NCBI RefSeq assembly: GCF_001667035.1 | Contig: NZ_LZIR01000096.1 | Location: 60,860-92,859 of the forward strand | From: Mycobacterium sp. 852002-51057_SCH5723018 | GTDB lineage: Bacteria > Actinomycetota > Actinomycetes > Mycobacteriales > Mycobacteriaceae | DNA: 32,000 nt | Direction: 5' to 3' | In this document: one piece after another, positions 1 to 32,000 of the stretch | Layout: each line of letters begins with the position of its first letter | Numbering within the stretch: position 1 is the first letter of the stretch | Made by a program: the position numbers and the translations under genes | The notes under the pieces: generated by a model | Told to the model about the DNA's origin: nothing | Databases searched by the model: none | The model's input: the letters and a program-made list of their open reading frames with translations, nothing else

Positions 1-149
1 GCAGCCAGACCCGGCTGGCGACGTGGGTGGCCGAACCGGGCCACACCGCGACGCCCGCGGGCAGCATCTCGACGCCGGTCGACCAGATCGCCGCCGTTCA
101 GGTGGTTTCCGCCGACAACGGCCAGGTTCTGCTGCAGCGCGCCATGTAA
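1..149 (+). CDS. rslA: C-terminal end of a membrane anti-sigma factor (RslA-like); 5' partial, continues upstream of the window
   Basis: Frame 3 reads SQTRLATWVAEPGHTATPAGSISTPVDQIAAVQVVSADNGQVLLQRAM* (stop 147-149). It aligns without gaps to the last 48 residues of the complete anti-sigma ORF at 11780-12520 (11 mismatches counted by eye). The symbol comes from my recollection of the M. tuberculosis RslA C-terminus and of the rslA / MarR-like Rv0737 / mmsB neighbourhood, which I cannot verify here. Confidence 0.6.
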   Translation, partial: SQTRLATWVAEPGHTATPAGSISTPVDQIAAVQVVSADNGQVLLQRAM

Positions 150-163
150 AACCCGACGCGGGG

Positions 164-191
164 TGAACTGAAGTTACCCACGCGTCGTATT
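164..191 (+). promoter_or_regulatory. ECF (SigL-type) promoter motif TGAACT-N16-CGTATT
   Basis: TGAACT at 164-169, a 16-nt spacer, CGTATT at 186-191. It lies 14 nt after the anti-sigma stop and 7 nt before ATG 199. The same box, spacing and context occur at 12536-12563. Confidence 0.55.
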
Positions 192-198
192 ACAAGAC

Positions 199-1941
199 AT
201 GCCCAGAAAGCAGCGGGTGGTCGACCTCCTCGTCGAGCGTCTCGCCTCGATCGGCGTCGACCACATCTTCGGCGTGGACGGCGCCAACATCGAGGACCTC
301 TACGACGCCGCACACTTCCGGTCCGACATCACCGCGGTCCTGGCAAAGCACGAGTTCTCCGCCGCCACCATGGCCGACGGGTACAGCCGCAGCGGCGCCG
401 GGCTCGGCGTCGTGGCTGCCACCTCCGGTGGCGGGGCGCTGAATCTGGTAGCGGCCCTTGGGGAGTCGCTGACGAGCCGGGTGCCGGTGTTGGCTCTGGT
501 CGGGCAAGCCCCGACAGCCATGGACGGCCGCGGCAGCTTCCAGGACACCAGCGGCCAAAACGGATCGCTGAACGCGCAGGCGTTGTTTTCGGCGGTGTCG
601 GTGTCGTGTGAGCGGGTGCTCACGCCGTCGGGCGTCGCGCCGGCGCTGTCCCGGGCGATCGCCGCGGCGCGCACCGGTGGTCCGGCGGTCCTGTTGCTGC
701 CCAAGGACATTCAGCAGGGGTACCTGGAATGCGATCGGGATGGCTGTCCGCCGCAGAACCCGCGTCCCATCGGCAACCCCCAACCGATCGTCGGGGTCCT
801 GCGCGACGCCGACGGCCCGGTCACGATCATCGTCGGCGAGCAGGTGGCCCGCGACGACGCCCGCGCCGAGCTGGAAGCGCTGCGGGCGGTGCTGCGGGCG
901 CGGGTGGCGACAGTCCCGGACGCCAAGGACGTGGCCGGCACGCCGGGTCTCGGGTCCTCGTCCGCGCTCGGGGTGACCGGAGTCATGGGCCACCCCGGTG
1001 TGGCCGAAGCGGTGGCCGGCAGCGCGGTGTGCCTGGTGGTCGGCACCCGCCTGTCGGTCACCGCGCGCACCGGGCTCGACGACGCCCTGGCGGCGGTGCC
1101 GACCGTCTCGATCGGCTCGGCGCCACCGTATGTTCCGGCCACCCACGTGCACACCGACGACCTGCGCGGCTCGCTGCGAATGCTGACCCAGGCGCTGTCC
1201 GGCACCGGACGGCCGACGCGGGTGCGGGTGCCCGACATGGTGCGTCGCACCGAACTGGCCCCGCCGCCGTTCGCCGGCTCGGGCGTGCGCTATCGCGACG
1301 CGATGGCGGTGCTGGACGGCTGCCTGCCCGACGGGACGGACATCGTGGTCGACGCCGGCAACACCGGCGCGGCGGCGATCCACTACCTGCCGGCACGGCG
1401 GGGCGGCAGGTTCGCGGTCGCGCTGGGCATGGGCGGCATGGGCTACAGCTTCGGCGCCGGCATCGGCATGGCCTTCGGGCGCGCCAACAGCGGACGGCCC
1501 GGTGGGCGCACCGTGGTGATCGCCGGTGACGGGGCGTTCTACATGCACGGCATGGAGGTCCACACCGCGGTGCAGTACCGGCTGCCGGTGACGTTCGTGT
1601 TGTTCAACAACAACGCCCACGCCATGTGCGTGACGCGCGAGCAGCTGTTCTACGACGACCTGTACAGCTATAACCGGTTCCACGCCAGCCAGCTGGGTGC
1701 TGGGTTGGCGGGCATGTTCCCCGGCCTGACGTCCGTCGACGTCGGCGACCTCGACGGCCTCGCCGCGGCCATGCGTGCGGCGCTGGCCGTCGACGGCCCG
1801 GCCGTGGTCAGCGTCGAATGCGCCGCCGACGAGATGCCGCCCTTCGCACCGTTTCTCACCCAGGCGTCGGCCAAAGCGACCGGCGCACAGGAGATTCCAA
1901 CCGCAAAGGAGAACCGGACCGATGTCGCTGCTAGCGCTTGA
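199..1941 (+). CDS. Thiamine diphosphate-dependent enzyme (acetolactate synthase / 2-oxoacid decarboxylase-carboligase superfamily)
   Basis: 580-aa ORF. The N-terminal pyrimidine-binding domain has the conserved Glu context LAKHEFSAATMADGYSR. The ThDP/Mg motif is GDG-x24-NN (GDGAFYMHGMEVHTAVQYRLPVTFVLFNNN). Confidence 0.9.
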   Translation: MPRKQRVVDLLVERLASIGVDHIFGVDGANIEDLYDAAHFRSDITAVLAKHEFSAATMADGYSRSGAGLGVVAATSGGGALNLVAALGESLTSRVPVLALVGQAPTAMDGRGSFQDTSGQNGSLNAQALFSAVSVSCERVLTPSGVAPALSRAIAAARTGGPAVLLLPKDIQQGYLECDRDGCPPQNPRPIGNPQPIVGVLRDADGPVTIIVGEQVARDDARAELEALRAVLRARVATVPDAKDVAGTPGLGSSSALGVTGVMGHPGVAEAVAGSAVCLVVGTRLSVTARTGLDDALAAVPTVSIGSAPPYVPATHVHTDDLRGSLRMLTQALSGTGRPTRVRVPDMVRRTELAPPPFAGSGVRYRDAMAVLDGCLPDGTDIVVDAGNTGAAAIHYLPARRGGRFAVALGMGGMGYSFGAGIGMAFGRANSGRPGGRTVVIAGDGAFYMHGMEVHTAVQYRLPVTFVLFNNNAHAMCVTREQLFYDDLYSYNRFHASQLGAGLAGMFPGLTSVDVGDLDGLAAAMRAALAVDGPAVVSVECAADEMPPFAPFLTQASAKATGAQEIPTAKENRTDVAASA

Positions 1942-2584
1942 GGACATCCCCACACCCATTGACGGCGTAACGCGAATCGAAACGAGCCCCCGGGAGAAGG
2001 CCACCCCGATCATCATGGACATGATGCGGTCGGTCTACCCGCACGATCAGGTCTTCGGGGAATACTGCACCGTCAACGATTACGTCGACTGTCCGCCCGA
2101 CGAGCTGTACGAATACATGGCCGACACGCGCAGCCTGGAGGAGTGGACCTACAGCCTGCGTGGCTTCACCCCCACCGACGAACCGGGCCTGTGGCTGGCC
2201 TACGACCGGCTCGGCTCGGAGACCAAGATCTACACCCACACCATCGCCAACCCACAAGCCCGGACCGTCGACTACCACTGCGCCTGGGATCAGGGCAAGC
2301 ACCTGTGGATGGTCTACCTGATGCGCGTCATCGACGCGCAGGTGGTGCTCGACAAGCCCGGTTCGGTTGTGCTGTGGACGAATTGCCATCACCCGTTCTA
2401 CGACAAAAACCCGTACCCGGAGACGGCTCCGCCGCAGCGCCCGGTGTGGGTCGGCGACTTCTGGGACATGTTCGGCGCCGGCCATCTGCTGGAGCTGAAG
2501 AACCTCAAGGCGATCGCCGAGTACCGCCACCGCAACGGGCTTCCGGTGACACCCGATTGGATGCGGCGAAAAGGGGAGCAATGA
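1922..2584 (+). CDS. Conserved hypothetical protein, possibly SRPBCC/START-like (polyketide-cyclase-like) fold
   Basis: ATG 1922 is preceded by AAGGAGA about 10 nt upstream and overlaps the ThDP gene end by 20 nt (the track start 1775 is rejected). 220 aa. It is about 80% identical to 12766-13437 (34 mismatches in 180 aligned residues, counted by eye, mostly conservative), which supports real coding. The fold assignment is a guess from size and sequence pattern. Confidence 0.8.
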   Translation: MSLLALEDIPTPIDGVTRIETSPREKATPIIMDMMRSVYPHDQVFGEYCTVNDYVDCPPDELYEYMADTRSLEEWTYSLRGFTPTDEPGLWLAYDRLGSETKIYTHTIANPQARTVDYHCAWDQGKHLWMVYLMRVIDAQVVLDKPGSVVLWTNCHHPFYDKNPYPETAPPQRPVWVGDFWDMFGAGHLLELKNLKAIAEYRHRNGLPVTPDWMRRKGEQ

Positions 2585-3603
2585 TGACCACGCCGAGCGT
2601 CAGCCTGATCGACGTCTCCACCTATCTGCCCGGGGAACCGATCGGCGCCGACTACTACGCGCAATTCGCCGAATCCGATGAGCTGCGGGACAACATCATG
2701 TTCCGGGCGCCCAGCTTCCGCCATCACGTCGCGCCGGACGAGAGTTCGATCGACATGATCGAGAGCGCGGCGCAGGGCCTGATCGAGCGGCACGGCCACG
2801 ACGTCGTCGAAGGCGCCGACGTGCTGATCACCCACACGCAGGTGCCCGACATGGCGTTCTACGGCCAAGGGGCCGGCATCGCGCACCGGCTGGGCATGCG
2901 GCCCTCCTGGGTGCTCGACCTGAACAACGGCGGGTGCGGGGCATTCGTGTTGGCGCTCAACGTGGCTCGCAAACTGCTGACGGCGGGCGAGGGGCGCACC
3001 GCGCTGATCGCCATCGCGCAAAACGCCGCCGGGCAGTTCTTCGACCAACCGACGATTCGGCGCAAGGCGCAGTCGGCGGTGCCCGGCGACGGGGCGGCGG
3101 TGGGGCTGGTCACGCTGTCCGACCAGTCACCCATCCTGGATGTCGAGTGCCGCACGTACGGCGAGTACGCCGGTGAAATGACGCTTTCGTTCGATCCGCC
3201 GCGCAAGTGGTGGCAGCCCGGGTCCGGCGAGGGCTCCATCGGCTTCACCGACAGCAAGATCACCAAGGTGCTGGCCCGCGGCAACCGGCAGGTCCCCGAG
3301 GTCGCGCTGGCGGTATGTGACCGAATCGGCCTGGCCGCCAAAGACATTGATCTGTTGGTCACCAACCAGCCCAACCGCGCGTTCCTGCGCAACTGGCGCG
3401 ACGCGCTCGAATTGCCGCCCGAACGCCATCGGGACACTTTCGATCAGTGTGGCAACCTGTTCGGCGCCGGAATCCCGATCAACCTCGACCACGCGATAGC
3501 CGACCGTCAGGTCAAGGCCGGCGACGTGGTCCTGATGGCGGCCTTCGCCCACGCCGGCGACTTCGCCGGCGCGGCGGCCGTGCGCTGGGGAGGGCGAGAC
3601 TGA
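2581..3603 (+). CDS. KAS III (FabH)-like condensing-enzyme family protein with a non-canonical active site
   Basis: ATG 2581 has GGGGAG upstream and an ATGA overlap with the previous stop. 340 aa. The active-site Cys context is LNNGGCGAFVLAL and the C-terminal Asn motif is CGNLFGAGIP. The position of the FabH HQAN motif reads VTNQPN. Confidence 0.9.
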   Translation: MMTTPSVSLIDVSTYLPGEPIGADYYAQFAESDELRDNIMFRAPSFRHHVAPDESSIDMIESAAQGLIERHGHDVVEGADVLITHTQVPDMAFYGQGAGIAHRLGMRPSWVLDLNNGGCGAFVLALNVARKLLTAGEGRTALIAIAQNAAGQFFDQPTIRRKAQSAVPGDGAAVGLVTLSDQSPILDVECRTYGEYAGEMTLSFDPPRKWWQPGSGEGSIGFTDSKITKVLARGNRQVPEVALAVCDRIGLAAKDIDLLVTNQPNRAFLRNWRDALELPPERHRDTFDQCGNLFGAGIPINLDHAIADRQVKAGDVVLMAAFAHAGDFAGAAAVRWGGRD

Positions 3604-4655
3604 TGCAACCCGTCCCGGGTCTGTTCGCCGCCGAGATCGACGAGGCGTTTCCCAACGCCGACGATCCGCTCGCCTTGTCGCTCAACGAGAATCCGTTTCC
3701 GCCGCTGCCGGCGGTGCGGTCGGCGTTGATCCGTTCGATCTACGCGGCCAACCGGTATCCGGAGTTCCTGCCGGAACGGCTGCGCGGCTTGATCGCGGGC
3801 CATGTCGGGGTGCCCGCCGACCACGTGGTGCTGGGCGCCGGCGCGACGGGCGTGGCGTTGCAGGCCCTGCACGCGCTGACCGCGCCGGGTGACGCGATAG
3901 CCATGGCGGCGCCGAACTTCGACGGGTATCCGATCATCGCGCAAATGGCGCGGCTGAACCCGCTGACCGTCCCGCTCGGCAGCGACGGCCACAACGACCT
4001 CGACGGGCTGGCCGACGCCGCCGCAAGCGCCCGCGTGGTGGTGGTGTGCCGCCCGCACAACCCGACCGGCACGCTGGAGCCCGTCGCCGAGCTGTTGGGG
4101 TTCCTGCGCCGGGTACCGGGCGACACCATCGTGCTGCTCGACGAGGCCTACATCGAGTTCGCCGCGCCCGAGCTCCGGGTCGACGTCGCGGCGTTGCTCG
4201 CCCAGTTTCCCAACGTGGTGGTGCTTCGGACGTTCTCCAAGGCGTACGGGCTGGCCGGGCTGCGGATCGGTTACGGGCTGGCGGCACCGGGGCTGGCTCG
4301 CACGCTGTGGTCCCAGCAGCTGCCGTTCGGCATCGCGCTCACCAGTTTGCTGGCGGTCGCGTCGTCCTATCAAGCCGAAGATCAACTGCTGCAACGGATC
4401 CAGTCGATCAACGCCGAACGTCGCTATCTGCGGATGCGGCTGAGCGCGTTGGGGATATACACCACAGACGCCCACGCGAACTTCATGTACCTGCCTTCGA
4501 GGGGTCGGCGGGACAGGTCGTGGCATGAGGTGTTCGCCGACAGCGGACTCCACGTCCGCCACTACGGCGACGGGGGCGCGCGGATCACCGTGGGCAACCG
4601 CGCGTCGACGCTGGCGGTGCTGTCCGCGATAGGAAAGACCTCGCTTCGGCCGTAG
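3603..4655 (+). CDS. PLP-dependent aminotransferase, class I/II (HisC / aromatic aminotransferase-like)
   Basis: TGATG overlap with the KAS III-like gene. 350 aa. Motifs: LSLNENPFPP, CRPHNPTG and the PLP-lysine motif RTFSKAYGLAGLRIGY. Confidence 0.9.
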   Translation: MQPVPGLFAAEIDEAFPNADDPLALSLNENPFPPLPAVRSALIRSIYAANRYPEFLPERLRGLIAGHVGVPADHVVLGAGATGVALQALHALTAPGDAIAMAAPNFDGYPIIAQMARLNPLTVPLGSDGHNDLDGLADAAASARVVVVCRPHNPTGTLEPVAELLGFLRRVPGDTIVLLDEAYIEFAAPELRVDVAALLAQFPNVVVLRTFSKAYGLAGLRIGYGLAAPGLARTLWSQQLPFGIALTSLLAVASSYQAEDQLLQRIQSINAERRYLRMRLSALGIYTTDAHANFMYLPSRGRRDRSWHEVFADSGLHVRHYGDGGARITVGNRASTLAVLSAIGKTSLRP

Positions 4656-4672
4656 ATGCGGTAAGAAAGGGC

Positions 4673-5176
4673 GTGGGCGCCTCACGATCCAAACGTGATC
4701 CGATCGCCGCGGCGCGCGACAACTGGGAGCGCGCCGGGTGGGGTGACGTGTCGCCGGGCATGGTCGCGGTCACCTCGGTGATGCGTGCCCATCAGATCCT
4801 GCTGGCGCGCGTCGAGGCCGCGTTGCGTCCCTACGACTTGAGTTTCTCCCGGTACGAGTTGTTGCGGCTGCTGGCGTTCAGCCGTACCGGAGCGCTGCCC
4901 ATCACCAAGGCGTCCGATCGCTTGCAGGTGCACGTCACCAGCGTCACCCACGCCATCCGCCGGCTGGAGGCCGACGGGCTGGTGCAGCGGGTGCCGCACC
5001 CCACCGACGGGCGCACCACGCTGGTGCAGATCACCGACCTCGGCCGGTCCACGGTCGAGGACGCCACCGTGACGCTCAACGAGCAGGTGTTCGCCGACAT
5101 CGGCATGGAAGCCAGCGAGTCGGAAGCGCTGGTGTCGTCCATAGAAACGTTGCGGCGCAACGCGGGCGATTTCTGA
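4673..5176 (+). CDS. MarR-family transcriptional regulator
   Basis: GTG 4673; 167 aa. It shows a winged-helix pattern (LSFSRYELLRLL ... LPITKASDRLQVHVTSVTHAIRRLEADGLVQRVPHPTDGRTTLVQIT). Confidence 0.85.
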   Translation: MGASRSKRDPIAAARDNWERAGWGDVSPGMVAVTSVMRAHQILLARVEAALRPYDLSFSRYELLRLLAFSRTGALPITKASDRLQVHVTSVTHAIRRLEADGLVQRVPHPTDGRTTLVQITDLGRSTVEDATVTLNEQVFADIGMEASESEALVSSIETLRRNAGDF

Positions 5177-5203
5177 ATCGGTGGCGCGCGTGGTCACATC
5201 CGT

Positions 5204-5234
5204 CCCACTTGTCCCGCCGCGGGCAAAAAGTGGG
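5204..5234. terminator. Hairpin between convergent MarR and mmsB genes (possible bidirectional terminator)
   Basis: CCCACTT (5204-5210) pairs with AAGTGGG (5228-5234), and there is internal GC pairing (cccgc/gcggg). It sits in the 113-nt gap between two convergent stops. There is no clear U-tract. Confidence 0.35.
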
Positions 5235-5289
5235 TTGCAGTCCTCGCAGGTGACAATGTGGCGTTTGTGAATACCGTTGCGGCAGTGCG

Positions 5290-6168
5290 TCAGCGCAGCA
5301 TCTCGATGACCGCGCTGAAGTCCTTGCCGGCGTGGGAGGCGTCGGACGCGATGAACTCTGCATAGATCTCGGCGGCGTGGGTGCCCAGCGGCGCCGCAGA
5401 ACCGGTCGAGACCACCGCGTCCATCGCCAGGGCCAGGTCCTTGTTCATCAGCGCGGTCGCGAAGCCCGGCTTGAAGTCGTTGTTGGCCGGCGAGGTCGGC
5501 ACCGGGCCCGGCGCCGGGCAGTTGGTGTGCACCGCCCAGCAGTTCCCCGTCGCGCCGGTGATGACGTCGAACAGCGACTGCGCCGACAGTCCCAGCTTCT
5601 CGGCAAGGACGAACGCCTCGCCGATCACGATCTGCTGCACCGCCAGCACCATGTTGTTGCACACCTTGGCGGCCTGTCCCGCCCCGGCCGCGCCGCAGTG
5701 AATGATCTTGCCCGCCATCGGTTCCAGCACAGGTCGCGCTCGCTCCAGCGCGGCCTCGTCGCCGCCCACCATGAACGCCAGCGTCCCGGCGACGGCGCCC
5801 TTGACCCCGCCCGAGACCGGCGCGTCCAGCTGCGAGACGCCGTGCGACTCGGCGAGCGCGTGCACCTCGCGCGCGTCGTTGACCGAGATCGTGGAGCTGT
5901 CGATGAACAGCGCGCCCGCCTTGGCGGCGGGCAGGATGTCGGCGTAGCAGCGTTTGACGATGTCGCCGTTGGGCAGCATGGTGATGGCCACGTCGGCATC
6001 AGCGACCGCGTCGGCGGCGGTGTCGAACATCGCGACCCCGGCAGTCGTTGCGGCGGCCGCCGCCGTGGGCACCGGGTCGTACCCGCCCACGGTGTGGCCG
6101 GCGGCAACGAGATTGGCGGACATGGGGCCGCCCATGTTGCCCAGCCCCAGGAACGCGATTGCCGTCAT
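5290..6168 (-). CDS. mmsB: 3-hydroxyisobutyrate dehydrogenase
   Basis: 292 aa with the N-terminal Rossmann motif IAFLGLGNMGGPMSANL. It is the last gene of an mmsA-fadE9-mmsB string, as in M. tuberculosis Rv0753c-Rv0751c. Confidence 0.9.
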   Translation of the reverse strand: MTAIAFLGLGNMGGPMSANLVAAGHTVGGYDPVPTAAAAATTAGVAMFDTAADAVADADVAITMLPNGDIVKRCYADILPAAKAGALFIDSSTISVNDAREVHALAESHGVSQLDAPVSGGVKGAVAGTLAFMVGGDEAALERARPVLEPMAGKIIHCGAAGAGQAAKVCNNMVLAVQQIVIGEAFVLAEKLGLSAQSLFDVITGATGNCWAVHTNCPAPGPVPTSPANNDFKPGFATALMNKDLALAMDAVVSTGSAAPLGTHAAEIYAEFIASDASHAGKDFSAVIEMLR

Positions 6169-6186
6169 TGACCCTCCTGCGCCCGC

Positions 6187-7353
6187 TCAAGAAGCCCTGA
6201 ACCGGGCGGCCTCTGCCCGGCCGATGACCACCCGCATGATTTCATTGGTCCCTTCCAGGATCCGATGCACCCGCAGATCGCGCAGGATCTTCTCCACACC
6301 GTACTCGCGCAGGTAACCGTAGCCGCCGTGCAGTTGCAGCGCCTTGTCGGCGACCTCGAAGCAGGTGTCGGTGACATAGCGCTTGGCCATCGCGCACAGT
6401 TCGACCTTGTCGGGGTCATTGGCGTCGAGGGCATTTGCCGCCCGCCACAACATCATTCGCGAGGTCTCAAGCCCGGTCGCCATGTCGGCCAGGGTGAACC
6501 GCACGGTCGGCTCGTCGAGCAGGGCTGAGCCGAACGCCTCCCGCTCCCGCACATACGCGCCCGCTTTGTCGAAGGCCGACTGCGCGCCGCCCAGCGAGCA
6601 CGCCGCGATGTTGAGCCGTCCGCCGTTGAGCCCGTTCATCGCGATGCCGAAGCCCGCCCCCTCGCCGTCGAGCCCGCCCAGCATCGCGTCGGCCGGCACC
6701 CGCACGCCCTCCAGGATCACCTGGGCGGCGGGCGGGGGGTGGCCGCCCATCTTCTCCTCGAGCGCACCGAAACTCAGCCCCTCGGAGCCCTTTTCGACGA
6801 CAAAGGCCGAGATGCCGCGCGGGCCCGGTCTTTCTGGACCGCCGGTTCTTGCCATCACCACGTACACGTCCGAGGCGCCCGCGCCGGAAATGAACTGCTT
6901 GACACCGTCGAGCACGTAGTCGCCGCCGTGCTTGACGGCGCGGGTGCTCAGCGCGCTGGCGTCCGACCCGGCGCCCGGTTCGGTGAGGCAGTAGCTGGCG
7001 ATGACGTCCATCGAGGCCAATCGCGGAACCCAGGCCTTGCGCTGTTCGGGGGTGCCGAAGGTGTCGATCATCCACGCGCACATGTTGTGGATGGACAGGA
7101 ACGCCGCCGTGACGGGGTCGGCGATCGCCAGCTGCTCGAAGATCCGGACCCCGTCGAGCCGGCGCAGCCCGCTGCCGCCGACGTCGTCGCGGCAGTAGAT
7201 CGCCGCCATGCCGAGTTCGGCGGATTCCCGCAACACGTCCGTCGGGAAGTGCTTGGTGGCATCCCATTCCAGGGCGTGCGGGGCGAGGCGCTTGGCGGCG
7301 AACGCGGCGGCCGTCTCGGTGATGACCCGTTCGTCGTCATTCAAAGTAAACAT
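6187..7353 (-). CDS. fadE9: Acyl-CoA dehydrogenase (isobutyryl-CoA dehydrogenase-like)
   Basis: 388 aa with ACAD patterns (YCLTEPGAGSD; the C-terminal QLHGGYGYLREYGVEKILRDLRVHRILEGTNEIM). It starts 4 nt after the mmsA stop. The symbol is assigned by synteny. Confidence 0.88.
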   Translation of the reverse strand: MFTLNDDERVITETAAAFAAKRLAPHALEWDATKHFPTDVLRESAELGMAAIYCRDDVGGSGLRRLDGVRIFEQLAIADPVTAAFLSIHNMCAWMIDTFGTPEQRKAWVPRLASMDVIASYCLTEPGAGSDASALSTRAVKHGGDYVLDGVKQFISGAGASDVYVVMARTGGPERPGPRGISAFVVEKGSEGLSFGALEEKMGGHPPPAAQVILEGVRVPADAMLGGLDGEGAGFGIAMNGLNGGRLNIAACSLGGAQSAFDKAGAYVREREAFGSALLDEPTVRFTLADMATGLETSRMMLWRAANALDANDPDKVELCAMAKRYVTDTCFEVADKALQLHGGYGYLREYGVEKILRDLRVHRILEGTNEIMRVVIGRAEAARFRAS

Positions 7354-7357
7354 CGTT

Positions 7358-8878
7358 CTAATTCATGGTGGGGATGACGAATTCGGCGCCGTCCTTGATG
7401 CCCGACGGCCACCGCGACGTCACCGTCTTGACCTTGGTGTAGAACTGGATCGACGTCGGACCGTGCTGGTTGAGGTCGCCGAAGCCGGAGCGCTTCCAGC
7501 CGCCGAAGGTGTGGTAGGCCACCGGGACCGGGATCGGCACGTTGACGCCGACCATGCCCACCTGCACCCGGGAGATGAAGTCGCGAGCGGTGTCACCGTC
7601 GCGGGTGAAGACCGCCACACCGTTGCCGTACTCATGCTCCGACGGCAGCCGCAGGGCCTCCTCGTAATCGTGCGCGCGCACCATGCACAGCACCGGGCCG
7701 AAGATCTCGTCGGTGTAGATCGACATGTCGGGGGTGACGTGGTCGAACAGGGTGGGGCCGATGAAGAAGCCGCCCTCGAGGTTGGCGTCACCAAAAGTCA
7801 GATCGTCGCTGGCCCGCTCACGGCCGTCGATGACGATTTCGGCGCCCGCCTCGGCGCCCTGGCCGATGTAGTCGCGCACCCGCGCCAGGGCGGCCTCGGT
7901 GACCAGCGGGCCGTAGTCGGCCTTGGGGTCCAGGCTGTGCCCGACGCGCAGGTTGTTGATCCGCTCGATCAGCCTGGCGCGCAACCGATCCGCGGTCTGC
8001 TCCCCGACGGGCACCGCGACGCTGATCGCCATGCAGCGTTCGCCGGCGCTGCCGTACCCGGCGCCGATCAGCGCGTCGACGGCCTGATCCAGGTCGGCGT
8101 CGGGCATCACGATCATGTGGTTCTTGGCGCCGCCGAAGCACTGCGACCGCTTGCCGGTCGCCGCGGCCGTCGAGTAGATGTACTGCGCGATGTCGGAGCT
8201 GCCGACGAAACCCACCGCCTGGATGTCGGCATGGTGCAGGATGGCGTCGACGGCCTCCTTGTCGCCGTGCACGACCTGGAACACCCCCGGGGGCAGGCCG
8301 GCCTCTCCGAACAACTCGGCCAGCCGCACCGGGACCGACGGGTCGCGCTCACTGGGCTTGAGGATGAACGCGTTTCCGCACGCCAGGGCCGGTCCGGCCT
8401 TCCACAGTGGGATCATCGCCGGGAAGTTGAACGGGGTGATGCCGGCCACGACGCCCAGCGGTTGCCGCAGGGAGTAGACGTCGATTCCGGGACCGGCGCC
8501 CTCGCTGTACTCGCCCTTGAGCAGGTGCGGGATGCCGATGCAGAACTCGATCACCTCGATGCCGCGCTGGATGTCGCCGCGTGCGTCGGGCACCGTCTTG
8601 CCGTGCTCGAGGGACAGCAGCTCGGCCAGCTCGTCACTGTTCTTGTTGACCAGCTCGACGAAGCGCATCATCACCCGGGCGCGACGCTGCGGATTCCAAG
8701 CCGCCCAGCCTTTTTGGGCCTCGACGGCCGAGGCGACCGCCGCGTCGACGTCGGCCTTGCCGGCCATCGGAACCTCGGCCTGCACCTGCCCGGTGCTGGG
8801 GTTGAAGACGTCGGCGGTGCGGGTGGACTGGCCGGCGGTGCGCTTCCCATCGATGAAGTGCGGGATCTGTGTGGTCAT
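7358..8878 (-). CDS. mmsA: Methylmalonate-semialdehyde dehydrogenase (CoA-acylating)
   Basis: ATG 8878 (MTTQIPHFIDGKR); 506 aa. It belongs to the ALDH superfamily with the catalytic Cys context GSAGERCMA. The long upstream extension in the ORF track (to 9154) is rejected. Confidence 0.92.
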   Translation of the reverse strand: MTTQIPHFIDGKRTAGQSTRTADVFNPSTGQVQAEVPMAGKADVDAAVASAVEAQKGWAAWNPQRRARVMMRFVELVNKNSDELAELLSLEHGKTVPDARGDIQRGIEVIEFCIGIPHLLKGEYSEGAGPGIDVYSLRQPLGVVAGITPFNFPAMIPLWKAGPALACGNAFILKPSERDPSVPVRLAELFGEAGLPPGVFQVVHGDKEAVDAILHHADIQAVGFVGSSDIAQYIYSTAAATGKRSQCFGGAKNHMIVMPDADLDQAVDALIGAGYGSAGERCMAISVAVPVGEQTADRLRARLIERINNLRVGHSLDPKADYGPLVTEAALARVRDYIGQGAEAGAEIVIDGRERASDDLTFGDANLEGGFFIGPTLFDHVTPDMSIYTDEIFGPVLCMVRAHDYEEALRLPSEHEYGNGVAVFTRDGDTARDFISRVQVGMVGVNVPIPVPVAYHTFGGWKRSGFGDLNQHGPTSIQFYTKVKTVTSRWPSGIKDGAEFVIPTMN

Positions 8879-8979
8879 CGTGTCTCTCTGAAGTCGTCTT
8901 TGCGCGATACTTGCATATCCTAGTAAATGCGGGCCCGGGTCACAAGGGCTCGAGAAGCGCCGCCGCCTCCCCGCCCACC

Positions 8980-9007
8980 TGAACCGCAAGCCGCTCCGGA
9001 TCGTGTC
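8980..9007 (+). promoter_or_regulatory. ECF (SigL-type) promoter motif TGAACC-N16-CGTGTC
   Basis: TGAACC at 8980-8985, a 16-nt spacer, CGTGTC at 9002-9007. It lies 54 nt upstream of ATG 9062 in the mmsA/FMO divergent intergenic region. It is an exact match to the SigL consensus as I recall it. Confidence 0.6.
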
Positions 9008-9061
9008 AGTGCTGGGTGCCCGAGATCCTCGGCCCCGGGAAACACGACGGGAGACGCGCGC

Positions 9062-10249
9062 ATGGCGACGGAGATCCGGGACAGCCCCGACGCGGTTGTC
9101 ATCGGCGCGGGGCCCGCCGGCCTGGCTGTCGCACGCCAACTCGACTATCGGCATGGCATGAAAGCGCTCGTCGTTGACCGCGCGACGGCCCCGGGGATTT
9201 CATGGCGCACGCGCTACGACAACTTCCGCCTCAACACGACCGGGTTCTTGTCGCACCTGCCCGGGCAACGGATTCCGTTGAACGCCGGGCGTTGGCCGAC
9301 CAAGGAGGACATGGTCCGCTATTTCGACAGCTACGTTCAACGACAGAACATCGCAGTCAAGCTCGGATGTGACGTCCACCGCATCGATCGTGAAGAGCGA
9401 GTCTGGCGACTCGCCACATCGTCGGGTGAGATTCGAACCCCGGCAATCGTTCTGGCGACCGGCAACTACAGGACACCCACCATTCCTGACTGGCCCGGAC
9501 TGAGCCGTTTCAACGGCGTTATCGTGCACTCCGGGCACTTCACAAACGCTTGGCCCTACCGCGGTCGCGACGTCCTCGTCGTCGGCGCGGGCAATTCGGC
9601 CGCCGACATCGCGGTTCAGCTCGTCTATGACGGCGCGCGACGGGTTTGGCTCGCAGTGCGCACGCCGCCGCACCTCGTGCGGCGGTCTCTCGGGCCGTTT
9701 CCATCCGACATCTTCCTCGAGCTGTTCTCGAGAGTTCCCGCGCGCATGGTCGATCCGCTGATCGCGCGCATGAACCGCCTGATGTGGGGGGACCTGACGG
9801 CCTACGGCTTCGCTCGGCCAACCCTCGGGCTCAAGGCGACGGTGGAGACTAGAGGCCGTATCCCGACGCTGGCCGACGAGCTGATCGACGTCGTGCGGGC
9901 CGGGCTCGTCGAGGTCGTCGGCGCCGTCGAGGCGATCGACTCCGACGGCGTGATCCTCAGCGACGGCAGATCCGTAGCGCCGCAGGTGATCATCGCCGCC
10001 ACCGGGTTCGGCCCGGATCTCGACGGTTTGGTCGGGCACCTCGGCGTCCTCGACGAGCACGGCAACCCGCGCGGCGGCTTTGCCTCGCACGTCGGCAACG
10101 GAATGTTCGCGATCGGATACGGCATTCCGCCCAACGGCCCGCTGCGCGCGATCCGCATCAGCGCGACGCGATTGGCCCGGCAGGTGGCCGGATACCTCGC
10201 GAAGACCCAGCTAAAAACTAAGGCGTACAATGACTTTACCTTCCTATAA
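9062..10249 (+). CDS. NAD(P)/FAD-dependent flavin-containing monooxygenase-like oxidoreductase
   Basis: ATG 9062 has GGGAG 8 nt upstream. 395 aa. There are two dinucleotide-binding motifs: VVIGAGPAGLAVA (FAD) and VLVVGAGNSAADIAV (NADPH). Confidence 0.85.
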   Translation: MATEIRDSPDAVVIGAGPAGLAVARQLDYRHGMKALVVDRATAPGISWRTRYDNFRLNTTGFLSHLPGQRIPLNAGRWPTKEDMVRYFDSYVQRQNIAVKLGCDVHRIDREERVWRLATSSGEIRTPAIVLATGNYRTPTIPDWPGLSRFNGVIVHSGHFTNAWPYRGRDVLVVGAGNSAADIAVQLVYDGARRVWLAVRTPPHLVRRSLGPFPSDIFLELFSRVPARMVDPLIARMNRLMWGDLTAYGFARPTLGLKATVETRGRIPTLADELIDVVRAGLVEVVGAVEAIDSDGVILSDGRSVAPQVIIAATGFGPDLDGLVGHLGVLDEHGNPRGGFASHVGNGMFAIGYGIPPNGPLRAIRISATRLARQVAGYLAKTQLKTKAYNDFTFL

Positions 10250-11567
10250 GACCTTTTTCCGTGGCGCGGACGGTTACGAACGAGCCCGTCGGGAAACGGT
10301 GTGGAATGGACTTGTCCCGGATCGCTTTCCCGATGTCATCGTGCAGGCGCACGACACCGACGACGTGGTCGCGGCGATCCGTTATGCGCGGACCCACGGA
10401 TGCCAGGTCGGTGTACGTTCGGGCGGGCACAGCTGGACGGCCAGCCACCTACGCGACGGTGGACTGCTGCTCGACGTCAGCCGCCTCGACCACTGCACTG
10501 TCGAACCGGATCGGATGACCGCAGAGGTCGGCCCGGGCAAGGTCGCCAGCGTCTTCGCGGCAGAGCTGGACACCCAAGGGCTGTTCTTCCCCGCCGGCCA
10601 CTGCGAAGGCATCTGCCTCGGCGGCTATCTCTTGCAGGGCGGCTACGGCTGGAACGGTCCGGTGCTCGGGCCGGCATGCGAGAGCGTGCTAGGGCTGAAA
10701 GTCGTCACCGCCGACGGTGAACAGATTTACTGCGACCCCGAAAACCATCCAGACATGTATTGGGCGGCTCGCGGCGCCGGACCGGGCTTCTTCGGCGTGG
10801 TCACCTCGTTCAAGCTGCGGGTGCACCCACGTCCCCCGGTCTGGGGCACCTGCCTTTACATGTATCCGATCGAGGTTGCCGACGAGGTGTTCAGCTGGGG
10901 ACGCTCGATCATTCCTGAGCTCGACGACCGGGTCGAATTGCAGATCCACACCGCGCGCAGCTTTCCGGGAGCCGGGCTCAACCAACCCGGCATCACGATC
11001 GCCTCGCCAGTATTCGCCGACTCGGAGGACGAGGCGCTGAAAGCCCTTGCCCCGCTGGGCACTTGCCCGGTCATCGACAAGGCGATCGTCAGCCTCCCTT
11101 ATGCGCCGACAACTTTGGCCAATTGGTACACCGCCGTGATGACCAGCTACCCGAAGGGATTTCGCTACATCGCCGACAACATGTTCACCTCGGCTTCGGC
11201 CGAAGAACTAACGCCGGGCATCCGCAAGATCATCGAAACCATGCCACCGCACCCCTCGCACTTCATCTTCACGGGCTGGAAGACGGCCCCGGAGCGCGCG
11301 GACATGGTGTACGGGGTGGAAGACGAGGTCTACATGGCCCTCTACACCATCTGGCAGGATCCGGCCGACGATGATCGGTACCGCGACTGGGCCGCGTCCA
11401 ACATGGCGGCGATGTCGCACCTGGCGACCGGCAGCTCGCTCGCCGACGAAAATCTATGCCGGCGTCCGGCGCGATACATCGCCGAGTCGAACATGGCACG
11501 CCTCGACAAGGTGCGCCTGGCATACGACCCGGATGGTCGTTTCCACAGCTGGATGAGCGGGGTCTGA
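10230..11567 (+). CDS. FAD-linked oxidase (PCMH-type FAD-binding domain, BBE/VAO-like)
   Basis: 445 aa. The motif VGVRSGGHSW is typical of FAD-linked oxidases that can attach the flavin covalently through His. The start overlaps the FMO gene end by 20 nt, so a later start is possible. Confidence 0.85.
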   Translation: MTLPSYKTFFRGADGYERARRETVWNGLVPDRFPDVIVQAHDTDDVVAAIRYARTHGCQVGVRSGGHSWTASHLRDGGLLLDVSRLDHCTVEPDRMTAEVGPGKVASVFAAELDTQGLFFPAGHCEGICLGGYLLQGGYGWNGPVLGPACESVLGLKVVTADGEQIYCDPENHPDMYWAARGAGPGFFGVVTSFKLRVHPRPPVWGTCLYMYPIEVADEVFSWGRSIIPELDDRVELQIHTARSFPGAGLNQPGITIASPVFADSEDEALKALAPLGTCPVIDKAIVSLPYAPTTLANWYTAVMTSYPKGFRYIADNMFTSASAEELTPGIRKIIETMPPHPSHFIFTGWKTAPERADMVYGVEDEVYMALYTIWQDPADDDRYRDWAASNMAAMSHLATGSSLADENLCRRPARYIAESNMARLDKVRLAYDPDGRFHSWMSGV

Positions 11568-11616
11568 CCGCCGGGGCGGCTTGAAACTCGGCTAACCGTG
11601 GCGGGTGTGCCACGGG

Positions 11617-11644
11617 TGAACCAGACAGGCGCTTCGGTCGTTTC
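11617..11644 (+). promoter_or_regulatory. ECF (SigL-type) promoter motif TGAACC-N16-CGTTTC
   Basis: TGAACC at 11617-11622, a 16-nt spacer, CGTTTC at 11639-11644. It lies in the 212-nt gap upstream of the second anti-sigma gene and 16 nt before a 40-codon ORF (11661-11783). Confidence 0.5.
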
Positions 11645-11779
11645 ACCAGCAGGAAGGTAAATGGAGCGCCTATTCCCAAGGCGCTCTACGACGGACCCGC
11701 CCCGGCGGCCGCCCGGAATGGCCTTCAGCTACGAAAACCCTTACGTACCAAGAAATATCCCACGAGACGGGAGTATACG

Positions 11780-12520
11780 ATGATGCCGCTATGGCGGCCC
11801 GGGACACCGATCGGCGGTGACCTATCCGGGCATGACGAGTACGCGATGTGGGATGCCGCATACGTGCTGGGATCTCTATCGTCCCCAGAAAGGCGGGAAT
11901 TCGAAGCGCACCTGCCCGAGTGTCTGTTGTGCCGCAGCGACGTCGGCGAGCTCAACGGCATCCCGGCCCTCCTGTCGCAGCTGGAGCGCGACGAGGTGGC
12001 GGTGATCGCCCAGGTCGGCGGCGCAGAACTGTCGCCACCCGACGAGTTGCTGCCGTCCCTGCTGGTCAAAGTGCACTGGCGGCGGCGCCGGTCCCGCATC
12101 GTGGCCTGGACGGCTGGGACCGCGGCAGCCGCGGTCCTCGCGATCGGTGTGTTCGTCGGCGTCACGGGCCAACCCTCGACGTCCGTGCCCATGCCGCCGC
12201 AGGCGAGCGTGGCGGTACAGCCGATGACACAGGTCGGAACCGACAAGCTCGCCTCGACGATCTCGCTCAGCAGCCAGCGGTGGGGAACGTCCATCTCGAT
12301 GAGCTGCGTCTGTCTGGCCCCGCTGAACGCCCATCACGACACGTTGGCGATGGTTGTGGTAGGTCGTGACGGTAGCCACACGCGGATGGCAACCTGGGTG
12401 GCAAATCCGGGTCACACGGCGATGCCCGCCGGCAGCATTTCAACACATGTCGATCAAATCGCTTCTGTGCAGGTGATTTCCGCCGACGACGGCCAGGTCC
12501 TCCTGGAGCGTTCGCTGTGA
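11780..12520 (+). CDS. Zinc-associated (HxxxCxxC) membrane anti-sigma factor, RslA paralogue, with no adjacent sigma gene
   Basis: 246 aa with GGGAG upstream. The ZAS motif is EFEAHLPECLLCRSD. A basic stretch RRRRSR is followed by one TM helix (IVAWTAGTAAAAVLAIGVFVGV) and an extracytoplasmic C-terminal domain. The C-terminus aligns to 1-149. Confidence 0.85.
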   Translation: MMPLWRPGTPIGGDLSGHDEYAMWDAAYVLGSLSSPERREFEAHLPECLLCRSDVGELNGIPALLSQLERDEVAVIAQVGGAELSPPDELLPSLLVKVHWRRRRSRIVAWTAGTAAAAVLAIGVFVGVTGQPSTSVPMPPQASVAVQPMTQVGTDKLASTISLSSQRWGTSISMSCVCLAPLNAHHDTLAMVVVGRDGSHTRMATWVANPGHTAMPAGSISTHVDQIASVQVISADDGQVLLERSL

Positions 12521-12535
12521 ATTTCCTACCCCGAG

Positions 12536-12563
12536 TGAACTGAAGTCACCCGCGGCTCGTGTT
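12536..12563 (+). promoter_or_regulatory. ECF (SigL-type) promoter motif TGAACT-N16-CGTGTT
   Basis: TGAACT at 12536-12541, a 16-nt spacer, CGTGTT at 12558-12563, 15 nt after the anti-sigma stop. It aligns with the box at 164-191 (gtgaactgaagtYacccRcg...tcgtRttac). Confidence 0.55.
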
Positions 12564-12591
12564 ACCGGGAGTTACGAAGTTAGGCAGGCAG

Positions 12592-12666
12592 ATGGCCAGG
12601 CAACACAGGGTGGTCGATCGTGTCGTCGAGCACGGTCGAACGTCGAATGCACTTAGCGTGCATTAG
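12592..12666 (+). pseudogene. Remnant of the ThDP-enzyme gene (internal deletion of about 1.6 kb)
   Basis: A 24-codon ORF, MARQHRVVDRVVEHGRTSNALSVH*. Its first 13 codons align to MPRKQRVVDLLVE of the gene at 199. The next stretch, acggtcgaacgtcgaatgc, resembles gtggtcagcgtcgaatgc near 1805-1822 of copy A, and similarity then decays. Confidence 0.6.
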
Positions 12667-12765
12667 ATTTCAACGCTGACACCGCCCGGGGGGTCGTCAG
12701 AATTGGCGGTAATGACCGACGTGGCAGCCGCCTTGTCTCAAATACTAATGAGGAGAACCGATTTC

Positions 12766-13437
12766 ATGTCCATTGCAGCGCTTGAAGATATCGCGGTCCA
12801 CAGCGGCACCACCGAGCCGATCGAGGGAGTGGTCCGTATCGAGACCTCGCCGCTTGAACAGACCGCCCCGACTTTCATGGCGAAGATGCGGTCGGTGTAT
12901 CCGCACGACGAGGTCTACGGCCAGTACTGCACGGTCAACGACTACGTCGACTGCCCACCCGATGAGCTGTTCGAATACCTGGCCGACACCCGCAGTCTCG
13001 AGGAGTGGACCTATACCCTGCGTGACTTCTCCCCGACCGCGGAGCCCGGGCTCTGGTTGGCCTACGACCGATTGCTCCCGGACACCAAGATCTACACCCG
13101 CACGGTGGCCAACGCCGAGGCCCGTACCGTCGACTATCACTGCGCGTGGGACCAGGGCAAGCACCTGTGGATGATCTATCTGATGCGGGTGGTCGACGCG
13201 CAGGATGTGCTCGGCAAGCCCGGTTCCGTTGTGCTGTGGACCAATTGCCGCCACCCGTTCTACGACCACAACCCTTATCCCGATGCCGCCCCGCCGGAGC
13301 GCACGGGCTGGGTGGGCGACTTCTGGGACATATTCGGAGTCGGTCACGCGCTGGAACTGAACAATCTCAAGTCAATCGCCGAATACCGCCACCGCAACGG
13401 CCTGCCGGTCAAGCCGGAATGGATGAGTACACCATGA
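12766..13437 (+). CDS. Conserved hypothetical protein, SRPBCC-like (paralogue of 1922-2584)
   Basis: ATG 12766 has GAGGAG 9 nt upstream (the track start 12703 is rejected). 223 aa; about 80% identical to copy A over the C-terminal 180 residues. Confidence 0.8.
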   Translation: MSIAALEDIAVHSGTTEPIEGVVRIETSPLEQTAPTFMAKMRSVYPHDEVYGQYCTVNDYVDCPPDELFEYLADTRSLEEWTYTLRDFSPTAEPGLWLAYDRLLPDTKIYTRTVANAEARTVDYHCAWDQGKHLWMIYLMRVVDAQDVLGKPGSVVLWTNCRHPFYDHNPYPDAAPPERTGWVGDFWDIFGVGHALELNNLKSIAEYRHRNGLPVKPEWMSTP

Positions 13438-14453
13438 ACCAACCCACCGTCAGCCTCGCCGACGTTTCCACCTATCTGCCCGGGGAACCCATCGCCGCCG
13501 ACTACTACGCGCAGTTCGCCGGCTCGGATGACCTGGCGTCCAACCTGATGTTCCGCGCGCCCAAGCTGCGTCATCACGTCGGGCCGGACGAAACCGCGAC
13601 CGATATGATCGAGCGAGCCGCACAGGGCCTGATCGAACGGCACGGCCACGACGTCATCGAAGGCGCCGACGTGTTGATCACCCACACCCAGGCACCCGAC
13701 CTGCCGTTCTATGGCGCCGGCGGGGGCGTCGCCCACCGGCTGGGCATGCGGCCGTCCTGGGTGCTCGACCTGCACAACGGTGGGTGCGCCGCTTTCGTGT
13801 TGGCGCTTAACGTCGCTCGTCAACTGTTGGCCTCAGGTTTGGGGCACACCGCGCTCATCGCCATCGCACAAAATGCCGCCGGCCAGGTCTTCGATCAGCC
13901 GGGAGTTCGGCGCAAGGCGCAGGCGGCGGTCCCCGGCGATGGCGCCGCGGTGGGCCTGGTCACCTTGTCCGACCGGTCGCCCATTCTCGATATCGAGTGC
14001 CGGACCTACGGCGAATACGCCGGTGAGATGACGCTCGCTTCGGACCCGCCCCGCAAGTGGTGGCAGCCCGGGGCCGGTGAGCTCTGCATCGGATTCACCG
14101 AAACCAAGATCACCAAGGTACTGGCTCGCGGCAATCGACAGGTCCCCGAGGTGGCGCTGGCCGTCTGTGATCGAATCGGCCTGCCGTCCAAGGACATCGA
14201 CCTGCTGGTCACAAATCAGCCCAACCGGGTGTTCCTGCGCAACTGGCGCGAGGCGCTCGACGTGCCGCGCGAACGTCATCGCGACACATTCGATGAGTGC
14301 GGCAACCTGTTCGGCGCGGGCATCCCGATCAACTTGGATCGCGCGATATCGGACGGTCAGGTCAAGGCCGGTGACGTCGTGATGATGGCCGCCTTCGCGC
14401 ACGCCGGCGACTTCGCGGGTGCGGCGGCGGTGCGCTGGGGCGGACGAAGCTGA
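13434..14453 (+). CDS. KAS III (FabH)-like family protein (paralogue of 2581-3603)
   Basis: ATG 13434 has an ATGA overlap with the previous stop (alternative ATG at 13419). 339 aa. It has the same Cys context (LHNGGCAAFVLAL), the same VTNQPN in place of HQAN, and CGNLFGAGIP. Confidence 0.9.
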   Translation: MNQPTVSLADVSTYLPGEPIAADYYAQFAGSDDLASNLMFRAPKLRHHVGPDETATDMIERAAQGLIERHGHDVIEGADVLITHTQAPDLPFYGAGGGVAHRLGMRPSWVLDLHNGGCAAFVLALNVARQLLASGLGHTALIAIAQNAAGQVFDQPGVRRKAQAAVPGDGAAVGLVTLSDRSPILDIECRTYGEYAGEMTLASDPPRKWWQPGAGELCIGFTETKITKVLARGNRQVPEVALAVCDRIGLPSKDIDLLVTNQPNRVFLRNWREALDVPRERHRDTFDECGNLFGAGIPINLDRAISDGQVKAGDVVMMAAFAHAGDFAGAAAVRWGGRS

Positions 14454-15502
14454 TGCTACCCCTGCTGGAGGCCAGCCCCGTCACCGCCGGAATCCTCGAT
14501 GCGCTGCCGAACGCGACCGATCCATTCGCTTTGTCGCTCAACGAGAATCCGTTTCCACCGCTGCCGGGGGTGCGCTCGGCGCTGGTCCGCTCGATCGACG
14601 TCGCCAACCGGTATCCGGAGTTCCTGCCCGATCGGTTGCGCCGCCTGATCGCCGGTCATATCGGGGTTGGCGACGAGCAAGTCGTGCTCGGGGCGGGTGC
14701 AAGCGGCGTGGTGATGCAGGTCCTGCACGCCGTCACGCGGCCCGGTGATCGGATTGTGCTGAGCGAGCCGACTTTCGACGGTTATCCGATCTTCGCGAAG
14801 ATGGCCCGCCTGACATCGGTCACCGTTCCGCTCGATAAGCGCGGCCACCACAACCTGGACGCAATGGCCGATGCGGCGGCAGACGCCAGTGTCGTCGTCT
14901 TGTGTCGGCCCGACAACCCGACCGGCACCCTCGAACCGGTCGCGGACGTACAGCGCTTCCTGCGCAGGGTGCCGGGCGACACCGTCGTTTTGCTCGACGA
15001 GGCGTACATCGAGTTTGTTGTGCCCCAGCTCCGCATCGACGGACCCGACCTGATTCGCCGCTTTCCGAATGTCGTTGTGGTGCGCACGTTCTCCAAGGCA
15101 TATGGCTTGGCCGGTCTCCGCATCGGGTACGGGTTCTCCGCACCGGAACTGGCCAGCACACTGTGGGGGATGCAGTTGCCGTTCGGCATGGGCATCACAA
15201 GCCTGGTCGCGGTGGCGGCGTGCTACGACGCCGAAGACCAGCTGCGGCAACGCGTTCTGCGGATCACCGGAGAGCGCGATTACCTGTCCCGGCGCCTTCG
15301 GGCAAAGGGCGTATACACCACCGACGGGCACGCCAACTTCGTTTACCTGCCAGCGGCCCGGCGCCCCTGGTGCGAGGTGTTCGGCGACACCGGCCTGAAG
15401 GCCCGCTACTACCCTGACGGCGCCGCACGGATCACCGTCGGAAGCCGCGCGTCCACACAGGCGGTGCTGGCCGCAGTGGCCACGTCGCGGTCCGCTGGCT
15501 AG
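14453..15502 (+). CDS. PLP-dependent aminotransferase, class I/II (paralogue of 3603-4655)
   Basis: Same TGATG overlap as copy A. 349 aa. Motifs: LSLNENPFPP, CRPDNPTG, RTFSKAYGLAGLRIGY. Confidence 0.9.
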   Translation: MLPLLEASPVTAGILDALPNATDPFALSLNENPFPPLPGVRSALVRSIDVANRYPEFLPDRLRRLIAGHIGVGDEQVVLGAGASGVVMQVLHAVTRPGDRIVLSEPTFDGYPIFAKMARLTSVTVPLDKRGHHNLDAMADAAADASVVVLCRPDNPTGTLEPVADVQRFLRRVPGDTVVLLDEAYIEFVVPQLRIDGPDLIRRFPNVVVVRTFSKAYGLAGLRIGYGFSAPELASTLWGMQLPFGMGITSLVAVAACYDAEDQLRQRVLRITGERDYLSRRLRAKGVYTTDGHANFVYLPAARRPWCEVFGDTGLKARYYPDGAARITVGSRASTQAVLAAVATSRSAG

Positions 15503-15510
15503 TGCGGCGG

Positions 15511-15538
15511 TGAACTTCTCGTCGAAGTCCCGCGTGGT
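15511..15538 (+). promoter_or_regulatory. ECF (SigL-type) promoter-like motif TGAACT-N16-CGTGGT
   Basis: TGAACT at 15511-15516, a 16-nt spacer, CGTGGT at 15533-15538. It lies 8 nt after the aminotransferase stop and 19 nt before ATG 15558. It has the weakest -10 box of the five, and the predicted start site would fall at or near the AGGAGG RBS. Confidence 0.4.
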
Positions 15539-15557
15539 AGCGGTAGGAGGTTTGACG

Positions 15558-16805
15558 ATGGACCCACTGCTGACGCTGCCAGCCCGGTCGCTTCGGATCC
15601 TCGTCGTCGGCGCGGGCGTGAGCGGCATTTCCGTCGCCCGGGGATTATTGCGTGACGGCCATGACGTCACCGTCTTCGACCGGCGGCCGGATGTGAAGGC
15701 AGGCGGCGGCGCCGTCACCATCTGGTCCAATGGCTCGGTCGTTCTGGGGCAGCTGGGGGTCGATATGGACGGGGCCGGTCAGCCACTGTCCACCGTGCGG
15801 GTCACGACACCGATGGGCCGCTCGGTCGCCACGATGGACCTGAGCGCCATCATCGATCGGCTGGGGGCACCGGTTCGGATGGTGCCACGCCGAGTCCTGC
15901 TCGAGCGTCTGCTGGAAGGCTTTCCGACCGATCGAATCCGGTGTAACACCCGTGCGGTCGGAGTCGTCAATACGCACAACGGGGTTCGGCTCGAGTTCGA
16001 AGACGGCAGCTCCGCCGAAGGAGATCTGTTGATCGGCGCCGATGGCCTGCACTCGATGGTTCGAGGCATCGTCGGTGCGCCCCCCGCGAAGCCGACCGGC
16101 TGGTGCAGCTGGCAGGGGCTGGTCACCCTGCCAGACATCGGCGACAAGCACGTCGCCCAGATGATCATCGGCGAGCACGGAAACCTTGGACTATGGCCGG
16201 CCGGAGGTTCGGATCTGCAGTGGTGGTTCGACTTGCCGTGGTCACACGACTTCGTCAGACCGGAAAGCCCGATCGACATGATCCGGTCCCATTTCGGAGG
16301 ATGGTCCGACTTGGCCGACCGAGTGCTCGCGACATTGACCGACGAGGACCTGGCCCCGTCGCCGTTCCCGCATTTTCGGCATCCGGTACCCGGCCCGGGC
16401 CACGGGGCGGTGACGTTGCTCGGCGATGCCGCGCACACGATGCCGCCGACCCTGGCGCAGGGAACCAATCAGGCGCTGCTCGACACGATGGTCTTGTGCA
16501 AGGCGCTTTCGGATTTCCGAAAGGGCGGCGACGGGGTGCGCAGCAACCTCCGCGACCTTTCGAACGCGCTGCGCTGGTATGAGAAGACCAGGCGCCGCAA
16601 GGTCGAGGCGGTGTCCTGGGTGACCACGCAGCAAGTGTCGCGCAGCGAGTCCGCGCTGAGGCCGGCGGCGATGATCTCGGACCGCTTCATGAGCTGGGCC
16701 CTGACAACGTTTCTGTGCGCGGTGAGTCACCGCCGGATGTCGGCGAAAATCAGCAGAGACCTCGCGGCCGCTGCGACCACCCATCTCGTCGGTGCGAATG
16801 AATAA
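15558..16805 (+). CDS. FAD-dependent aromatic-ring monooxygenase (group A flavoprotein hydroxylase)
   Basis: ATG 15558 has AGGAGG 7 nt upstream. 415 aa. Motifs: ILVVGAGVSGISVARGL (GxGxxG), LLIGADGLHSMVR, LLGDAAHTMPPTLAQGTNQAL. Confidence 0.88.
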   Translation: MDPLLTLPARSLRILVVGAGVSGISVARGLLRDGHDVTVFDRRPDVKAGGGAVTIWSNGSVVLGQLGVDMDGAGQPLSTVRVTTPMGRSVATMDLSAIIDRLGAPVRMVPRRVLLERLLEGFPTDRIRCNTRAVGVVNTHNGVRLEFEDGSSAEGDLLIGADGLHSMVRGIVGAPPAKPTGWCSWQGLVTLPDIGDKHVAQMIIGEHGNLGLWPAGGSDLQWWFDLPWSHDFVRPESPIDMIRSHFGGWSDLADRVLATLTDEDLAPSPFPHFRHPVPGPGHGAVTLLGDAAHTMPPTLAQGTNQALLDTMVLCKALSDFRKGGDGVRSNLRDLSNALRWYEKTRRRKVEAVSWVTTQQVSRSESALRPAAMISDRFMSWALTTFLCAVSHRRMSAKISRDLAAAATTHLVGANE

Positions 16806-17910
16806 GTCGATGGCTTCAAACTTCAAGGCCACCAAGGTGCCACCCGCGTGGCTGGCCCGCGCTGTCGAGTGGATTCGCCACTACCTGTATCGGCTTCATC
16901 AACGGCTGACACCCGCGCCGGCAGCGATGATGGAGATGATCATTGCCACCTGGACATCGCAGGCGATCACCGTGGCAGCCCAACTCGGCGTCGCCGACGC
17001 CCTGGCCGACGGCCCGCTGCCGATCGACGAGCTGGCGGCCCGGGTGGGCGCGGACGCGGACGCGCTGCACCGGCTGCTGCGGGCATTGATCGGCAAGGGC
17101 GTCTTCCGACATCGCCCCGACGGACGCTGTGAGCTGAATTCCCTTGCCGGTACGCTGCGTTCGGACGCGCCGATCTCGATGATGTGGGCGGCGCAGTTCT
17201 ACGGGTCACGCGAACAGCGCGAGCGCTGGACCCTGATGGCGGACGCGATCCGCACCGGAAGTACCGTCGTCCCGGCACTGCGCGGCGCGGAGAGCTTCGA
17301 CTACTTCGCCGGGTACCCGGAGTTCGCCGAACTCTTCAATCAGACGATGACGAGCGTTTCGCAGCTGACGGACGGGTCGGTGGTCGCCGGCTACGACTTC
17401 AGCGCCTACCCCACGATCGTCGACGTGGGCGGCGGGCGGGGTCCACTGCTGGCCGCCATCCTGGCGGCGGCGCCGGATTCCCGGGGCGTACTCTACGACC
17501 TGCCGCGGGTGGTCGCGGACGTCCCAAAGCTGTTGCGCGACCGCAACCTTGCGGACCGGGTGTGCATCGCGGAGGGGTCGTTTTTCGACAGCGTTCCGTG
17601 CGGCGGTGACGCCTACATCCTGAAGAACGTCATCCACGACTGGCCCGACGAAAAAGCGGTGCAGATCCTGCGTAACGTCCGCGCGGCAGCCGGACCACTG
17701 GCCACGGTGTTGCTGGTCGAACTGGTCATCCCCGAGCACGACCGCGACTTCCCCGGGAAATGGGTGGATTTGGAGATGCTGCTGAATTTAGGCGCCCGCG
17801 AACGGACCGCCACCCAGTATCGAGATCTGCTCAGCCAGGCCGGATTCCAGATGACACGGGTGGTGCAGACCGCTTCGCCCCTCAGCGTGGTCGAGGCCCG
17901 GCCGGCGTAA
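16792..17910 (+). CDS. Class I SAM-dependent O-methyltransferase (COMT / Methyltransf_2 type with N-terminal dimerisation domain)
   Basis: The SAM motif is IVDVGGGRGPLL, with downstream DAYILKNVIHDW. The start is ambiguous: GTG 16792, ATG 16798 (overlapping the upstream stop) or ATG 16810. Confidence 0.88.
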   Translation: MRMNKSMASNFKATKVPPAWLARAVEWIRHYLYRLHQRLTPAPAAMMEMIIATWTSQAITVAAQLGVADALADGPLPIDELAARVGADADALHRLLRALIGKGVFRHRPDGRCELNSLAGTLRSDAPISMMWAAQFYGSREQRERWTLMADAIRTGSTVVPALRGAESFDYFAGYPEFAELFNQTMTSVSQLTDGSVVAGYDFSAYPTIVDVGGGRGPLLAAILAAAPDSRGVLYDLPRVVADVPKLLRDRNLADRVCIAEGSFFDSVPCGGDAYILKNVIHDWPDEKAVQILRNVRAAAGPLATVLLVELVIPEHDRDFPGKWVDLEMLLNLGARERTATQYRDLLSQAGFQMTRVVQTASPLSVVEARPA

Positions 17911-17952
17911 GTATCACCGCCGCGCTGCCGGCCGGGTTAGCCTTTACCCCGT

Positions 17953-18186
17953 ATGCACACCATCGAGGCCGACTACCTGGTCGTCGGCGCGGGCGCCATG
18001 GGAATGGCGTTCACCGACACGCTGGTATCCGAGACGGACGCCCGCGTGGTGCTGGTGGACCGCAGCCACCAGCCGGGTGGGCGCTGGACCACGGCCGGAA
18101 TGGCCAAGTCGGCGCTGTCGGCCTCCGCCACGAAGCTTGACCGGCTGATGCTCGAACCAAGACGCGTTCGCCGAGACCCCGTGTAA
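17953..18186 (+). pseudogene. Truncated N-terminal fragment of a FAD/NAD(P)-binding oxidoreductase
   Basis: In this 77-codon ORF the first ~45 residues form a flavoprotein N-terminus (DYLVVGAGAMGMAF ... VVLVDRSHQPGGRW). The sequence then loses any family pattern and stops. Relatives as I recall them are several hundred aa long. Confidence 0.5.
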
Positions 18187-18218
18187 CCCGAGCTGATATT
18201 GATCGGTGAAGGAGGCAC

Positions 18219-18770
18219 GTGGCGGCACAAAAGGAACCCGTCGACCCGCGCCCGCTGCGCGCGGTGCCCGACAGTGGTTATGGCGAGGGTTATCCCGATT
18301 GGGAGGCCGTGTACCAGGACAACGCGACCTGGGTGTACCGGACGCTGTTCGCGCGGGTCGGCAACCGGGCCGACGCCGAGGACCTCACCGCCGAGGTTTT
18401 CCTCGCCGCGCTGCGGCCGCTGCGCTTGACCGCGAGCGTGGGCGAGGTCCGCGCCTACCTGCGGGCCACGGCCCGGACGGTGCTGGCCGCGCATTGGCGC
18501 GAGACCATGGGCCGGGAGATAACCTCGATCGACGACATCGAACAACCACCCGACAGCGAGGAGGCGATCAGCACCGCGCCCCAGCGTGTCGCGAAGGTTC
18601 TCGACACGCTGCCGGACCGGTATCGCCAGATTCTGGAAATGCGTTTCTTGCAAGGAGATTCGATCAAGGAGGCCGCCGCCGAGCTGGGCATCAGCGTTGC
18701 CAACGCCAAGGTGCTTCAACACCGCGCCCTGCGGCTGGCGGCACAGGTCAACGATGGAGGCCACTCATGA
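18219..18770 (+). CDS. ECF-type RNA polymerase sigma-70 family factor
   Basis: GTG 18219 has GAAGGAGG 4 nt upstream. 183 aa. Region 2 reads VYRTLFARVGNRADAEDLTAEVFLAAL. The region 4 HTH reads LPDRYRQILEMRFLQGDSIKEAAAELGISVANAKVLQHRALRLAA. Confidence 0.88.
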   Translation: MAAQKEPVDPRPLRAVPDSGYGEGYPDWEAVYQDNATWVYRTLFARVGNRADAEDLTAEVFLAALRPLRLTASVGEVRAYLRATARTVLAAHWRETMGREITSIDDIEQPPDSEEAISTAPQRVAKVLDTLPDRYRQILEMRFLQGDSIKEAAAELGISVANAKVLQHRALRLAAQVNDGGHS

Positions 18771-19471
18771 ACGCGCGAGGTTTGCGCCGCTACGTCGATG
18801 ACTTGCTGCGGGGCCGCCGCCCCAAGCCGTTTGCGCCCGACGACTTCGAGGCGGCGCAGATCCGGACGGCGATCGAGCTGCGAGCCGCCCGGCAGGACGG
18901 CGACGCGCCCAGCCAGGAGTTCCTCACCGATCTGCACCGCCGACTCGCCGAGCAGATGACCGGCGCGCCGCCCGAAGCGGCGCCGAAGCCGAACACGACG
19001 CGCCGCCAGGTCATCGTGGGGACGTCGGCCGCCGCGGTCGCCGCGGCCGCCGCGGTCTCCATCGATCGAGCCGTGATCGGCGTCCCCGCCGAAGGCCCCG
19101 CCTCTGATGTCGCAGCCGGCCAGCTCACGCCGAACGACGGAAGCTGGCAGCCGGTGGCGGCCAGCTCGGACGTGCCCGACGGCGTGATGCATCCGTTCGA
19201 CCTAGGTTCGGTCAGCGGCTTCGTGCGCCGGGTCGATGGCAAGGCCCAGGCCGTGTCCGGGGTGTGCACCCACCAGGGCTGCCGGCTGTGGTTCGACGCG
19301 CCGGCGGACACGCTGCGCTGCCCCTGCCACACGACGTCGTTCTCGCCCACCGGTCAGGTGCGCACCCACCAATTGCCGATCGCGCCAAAGCCGTTGCCGG
19401 CGCTAATCGTTCGCGAGGTCAACGGGGTGATCGAGGTGTTCGCCCCGCCGCACCGCGACGAACCGGCTTAG
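18767..19471 (+). CDS. Membrane-anchored Rieske [2Fe-2S] domain protein (candidate anti-sigma factor)
   Basis: ATG 18767 has an ATGA overlap with the sigma stop. 234 aa. The N-terminal ~65 aa are soluble. A twin-Arg-like hydrophobic anchor follows (TTRRQVIVGTSAAAVAAAAAVSI). The C-terminal Rieske motif is CTHQGC-x12-CPCH. Confidence 0.85.
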   Translation: MNARGLRRYVDDLLRGRRPKPFAPDDFEAAQIRTAIELRAARQDGDAPSQEFLTDLHRRLAEQMTGAPPEAAPKPNTTRRQVIVGTSAAAVAAAAAVSIDRAVIGVPAEGPASDVAAGQLTPNDGSWQPVAASSDVPDGVMHPFDLGSVSGFVRRVDGKAQAVSGVCTHQGCRLWFDAPADTLRCPCHTTSFSPTGQVRTHQLPIAPKPLPALIVREVNGVIEVFAPPHRDEPA

Positions 19472-19511
19472 GGGTTTTGGAACGGTGTAACCCACCGCCC
19501 TATCTCTTGGC

Positions 19512-19994
19512 ATGACCACCATGCTTCGAAAACACCGGGCCTTCGTGGCCTCGGTTGCCGTTGCCGCCCTATTGCTGGCCGGATGCTCGAGTTCTCGGCC
19601 GGCTGCGCAGCAGCCATCTCCGTCGATCACCTTTGGCTCCGCCGCCAGCGGCACGCCGGGAATGCCGGGCATGAGCCCGATGCCTCCGATGACGGGTGCT
19701 TCCACGGGCGCACCGTCGGCAACCGATTCGCCCGCGGCGGCCGTCGGCGACGCCGTCACCATCGACAACTTCGCCTTCGCGCCGGCGACGCTGACGGTCC
19801 GGGCCGGCAGCACCGTCACGTGGACCAACAAAGACGAAGAGCCGCACACCGTGGCCGCGACCGACGGGTCGTTTCACTCGCCCGGCATGGGTACGGGGGC
19901 CACGTTTTCGCACATCTTCCCCAGCGCGGGGAAATTCGACTACGTGTGCTCGATTCACCCGTCCATGCACGGCACGGTGGTGGTGACGCAATGA
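19512..19994 (+). CDS. Cupredoxin (type-1 copper, plastocyanin/amicyanin-like) lipoprotein
   Basis: 160 aa. The signal peptide has the lipobox LLAGC. The C-terminal cupredoxin has Cu-ligand patterns EPHTV and CSIHPSM (C-x2-H-x2-M). Confidence 0.85.
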   Translation: MTTMLRKHRAFVASVAVAALLLAGCSSSRPAAQQPSPSITFGSAASGTPGMPGMSPMPPMTGASTGAPSATDSPAAAVGDAVTIDNFAFAPATLTVRAGSTVTWTNKDEEPHTVAATDGSFHSPGMGTGATFSHIFPSAGKFDYVCSIHPSMHGTVVVTQ

Positions 19995-20923
19995 GCAGTC
20001 AAGACCCGCGCAACATGAACCGCCGCCAGCTCATCCGCCACACGGCATGGTTCGGCGCGGCGGTCGGCCTCGCCGTCGCCGGCGGTGAGGTCATCTCACA
20101 CGTCGCCGGCTCCGCTTCGGCCGAGCATGCGCCGGCCAGGCCTGCCCTGCGGTTCGCCCAAATCAGCGACAGCCACATCGGATTCACCGGCGCCCCCAAT
20201 CCCAACGTCGCCGACACCTTCGGCCACGCCATCGATCGGGTCAACAATCTCGGCTACACACCGGATTTCGTCATCCACACCGGCGATCTCACTCACCTGT
20301 CCACCCCGGATCAGTTCGATCAGGTGAAGCAGATGATGAGCAAGCTGCAATCGCCGCACGTCTTCACGGTGCCCGGCGAACACGACTCGGTCGACGACGC
20401 GGGACAGAAGTACCGCAGCGTCTTCGGTGCGGGAACCCGCGGCGACGGCTGGTATAGCTTCGACATCGCCGGCGTGCACGTGATCGCCCTGGTGAACACG
20501 TTGAACCTGAAGAAGCTTGGGCATTTGGGCACCGACCAGTTGGGCTTCGTGCAAAAAGACGTCGCGGGGTTGTCCAGTGACACCCCCATCATCGTGTTCA
20601 GCCACATCCCGTTGTTCGCGATGTACCCGGACTGGGGTTGGGGAACCGACGACGCCAGCCAGGCGCTGAGCTACCTGAGCCGCTTTTCGTCGGTCACCTG
20701 CCTCAACGGGCATGTGCATCAGCTGTTTTCCAAGACCGAAGGCAACGTCCACTTCTACAGCGGAACGACGACCGCCTACCCGTTACCCCACCCCGGCGAC
20801 GGCCCGGCGCCGAAGCCGGTCACACTGCCGGCCGGCAAGCTCGGCGACGCCCTGGGCGTCCGTGAGGTCAGCTACACCAAAGGGCAGACCGCCCTGGCAT
20901 TGAAAGAGACCAAGCTGCAATGA
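19991..20923 (+). CDS. Tat-signal metallophosphoesterase
   Basis: ATG 19991 has an ATGA overlap. 310 aa. The twin-arginine signal is NMNRRQLIRHTAWFGAAVGLAVAGG. Calcineurin-like motifs are DSHIG, HTGDLTH, GEHD, SHIP and GHVHQ. Confidence 0.85.
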   Translation: MSSQDPRNMNRRQLIRHTAWFGAAVGLAVAGGEVISHVAGSASAEHAPARPALRFAQISDSHIGFTGAPNPNVADTFGHAIDRVNNLGYTPDFVIHTGDLTHLSTPDQFDQVKQMMSKLQSPHVFTVPGEHDSVDDAGQKYRSVFGAGTRGDGWYSFDIAGVHVIALVNTLNLKKLGHLGTDQLGFVQKDVAGLSSDTPIIVFSHIPLFAMYPDWGWGTDDASQALSYLSRFSSVTCLNGHVHQLFSKTEGNVHFYSGTTTAYPLPHPGDGPAPKPVTLPAGKLGDALGVREVSYTKGQTALALKETKLQ

Positions 20924-21300
20924 GACTCATTCTTCGACTCGCCCTGGCGCTCGCGCTGGCGGTCAGCGCCGCCAGCCATGCCTACCTGTATATCCATGGC
21001 TACCAACATATTCCGATGATCGGGCCCGCGTTCCTTGTCCAGGCCAGCGTTTCGCTCGCGCTGGCGGTGCTGATCATCGGGGGCGGTCCCTGGTGGCTGG
21101 AATGGGCCGCCGCCGCGATGGCGGGCGGGTCCCTGGTGGCGTTCGTGCTGTCGAGGACCGTCGGACTCTTCGGCTTCACCGAACACGGGTGGGACCCATC
21201 GCCCCACGCGGCCATCACCGTCGTCGCCGAGGTGCTGTGCGTGCTGCTGTGGGCGGCCGCGTTCGTCAGGTTGCCGCGGTCCCGGCCCGTGGCCGCCTGA
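20920..21300 (+). CDS. Small integral membrane protein (four hydrophobic helices), unknown family
   Basis: ATGA overlap with the previous gene. 126 aa with four hydrophobic stretches. Confidence 0.7.
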   Translation: MRLILRLALALALAVSAASHAYLYIHGYQHIPMIGPAFLVQASVSLALAVLIIGGGPWWLEWAAAAMAGGSLVAFVLSRTVGLFGFTEHGWDPSPHAAITVVAEVLCVLLWAAAFVRLPRSRPVAA

Positions 21301-21301
21301 C

Positions 21302-22996
21302 TCAGGTGTCGAAATACATCGTCCCCGTGCCGCCGGGGCTGTAGGAGAGGTAGATCGGTGTCTGCGTGAAGGGATACACCCCGGTGTTGAAGTAATCCAG
21401 GTTCGACACCACCTGTGGGAGGTTGGGGGCCGCACCGGCCACCGTCTGCGAGTACAGCAGGGTTCCGCCGTTGGCGGTGTAGACCGAGATGGTGTCTCCC
21501 GCCGGAACATAGCCGTTGAAGATCTGACTGAGCGGCAGTAGCTGCTGGGGGACGGCGCCGAAGGCGCCACCGGAATCGATGAAGGACGAGACGTTGCCGC
21601 TGAGCAAGCCACCGCCGATCGACACGTACAGGGTGGTGATCGGCGCTCCGGGCAACGAGGCGTAGGAGGGCAGCGGGTTGCCACCGAACTGGAAATAGCC
21701 CCCGGGCTCGTTGAAGAGCACGCCCTGACCGAGGGTGCCCGGCAACGCCGCGATCACGGGGCCGGGGGCGCTACCCGAATTCATGTGCCAGGTCCCGGCA
21801 TTCGTTCCGACACCCATCACGGCAAATCCGTTCGAACCCGGAAGCGTCTGGCCGTTTTGGGTTACCGAGGTGATGACGCCGATGGTGGTCGGCGTGGTGA
21901 TGATCCCATTGCCGAAATTCACCGGTGCGTTATACGTGGTGAACGTTTCGCTCAAGCTGCTTGCGCTGTTGCCGTAGGTGGCGGTGCCCGATCCGGTGGC
22001 AGCGCCGAGCGTCGCCAGGTTGACGTATTGGGGCGGGACCAGCAGACCGGTGGAACCGGTGTCGACGATCACTTGGGATGGCGGCCCGCCGGCTATGGAG
22101 ATGAGTGCGTCGGTGCGGATGCCATCCGCGTACAGCGCAACGGTGGGCGGACCACCGATGGCGCCGGTGGCCCCGTGGGTGCCCAGGAAGCCGCCGAGCC
22201 CCCCGGCACCGCCGGAGCCACCCAAGACTCCGCCCGTCCCGCCCGGCCCGCCGACGCCGACCAGCAATCCGCCACGACCGCCCGTACCGCCGAGGCCCGC
22301 CAGTTCGCCCCCCAGCCCGCCGGGCCCACCGTTGCCGAACCACAGCGCGCTGCCGCCGGTGCCGCCGACGCTCAGGGGTCCTCCGATACCGCCGGCCCCG
22401 CCGGTGCCCCACAGCAATCCCGCGGTGCCCCCGATTCCGCCGGGTGCGCCCCAGCCGCCCATTCCGCCGGTGCCGCCCGTGCCGATCAATCCGGCCGGCC
22501 CGCCGGCACCGCCGGGCACGCCGGTGGCGATGCTGTCCCCGCCGTTGCCGCCGCTGCCGATCAAGATCCCACCCGGCCCACCGGCGCTCCCGACGCCTTG
22601 CGCGGTGGTCGTCCCGTCTGCGCCGTGACCGATCAGGGGACGTCCCAGCAGTATGTTGGTCGGCGCGTTGATCACGCCGAGCACGTCTTGCTCGAGGACC
22701 TGCAGCGGATTGGCGTTGGCGGCCTCGGTGGCTGCATAGGCGCCCGCGCCGGCGTTGAGCGTCTGCACCAGCTGGGCGTGAAACGCCGCGGCCTGCGCGC
22801 TGAGCGCCTGATATCCGGTCGCATACCGGGAAAACACCGTCGCTATCGCCGCCGACACCTCATCGTCGGCGGCCGCCATCACCCCGTTCGCGCGCGCGAG
22901 CGCCTGCGCATGGGCCGCGTCGATCGCGGAACCGAGGCTCACCAAGTCTGTTGCCGCCCCGGACACCATTTCGGGCGCCGCGATCACAAACGACAT
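21302..22996 (-). CDS. PE_PGRS family protein with C-terminal aspartic-protease domain
   Basis: The start is taken at MSFVIAAPE (ATG 22996) rather than track 23011. It has a PE domain of about 100 aa and Gly-rich PGRS repeats. The C-terminal pepsin-like domain carries both catalytic motifs (VIVDTGSTG and FIDSGGAFG). Confidence 0.9.
22148..22627 (-). repeat. PGRS (GGA/GGN-rich) coding repeat region
   Basis: Residues ~124-283 are tandem GGxGG-type repeats (e.g. [29 protein letters not shown]). Boundaries are approximate. Confidence 0.8.
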
Positions 22997-23291
22997 CTGA
23001 CACCTTCCCAACCCCGGCCATCAGCGATAAGCGGATGGTAGGCGTGCCCGGCCGCGAAATTGCGTGTTTTCGACGACAATCCGGCCACCCGAAAGTCGTG
23101 TCGACGGCGGACCGCGGGGCGTTCGTCAGGAAGGCTCTGTGCCGCAGAACTTTTCGATGATTGCGTCGGTCTGGGCCGTCGTCGCGAAGCTTCCGCCGAG
23201 AAACTGGATCGACCAGTGGTGCGACGCCTCGACGGCTGAACAGGCGCGACGCGTTCGTGTTCGTGGACCCCGTGCTGGTGCACTTTGTCAG

Positions 23292-23313
23292 GTCCGCCCA
23301 AGCCAAGGCGGAC
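23292..23313 (-). terminator. Possible terminator hairpin downstream of the lipoprotein gene
   Basis: GTCCGCC (23292-23298) pairs with GGCGGAC (23307-23313) around an 8-nt loop, about 90 nt past the stop at 23399. There is no U-tract. Confidence 0.25.
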
Positions 23314-23398
23314 GCGCGATGAAAGTGCTCCTTTCCAAGGATGATTCGGCGGCTTTGGAAGCCAGCTTGTGCTCGCGGTATGGCGGCGCCCGGAGAGC

Positions 23399-23866
23399 CT
23401 AGGGGCAGGTGACGTTGACCTCGAACGGCTTACGGACCTGCGCGCCCGTGCTGTCGATGCCGCTGGCGATGCCGGTGATCTTGTAGGTGTTGCCCGCCTT
23501 GGTGGCAGTGGCGTTCTCGCCGGGCACACCCTCGGTGAAGCTCATCACCACTCCGTCGACGGTGCCGAGGCCCGCGTTGTGGACGGCAGATCCGTCTTGC
23601 TCGAGGCCGACGATGATGCCGGTGGCCATGTCGCCGACCGCGATGGAGAACTTGCCGTTGTTCGTCGCGCACGCCACCTGGCCACTGACGTTCTGGGGTT
23701 GGCCGTCGACGATGACCCGTACCGGCCCGGCCGCCGCAGCGCCGGACGGCGTTGTGCTGGACGGCGTTGTGCTGGACGACGTTGTGCTGGACACGGTGTC
23801 GCCGTTGGAGCACCCGGCCGCGCCCGCGACGTCCACGGCGGCGGCGACCAACAACTCACGCTTCAC
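23399..23866 (-). CDS. LpqH (19-kDa antigen) family lipoprotein
   Basis: GTG 23866. The signal peptide is VKRELLVAAAVDVAGAAGC with a lipobox Cys, followed by a Ser/Thr-rich linker. The conserved core reads VIVDGQPQNVSGQVACATNNGKFSIAVG ... YKITGIASG ... FEVNVTCP. The start overlaps the rmlC end by 11 nt. Confidence 0.85.
   Translation of the reverse strand: MKRELLVAAAVDVAGAAGCSNGDTVSSTTSSSTTPSSTTPSGAAAAGPVRVIVDGQPQNVSGQVACATNNGKFSIAVGDMATGIIVGLEQDGSAVHNAGLGTVDGVVMSFTEGVPGENATATKAGNTYKITGIASGIDSTGAQVRKPFEVNVTCP
23748..23792. repeat. 15-bp tandem repeat x3 inside the lipoprotein gene
   Basis: The units are ggcgttgtgctggac, ggcgttgtgctggac, gacgttgtgctggac (23748-23762, 23763-23777, 23778-23792). 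On the minus strand they encode SSTTS-SSTTP-SSTTP. Confidence 0.85.
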
Positions 23867-24464
23867 GCATACCGCTGATGAAGCTCTGCGTCTCCTCCCA
23901 GGAGGGCAGGAGGCCGGCGGCGCGCACCTCGTCGAAGCTCGGGGCCGCGGCATCGCGATCGGACAGACTGGGCGCGGCGCCGTCGACCAGCGGCCAGTCG
24001 ATTCCCAGCGCGGGGTCCGTGGCGCAGATGGTGTGCTCGCGCTCCGGGTTGTATTCCGCCGAGCACAGGTACATCACCGTCGAGTTGTCTTGCAGCGCAA
24101 GGAAACCGTGACCGAGGCCCTCGGAGATGTAGATCGTCCTGCGGTCGGAGTCGTCGAGCAGAACCGAGTCCCACTGGCCGAAAGTCGGTGAGCCGACCCG
24201 GATGTCGACGACGACATCGAAGACCGCGCCGGATACGCACGTCACGTACTTGGCCTGACTCGGCGGCAGCTGCGCGAAGTGCACCCCACGCAGCACGCCG
24301 GCCGCCGACACCGAACAGTTGGCCTGCCGCACGTCCAACCGATGGCCGGCGAAGGAGGTGAATCCGCGGTCGGTGAGCCACTCGAAAAACATGCCACGCG
24401 AGTCGCCATGGATCCTCGGGGTGATCTCCCAGGCGCCGGGGACCTTCAGCTCGCGAACGTCCAT
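23856..24464 (-). CDS. rmlC: dTDP-4-dehydrorhamnose 3,5-epimerase
   Basis: 202 aa from ATG 24464. The track start 24476 would add MGGE and overlap rmlB. Conserved strings are ELKVPGAWEITP, RGVHFAQLPPSQAKYVTCVSG and MYLCSAEYNPEREH, matching M. tuberculosis RmlC as I recall it. Confidence 0.92.
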   Translation of the reverse strand: MDVRELKVPGAWEITPRIHGDSRGMFFEWLTDRGFTSFAGHRLDVRQANCSVSAAGVLRGVHFAQLPPSQAKYVTCVSGAVFDVVVDIRVGSPTFGQWDSVLLDDSDRRTIYISEGLGHGFLALQDNSTVMYLCSAEYNPEREHTICATDPALGIDWPLVDGAAPSLSDRDAAAPSFDEVRAAGLLPSWEETQSFISGMREA

Positions 24465-24465
24465 C

Positions 24466-25470
<1,005 letters not shown>

Positions 25471-25487
25471 CTAACCGAGCGGGATCC

Positions 25488-26354
25488 TCAGCTTGGGGGA
25501 GTTAGCCCTAATGGCCCGGCCAGCTCGCTCAGCGCGGCCACCAACGCGTCGTCATTTCCGCTGCCCAGCACCTGAATCGCGACGTGATCGGCGCCGGCTT
25601 CGCAGTGTTGGTTGAGGCGTCGGGCAATGTCCTGCGGGGTGCCGTAGGCCACCACCGCGTCGATCAGCCGGTCGCTCCCGGGCTTGCGGATGTCGTCGTG
25701 GGTGAACCCCAGCCGCAACCAGTTGTTCACGTAGTTGCTCAGGTCGAGATAGTGGTCGACGGTCTGGCGGCCCACGGTGCGGGCTTCGCCGGCGTCGTTG
25801 CTGAGCACCACCTTGTGCTCGGGTGCCAGAAACACCGACTTGCCCACCTCTTCGCGCGCCTTGGCGGTGTGCTCGGGTGTGGTCAGGTATGGGTGGGCCC
25901 CGGCGCTGCGCTGCGCCGCCAGCCGCAATACCCGCGGCCCGAGCGCCGCGAGCACCCGGCGGCTGGTGGGCACCATCGCGGCGTCGAGCGCGTCGAGGTA
26001 GCCGACCAGGGCGTCGTAGGGCTTCACGTACTCCTGGGTGTGCTCGCGGTGGCCCGCCCCGAGGCCGAGCAAAAACCTTCCCGGGTGGGCGTTTTCGACG
26101 CGCTTGTAGGACTCGGCGACCGTCGGTGCCGGCGCGGACCAGATGTTGACGATCCCGGTGGCCAGTTGCAGCGCGGTGGTCTGCTCCAGGACCGGGTCGA
26201 CCCAGGCCAGTTCCGCGTCGGGCGAACCGCCGACCCAGACGGCGCCGTACCCGAGCGATTCGATCCTGGCGGCCAGCTCGGGTGTGATCGAGCGGGTGGG
26301 CAGCCACACCCCGAACCGGCCCAGGTCGGGTTTCAGGCCAGCTGCCTCGGTCAT
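25488..26354 (-). CDS. Luciferase-like monooxygenase (LLM) family oxidoreductase, probable F420-dependent class
   Basis: 288 aa. The TIM-barrel LLM pattern reads LGYGAVWVGGSP ... GIVNIW ... PGRFLLGLGAGH ... AGAHPYLTTPEHT. Its position next to rmlB matches Rv3463 in M. tuberculosis. Confidence 0.85.
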   Translation of the reverse strand: MTEAAGLKPDLGRFGVWLPTRSITPELAARIESLGYGAVWVGGSPDAELAWVDPVLEQTTALQLATGIVNIWSAPAPTVAESYKRVENAHPGRFLLGLGAGHREHTQEYVKPYDALVGYLDALDAAMVPTSRRVLAALGPRVLRLAAQRSAGAHPYLTTPEHTAKAREEVGKSVFLAPEHKVVLSNDAGEARTVGRQTVDHYLDLSNYVNNWLRLGFTHDDIRKPGSDRLIDAVVAYGTPQDIARRLNQHCEAGADHVAIQVLGSGNDDALVAALSELAGPLGLTPPS

Positions 26355-26388
26355 TGGATCCCCCTCGAAGATGCTTAGTTCGGATGGC

Positions 26389-27249
26389 TCAGGGCTGGGT
26401 CAGCCCGAGCGGTCCGGCCAGTTCGGCCAGCGCCGAGACAAGGTTTTCATCCTTCGTGAGGACCTGCACGGGGACGTGGTCGGCGCCGGCGTCGAGATGC
26501 TCCTTTAGCCGTGCCGCGATCTGGTCCGGGGTGCCGTAGGCGACGAGGGAATCGACCAGGCGGTCGCTGCCCGGACGGGTGACCTCCTCGTCGGAAAAGC
26601 CCAGCCGCTTCCAGTTGTTGCGGTAATTGGCCAGATTGAAGTAGACGTCGAGCGCCCTGCGGCCCACGGTGCGGGCCTTCTCGGCTCCTTCTTTGTCCGG
26701 GGTGGTCAGCACGGCCTTGTGTTCGGGCGCCAGGAATGCCGACGGGCCGATCAGTTCGCGGGCCTGCGCGGTGTGCTCGGGAGTGGTCAGGTAGGGGTGG
26801 GCGCCGGCGGCGCGTTCGGCGGACAGTTTCAGCACCCGTGGGCCCAGGGCGGCCACCACGCGACGGTTGGCCGGCACGCCGTACTCGTCGAGCTGCTTCA
26901 GGTACTCCACCAGCGCGTCATAGGGCTTGCGGTACTCGGTGTGGGCCTCGGGATGCCCGACGCCGATGCCGAGCAGGAAGCGCCCCGGGTATGCCTTGTC
27001 GATGCGGTGGAACGACTCGGCCACCGGCTTGGCGGCCGCGGTCCAGATGTTGACGATCCCGGTGGCAAGCTGCAGCTGCGTCGTGGCCTCGAGGATCGGC
27101 TCCACCCAGGCCAGCTCGGCAGGCGGTGAGCCGCCCACCCAGACGGCCCGGTAGCCCAAGGACTCGATTTCTTTGGCTTGCTGTGGCGTCACGCCGCGTC
27201 CGAACACTCCGAACCGGCCGAGGTTGGGCTTGCTGGCTGCATCGGTCAT
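26389..27249 (-). CDS. LLM family oxidoreductase (tandem paralogue of 25488-26354)
   Basis: ATG 27249 (MTDAASKPNLGRFGVF); 286 aa. It is collinear with the neighbouring LLM protein along its whole length. The 762-aa track ORF is an out-of-frame upstream extension. Confidence 0.85.
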   Translation of the reverse strand: MTDAASKPNLGRFGVFGRGVTPQQAKEIESLGYRAVWVGGSPPAELAWVEPILEATTQLQLATGIVNIWTAAAKPVAESFHRIDKAYPGRFLLGIGVGHPEAHTEYRKPYDALVEYLKQLDEYGVPANRRVVAALGPRVLKLSAERAAGAHPYLTTPEHTAQARELIGPSAFLAPEHKAVLTTPDKEGAEKARTVGRRALDVYFNLANYRNNWKRLGFSDEEVTRPGSDRLVDSLVAYGTPDQIAARLKEHLDAGADHVPVQVLTKDENLVSALAELAGPLGLTQP

Positions 27250-27278
27250 GGTTCTTCCGAACCCGCCGGGTGGTGGCG

Positions 27279-28763
27279 CTATTCCTCGGCGGGTTGGATC
27301 TCGAGCGGCAGCAGGACGATGAATCGAGTGTCCCCTGGAACCGATTCCACCCGCAGATCCCCGCGGTGCTTCTTGACGATGATGTTCCACGCCAGATCCA
27401 GCCCGAGGCCGGTGCCCTCCCCGACCGGCTTGGTGGTGAAGAACGGCTCGAAGATGCGCTCGCGCACGTCGTCGGGGACGCCGGGCCCGGTGTCGCAGAT
27501 CTCGATGCGGGCCATCTTCTCGCCTTCTCGGCGGGTGCGGATGGTCAGGGTGCCGCCTTTTGAACCCGGACCGTCGCGCATCGCGGCGATCGCGTTGTCG
27601 ATGATGTTGGTCCACACCTGATTGAGATCGCCTGGGTAACAGGGAATTCGGGGAAGCGACTTGTCGAATTCCTTGACCACCTGGACTTTGGCGCCTTTGC
27701 TTGGATTCGGGCCCAATCGATCGGCGAACATCGTGAGCGTGCTGTGCAGCAGTTCGTGGACATCGGACACCTGGAACGGGGCCCGATCCATCTGCGAATA
27801 CTGCTTGGCATCGGCGACCAGCGCCGAGATCCGCTTGCTCGCCTCCAAGATCTGGTTCAGCAGCAGCTCGCCCTCCACGGTGTAGGTCAGCCAGCGGATC
27901 GCTTTCTCCAGCGAGGTCGACACACCGAACTCCTCGGTCGCCGCGGCGATGCGTTCCAACCAATCGGTGTCGATGCCTCCCTCGACGAAGGTCGGTGCGA
28001 TGTCCCAACCGCCCTTTATGCCGTGGTCCTGAAGCCATTCGCCGACGCCGTCCTCCAGGTCGGCCGTCTCGATCGCGGTCATGTTCGCCGAGGACGCCTT
28101 GGTCACCTGGGCCGCGACCTCTTCCTGCAGCCGCACCAGTGCCCGCAGCGCCTCCGGGGTGACGGTTCCGTCGGCGAGCATCGCGAGTTTTTGGCGCATC
28201 CCGGCGACCCGCTGCCGTAGCTCGGCCGCGGCGCGGACCGTGGCGGCGGCGGGGTTGTTCAGCTGATGTGTCAGCCCGGCGGACAACTGGCCCAATGCGA
28301 GCAGTTTCTCCCGGTTGTCGATGATCCTGCGGGTGCGTTCCAGGCCGACCGCCATCCCGTCGAGCAGGTGGACGGCCATCGGAAACTGGTCCCTCATGAA
28401 GTGCGCGAACGCCGGCGCGTCGAGCACGAAGAACCGCGACGGCTTGGTGACGTACACCGTCGCGTCGTAGCTCTGATGTTGCGGCTGACCGGTGAAGGCA
28501 CGCCACGCGCCGCAATACACCCCGCGCTGTGAGGTCCGGTTTGTCTCGATCTCCTGACCGCCCGAGAGCTTCGACATCGCTAGTTCGCCCTCGATCAGGA
28601 CGTATAGGCACGTTGCCGGTTCGCCCTCGATGCAGATCGGGCCGGGTCGGTACTCCGCGATGTGTCCGCTGGCGCACAACGCTTCAAGTTGCTCGTTGGT
28701 GAGCGCCTCGAACAGGAACAGGGTGCGCAGCTCGTCGGGCTGACACGGCGTCTTGGCGGTCAT
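27279..28763 (-). CDS. Histidine kinase with N-terminal cyclic-nucleotide-binding-like domain
   Basis: ATG 28763 lies 5 nt after the upstream stop. 494 aa. The cNMP-like barrel reads FEALTNEQLEAL ... CIEGEPATCLYVLIEGEL. The kinase boxes are the H-box LSAGLTHQLNNP, the N-box WTNIIDNAIAAM, G1 DTGPGVP, and FEPFFTTK ... GTGLGL. Confidence 0.85.
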   Translation of the reverse strand: MTAKTPCQPDELRTLFLFEALTNEQLEALCASGHIAEYRPGPICIEGEPATCLYVLIEGELAMSKLSGGQEIETNRTSQRGVYCGAWRAFTGQPQHQSYDATVYVTKPSRFFVLDAPAFAHFMRDQFPMAVHLLDGMAVGLERTRRIIDNREKLLALGQLSAGLTHQLNNPAAATVRAAAELRQRVAGMRQKLAMLADGTVTPEALRALVRLQEEVAAQVTKASSANMTAIETADLEDGVGEWLQDHGIKGGWDIAPTFVEGGIDTDWLERIAAATEEFGVSTSLEKAIRWLTYTVEGELLLNQILEASKRISALVADAKQYSQMDRAPFQVSDVHELLHSTLTMFADRLGPNPSKGAKVQVVKEFDKSLPRIPCYPGDLNQVWTNIIDNAIAAMRDGPGSKGGTLTIRTRREGEKMARIEICDTGPGVPDDVRERIFEPFFTTKPVGEGTGLGLDLAWNIIVKKHRGDLRVESVPGDTRFIVLLPLEIQPAEE

Positions 28764-28768
28764 GCCCG

Positions 28769-30448
28769 CTAGGCCTTCGCCAGGTAGCGGTGCACCAGCA
28801 TCACGGCCATCGACCCTTCGCCGACGGCGGCCGCGACGCGCTTGGCGGACTCGGCGCGCACGTCGCCGGTGGCGAACACACCGGGCACGCTGGTCTCCAG
28901 GTGATGGGGCGGACGGTCCAGCGTCCAGCCGCACACGTTGCGCAGGTCCGGTCCGGTGAGGATGAAGCCGTGATCGTCGCGGGCGAGCACTCCGTCCAGC
29001 CATTCGGTGCGCGGCGCCGCACCGATGAAGATGAACATGCGGGCGCAGGTGACGTCCTCGGTGTCCCCGGTCCGGTTGTCGACCAGGGTCAGCTTCTCCA
29101 GGTGGTCGGTCCCGGCGGCGCAGCGCACCTCGGTGCAGGCGCGAACCGTGATCTTGGGGTTCTGCTCGATCTGCTGGATCAGGTAGTGCGACATCGACGC
29201 CGCCAGCGACGGGGCGCGGACGACGATGGTCACCGACTTGGCCTCGCGGGACAGGTACATCGCGGCCTGGCCGGCGGAGTTGGCCCCGCCGACAACGTAG
29301 ACCTCCTCGCCGGCGCATTCCGATGCGATGGAGACGGCCGCCCCGTAGTACACGCCCCGGCCGGTCAGCTCGGTGCACCCCTCCGCCGGGAGCTGTCGGT
29401 AGGCAACGCCGGTGGCCACGATGACGGCATGGGCGTCGATGGAGCCGCCGTCGGCGAAGCGCACCGTGCGTTTGGGACCGTTGACCTCCAGCGCGACGGC
29501 GGTGCGCGCGGTGATGAGTTCGGCCCCGAACTTCTCGGCCTGCCTGCGGGCGCGATCGGCCAGCTGGCCGCCCGAGACGCCGTCGGGGAAGCCGAGGTAG
29601 TTCTCGATCCGAGAGCTCTGGCCCGCCTGGCCGCCGGTCGCGGTGCGTTCGATGAGCACCGTGCGCAGGCCCTCGGAGGCGCCGTAGACCGCCGCGGCCA
29701 GGCCCGCCGGGCCGCCGCCGATGACGATCAGGTCGTAGAACTCCTGCGACGGGGTGGTGATCAGGCCCAGCGTGGCGGCCAATTGGGCGTCGCTGGGTTC
29801 GACCAGGGGGTCGCCGCGCTCGGTGACCACGACGGGCAGCCGCAGCCCGTCCTCGCCGGCGGCCTGCAGCAGCCGCTCGCCCTCGGGCTCGTCGGCCATG
29901 AACCAGGTGTAGTAGAGGCCGTTGCGGGCCAGGAAGTCGCGGACCTGCCAGGACCGCGCCGACCAGCGGTGCCCGATCACCTTGGTGTGCGGGATGGGGT
30001 GTTCCGGCGTCCGCTTCCAGGCGTCCAGCAGCGCGTCGACGACGGGGTAGAGCTTTTCTTCCGGCGGGTCCCAGGGCTTGAGCAGGTAATGGTCGAGGTC
30101 GACGACGTTGATCGCGTCGATGGCGGCATGCGTGTCGGCGTACGCGGTGAGCAGCACGCGGCGCGCCGTCGGGTACAGATCCATCGCCTGCTCGAGGAAC
30201 TCGATGCCCGTCATCTGCGGCATCCGGTAGTCGGCGATGAGCGTTGCGACGGTTTCGCCGCGCAGTTTGAGCTGCTTGAGGGTGTCTAGGGCCTCGGTGC
30301 CCGATTCGGCTCGGATGATCCGGTGCCCCTCGCCGTAGTGGCGGCGCAGGTCCCGTGCCACCGCGCGGGACACGGAGGGATCGTCGTCGACGGTCAGGAT
30401 GACGGGTTTGCGGGGCTGGGCGGTCTCGCCGGCAAGGGGTCTGCTCAT
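28769..30448 (-). CDS. Response-regulator receiver domain fused to a thioredoxin-reductase-like FAD/NAD(P) oxidoreductase
   Basis: ATG 30448; 559 aa. Receiver motifs are ILTVDDD, LIADYRMPQMTG, LLTAY and LLKPW. TrxR-like motifs are YDLIVIGGGPAGLAAA, GGQAGQSSRIENYLGFP, VYVVGGANSAGQAAMYL and GVFATGDV. Confidence 0.85.
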   Translation of the reverse strand: MSRPLAGETAQPRKPVILTVDDDPSVSRAVARDLRRHYGEGHRIIRAESGTEALDTLKQLKLRGETVATLIADYRMPQMTGIEFLEQAMDLYPTARRVLLTAYADTHAAIDAINVVDLDHYLLKPWDPPEEKLYPVVDALLDAWKRTPEHPIPHTKVIGHRWSARSWQVRDFLARNGLYYTWFMADEPEGERLLQAAGEDGLRLPVVVTERGDPLVEPSDAQLAATLGLITTPSQEFYDLIVIGGGPAGLAAAVYGASEGLRTVLIERTATGGQAGQSSRIENYLGFPDGVSGGQLADRARRQAEKFGAELITARTAVALEVNGPKRTVRFADGGSIDAHAVIVATGVAYRQLPAEGCTELTGRGVYYGAAVSIASECAGEEVYVVGGANSAGQAAMYLSREAKSVTIVVRAPSLAASMSHYLIQQIEQNPKITVRACTEVRCAAGTDHLEKLTLVDNRTGDTEDVTCARMFIFIGAAPRTEWLDGVLARDDHGFILTGPDLRNVCGWTLDRPPHHLETSVPGVFATGDVRAESAKRVAAAVGEGSMAVMLVHRYLAKA

Positions 30449-30708
30449 CGGCGTCAAGTATGCGCTCGTCAGCGGCCATGTGGGAGGCGGGGAAGGCGGT
30501 CCCGATTCCTCCCTCAGCGATTTTGGCCAGGGCTGATGACCAGGTATCGTGGAACAACGGTGCGGCATCCGCGCCGACTCTTTGTGTGCCCAGTCCCTCG
30601 GAAATTCTAGGAATTTCCTGTCACCGGCTCACGTTTGAAGTCGGGGTAAATGTTGCGCCGATCCGGGCGCTATTCGAACGAAACGAATGACGAGGATTTC
30701 TGAAAAGT

Positions 30709-30930
30709 ATGGCCAAGAAGGACGGTGCCATCGAGGTCGAGGGCCGCGTGGTCGAGCCCCTGCCCAATGCGATGTTCCGCATTGAGCTGGAGAACGGTCA
30801 CAAGGTGCTCGCCCACATCAGCGGCAAGATGCGGCAGCACTACATCCGCATCCTGCCCGAAGACCGGGTGGTGGTCGAGTTGTCTCCCTACGACCTGTCC
30901 CGGGGCCGCATCGTGTACCGGTACAAGTGA
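30709..30930 (+). CDS. infA: Translation initiation factor IF-1
   Basis: 73 aa: [81 protein letters not shown] upstream. Confidence 0.97.
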
Positions 30931-30984
30931 CGTAAAGCCCGAAGCAACCACCGACGAGTAGACAAGAACAGGATCGAAACAGCC

Positions 30985-31098
30985 GTGAAGGTGAACCCGA
31001 GCGTCAAGCCAATCTGTGACAAGTGCAGGGTGATCCGTCGGCATGGGCGGGTCATGGTGATCTGCTCCGATCCGCGCCACAAGCAGCGCCAGGGCTAA
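30985..31098 (+). CDS. rpmJ: 50S ribosomal protein L36
   Basis: GTG 30985; 37 aa: (M)[36 protein letters not shown]. It is below the ORF-track size cut-off and was found by reading the sequence. Confidence 0.9.
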
Positions 31099-31127
31099 GC
31101 CTTTTAGGTCGCCCACACAACTGAATG

Positions 31128-31263
31128 CAGACCTCCCAGCACCAGTGAGCGGCTGGCATCTATAGAGATGGGCCGCTCATCCACGCCCGGACGGAGGCCG
31201 GGCCCCCTTCAAGGGGAACGGGCTGGGATCAGACCTCCGCAGAGATAAGAGGAAACGCCACCC
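31128..31263 (+). promoter_or_regulatory. Structured leader upstream of rpsM (candidate r-protein autoregulatory element and/or infA-rpmJ terminator)
   Basis: A long hairpin spans 31146-31179: TGAGCGGC pairs with GCCGCTCA, with an inner CATCT/AGATG stem. A possible closing helix pairs TCCCAGC (31134-31140) with GCTGGGA (31222-31228). A 9-nt direct repeat CAGACCTCC occurs at 31128 and 31230. CCTC (31234-31237) is complementary to the rpsM SD GAGG (31249-31252). Confidence 0.35.
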
Positions 31264-31638
31264 ATGGCTCGACTAGTGGGCGTCGATCTGCCGCGCGATA
31301 AGCGGATGGAGATCGCCCTGACCTACATTTTCGGCATAGGCCGTACCCGCTCGAACGAGATTCTGGCGGCCACCGGCATCGAAAGAGACCTGCGCACCAG
31401 GGACCTGACCGATGACCAGCTCACCCACTTGCGTGACTACATCGAAGCCAACCTCAAGGTGGAGGGTGACCTGCGCCGCGAGGTGCAGGCCGACATCCGC
31501 CGCAAGATCGAGATCGGCTGCTACCAGGGCCTGCGGCACCGCCGCGGCCTGCCGGTGCGCGGCCAGCGAACCAAGACCAACGCGCGGACCCGCAAGGGCC
31601 CCAAGCGCACCATCGCAGGCAAGAAGAAGGCCAGGTAA
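31264..31638 (+). CDS. rpsM: 30S ribosomal protein S13
   Basis: 124 aa: [39 protein letters not shown]... Confidence 0.97.
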
Positions 31639-31644
31639 TCCCCC

Positions 31645-32000
31645 ATGCCACCAGCCAAGAAGGCAGCCTCTGCCCCCAAGAAGGGGCAGCACAAGACCCG
31701 TAAGCGGGAAAAGAAGAACATCCCGCACGGCGCCGCGCACATCAAGAGCACGTTCAACAACACGATCGTGACGATCACCGACCCGTCGGGCAACGTCATC
31801 GCCTGGGCGTCGTCGGGTCACGTCGGCTTCAAGGGCTCGCGCAAGTCGACGCCGTTCGCCGCCCAGCTGGCCGCGGAGAACGCCGCGCGCAAGGCCCAGG
31901 AGCACGGCGTGAAGAAGGTCGACGTGTTCGTTAAGGGCCCGGGCTCGGGCCGGGAGACCGCGATCCGGTCGCTGCAGGCCGCGGGGCTGGAGGTGGGTGC
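31645..32000 (+). CDS. rpsK: 30S ribosomal protein S11 (3' partial, runs off the window)
   Basis: ATG 31645: [78 protein letters not shown]... Confidence 0.95.

Follow-up and report, generated by a model that had tools for sequence, protein, structure and literature searches.

The bacterial carbazole core has been biochemically reconstituted in Streptomyces, where CqsB1, CqsB2, CqsB3 and CqsB7 correspond to NzsJ, NzsI, NzsH and NzsD, respectively (PMC7466098). The cqs and nzs clusters additionally encode an acyl carrier protein (ACP) and a canonical KAS III, for 3-hydroxybutyryl-ACP supply, as well as a prenyltransferase and a P450. The carbazomycin (cbz) cluster of S. luteosporeus and S. luteoverticillatus combines an aminotransferase, a ThDP enzyme, a cyclase and a KAS III-like protein with an O-methyltransferase (OMT) and a FAD oxidase, and has no dedicated ACP or starter KAS (PMC11610953). 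Among Mycobacteriales, Tsukamurella pseudospumae is cited as the source of antioxidant lipocarbazoles (J Nat Prod 2009; PMC7466098, ref. 7), for which no gene cluster assignment was found in the literature searched. The SigL-RslA regulon of M. tuberculosis comprises mpt53, pks10-pks7 and Rv1139c-Rv1138c (PMC4105308, PMC2877774) along with sigL-rslA, which were reported to be members of their own regulon (PMC4105308).

Here, we compare with these systems a window of 32,000 nucleotides from a Mycobacterium genome. With genes called by GC3 frame analysis and domains identified using Pfam, every element of the original prediction was recovered, domain calls included (Table 1). That prediction had treated the set of genes as unrecognized and uncharacterized and its product as entirely unknown, which does not hold because the core is that of the Cqs, Nzs and Cbz carbazole pathways (PMC7466098, PMC11610953). 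We conclude, with moderate confidence, that this region holds the mycobacterial form of the bacterial gene cluster for tricyclic carbazoles, integrated into the SigL/RslA regulon. Homology, gene linkage and the conservation of both catalytic residues and promoter motif were observed; the substrates, the product and SigL dependence are inferred from them. The enzyme chemistry is already known, whereas its occurrence in mycobacteria and the way it is controlled there seem not to have been described; to our knowledge, no such product is known from any Mycobacterium. The caveat that the genes might turn out to be orthologs of a characterized pathway is borne out in part: they are homologs of carbazole enzymes (27-46% identity) rather than orthologs from a characterized mycobacterial pathway.

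Table 1. Genes, gene remnants and promoter motifs of the analyzed window
Feature	Position	Strand	Basis
3' end of rslA-like (anti-SigL) gene	1-147	+	aligns with C-terminus of anti-sigma 11780-12520
SigL-type promoter P1, TGAAC-N17-CGT	164-189	+	motif
ThDP-dependent acyloin synthase, CqsB3/NzsH/CbzD homolog	199-1941	+	Pfam TPP_enzyme_N/M/C
Carbazole-synthase-like cyclase, CqsB2/NzsI homolog, SRPBCC/Bet v 1 fold, 220 aa	1922-2584	+	PDB 6IPV match
KAS III-like condensing enzyme, CqsB1/NzsJ homolog, Cys-Asn-Asn triad	2581-3603	+	CqsB1 match
Aromatic-type class I/II aminotransferase, CqsB7/NzsD homolog	3603-4655	+	CqsB7 match
MarR regulator, Rv0737/Ms_1492 homolog	4673-5176	+	Pfam MarR
mmsB-fadE9-mmsA valine-catabolism operon	5290-8878	-	
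SigL-type promoter P2	8980-9005	+	motif
Class B flavin monooxygenase (FMO-like), candidate tailoring enzyme	9062-10249	+	Pfam Pyr_redox_3, FMO-like
FAD_binding_4 (VAO/BBE-type) oxidase, candidate tailoring enzyme	10230-11567	+	Pfam PF01565
SigL-type promoter P3	11617-11642	+	motif
Second RslA-like zinc anti-sigma factor	11780-12520	+	Pfam zf-HC2, NCBIfam anti-sigma
SigL-type promoter P4, paralogous to P1	12536-12561	+	motif
5' remnant of deleted ThDP gene, 24-codon ORF	12592-12631	+	30/40 nt identical to 199-238
Cyclase copy 2	12766-13437	+	76% aa identity to copy 1; Ka/Ks 0.17
KAS III-like copy 2	13434-14453	+	83% aa identity to copy 1; Ka/Ks 0.18; VTNQPN
Aminotransferase copy 2	14453-15502	+	66% aa identity to copy 1; Ka/Ks 0.27
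SigL-type promoter P5	15511-15536	+	motif
Group A FAD-dependent aromatic hydroxylase, candidate tailoring enzyme	15558-16805	+	Pfam FAD_binding_3
Dimerisation + Methyltransf_2 O-methyltransferase	16798-17910	+	Pfam

The four core genes are tightly coupled, as originally predicted: all three overlaps reappear among the re-called genes, namely, 20 nt between the ThDP and cyclase genes (1922-1941), ATGA between the cyclase and KAS genes (2581-2584), and TGATG between the KAS and aminotransferase genes (3601-3605). The MarR gene starts 18 nt past the aminotransferase stop codon and is probably co-transcribed with the core cassette; its position behind the cassette is conserved among relatives. The mmsB-fadE9-mmsA operon belongs to unrelated primary metabolism, outside the carbazole-type pathway, although the originally proposed span, 1-17910, takes it in. 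The original gene inventory was right on the core cassette and the tailoring genes but left out the duplicated cassette, the valine-catabolism operon and the rslA-like gene end at the start of the window.

All four core proteins match their counterparts in the Cbz-type cluster (29-46% identity) and in the Cqs cluster, the latter represented by a Streptomyces locus that encodes a protein identical to CqsB2 across 181 aligned residues. The ThDP enzyme is 35% identical to CqsB3 (E=3e-80) and 37% identical to the Cbz-type enzyme (E=2e-84), and shares with CqsB3 the top PDB neighbors BbmA and CsmA. The aminotransferase is 46% identical to CqsB7 (E=3.5e-89); its best PDB match is 4R2N, a "putative phenylalanine aminotransferase" (E=3.5e-54), compared with ~1e-34 for HisC, and these matches place it in the aromatic aminotransferase group, making it, at the level of homology, a candidate supplier of indole-3-pyruvate. 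Overall, the identities are modest (KAS 27-29%, ThDP enzyme 35-37%, cyclase 39-46%), an observation that runs against a carbazole assignment. The best generic NCBIfam names for the ThDP enzyme, the KAS and the aminotransferase are acetolactate synthase, beta-ketoacyl-ACP synthase III and histidinol-phosphate transaminase, as would be expected if acetolactate synthase, FabH and HisC of primary metabolism were chance neighbors here. This is extremely unlikely, considering that all three models score below their curated cut-offs (174 bits vs 538 for the AHAS equivalog, 94 vs 292 for FabH, 223 vs 277 for HisC), that translational coupling ties the three genes to that of a CqsB2 homolog, that the KAS lacks the catalytic His, and that every core protein is nearer to its carbazole-pathway counterpart.

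The 220-aa cyclase has no Pfam matches. In sequence searches, it matches the carbazole synthase CqsB2 (PDB 6IPV; E=4.9e-48), with 42% identity to CqsB2 and 39-46% to the characterized enzymes. As had been suggested for this protein, we ran AF2 and Foldseek: the best match of the model (pLDDT 85) is again 6IPV (E=4e-20), followed by Bet v 1/PYL folds, including PYR/PYL, XoxI and thebaine synthase (probability 1.0). The model thus supports the SRPBCC-like assignment, indicating a helix-grip fold of the SRPBCC/Bet v 1 type with an internal pocket. CqsB2 has five proposed catalytic residues, of which four are retained: the counterparts of Tyr144, Tyr172, His206 and Glu209 are invariant among 30 diverse homologs; the Glu105 position is occupied by Asp, a conservative change, in all five Mycobacteriales cyclases aligned. 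These cyclases form a tight group, ~40-46% identical to those from Streptomyces, myxobacteria and cyanobacteria. Assignment of the cyclase to scytonemin ScyC was rejected (20.9 bits on NCBIfam NF035924, cut-off 400). The scytonemin enzymes ScyA, ScyB and ScyC resemble the present set in converting an amino acid to an arylpyruvate, in ThDP acyloin formation and in a dedicated cyclase that closes a ring onto indole, but scytonemin formation has no KAS III step, and the pathway in the window is not a member of that group.

The KAS is closer to CqsB1 (27% identity, E=2e-44, 145 bits) and the Cbz-type KAS (150 bits) than to the canonical KAS III CqsB5 (E=4e-16, 67 bits), so that, by similarity, it groups with the CqsB1/NzsJ type, distinct from FabH. 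It does not have the Cys-His-Asn triad of CqsB1, however: Cys and Asn are retained, but the catalytic His is replaced by Asn in a VTNQPN motif where FabH and CqsB1 have HQ(A/P)N, which agrees with the "His-less KAS III" of the original prediction. The cbz KAS retains the His. VTNQPN is present in 72 mycobacterial loci, in both paralogs from the window, in Rhodococcus (from the alignment) and in Tsukamurella, whereas the enzymes of Streptomyces, Sorangium and one cyanobacterium have THQPN. The absence of the catalytic His, together with Asp in place of Glu105 in the cyclase, implies that the substrate or the chemistry may differ. It is unlikely, though far from negligible, that the same enzyme families make another class of product here, using phenylpyruvate or 4-hydroxyphenylpyruvate or a different condensation or cyclization, for example, an acyloin-derived aromatic other than a carbazole, perhaps resembling a naphthol or a quinone. 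The lineage-wide Asn in a KAS only 27-29% identical to CqsB1/CbzF, the altered Glu105 position, the separateness of the Mycobacteriales cyclases and the phenylalanine aminotransferase label of the nearest solved structure would all fit such a product; the invariance of the other four cyclase residues, the similarity of the aminotransferase to the tryptophan aminotransferase CqsB7, the carbazoles known from Tsukamurella, a genus with this cassette type, and the OMT homolog next to the triad in other phyla argue for a carbazole.

On the preferred carbazole reading, the aminotransferase would act on an aromatic amino acid, tryptophan being the likeliest, to give the 2-oxo acid (indole-3-pyruvate), and, after the putative acyloin step of the ThDP enzyme, the KAS III-like enzyme would catalyze a decarboxylative condensation with an acyl thioester. 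We propose general metabolism as the source of this thioester. The window encodes no ACP or starter KAS: no PP-binding or second-type KAS gene was detected in positions 1-32000, as is also the case for cbz, and the prenyltransferase and P450 of cqs/nzs are missing as well. The fatty-acyl side chain of lipocarbazoles would suit housekeeping acyl donors. The CqsB2-like cyclase would then close and aromatize ring A, which the group A hydroxylase, the OMT, the FMO and the VAO-type oxidase could decorate, for example, by O-methylation of the C3/C4 oxygens (compare carbazomycin). The product, then, is most likely a tailored, O-methylated tricyclic carbazole, which for this class would be assembled from tryptophan, pyruvate and an acyl unit, judging by the enzymes encoded, in line with the originally predicted amino-acid-derived, possibly aromatic, acyloin-type metabolite.

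The candidate tailoring genes form two overlapping pairs, FMO-oxidase (20 nt) and hydroxylase-OMT. A PF00891 O-methyltransferase and a FAD_binding_4 oxidase are common to the window and cbz, but the cbz gene order (KAS-cyclase-ThDP-FAD-AT-SDR-OMT) is different, the SDR is absent from the window, and the FMO, the group A hydroxylase, the duplicated cassette and ECF sigma control are extras of the window. The similarity of the VAO-type oxidase to the BBE protein of the Cbz cluster is weak (39 bits), and it is not an ortholog of the FAD oxidase of that cluster (CbzC homolog). The OMT shares 35% identity with the CbzMT homolog of the Cbz-type cluster (E=7e-26) and, over the full length, 40% with the OMT adjoining the ThDP-KAS-cyclase genes of the cyanobacterium Gloeotrichia (E=1.7e-85), where the OMT gene accompanies the core triad. 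In the M. europaeum/nebraskense/colombiense group, rslA and the ThDP gene flank a hydroxylase homolog, and in M. intermedium the homolog immediately follows the aminotransferase gene; across other mycobacteria, genes embedded in the cluster include that of the hydroxylase, one for a methyltransferase and one for an ABC exporter. This linkage to the cassette, recurring in other species and even other phyla, supports the proposed role of the hydroxylase and the OMT as tailoring partners.

The window opens inside an rslA-like gene, which in relatives is found complete after adk, map and a sigma factor gene whose product reaches 272 bits with NCBIfam NF007227, against a cut-off of 202. From the adk-map-sigma-antisigma-...-MarR synteny and this score in relatives, the cognate sigma factor appears to be the SigL ortholog; the sigL gene is located just upstream of the window, off its edge. 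By the same synteny (adk-map-sigL-rslA-MarR) and family score, the module is orthologous to that of M. tuberculosis, where secondary-metabolite-type genes are similarly controlled by a compact ECF promoter; compared with that regulon, the window would add, if SigL-driven, five operons and a second anti-sigma paralog. The motif TGAACY-N16-CGTD occurs in the window five times (at 164, 8980, 11617, 12536 and 15511), always on the plus strand and in intergenic regions, against 0.24 occurrences expected from shuffles, none of 100 of which attained five; this confirms the promoter motif predicted to be common to the operons. TGAAC-N17-CGT also precedes the sigma factor gene in all 8 loci checked and in Rhodococcus, and the operon promoters are of the same type as the one before sigL; we take them to be SigL-type, in keeping with the M. 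tuberculosis SigL consensus. With the -10 element of P1 ending ~10 nt upstream of the ThDP start codon (ATG), a nearly leaderless mRNA is probable. An exact motif is present 5' of the ThDP gene in 66 of the 74 related loci, at position -35 or -36 relative to the start codon in most of them, with the two elements conserved and the spacer drifting; the motif upstream of the FMO gene is kept in loci L001, L007, L017 and L011.

The order rslA-ThDP-cyclase-KAS-aminotransferase-MarR is conserved in ~60 of the 80 Mycobacteriaceae loci examined, and in Rhodococcus as well as dozens of Mycobacterium species the cassette comes immediately after sigL-rslA; R. jostii shares the gene order, with an ECF/ZAS pair, and has the motif in front of the sigma gene as well as the ThDP gene. 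In Tsukamurella, the lipocarbazole genus, a strain other than the lipocarbazole producer has the same type of four-gene cassette, with the Asn-variant KAS and without an ACP, which is consistent with a carbazole product; this cassette lacks the promoter motif and an adjoining sigma/anti-sigma pair. The Tsukamurella arrangement and the second ECF sigma factor gene at 18210-18770 leave some weight for the alternative that the motif is not a SigL promoter (but a repressor site or a target of a different ECF sigma), or that the cluster is effectively silent, in which case the description as ECF-gated would be wrong. We consider this quite improbable given the -35/-10 geometry, the fixed spacing to start codons, the conservation of the elements over a drifting spacer, the presence of the motif ahead of the SigL-type sigma gene at all loci checked, that of Rhodococcus among them, and the location of the cassette directly 3' of rslA in ~60 loci. 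The sigma factor encoded at 18210-18770 was rejected as SigL-type (53 bits on NF007227 vs 272 for the upstream sigma).

With five operons behind promoters of sigL's own type, expression should track the release of the stress sigma factor SigL from RslA: the redox-sensitive zinc anti-sigma factor would free SigL, and the five operons would be expressed. For Rv0737/Ms_1492, binding to the sigL-rslA promoter and its activation have been reported (PMC13002591), and the probably co-transcribed MarR of this type could provide positive feedback on sigL-rslA.

A bolder scenario, which we regard as tentative and rather doubtful, is that the SigL/RslA switch ancestrally turns on a lipophilic radical-scavenging carbazole in Mycobacteriales (lipocarbazole-like, of the catechol/quinone type), triggered by RslA oxidation, and that M. 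tuberculosis lost the pathway but kept the switch. In H37Rv, Rv0737 comes directly after rslA (Rv0736), which suggests that the cassette is absent from M. tuberculosis. If this scenario is true, the lipid-rich envelope would be protected by a small molecule made on demand as an antioxidant or redox shield, with the second cassette and the second RslA paralog diversifying and damping the response.

The second cassette, made up of cyclase, KAS and aminotransferase genes (12766-15502), follows the second anti-sigma gene and the 40-nt ThDP remnant. The anti-sigma factor, which includes EFEAHLPECLLC, contains an HxxxCxxC motif and one TM segment, is ~60-69% identical to RslA of relatives, and has no adjacent sigma gene; driven by SigL, it would exert negative feedback. 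The ThDP-less cassette probably draws on the product of the single ThDP enzyme, which would yield a second congener series. Purifying selection acts on both paralogous cassettes (Ka/Ks 0.17-0.27), the catalytic residues are retained in cyclase copy 2, and aminotransferase copy 2 is 42% identical to CqsB7 (E=1.5e-83).

The 220-aa protein encoded in the core cassette has a single match among solved structures, CqsB2 (6IPV/6IPW; E=4.9e-48), the carbazole synthase of carquinostatin biosynthesis. In CqsB2 numbering, which was taken from the alignment and agrees with the residues named in the literature, Tyr144, Tyr172, His206 and Glu209 are kept in the window cyclase and are invariant in an alignment of 30 sequences from Mycobacteriales, Streptomyces, Sorangium, cyanobacteria and Legionella, and the position of Glu105 is occupied by Asp in the window cyclase. 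The guess, made in the original prediction, that this protein is SRPBCC-like proved right: a structure search with its AlphaFold model (pLDDT 85) returned 6IPV first (E=4e-20), followed by proteins of the Bet v 1/START fold. Residues 51-134 of the first cyclase also show a weak NCBIfam match to the N-terminus of ScyC, from the scytonemin pathway (E=1.8e-4). Membership in that family was rejected (20.9 bits, with a cut-off of 400), and the match may reflect a distant kinship of two indole-acyloin cyclases.

The other core proteins were compared with a Streptomyces locus that encodes a protein identical to CqsB2 (100% over 181 residues from the PDB alignment) along with its neighbours, CqsB1-B7. 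The window ThDP enzyme matches CqsB3 (35% identity, E=3e-80), the aminotransferase matches CqsB7 (46% identity, E=3.5e-89), and the KAS matches CqsB1 (E=2e-44) far better than the canonical KAS III, CqsB5 (E=4e-16); similar values were obtained for the core proteins with a carbazomycin-type cluster. In Streptomyces, CqsB7 converts tryptophan to indole-3-pyruvate, which CqsB3 couples with pyruvate; CqsB1 then catalyzes the decarboxylative condensation of the CqsB3 product with an acyl thioester, and CqsB2 closes ring A, yielding the carbazole (reviewed in PMC7466098). Given this homology to enzymes with a described reaction order, the gene combination is already characterized, though not in mycobacteria. 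The original prediction erred in treating it as unrecognized, since all four core enzymes match Cqs counterparts; its observation of the cassette was confirmed, and its inference pointed in a good direction. What appears to be new here is the mycobacterial version.

That the cassette belongs to primary metabolism is extremely improbable because the three window proteins each score under the cut-off of the respective NCBIfam model (acetolactate synthase, FabH or HisC). The nearest solved relative of the aminotransferase is an aromatic (phenylalanine) aminotransferase, not HisC, and the closest solved homologues of the window ThDP enzyme and of CqsB3 alike are BbmA and CsmA, on whose identity literature searching turned up nothing relevant. 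Our favored interpretation, held with moderate confidence, is that this region encodes a pathway under SigL control that leads to a tricyclic carbazole with tailoring; the building blocks would be tryptophan, pyruvate and an acyl thioester of housekeeping origin, and the tailoring would consist of O-methylation and hydroxylation.

The gene map of positions 1-17910 was derived from GC3 frame analysis, translation and Pfam searches, and on re-check, the three junction overlaps reported for the core cassette were exact. The proposed extent of the pathway, 1-17910, has to be modified by excluding the mms operon, and by adding the duplicated cassette and the second anti-sigma factor. The mmsA-fadE9-mmsB genes were rejected as part of the pathway: they lie on the opposite strand, lack the motif and belong to ordinary valine catabolism, adjacency being the sole evidence in their favor. 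That 3-hydroxyisobutyryl-CoA, an intermediate of the mms operon, serves as a beta-hydroxyacyl donor is pure speculation.

Predicted features in positions 1-17910 of the window
Feature	Position	Strand
RslA-like anti-sigma factor, C-terminus	1-147	+
ThDP enzyme	199-1941	+
220-aa protein, without Pfam match	1922-2584	+
KAS III-like	2581-3603	+
Class I/II aminotransferase	3603-4655	+
MarR regulator	4673-5176	+
mmsB, fadE9, mmsA	5290-8878	-
FMO-like flavoprotein	9062-10249	+
FAD_binding_4 oxidase	10230-11567	+
Zinc-finger anti-sigma factor	11780-12520	+
Second 220-aa protein	12766-13437	+
Second KAS III-like	13434-14453	+
Second aminotransferase	14453-15502	+
Group-A FAD hydroxylase	15558-16805	+
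O-methyltransferase	16798-17910	+

The two copies of the cassette are homologous from the C-terminus of the anti-sigma factor onward, across the promoter and as far as nt 40 of the ThDP gene, which in copy 2 is reduced to a 24-codon stub. The three genes kept in copy 2 show 66-83% identity to their copy 1 counterparts, with Ka/Ks values of 0.17-0.27, indicating that both copies are maintained by selection.

The window KAS differs in its catalytic triad: it has VTNQPN at the place of THQPN in CqsB1 and in the Sorangium and cyanobacterial homologues, with the Cys and the second Asn of the triad invariant. All 72 mycobacterial KAS genes found encode this Asn variant, as do those of Rhodococcus and Tsukamurella. 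The lack of the catalytic His, together with the low identity of the KAS to the characterized enzyme and the Glu-to-Asp change in the cyclase, speaks for the main alternative, namely that the enzymology is kept and the substrate or the ring system is different, which we consider a possible but rather doubtful explanation. For the favored carbazole pathway, there are also differences in gene content: the cqs and nzs (neocarazostatin) clusters include an ACP, a starter KAS III, a prenyltransferase and a P450, whereas the window cluster has none of the four. In lacking an ACP, it resembles the carbazomycin cluster, which also contains genes for an OMT and for an FAD oxidase (PMC11610953). The BBE-type FAD oxidase of the carbazomycin-type cluster (a CbzC homologue) and the VAO-type oxidase of the window are not orthologous. 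Both the Cys-Asn-Asn variant of KAS III and a design that dispenses with an ACP are interesting for enzymology.

The window OMT aligns over its full length with an OMT encoded beside a ThDP-KAS-cyclase triad in the cyanobacterium Gloeotrichia (40% identity, E=1.7e-85), so that the association of the OMT with the cassette recurs across phyla. At this Gloeotrichia echinulata locus (L085, 2455-13239), the ThDP-KAS-cyclase-OMT genes are flanked by a gene for an aromatic ammonia-lyase and by split AMP-binding ligase genes that a transposase interrupts; in place of the aminotransferase, there is a dehydrogenase of the Glu/Leu/Phe/Val type. This set could be a hyellazole-type (1-phenylcarbazole) cluster. 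In the M. europaeum group, the interval from rslA to the ThDP gene contains genes for a hydroxylase, a small methyltransferase, a membrane protein and an ABC exporter; in M. intermedium, these genes come after the aminotransferase. This movable module, the position of which varies by species, comprises the hydroxylase, a 200-aa membrane protein, a 210-aa SAM methyltransferase, and an FtsX-type ABC permease with its ATPase (L008, 2607-8195; L060, 12754-19373).

The shared promoter motif of the original prediction is real: TGAACY-N16-CGTD occurs at five sites, all on the plus strand and each intergenic ahead of an operon, against a chance expectation of 0.24 by shuffling (0 of 100 shuffles reached five). 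Their CGT elements lie at 186, 9002, 11639, 12558 and 15533. Among the relatives closest to the window (cyclase identity 96-93%), adk, map, sigma and anti-sigma genes are located upstream of the equivalent of the window start, in the M. tuberculosis order Rv0733-Rv0736, followed by an Rv0737-type MarR, and this sigma factor passes NCBIfam NF007227 (272 bits, cut-off 202). All loci inspected for it have a TGAAC-N17-CGT motif ahead of the SigL-type sigma gene. Ahead of the ThDP gene, the motif is present in 66 of 74 loci, mostly at 35-36 nt before the start codon and with conservation confined to its two elements; from this spacing, the transcript would be near-leaderless. The four-gene cassette of Rhodococcus jostii is a neighbour of the genes for an ECF sigma factor (58% identical to the mycobacterial one) and its zinc anti-sigma factor, and here, too, the motif stands ahead of the ThDP gene as well as of the sigma gene. 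The assignment of the motif to SigL is based on its place before the sigma gene of the relatives, rather than on the M. tuberculosis consensus. From these motif data, we strongly infer that the five operons are under SigL control, and control by another factor appears unlikely. The sigL-rslA genes are reported within SigL's own regulon (PMC4105308), the zinc anti-sigma factor RslA is redox-sensitive (PMC2877774), and Rv0737/Ms_1492 reportedly binds to the promoter of sigL-rslA and activates it (PMC13002591).

The ECF sigma factor encoded at 18210-18770 was rejected as the gating sigma: it belongs to another family (only 53 bits with NF007227), and its pairing with a Rieske-domain protein is conserved elsewhere in relatives. 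In the window, this gene is translationally coupled to one for a 234-aa protein that ends in a Rieske [2Fe-2S] domain (18210-19471), which may be a redox-sensing anti-sigma partner; in many relatives, the pair is kept downstream of mmsA. In R. jostii (L083, 7738-8136, minus strand), a divergent cupredoxin-domain gene with its own upstream TGAAC-N17-CGT motif separates the anti-sigma and ThDP genes. In the closest relative, which is a MAG, sigL (L001, 6813-7421) looks frameshifted after ~90 codons, probably an assembly error.

At least 595 species-representative genome matches were obtained for the cyclase family, and hundreds of species-level genomes contain the cassette, from Mycobacterium, Mycolicibacterium, Rhodococcus, Nocardia, Gordonia and Tsukamurella; named cyclase homologues are also found in Williamsia. 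Judged by record title or gene context, the best 80 of these matches are nearly all from Mycobacteriaceae, including M. europaeum, nebraskense, scrofulaceum, colombiense, mantenii, intermedium, shimoidei and Mycolicibacterium species, and about 60 of these 80 loci have the order antisigma-ThDP-cyclase-KAS-AT-MarR followed by the mms operon. In most mycobacteria examined, the cassette lies directly downstream of sigL-rslA. In M. smegmatis, MSMEG_1486 is a sigma factor and MSMEG_1492 the MarR, with four genes between rslA and the latter, MSMEG_1488-1491, which may be the cassette. To our knowledge, Mycobacterium is not a known source of carbazole alkaloids, and our literature search found no paper tying a carbazole-type pathway to this genus.

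Carbazoles are known for radical scavenging, and the cassette would tie a redox-sensing anti-sigma factor to this compound class; tentatively, SigL/RslA might ancestrally drive production of an inducible lipophilic antioxidant. As far as we know, the physiological role of SigL is still vague, and a carbazole-type cassette would provide a concrete, testable output for it; sigL overexpression, rslA deletion and the Rv0737-type MarR offer a direct handle for awakening the cluster. Antioxidant lipocarbazoles come from Tsukamurella pseudospumae, as cited in one review (PMC7466098, its ref. 7). Tsukamurella sp. 8F has the four genes, likewise translationally coupled and with the Asn-variant KAS; neither an adjacent sigma gene nor the motif was found at this locus. 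There (L088, 10873-14823), the cassette adjoins the thiamine biosynthesis genes thiG, thiS, thiO-like and thiE, an adjacency to a ThDP-dependent pathway that may be coincidental.

The high-GC window also carries PE-PGRS, LpqH and rmlB/C. An 81-codon ORF (17941-18186) matches, over its first 52 residues, an FAD/NAD-binding oxidoreductase that relatives encode at full length in the interval from mmsA to the ECF sigma gene; this truncated remnant suggests either an insertion of block 8980-17910 or a deletion of the oxidoreductase gene at this site. The window ends with infA-rpmJ-rpsM-rpsK (30691-31998), and the relatives L001, L007 and L008 have adk-map immediately upstream of sigL, which places the whole ~30-kb block inside the junction between secY-adk-map and infA-rpmJ-rpsM of the ribosomal-protein supercluster, a junction that is universal apart from this block. 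On the minus strand, a 599-aa protein (28769-30568) has an unusual architecture, in which a response-regulator receiver domain is fused to a pyridine nucleotide-disulphide oxidoreductase resembling thioredoxin reductase. A 762-aa ORF on the same strand (26389-28677), in which the codon-position GC pattern shifts near 27150 and a luciferase-like domain covers residues 499-594 only, is probably two genes or a frame artefact.

Follow-up and report, generated by a model that had tools for sequence, protein, structure and literature searches.

Two collinear stretches in direct orientation, 3-4655 and 12374-15502, recur within the 32-kb stretch of mycobacterial DNA analysed here (the window), and they raise the question of how old the repeat is, what it encodes and whether its second copy still works. 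An earlier note had described the repeat by inspection, and self-BLASTN bears it out, with significant similarity extending beyond short motifs: positions 1998-4627 match 12860-15474 at 78.7% over 2,638 nt (E=0), and positions 3-193 match 12374-12565 at 76.6% over 192 nt (E=9e-35), both directly oriented. A separate repeat search of the window returned the same two segments, within which gene order and orientation are identical, at 77-79% nucleotide identity. The offsets of the two pairs are unequal (12,371 for the 3-193 pair and about 10,850 nt for the other). Copy 1 has a ThDP gene encoding 580 aa, of which copy 2 has only remnants. The anti-sigma tails are identical at exactly 37 of 48 residues, the count given previously. 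The SRPBCC proteins (S1 and S2) are indeed paralogous, at 76.5% identity (166/217) rather than the suggested 80% or so, and the KAS III-like (K) and aminotransferase (H) pairs, also proposed as paralogues, share 83% (282/339) and 66% (229/347) of their residues. The dN/dS ratios between copies, 0.14 for the anti-sigma tail, 0.17 for S, 0.18 for K and 0.27 for H, confirm the purifying selection presumed to act on both copies. Synonymous divergence between copies (dS 0.54-0.89) is likewise at odds with recent copying; orthologues differ by 0.26-0.55 from close relatives and by 0.53-0.99 from Mycolicibacterium. A domain search found no transposase or integrase among the genes of 1-21 kb, in agreement with the reported lack of mobile-element marks at the boundaries. 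Both repeats are genuine, and the small set of biosynthetic genes that they carry was copied very long ago; it lies next to the mycobacterial stress regulator SigL. We estimate a probability of about 0.7 that both are ancient paralogues of a unit P_sigL-sigL-rslA-[SigL promoter]-T-S-K-H, with copy 1 as the ancestral one, a Cqs-like pathway and control by SigL.

Copy 1 lies on the + strand and starts at the window edge, which cuts its anti-sigma gene rslA to the 3' end (3-149, 48 codons plus stop). In relatives the full gene comes after sigL, and the sigma factor upstream of copy 1 in the closest relatives is SigL (E=5.8e-99 to 6dv9_F). Four enzyme genes follow: T1 (199-1941), a CqsB3/NzsH-like ThDP-dependent enzyme with Pfam domains TPP_enzyme_N/M/C; S1 (1922-2584), an SRPBCC-fold member of the CqsB2/NzsI (carbazole synthase) family, whose sole PDB match by phmmer is 6ipv_A (E=4.9e-48); K1 (2581-3603), KAS III-like (Pfam ACP_syn_III) and resembling CqsB1/NzsJ; and H1 (3603-4655), a class I/II aminotransferase similar to CqsB7/NzsD. 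The ATGA junction between S and K and the TGATG junction between K and H are present in both copies, as had been noticed. Next comes a MarR-family regulator (4673-5176, +; Pfam MarR), a positional orthologue of Rv0737/Ms_1492 by synteny only, which is kept after H in most loci. The valine-catabolic genes mmsB-fadE9-mmsA (5290-8872, - strand; Pfam) lie outside the duplication. The order A-T-S-K-H-MarR-(mmsB fadE9 mmsA), A being the anti-sigma gene, is also found in single-copy species, including Mycolicibacterium, and copy-1 synteny holds in most of 80 loci. This conservation marks copy 1, sigL-rslA-[SigL promoter]-T-S-K-H-marR, as the ancestral locus, inherited vertically and keeping its synteny in both Mycobacterium and Mycolicibacterium; its sigL-rslA part is seen in the closest relatives. 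The layout is compatible with the old tandem-like duplication suggested earlier, but not with the accompanying idea that the valine genes and the FMO/oxidase operon were inserted between the copies; for the valine genes, this is because their position beside A-T-S-K-H-MarR is ancestral, single-copy species included.

An extra block of ~9 kb, with mmsA on one side and the ECF-sigma/Rieske genes on the other, holds copy 2 together with genes for an FMO, two further FAD-dependent enzymes and an O-methyltransferase; many species lack this block. All its features lie on the + strand. Two accessory genes, an FMO-like monooxygenase (9062-10249) and a FAD_binding_4 oxidase (10230-11567), both assigned by Pfam, are found within one sigL-linked cluster in the MAGs L081 and L084. 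The left boundary of copy 2 extends beyond 12374 to include a whole anti-sigma gene, a sigL-type promoter and the eroded remnant of a second sigL (11607-11695, approximate limits). The remnant was detected by nhmmer with a P_sigL+sigL profile, whose score is modest in the window itself (10.0 bits, E=2.6e-5) and 19-46 bits at the same site in L010, L049 and L086; none of 200 shuffles attained the observed scores. The anti-sigma gene, A2 (11780-12520), encodes a full-length zinc-finger RslA paralogue (Pfam zf-HC2; E=2.7e-24 to RslA 3hug_B) with an HLPECLLC motif and a TM segment, and has no adjacent sigma gene. The profile match indicates that copy 2 once began with P_sigL-sigL, later losing sigL and keeping the rslA paralogue.

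Downstream of A2, a scar marks the former T2 (12592-12775): a 14-codon 5' remnant (12592-12633), 117 nt of unmatched filler (12634-12750) and a 3' remnant of ~25 nt (12751 to ~12775). Alignment to the intact copy 2 of L086 and of M. interjectum (L087) places the missing part at L086 positions 10854-12532 (1,679 nt), a 1.68-kb deletion by which this genome lost T2. The ThDP gene has gone from one copy repeatedly, namely from copy 2 of the window, from copy 1 of M. interjectum and in L005, L045 and L075. Then follow S2 (12766-13437), a CqsB2-family paralogue (42% identical to CqsB2, E=2.5e-55); K2 (13434-14453), CqsB1-like by comparison with K1 and the Cqs proteins; and H2 (14453-15502), CqsB7-like, in a clade with bootstrap 100. 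A FAD-dependent aromatic-type monooxygenase (Pfam FAD_binding_3; ending at 16805, in the region from 15511) and an O-methyltransferase (16792-17910; Pfam Methyltransf_2 and Dimerisation) are probable tailoring genes, and the pair also follows copy 2 in L086 and M. interjectum. The ThDP gene indel, the sigL remnant and the identity of the cassette had been overlooked in the earlier note.

Five TGAAC-N17-CGT boxes occur in the window, all on the + strand and each ahead of an operon of the clusters (1.08 expected by chance; 0 of 100 shuffles reach five). They comprise P1 upstream of T1 (164-191, TGAACT-N16-CGTATT); a perfect SigL consensus box 82 nt upstream of FMO (8980-9007, TGAACC-N16-CGTGTC), at -82 to -84 also in L086, L010 and L087; the sigL-type autoregulatory box (11617-11644, TGAACC-N16-CGTTTC), conserved upstream of all A2-type genes; P2, found by pattern match (12536-12563, TGAACT-N16-CGTGTT); and a SigL-like box at 15511-15538 (TGAACT-N16-CGTGGT), conserved in L081, L084 and L086. 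P1 and P2, the promoter box rightly said to be kept in both copies, are the only matches to a stricter pattern in the 32 kb, where 0.13 are expected. Across loci, a box precedes T in 66 out of 73, always with a 16-nt spacer, and accompanies sigL in 56 out of 70. The published SigL consensus is TGAACC/CGTGTC (PMC2703886), and Rv0737 binds the sigL-rslA promoter (PMC13002591). From these motifs, the cassette appears to be switched on by SigL. Since SigL-type promoters stand before all operons of both clusters, SigL freed from RslA would drive transcription of both clusters and of A2, and A2, as a second anti-sigma factor, would feed back on SigL. The arrangement recalls sigL-rslA-Rv0737 of M. 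tuberculosis: the sigma factor of the relatives is nearly identical to M. tuberculosis SigL, A2 matches RslA, the window boxes fit the consensus and the MarR gene follows as Rv0737 does. In M. tuberculosis, however, rv0737 lies directly after rslA, and the T-S-K-H cassette is therefore absent there; the known SigL targets are pks10-pks7, mpt53 and Rv1139c, and no second RslA has been described.

Comparison with the actual cqs cluster (L088) identifies T, S, K and H as specific homologues of CqsB3, CqsB2, CqsB1 and CqsB7, the carbazole-skeleton enzymes of Streptomyces. T1 scores 257 bits against CqsB3 (E=2.3e-75) vs 181 against its best PDB match; K1 scores 138 against CqsB1, vs 55 against CqsB5, a classical KAS III, and 77 against the best PDB FabH; H1, 46% identical to CqsB7, scores 277 vs 187 for its best PDB match; and S matches CqsB2 at E values of about 1e-48 to 1e-55. 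The S1 model (pLDDT 79) has CqsB2 as its top Foldseek match (E=2.4e-17), with the same helix-grip fold, and its Tyr132, Tyr160 and Asp95 correspond to CqsB2 Tyr144, Tyr172 and Glu105, so that both catalytic tyrosines are conserved and Asp replaces Glu. K1 reads TNQPN where CqsB1 reads THQPN, with Asn in place of the catalytic His of CqsB1 and FabH. This change is kept in 77 of 84 sequences, and the chemistry may therefore differ. The cqs/nzs clusters (carquinostatin/neocarazostatin, Streptomyces) group the same four enzyme families (CqsB7/NzsD, CqsB3/NzsH, CqsB1/NzsJ and CqsB2/NzsI), to which H is 42-46%, T 35%, K 27% and S 42% identical on the Cqs side. In contrast to their order B1-B2-B3...B7, the mycobacterial order is T-S-K-H; no ACP, second (classical) KAS III or prenyltransferase was found in the mycobacterial clusters, and the cassette, which is duplicated, is tied to an ECF sigma/anti-sigma pair, its carbazole product being putative. 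By analogy with the Cqs roles (PMC7466098), H would turn an aromatic amino acid, tryptophan or another, into the matching 2-oxo acid, T would join this to pyruvate as an acyloin, K would condense the T product with an acyl thioester and S would cyclise the result, with the flavoenzymes and the methyltransferase tailoring the product. In this strain, T1 would have to supply S2-K2-H2 with the acyloin intermediate that both copies would use.

A somewhat unlikely alternative is that these Cqs-like families make no carbazole and serve another aromatic-acyloin-derived product, or amino-acid or fatty-acid metabolism. The substitutions in K and S would fit it, as would the missing ACP, the Cqs identities of merely 27-46% and the nearest solved relative of H, a phenylalanine aminotransferase. 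A match of S to ScyC also hints at different acyloin-processing chemistry, although it is weak (E=1.8e-4) and far under the family cut-off; the scytonemin pathway (ScyA/ScyB/ScyC) likewise passes an aromatic 2-oxo acid through ThDP acyloin synthase coupling to a dedicated cyclase, but it has no KAS III-like step, and the likeness is one of analogy, not membership. Against this alternative, all four proteins score far above any other characterised relative when matched to Cqs, and their co-occurrence is the published carbazole-cluster signature. Moreover, the cbz cluster (carbazomycin, Streptomyces luteosporeus, PMC11610953), with an aminotransferase, a ThDP enzyme, a cyclase and a KAS III-like protein, is a minimal set that makes carbazoles, and it too has no ACP, second KAS III or prenyltransferase. 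Its FAD-binding protein and O-methyltransferase parallel the copy-2 FAD_binding_4 enzyme, flavin monooxygenase and O-methyltransferase in enzyme type, whereas the mycobacterial block adds the FMO and FAD_binding_3 enzymes and lacks an SDR.

The earlier note had called for gene trees to see whether the two copies are sister sequences. They are not: each copy groups with its orthologues from other species. Identity between S1 and these orthologues is 86-96%, vs 76% with S2, while S2 shares 91-92% of its residues with its copy-2 counterparts in L086 and M. interjectum; cross-species copy-2 clades have bootstraps of 100 for A, T and H and 95 for S. The two-copy layout is common to M. interjectum, M. 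nebraskense and several MAGs, and T2 is intact alongside both copies in L086 and M. interjectum. When rooted, the T and K trees put copy 2 inside the slow growers, the S tree outside all mycobacterial type-1 sequences and the H tree with rapid growers. With the trees in conflict, copy 2 may have arisen by duplication within the genome or, less probably, by an old transfer from a different mycobacterial lineage. In this second reading, which we regard as unlikely, copy 2 is a xenologous sigL-rslA-T-S-K-H unit inserted beyond mmsA. It would explain the S and H placements, which are however weakly supported (43 and 58) and could stem from rate differences or from long-branch attraction to a distant outgroup. 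It would also accommodate the somewhat lower GC3 of copy 2 and the S2-type cassette at the sigL locus itself in L081 and L084, whose housekeeping genes, like their RslA, are of ordinary slow-grower or MAC-like type. By contrast, T2 and A2 nest among slow-grower type-1 sequences, K2 weakly so, the T tree excludes rapid growers (bootstrap 78), and copy 2 directly adjoins the copy 1 neighbourhood, as a tandem event predicts.

Copy 2 remains under constraint. That it is a decaying, non-functional remnant in this strain, following the loss of T2 and sigL, is improbable. The deleted T2 with its 117-nt scar, the eroded sigL and the reciprocal loss of pieces in other genomes are what decay would leave, but A2, S2, K2 and H2 are full-length, without frameshifts or stops, and the promoter box and Shine-Dalgarno sequence before S2 are retained. 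Omega for copy-2 genes against their own orthologues is 0.11-0.18, a value that averages both lineages and cannot date the loss of T2. A recent segmental duplication or assembly artefact, for which collinearity alone would speak, is refuted by the nucleotide divergence and dS between copies, by the same two-copy layout in independent assemblies of other species, by the cross-species copy-2 clades and by a record, from Mycobacterium sp. 852002-51057_SCH5723018, of a protein with the same sequence as A2. As for the suggestion that the copies are substrates for recombination, they are poor ones now, with a longest exact match of 26 nt at ~78% identity, but the region has been rearranged many times in related genomes.

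Self-BLASTN of the window and a repeat search both revealed two direct, collinear matches, namely 3-193 versus 12374-12565 (76.6% identity over 192 nt) and 1998-4627 versus 12860-15474 (78.7% over 2,638 nt, E=0), bearing out the two collinear direct copies described in an earlier note on this DNA. The offsets of the matched segments are unequal (about 10,850 versus 12,371 nt) because copy 1 holds a 580-aa gene (199-1941) that is missing from copy 2. Copy 1 comprises the 3' end of an anti-sigma gene (3-149), followed by genes for a ThDP-dependent enzyme (T1, 199-1941), an SRPBCC-fold protein (S1, 1922-2584), a KAS III-like enzyme (K1, 2581-3603) and an aminotransferase (H1, 3603-4655), after which lies a marR gene (4673-5176). 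Between the copies are mmsB, fadE9 and mmsA, on the minus strand, and an FMO-like gene followed by a FAD_binding_4 oxidase gene (FADox). Copy 2 contains the anti-sigma gene A2 (11780-12520), S2 (12766-13437), K2 (13434-14453) and H2 (14453-15502), and is followed by a flavin monooxygenase gene (FADmo) and an O-methyltransferase gene (OMT). The reported match of 37 out of 48 residues between the anti-sigma tails was reproduced exactly, and both the ATGA and the TGATG gene junctions were found in each copy. The protein pairs are paralogous, with identities of 76.5% (S), 83% (K) and 66% (H), and dN/dS values of 0.14-0.27 agree with the proposed purifying selection on both copies.

Scanning a single genome for each species retrieved at least 584 loci with S relatives, and the window proteins were mapped onto the best 80. 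In most of these 80 loci, including those of Mycolicibacterium, the order is anti-sigma-T-S-K-H-MarR-(mmsB fadE9 mmsA), indicating that copy 1 is the ancestral locus, with the valine genes beside it from the start. Of the earlier interpretation, an old, constrained and plausibly tandem origin stands, but the intervening genes are ancestral neighbours and not later insertions. In relatives, the cassette is preceded by adk, map and the gene for an ECF sigma factor near-identical to SigL of Mycobacterium tuberculosis (E=5.8e-99 to 6dv9_F). Judging from the closest relatives (loci L001 and L086, on the same contig), copy 1 of the window would also be preceded by sigL-rslA. Since mmsA is directly followed by ECF-sigma/Rieske genes in many species, and by FMO-FADox and then an A2-type gene in others, the copy-2 block represents an indel of about 9 kb. 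At 75-85% identity, the A2-type proteins fall into more than 120 clusters. Copy 2 is complete in L086 and in M. interjectum (L087), with the order FMO-FADox-A2-T2-S2-K2-H2-FADmo-OMT.

S has no Pfam match and carries the NCBI name 'SRPBCC family protein'. Its structural model, for which 36 sequences were aligned (pLDDT 79, pTM 0.74), displays a helix-grip fold with a beta-alpha-alpha-beta6-alpha layout. Foldseek searches with this model retrieved 162 PDB matches at E<=0.001, including PYR/PYL and TcmN ARO/CYC; the top one was CqsB2 from Streptomyces exfoliatus (6ipv_A, E=2.4e-17, 40% identity), with generic SRPBCC proteins next. The predicted fold places S in the SRPBCC (Bet v1-like) superfamily. 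By sequence, CqsB2 was the only PDB match of S1 (6ipv_A, E=4.9e-48). ScyC was discarded as a relative of S, its match (E=1.8e-4) being far below the cut-off and displaced by the far stronger one to CqsB2.

We retrieved the real cqs cluster of Streptomyces (L088) and compared the window proteins with it directly, using phmmer bit scores. T1 is 35% identical to CqsB3 (257 bits, versus 181 for its best PDB match), and S1 and S2 are 42% and 43% identical to CqsB2 (166 and 176 bits, E=5e-52 and E=2.5e-55), which, as the only PDB match, leaves no other comparator. K1 is 27% identical to CqsB1 (138 bits, versus 55 for CqsB5 and 77 for FabH, its best PDB match), and identity to CqsB7 is 46% for H1 and 42% for H2 (277 and 260 bits, versus 187 for the best PDB match). 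K has CqsB1-specific motifs and is distinct from classical FabH, and the adjoining homologue of the ThDP-dependent CqsB3/NzsH is encoded in copy 1, copy 2 of the window genome having lost it by deletion. The catalytic residues Tyr144/Tyr172 of CqsB2 align with the conserved Tyr132/Tyr160 of S, and Glu105 with Asp95, a conservative change. The catalytic triad of K is incomplete, with Cys and Asn kept and His replaced by Asn (TNQPN versus THQPN of CqsB1) in 77 out of 84 K sequences. In carbazole biosynthesis, CqsB7 converts tryptophan to indole-3-pyruvate, which the ThDP enzyme CqsB3 couples to pyruvate; the KAS III-like CqsB1 condenses the CqsB3 product with an acyl-ACP, and CqsB2, the carbazole synthase, closes ring A, CqsB1 and CqsB2 both requiring a beta-hydroxyacyl substrate (PMC7466098). 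Homology to these enzymes suggests a carbazole-type chemistry for T-S-K-H.

No homologues of CqsB5 or CqsB6 (classical KAS III and dedicated ACP) were found within the window, nor a prenyltransferase in the mycobacterial cassette. Whereas in cqs and nzs an ACP and a classical KAS III supply 3-hydroxybutyryl-ACP, the mycobacterial cassette is devoid of both, as is the carbazomycin (cbz) cluster (PMC11610953). The latter has a FAD-binding protein and an O-methyltransferase, paralleling the flavoenzymes and methyltransferase around copy 2. The valine operon (5290-8872) passes through 3-hydroxyisobutyryl-CoA, a beta-hydroxyacyl thioester; that it might act as a donor to K, replacing the ACP system, is pure speculation. 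Mycobacteria are absent from a review of carbazole biosynthesis (PMC7466098), and a literature search found no such cluster described in the genus.

All of copy 1 (3-4627) aligns with copy 2 of L086 (4,708 nt, 77%), so the ancestral unit included T. In the alignment, L086 positions 10854-12532 (1,679 nt, almost all of T2) are replaced in the window by 117 unmatched nt (12634-12750), leaving a 5' remnant of T2 of 14 codons with its ATG at 12592 (MARQHRVVDRVVEH, counterpart in T1 MPRKQRVVDLLVER) and a 3' remnant of about 25 nt. On the left side, nucleotide homology to rslA begins at about 11840, with weak N-terminal similarity back to 11780. The 213-nt spacer separating the oxidase gene from A2 carries a TGAACC-N16-CGTTTC box at 11617-11644, a type kept upstream of every A2-type gene examined, and the same CGTTTC subtype is found 48 nt upstream of sigL in 56 out of 70 loci. 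A DNA profile constructed from 67 P_sigL+sigL regions was searched against the spacers 5' of A2-type genes. It matched them collinearly, scoring 45.8 and 31.2 bits in L086, 33.8 bits in L049, 19.3 and 11.9 bits in M. nebraskense (L010), 10.0 bits (E=2.6e-5) at 11607-11695 of the window and 2.5 bits in L087, and in no genome was the observed score attained by any of 200 dinucleotide shuffles. These matches indicate that the duplicated unit contained sigL and started at its promoter. Since then, this second sigL has eroded, the second anti-sigma gene being kept intact.

This strain has intact A2, S2, K2 and H2, with omega values of 0.11-0.18 relative to copy-2 orthologues, and the promoter box and ribosome-binding site before S2 are still present. 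One of the copies has repeatedly lost its ThDP gene, namely copy 2 of the window, copy 1 of M. interjectum and loci L005 (T truncated), L045 and L075. This recurrence fits a diffusible acyloin intermediate, with one T enzyme supplying both modules, and is equally compatible with the slow decay of a redundant copy. In M. interjectum (LQPB01000090, L087 1-2342), copy 1 is degraded to sigL-rslA, a 60-aa K remnant, H and MarR, having lost T, S and the greater part of K; copy 2 is complete, making this species the reciprocal of the window situation. A 10.6 kb Logan contig of SRR3394922, an independent short-read assembly apparently of the same strain, corresponds to window positions ~997-11579. It breaks off within T1 at one end and shortly ahead of the sigL remnant/A2 at the other, near paralogous segments. 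Exact searches with T1, S1 and K1 for sequence upstream of the window yielded this contig at most.

The A2 protein matches RslA (3hug_B, E=2.7e-24) and Pfam zf-HC2, contains the H-x3-C-x2-C motif as HLPECLLC and keeps the RslA-type anti-sigma domain, the transmembrane segment and the conserved C-terminal domain. No cognate sigma gene lies beside it, just the eroded sigL remnant upstream. The ECF sigma factor encoded at 18219-18770 (Sigma70_r2/r4) was rejected as its partner: a tblastn search of the window with SigL gave no match better than E=0.22, so this sigma factor is not SigL-like. Its gene overlaps that of a 234-aa Rieske [2Fe-2S] protein (18767-19471), its own downstream partner, and the pair (18219-19471) is kept downstream of copy 2 in L086 and L087.

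The dS values between the copies are 0.85 (S), 0.54 (K), 0.86 (H) and 0.89 (anti-sigma tail), and 0.87 between T1 and the T2 of a relative, compared to orthologue values of 0.26-0.55 between the window and close relatives and 0.53-0.99 between the window and Mycolicibacterium sphagni. In neighbour-joining (NJ) trees, copy-2 proteins from different species form clades with bootstrap values of 100 for A, T and H, 95 for S and 33 for K. S2 of the window is 91-92% identical to the copy-2 S of L086/L087 and 76% to S1 of the same window, while S1 is 86-96% identical to orthologues elsewhere. The copies are, therefore, old paralogues common to several species, each grouping with its own orthologues, and not each other's closest relatives. 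NJ trees rooted with Streptomyces proteins disagree among genes: T2 groups with slow-grower T1 to the exclusion of rapid growers (bootstrap 78) and K2 shows the same topology with weak support, whereas S2 lies outside the whole set of type-1 S sequences (43) and H2 groups with rapid-grower H (58). An ancient transfer of copy 2 from another mycobacterial lineage is, in our opinion, a less likely origin. Identity between the copies along a sliding window is fairly even (0.60-0.86, highest in K), without a sharp gene conversion tract; given the lower dS of K (0.54) and its poorly resolved tree, an old conversion is possible. The sequence comparisons argue for an ancient duplicate of a sigL-rslA-linked, putatively SigL-promoter-driven, carbazole-type four-gene cassette. 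A recent segmental duplication is ruled out by the 77-79% nucleotide identity, the dS of 0.54-0.89 and the clustering of each copy with orthologues from other species. The earlier note also envisaged recombinational deletion between the copies, but their longest shared exact run is 26 nt, making them poor substrates now and present-day recombination unlikely.

The SigL consensus consists of a -35 TGAACC and a -10 CGTGTC (PMC2703886). Five TGAAC-N17-CGT matches were detected in the window, all on the plus strand, versus 1.08 expected, and 0 out of 100 shuffles reached five. All have SigL-type -35 and -10 hexamers with a 16-nt spacer, and they are located at 164, upstream of the T1 operon; at 8980, upstream of FMO-FADox (a perfect consensus kept in L086, L010 and L087); at 11617, upstream of A2; at 12536, upstream of the deleted-T2 scar and then S2-K2-H2; and at 15511, upstream of FADmo-OMT (kept in L086 and in the metagenome-assembled genomes (MAGs) L081 and L084). 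Across loci, a box follows the anti-sigma stop codon in 51 out of 68 cases, always with a 16-nt spacer, and it stays beside T when other genes are inserted (66 out of 73). When the flavin monooxygenase gene is read as the longest ORF, its start (GTG 15510) coincides in part with the box at 15511-15538; the true start is probably the ATG at about 15558, which would give a very short leader.

In the most likely model, SigL released from RslA would transcribe both clusters and also induce A2, which would, in turn, feed back on SigL. The marR gene that follows H1 would be the positional counterpart of Rv0737/Ms_1492, a regulator that binds the sigL-rslA promoter (PMC13002591). In M. tuberculosis, rv0737 lies directly after rslA, implying that the cassette is absent from this species, and the M. 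smegmatis orthologue is Ms_1492 (PMC13002591). The position of Ms_1492 would fit the presence of four intervening genes in M. smegmatis.

We propose, with a probability of about 0.4, that non-tuberculous mycobacteria carry, directly downstream of sigL-rslA, a conserved SigL-promoter-driven pathway to an alkaloid of carbazole type (tryptophan + pyruvate + acyl), a pathway lost by M. tuberculosis, and that the ancestral task of SigL/RslA was the control of that metabolite. In some slow growers, the whole unit would have been duplicated and the second sigL dropped, leaving a SigL-induced second anti-sigma gene and, thus, two tailoring-differentiated modules with one sigma factor, two anti-sigma inputs and a ThDP step shareable in trans. 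For SigL, a virulence-linked ECF sigma factor, a carbazole-type enzyme operon, putatively driven by its promoter and directly downstream of sigL-rslA in most mycobacteria, would be a concrete, testable output. Homologous carbazole-type clusters have been reported so far in Streptomyces, Sorangium and cyanobacteria, a range that the finding would extend to a clinically relevant genus. The position of the cassette would also explain the 'displaced' MarR regulator Rv0737 in M. smegmatis (PMC13002591). As a bare segmental duplication, the finding would be ordinary; it is as a natural experiment in regulatory evolution, where the duplicated unit kept the anti-sigma gene and lost the sigma gene, with reciprocal enzyme-gene loss from one copy or the other across species, that it gains interest.

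Other layouts were observed among the loci. The MAGs L081 (4297-19271) and L084 (4348-19245) contain a single 'merged' cluster, sigL-rslA-FMO-FADox-T-S-K-H-MarR-FADmo-OMT-(mmsB fadE9 mmsA), in genomes whose housekeeping genes are those of ordinary slow growers. The S, K and H of these MAGs are nearer to copy 2 of the window, and their RslA is of the copy-1 type. A derivation of this order from the two-copy layout was discarded, as no single deletion or recombination yields it. In M. nebraskense (L010 2564-8150), about 5.6 kb are inserted between rslA and T, a pattern of MAC-like species, with similar insertions in L007, L011, L019-21, L024, L027, L031, L036, L041 and L044. Besides a flavin monooxygenase and a SAM methyltransferase, the insert codes for a membrane protein and an ABC transporter (permease and ATPase), and, despite it, the SigL box remains directly upstream of T. 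In MAG L083 (2132-8223), a fragmented sigL, an RPE65-family (carotenoid oxygenase-like) gene and a second sigL with an anti-sigma gene lie upstream of the cassette, as does an FMO/FADox pair in inverted orientation.

Elsewhere in the window, the GC-rich (0.73) repeats at 22-23 kb stem from a PE-PGRS gene (21302-23011, minus strand) whose product carries an aspartyl-peptidase-like domain (PF20729) at its C-terminus. Tandem luciferase-like monooxygenase paralogues occupy 25488-27249 on the minus strand (25567-26354 versus 26459-27249, 70% nucleotide identity over 808 nt), and a 598-aa fusion of response-regulator receiver and pyridine-nucleotide-disulphide oxidoreductase domains is encoded at 28769-30568, also on the minus strand. 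Three tandem 15-nt units (GGACGGCGTTGTGCT-like) are found at 23729-23788, within an ORF (23487-24191) without a Pfam match.

Follow-up and report, generated by a model that had tools for sequence, protein, structure and literature searches.

According to published work, RslA can be inactivated through oxidation at the CxxC zinc site or through Rip1-dependent proteolysis, and the SigL-dependent promoters of M. tuberculosis reportedly include P-sigL, P-pks10, P-mpt53 and P-Rv1139c (Hahn 2005, Dainese 2006, Lin 2019). In Streptomyces and relatives, cluster-situated ECF sigma/anti-sigma pairs gate antibiotic clusters, such as MibX/MibW for microbisporicin and sigma-AntA for antimycin. P-sigL is SigL-dependent in vitro, and dissection of its -10 region base by base gave a preference for C(-14) G(-13) T(-12) G(-11) N C/A(-9) A(-8) G(-7), with G at -11 as the strongest in vitro specificity determinant of the -10 region (Lin et al. 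2019, PMC6372665). Crystal structures and mutational scans show SigL contacting the TGAAC-type and CGT boxes, and the natural M. tuberculosis SigL promoters deviate from the preference too (3/4 at -11, 2/4 at -8, 2/4 at -7; PMC6372665).

The window analyzed here, a 32-kb stretch of DNA, carries what appears to be a duplicated small-molecule biosynthesis cluster, its chemistry predicted from its genes, adjacent to sigL and its anti-sigma gene in a non-tuberculous Mycobacterium. The pattern TGAACYN16CGT matches exactly five times (starts 164, 8980, 11617, 12536 and 15511), and these sites are very probably promoters recognized by RNA polymerase bound to SigL, a stress-responsive ECF sigma factor; their transcription by this organism's own SigL, and the start points, are predictions from sequence. 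As five conserved putative SigL sites, they constitute a well-supported extension of the known regulatory system rather than a new kind. The locus shares with the M. tuberculosis SigL promoters the -35 box (TGAACC in P-sigL), the 16-nt spacer, CGT and A(-8), as well as an autoregulated sigma gene with a co-transcribed anti-sigma gene. The targets differ, being here a TPP/SRPBCC/KAS III/aminotransferase cassette (twice), tailoring oxidoreductases and a methyltransferase, whereas M. tuberculosis is without these cluster genes between rslA and Rv0737. With the Streptomyces-type clusters the locus has in common one ECF sigma beside biosynthetic genes and several motif-bearing promoters including the sigma gene's own, but the ECF group and the motif are others, and the sigma here is a conserved housekeeping-locus gene (beside secY-adk-map), not a cluster-specific acquisition.

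An earlier note on this DNA had listed the five sites, and their coordinates, plus-strand orientation (5/5), intergenic position (5/5) and 16-nt spacers (5/5) all proved correct when checked against the sequence, as did the distances it gave to three start codons (7 nt to ATG 199, 54 nt to ATG 9062 and 19 nt to ATG 15558). Dinucleotide shuffles gave a chance expectation of 0.45 matches with a maximum of 3, and 0 of 100 shuffles reached 5, bearing out the view that five hits are unlikely to be random. A weight matrix built from related loci only, permitting spacers of 15-17 nt, was scanned along both strands of the 32 kb; the five sites scored 20.9-27.9 bits, the next best match anywhere scored 9.7 bits, and spacers of 15 or 17 nt yielded no extra site. 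Since the scan returned only these five, neither coding DNA nor the antisense strand nor the 18-32 kb part of the window contains the motif. Of the 245 motif matches in 1.35 Mb of sequence from related loci, 234 fell outside called genes, in agreement with a SigL/RslA-gated regulon.

The window opens, as had been recognized, with the 3' end of an anti-SigL gene (rslA, copy 1; 3..149, + strand) whose 48 residues are 90% identical to the M. tuberculosis-complex RslA C-terminus. The closest relative, L078, has the gene order secY-adk-map-sigL-rslA-TPP, and sigL directly precedes rslA in all primary loci of the relatives; by this synteny, seen in L078 and in each of the 27 primary loci, the window's sigL would lie immediately upstream, outside the 32 kb. 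P1 (164..193, +; 25.7 bits) begins 15 nt past the rslA stop (147-149) and consists of the -35 box TGAACT (164-169), a 16-nt spacer and the -10 element CGTATTAC (186-193), which ends 5 nt before ATG 199. This geometry fits a leaderless mRNA, and the transcript is probably leaderless; a gap of 4-5 nt to the ATG is common to L078, L058, L048, L076, L054 and L061. Downstream lies cassette A, all on the + strand: an acetolactate-synthase-like thiamine-diphosphate (TPP) enzyme (199..1941; Pfam TPP_enzyme_N/M/C, below every NCBIfam equivalog cut-off), a 220-aa SRPBCC-family protein A (1922..2584, a 20-nt overlap with the TPP gene), a KAS III (FabH)-like condensing enzyme A (2584..3603; Pfam ACP_syn_III and ACP_syn_III_C, NCBIfam FabH subfamily below cut-off) and a HisC-like class I/II aminotransferase A (3603..4655), whose ATG and the stop codon of KAS III overlap in TGATG. 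SRPBCC protein A had no match in Pfam or NCBIfam; its homologues are named SRPBCC family protein at NCBI. A Rv0737-like MarR regulator gene (4673..5176, +; Pfam MarR) follows 18 nt past cassette A, is syntenic with the MarR genes of L077 and L078, and lacks a separate SigL site.

P2 (8980..9009, +; TGAACC-N16-CGTGTCAG) is flanked on one side by mmsA, which points away on the minus strand (start 8878), and on the other by the gene for a flavin-containing monooxygenase (FMO)-like enzyme (9062..10249, +; Pfam Pyr_redox_3, FMO-like), which is followed by an FAD_binding_4 oxidase, weakly BagG/FevA-like (10230..11567, +). P4 (12536..12565, +; TGAACT-N16-CGTGTTAC; 27.9 bits) starts 16 nt past the stop of a second anti-sigma gene, rslA2, and precedes cassette B. 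Here a TPP-enzyme gene remnant (12593..12667, +) reads MARQHRVVD... and then runs into a stop, while in relatives an intact TPP gene separates rslA2 from SRPBCC-B; cassette B has lost its TPP gene. The remainder comprises SRPBCC-family protein B (12767..13437, +), KAS III-like enzyme B (13434..14453, +) and HisC-like aminotransferase B (14453..15502, +). P5 (15511..15540, +; TGAACT-N16-CGTGGTAG; 20.9 bits) lies 9 nt past the aminotransferase-B stop, with a ribosome-binding site GGAGG starting 6 nt past the -10 element, as in sigL promoters, and is followed by genes for an FAD-dependent aromatic-ring-type hydroxylase, HpxO/salicylate-hydroxylase-like (15558..16805, +), and an O-methyltransferase (16798..17910, +; Pfam Methyltransf_2 and Dimerisation; start candidates 16792, 16798 and 16810). 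P1 and P4 are paralogous copies with 78% identity over 41 nt, so that the count of five sites stands but the independent promoter lineages number four.

The exact motif is found upstream of orthologues of the TPP enzyme in 61/65 loci, of FMO in 39/42, of rslA2 in 40/42 and of the FAD hydroxylase in 19/28, P5 being missing in 8/28. In unbiased MAFFT alignments of orthologues, conservation was 0.91-0.95 in the -35 box and 0.99-1.00 in CGT versus 0.70-0.75 in the spacer and 0.51-0.69 in the flanks; because the relatives are fairly close, part of this conservation reflects shared ancestry. A cassette in Gordonia stands beside a two-component system, and neither a neighboring sigL nor the motif was found there. 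In Rhodococcus jostii and Mycolicibacterium boenickei, only two matches occur in ~16.7 kb, one before the SigL-like sigma gene and one before the TPP cassette; the predicted link between SigL and the cassette thus also holds in Mycolicibacterium and Rhodococcus.

Several observations connect the motif to SigL. The fetched M. tuberculosis-complex P-sigL, TGAACC-N16-CGTGTCAG, matches the -10 region used by Lin et al. 2019, so the SigL consensus given in the earlier note is correct; both boxes of P2 are identical to it, and P2 agrees with all eight positions of the published -10 region. CGT in 5/5 window sites is by design of the search, and at -10 positions outside the search pattern the sites have A(-8) in 5/5, G(-11) in 3/5, C/A(-9) in 2/5 and G(-7) in 2/5. 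P1 has A and P3 has T at -11, as do many natural sigL promoters of this clade. Among the relatives (class-balanced set), the frequencies were 0.91 for A(-8), 0.66 for G(-11), 0.26 for T(-11) and 0.50 for C(-7); A(-8) agrees with the published base, while -7 is mostly C in this clade versus the published G. Compared with the in vitro optimum TGN(C/A)AG, positions -11 (G/T/A), -9 (C/T) and -7 (mostly C) are therefore looser or different here. In 40 distinct sequences from about 40 related loci, the motif stands 30-60 nt ahead of sigL1, sigL2 and sigL3 genes, orthologues and paralogues of sigL; it also precedes sigL in L078 and in the M. tuberculosis complex, a signature of autoregulation. The sigL1 product of the relatives is ~90% identical to M. 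tuberculosis SigL over 171 residues (PDB 6dv9_F, E 7e-96) and passes NCBIfam NF007227; SigL1, SigL2 and M. tuberculosis SigL have in common the specificity residues His54 and Asp60 and an unchanged region-4 helix, EGTVKSRLHYA. The P-sigL boxes, the motif before sigL, the conservation at orthologues and the recurrence across genera support the earlier proposal that these operons form one SigL/RslA-gated regulon.

P3 (11617..11646, +; TGAACC-N16-CGTTTCAC) lies 50 nt past the FAD-oxidase stop and is followed by a decayed ribosome-binding/start region, cagcaggaaggtaaat. Its downstream gene, rslA2 (11780..12520, +), encodes an RslA-like orphan zinc-binding anti-sigma with an H-x3-C-x2-C motif (AHLPECLLC) and one membrane helix, 64% identical to M. 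tuberculosis RslA over 234 residues; Pfam zf-HC2 scores 22.1 bits, just below the 22.2-bit cut-off, and the sigma-binding domain matches 3HUG_B with E 2.7e-24. The zinc motif is kept in 37 of 38 full-length orthologues, whose dN/dS of 0.33 indicates purifying selection. The interval from the FAD-oxidase gene to rslA2 contains no sigma gene, and tblastn found no sigL remnant in the window; unlike the RslA-type arrangement, rslA2 is without a directly upstream cognate sigma gene. An intact sigL2 occurs only in L042-44, L047, L049 and L054, with fragments in other relatives, and P3 is homologous to the promoter before these intact copies. The note's position for this site, before a second anti-sigma gene, stands and can be refined: P3 is the putative relic self-promoter of a lost sigL2, now in front of an orphan rslA2. 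The zinc motif, RslA-like domain and membrane segment of RslA2 resemble the SigL-RslA zinc-associated anti-sigma (ZAS) switch (Thakur 2010, PDB 3HUG), from which the locus departs in that RslA2 is an orphan, its partner sigL2 deleted, behind the former sigL2 self-promoter. Counting rslA, a single locally encoded SigL thus has two anti-sigma factors.

In the proposed mechanism, membrane-anchored zinc-binding RslA would keep SigL inactive, and upon RslA inactivation free SigL would join core polymerase. Its region 4 would read TGAACY at -35 and its region 2, sixteen bases downstream, CGT(G/T)TYA at -10, with transcription predicted to start ~5-7 nt past the -10 element. P1 would drive the TPP enzyme, SRPBCC, KAS III, aminotransferase and probably MarR; P2 the flavin monooxygenase and FAD oxidase; P3 rslA2; P4 what remains of cassette B, namely its SRPBCC protein, KAS III and aminotransferase; and P5 the FAD hydroxylase and O-methyltransferase. 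Together, the five units would make up a SigL-gated small-molecule pathway plus RslA2, which is probably a SigL-induced second anti-sigma exerting negative feedback on SigL.

A terminator search found none before sites 164, 12536 and 15511, each of which follows a co-directional gene by 9-16 nt; read-through could therefore contribute, and these three may be auxiliary, internal booster promoters rather than strict operon starts. The earlier placement of all five sites upstream of genes is upheld, with this qualification on the term operon start. It is also conceivable, though rather unlikely, that only some sites are active, that 164, with its A at -11, and 11617, with T there, have decayed, and that read-through from upstream co-directional genes without intervening terminators does the work. 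Both deviate at the strongest in vitro determinant, G at -11 (PMC6372665), and the original gene of site 11617, sigL2, is gone. Against decay, the rslA2 promoter class has a fixed T(-11), most of its 36 distinct sequences reading CGTTTCAC, and T or A at this position is common in the promoters of intact sigL genes. Moreover, sigL2 has decayed in differing ways among relatives, yet the rslA2 promoter is still exact in the great majority of loci; rslA2 is under purifying selection, and past the FAD-oxidase gene that precedes it no other promoter is evident.

Recognition of AAC at -35 and CGT at -10 is common to many ECF sigma factors, and boxes this common would suit reading by another ECF sigma. 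At least 8 of 10 M. tuberculosis ECF holoenzymes show the CG preference (Lin et al., PMC6372665), and a second ECF sigma gene (18219-18770), next to a gene for a Rieske-domain protein, lies directly downstream of the cluster. That this sigma reads the sites in place of SigL is nevertheless highly improbable: it is 28% identical to SigL, scores 53 bits against the 202-bit cut-off of the SigL-type model NF007227, is without the WQHPEV..GD specificity residues and has no motif before its own gene, whereas the motif is present in front of sigL genes in 40 cases and is the same as in M. tuberculosis P-sigL, which has been validated by experiment.

MarR operators are typically palindromic. The suggestion that the bipartite motif is an operator of a DNA-binding regulator, such as the neighboring Rv0737-like MarR encoded after cassette A, and not a promoter, draws on in vitro binding of Rv0737 and Ms_1492 to a fragment of ~280 bp that includes the sigL promoter (PMC13002591). 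We consider this slightly less credible still, as the motif is asymmetric, has a fixed 16-nt spacing, is strictly oriented to the downstream gene and consists of the same boxes that SigL contacts in crystal structures and mutational scans (PMC6372665). Its constant short distance to the ribosome-binding site or start codon also argues against an operator. Judged by gene numbering, Ms_1488 may be the TPP gene. The 'Ms_1488 promoter' fragment was the non-bound control in the MarR study (PMC13002591).

Lastly, chance matches multiplied by cassette duplication, as might be suspected from a fixed core of just 8-9 bases and from sites 164 and 12536 being copies of one another, are effectively refuted, since even four independent sites exceed anything seen in the shuffles, the spacer sequences show no relationship between the TPP, FMO, sigL-type and hydroxylase classes, and the motif is highly conserved at orthologues and recurs in Rhodococcus.

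The pattern TGAACY-N16-CGT, a promoter motif of the SigL type of ECF sigma factor, has exactly five matches in the 32-kb window, starting at 164 (P1), 8980 (P2), 11617 (P3), 12536 (P4) and 15511 (P5), all on the plus strand. An earlier note had listed these sites, and its coordinates and distances were each borne out by reading the sequence. Its judgement that they are unlikely to have arisen by chance also held, as dinucleotide-preserving shuffles contained 0.45 matches on average and never reached five. All five sites lie between genes, and each is oriented toward the next plus-strand gene. In a scan with a class-balanced matrix, built from related loci with the window's own sites left out, the five sites scored 20.9–27.9 bits and everything else in the window at most 9.7 bits, with no extra site having a 15 or 17 nt spacer or weaker boxes above that value.

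Because the window is ~67% G+C, genes were called by third-position G+C together with Pfam and NCBIfam. The window opens, as had been proposed, with the end of rslA, the anti-SigL gene (3–149, +). Cassette A follows on the plus strand and encodes a TPP enzyme (199–1941), an SRPBCC-family protein (1922–2584), a KAS III-like enzyme (2584–3603) and a HisC-like aminotransferase (3603–4655), with a MarR gene behind it (4673–5176, +). After mmsB, fadE9 and mmsA on the minus strand (5290–8878), the plus strand carries genes for a flavin monooxygenase (9062–10249) and an FAD_binding_4 oxidase (10230–11567), rslA2, which encodes a second zinc-finger anti-sigma factor (11780–12520), a second SRPBCC / KAS III / aminotransferase cassette, B (12767–15502), and genes for an FAD hydroxylase (15558–16805) and an O-methyltransferase (~16798–17910). 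By family, the pathway enzymes are a TPP-dependent carboligase-like protein, a KAS III-like enzyme, a HisC-type aminotransferase and an SRPBCC protein of cyclase/binding fold. The set encoded at 199–4655 and 12767–15502, taken with the two flavin oxygenases, the FAD oxidase and the O-methyltransferase, presumably resembles acyloin-type aromatic pathways such as those of xenocyloins and scytonemin, a likeness that we treat as a lead.

Each cassette was taken as one operon because its genes overlap or abut, the junctions being a 20-nt overlap, then ATGATGA, then TGATG. The two cassettes share 77–81% DNA identity, and identity is 78% over the 41 nt that surround sites 164 and 12536, indicating that these sites are copies of one promoter between duplicated cassettes. 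Site 12536 is followed by the first ~24 codons of a TPP-enzyme gene (MARQHRVVD...) and then a stop (remnant 12593–12667, +). Since a complete TPP gene occupies this position in nearly all relatives, cassette B lost it by a lineage-specific deletion and relies on the TPP enzyme of cassette A, if one is needed.

At P1, the ATG at 199 is placed 5 nt past the -10 element, and the corresponding gap is 4 nt in six related loci (L078, L058, L048, L076, L054 and L061). On this spacing the TPP mRNA is predicted to be leaderless, as is common in mycobacteria. The B-type copy of the promoter retains a leader of ~30 nt, and at P5 and the sigL promoters a ribosome-binding site, GGAGG, starts ~6 nt past the -10 element. 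Sites 164, 12536 and 15511 lie only 9–16 nt past the preceding gene; terminator-like hairpins occur in the window at chance level, with none between co-directional units. Given these short gaps and the lack of terminators, the three sites may add SigL-dependent transcription to read-through. The proposal that a site heads every operon is upheld as to placement and orientation at all five; these three need not define strictly separate operons. A search against Rfam returned no RNA family throughout the window. The ~127 nt leader of rslA2 contains an 8-bp G+C-rich hairpin (11664–11686, GAGCGCC-tattccc-AAGGCGCTC), which lies in DNA once occupied by sigL2, the lost partner of rslA2, and has no T-run after it on the plus strand.

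The SigL consensus was reportedly defined in two papers, Hahn 2005 and Dainese 2006. The sigma gene of a related locus is ~90% identical to M. tuberculosis SigL (PDB 6DV9), and the PDB sequence, used as query, recovered an M. tuberculosis-complex contig with the order secY-adk-map-sigL-rslA-MarR. Its sigL promoter, TGAACC-aaactcttactcgact-CGTGTCAG, is the sole motif match in 13 kb and agrees in both boxes and the spacer with the consensus that the earlier note had given. At window site 8980 (TGAACC-N16-CGTGTCAG), both boxes are the same as in this promoter, which is also the one used by Lin et al. 2019 (PMC6372665), whose scaffold starts CGTGTCAGTAAGC. In that study the sigL promoter was transcribed by SigL holoenzyme and not efficiently by SigA holoenzyme; base-by-base substitution gave a -10 consensus of T(-12) G(-11) N C/A(-9) A(-8) G(-7) after C(-14) G(-13), the best-working scaffold had its start point a few bases past the last -10 base, and His54 and Asp60 of SigL set specificity at -12 and -11 (PMC6372665). 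At -8, which the search pattern did not cover, all five window sites have A, and 3/5 have G at -11. His54, Asp60 and the region-4 helix EGTVKSRLHYA are common to SigL1, SigL2 and M. tuberculosis SigL, so one SigL should read all these promoters.

Conservation was assessed in 76 loci (1.35 Mb) obtained from species-representative genomes with RslA2 as query, including M. nebraskense, M. interjectum, M. triplex, M. scrofulaceum, M. paraffinicum, M. asiaticum and many uncultured mycobacteria; gene order is the same in most of them. The exact motif occurs 245 times in these loci, compared to ~19 expected at the window's chance rate. Matches fall upstream of TPP genes (61, with 56 on the anti-sigma's strand and 5 in inverted arrangements), the flavin monooxygenase (43; 40 and 3), rslA2 (40), the hydroxylase (19) and sigL genes (~40). 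A similar density inside genes had been named in advance as evidence against the motif, and 11 of the 245 matches lie inside called genes. When every orthologue was counted, motif or no motif, the exact pattern preceded 61/65 TPP genes, the remaining four being one base off, 39/42 monooxygenase genes, 40/42 rslA2 genes and 19/28 hydroxylase genes. In MAFFT alignments of unselected upstream regions, the frequency of the commonest base was 0.91–0.95 in the -35 hexamer and 0.99–1.00 in CGT, compared to 0.70–0.75 in the spacer and 0.51–0.69 upstream. Outside the search pattern, the class-balanced matrix favored A(-8) at 0.91, T(-10) at 0.77, T(-15) at 0.72 and G(-11) at 0.66. Relatives also carry three classes of extra SigL-type site that are without counterpart in the window: one inside the TPP(B) gene near its end and 27 nt ahead of the SRPBCC gene (L033, L041-L044 and L047; e.g. 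L042 10561), one in the M. nebraskense group (L050-L070; e.g. L055 16353, minus strand) that stands back-to-back with the TPP(A) promoter on the opposite strand, and one ~480 nt upstream of the monooxygenase gene (L012, L018, L023, L040 and L045; e.g. L012 6521).

The association extends beyond this clade. The closest relative found, L078, is 88% identical in DNA to window 1–5172 and has the order secY-adk-map-sigL-rslA-TPP-SRPBCC-KAS III-aminotransferase-MarR, with the motif ahead of sigL and ahead of the TPP gene. In M. tuberculosis, MarR directly follows rslA. Homologues of the SRPBCC protein are ~75% identical in other genera, and in Mycolicibacterium boenickei and Rhodococcus jostii the only two matches in ~16.7 kb stand before a SigL-like sigma gene and before the TPP cassette. 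A Gordonia sp. has the TPP / SRPBCC / KAS III / aminotransferase cassette (L080, 4044–10737) beside a two-component system (response regulator and histidine kinase); the motif is absent and no sigma/anti-sigma pair lies nearby. This cassette serves as a natural negative control, and the same pathway appears to have come there under the control of another signalling system. The M. smegmatis counterpart may, by gene numbering, be MSMEG_1486-1492, with MSMEG_1488-1491 as the putative cassette.

Several alternatives to promoters read by SigL were weighed. Individual sites may be weak, as the base at -11 is A in site 164 and T in site 11617, although either base is common there in the promoters of intact sigL genes in this clade. 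The motif is unlikely to be an operator for the MarR protein, since its architecture is asymmetric and locked in spacing and orientation. Reading by the window's other ECF sigma factor (18219–18770) was rejected: this protein shares 28% identity with SigL, does not pass the SigL-type model, is without the specificity residues and has no motif before its own gene. Chance matches multiplied by cassette duplication are excluded by the shuffles, the high conservation at orthologues and the recurrence of the motif in Rhodococcus.

In all primary-type anti-sigma loci sigL precedes the anti-sigma gene, with the motif 30–60 nt before sigL. In six genomes (L042-44, L047, L049 and L054) a second sigL is intact, placed between the gene for the FAD oxidase and rslA2 and preceded by the motif, and five genomes have a third sigL copy with its own motif. 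Many genomes are without sigL2, like the window, and in these differing sigL2 fragments are still present between the promoter and rslA2. A tblastn search of the window found no sigL2 remnant between site 11617 and rslA2; all that is left is the promoter, together with a decayed ribosome-binding/start region (cagcaggaaggtaaat vs cagcaggaggtgaat before intact sigL2). Comparison with the intact copies identifies site 11617 as the former self-promoter of sigL2, which would now drive rslA2 alone. Among 38 full-length rslA2 orthologues, 37 keep the H-x3-C-x2-C zinc motif, and the median dN/dS, 0.33 across the whole gene, is higher in the sigma-binding part (0.49) than in the outer part (0.24). rslA2 is not decaying.

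Most likely, SigL freed from RslA would switch on rslA2 and the tailoring enzymes along with both cassettes; with no sigma of its own, RslA2 would then re-capture SigL. SigL is required for virulence in M. tuberculosis, and its small known regulon says little of its purpose. The present cluster links SigL-type promoters to a biosynthetic cassette beside sigL-rslA that M. tuberculosis does not have. The link holds in slow- and fast-growing mycobacteria as well as in Rhodococcus, and gives a concrete idea of what the ancestral SigL/RslA switch would have yielded: a small molecule. As a tentative joint reading, to which we give somewhat less than even weight, the ancestral job of SigL across Mycobacteriales would have been to switch on the four-gene small-molecule pathway (TPP enzyme, SRPBCC, KAS III-like, aminotransferase) directly downstream of sigL-rslA. 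The pathway would have been lost in M. tuberculosis; in the window's lineage the whole module, including the sigma/anti-sigma pair, would have been duplicated, tailoring enzymes gained and the second sigma decayed, with RslA2, under purifying selection and controlled by SigL, retained to act as a second brake or sensor on the sole remaining SigL. If true, two anti-sigma factors and one sigma factor form a circuit gating a metabolite. The orphan second anti-sigma factor, predicted to be driven by SigL, offers a natural case of the rewiring of duplicated sigma/anti-sigma modules after partner loss. The survey also indicates tractable model organisms, M. smegmatis probably among them. We found no paper in the literature on the cluster or on a SigL regulon outside M. 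tuberculosis. The five promoters belong to a known type and leave the understanding of how ECF promoters work unchanged; the SigL-cassette link and the orphan anti-sigma factor are the parts worth following.

Other features adjoin the cluster. A short ORF (17954–18186, +; starting MHTIEADYLVVGAGAMG) encodes the N-terminal FAD-binding fold of an oxidoreductase, stops after ~77 codons and has the look of a truncated gene fragment, with the methyltransferase gene on one side and the second ECF sigma gene on the other. The latter (18219–18770, +), of an unrelated type, is directly followed by a gene for a 232-aa protein (18773–19471, +) whose C-terminal domain is of the Rieske [2Fe-2S] type and which may be the cognate anti-sigma factor, and the pair also follows the cluster in many relatives. 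At the window's right end lie infA (30709–30930), rpsM (31264–31638) and rpsK (31639–31998), all on the plus strand, and in relatives secY-adk-map lies just left of sigL; ~31 kb, comprising sigL-rslA, both cassettes, PE-PGRS, rmlB/rmlC and more, would therefore separate map from infA, inside a usually contiguous ribosomal-protein gene region. The PE-PGRS protein (21302–23011, −; Pfam PE, PGRS and PE-PGRS_C) has a C-terminal aspartyl-peptidase-like domain, and its glycine-rich repeats explain repeat family D7. Tandem luciferase-like monooxygenase genes (25488–26354 and 26389–~27300, −) share 70–74% DNA identity (repeats D4-D6) and are adjoined by a gene that fuses a response-regulator receiver to a pyridine-nucleotide-disulphide oxidoreductase (28769–30568).
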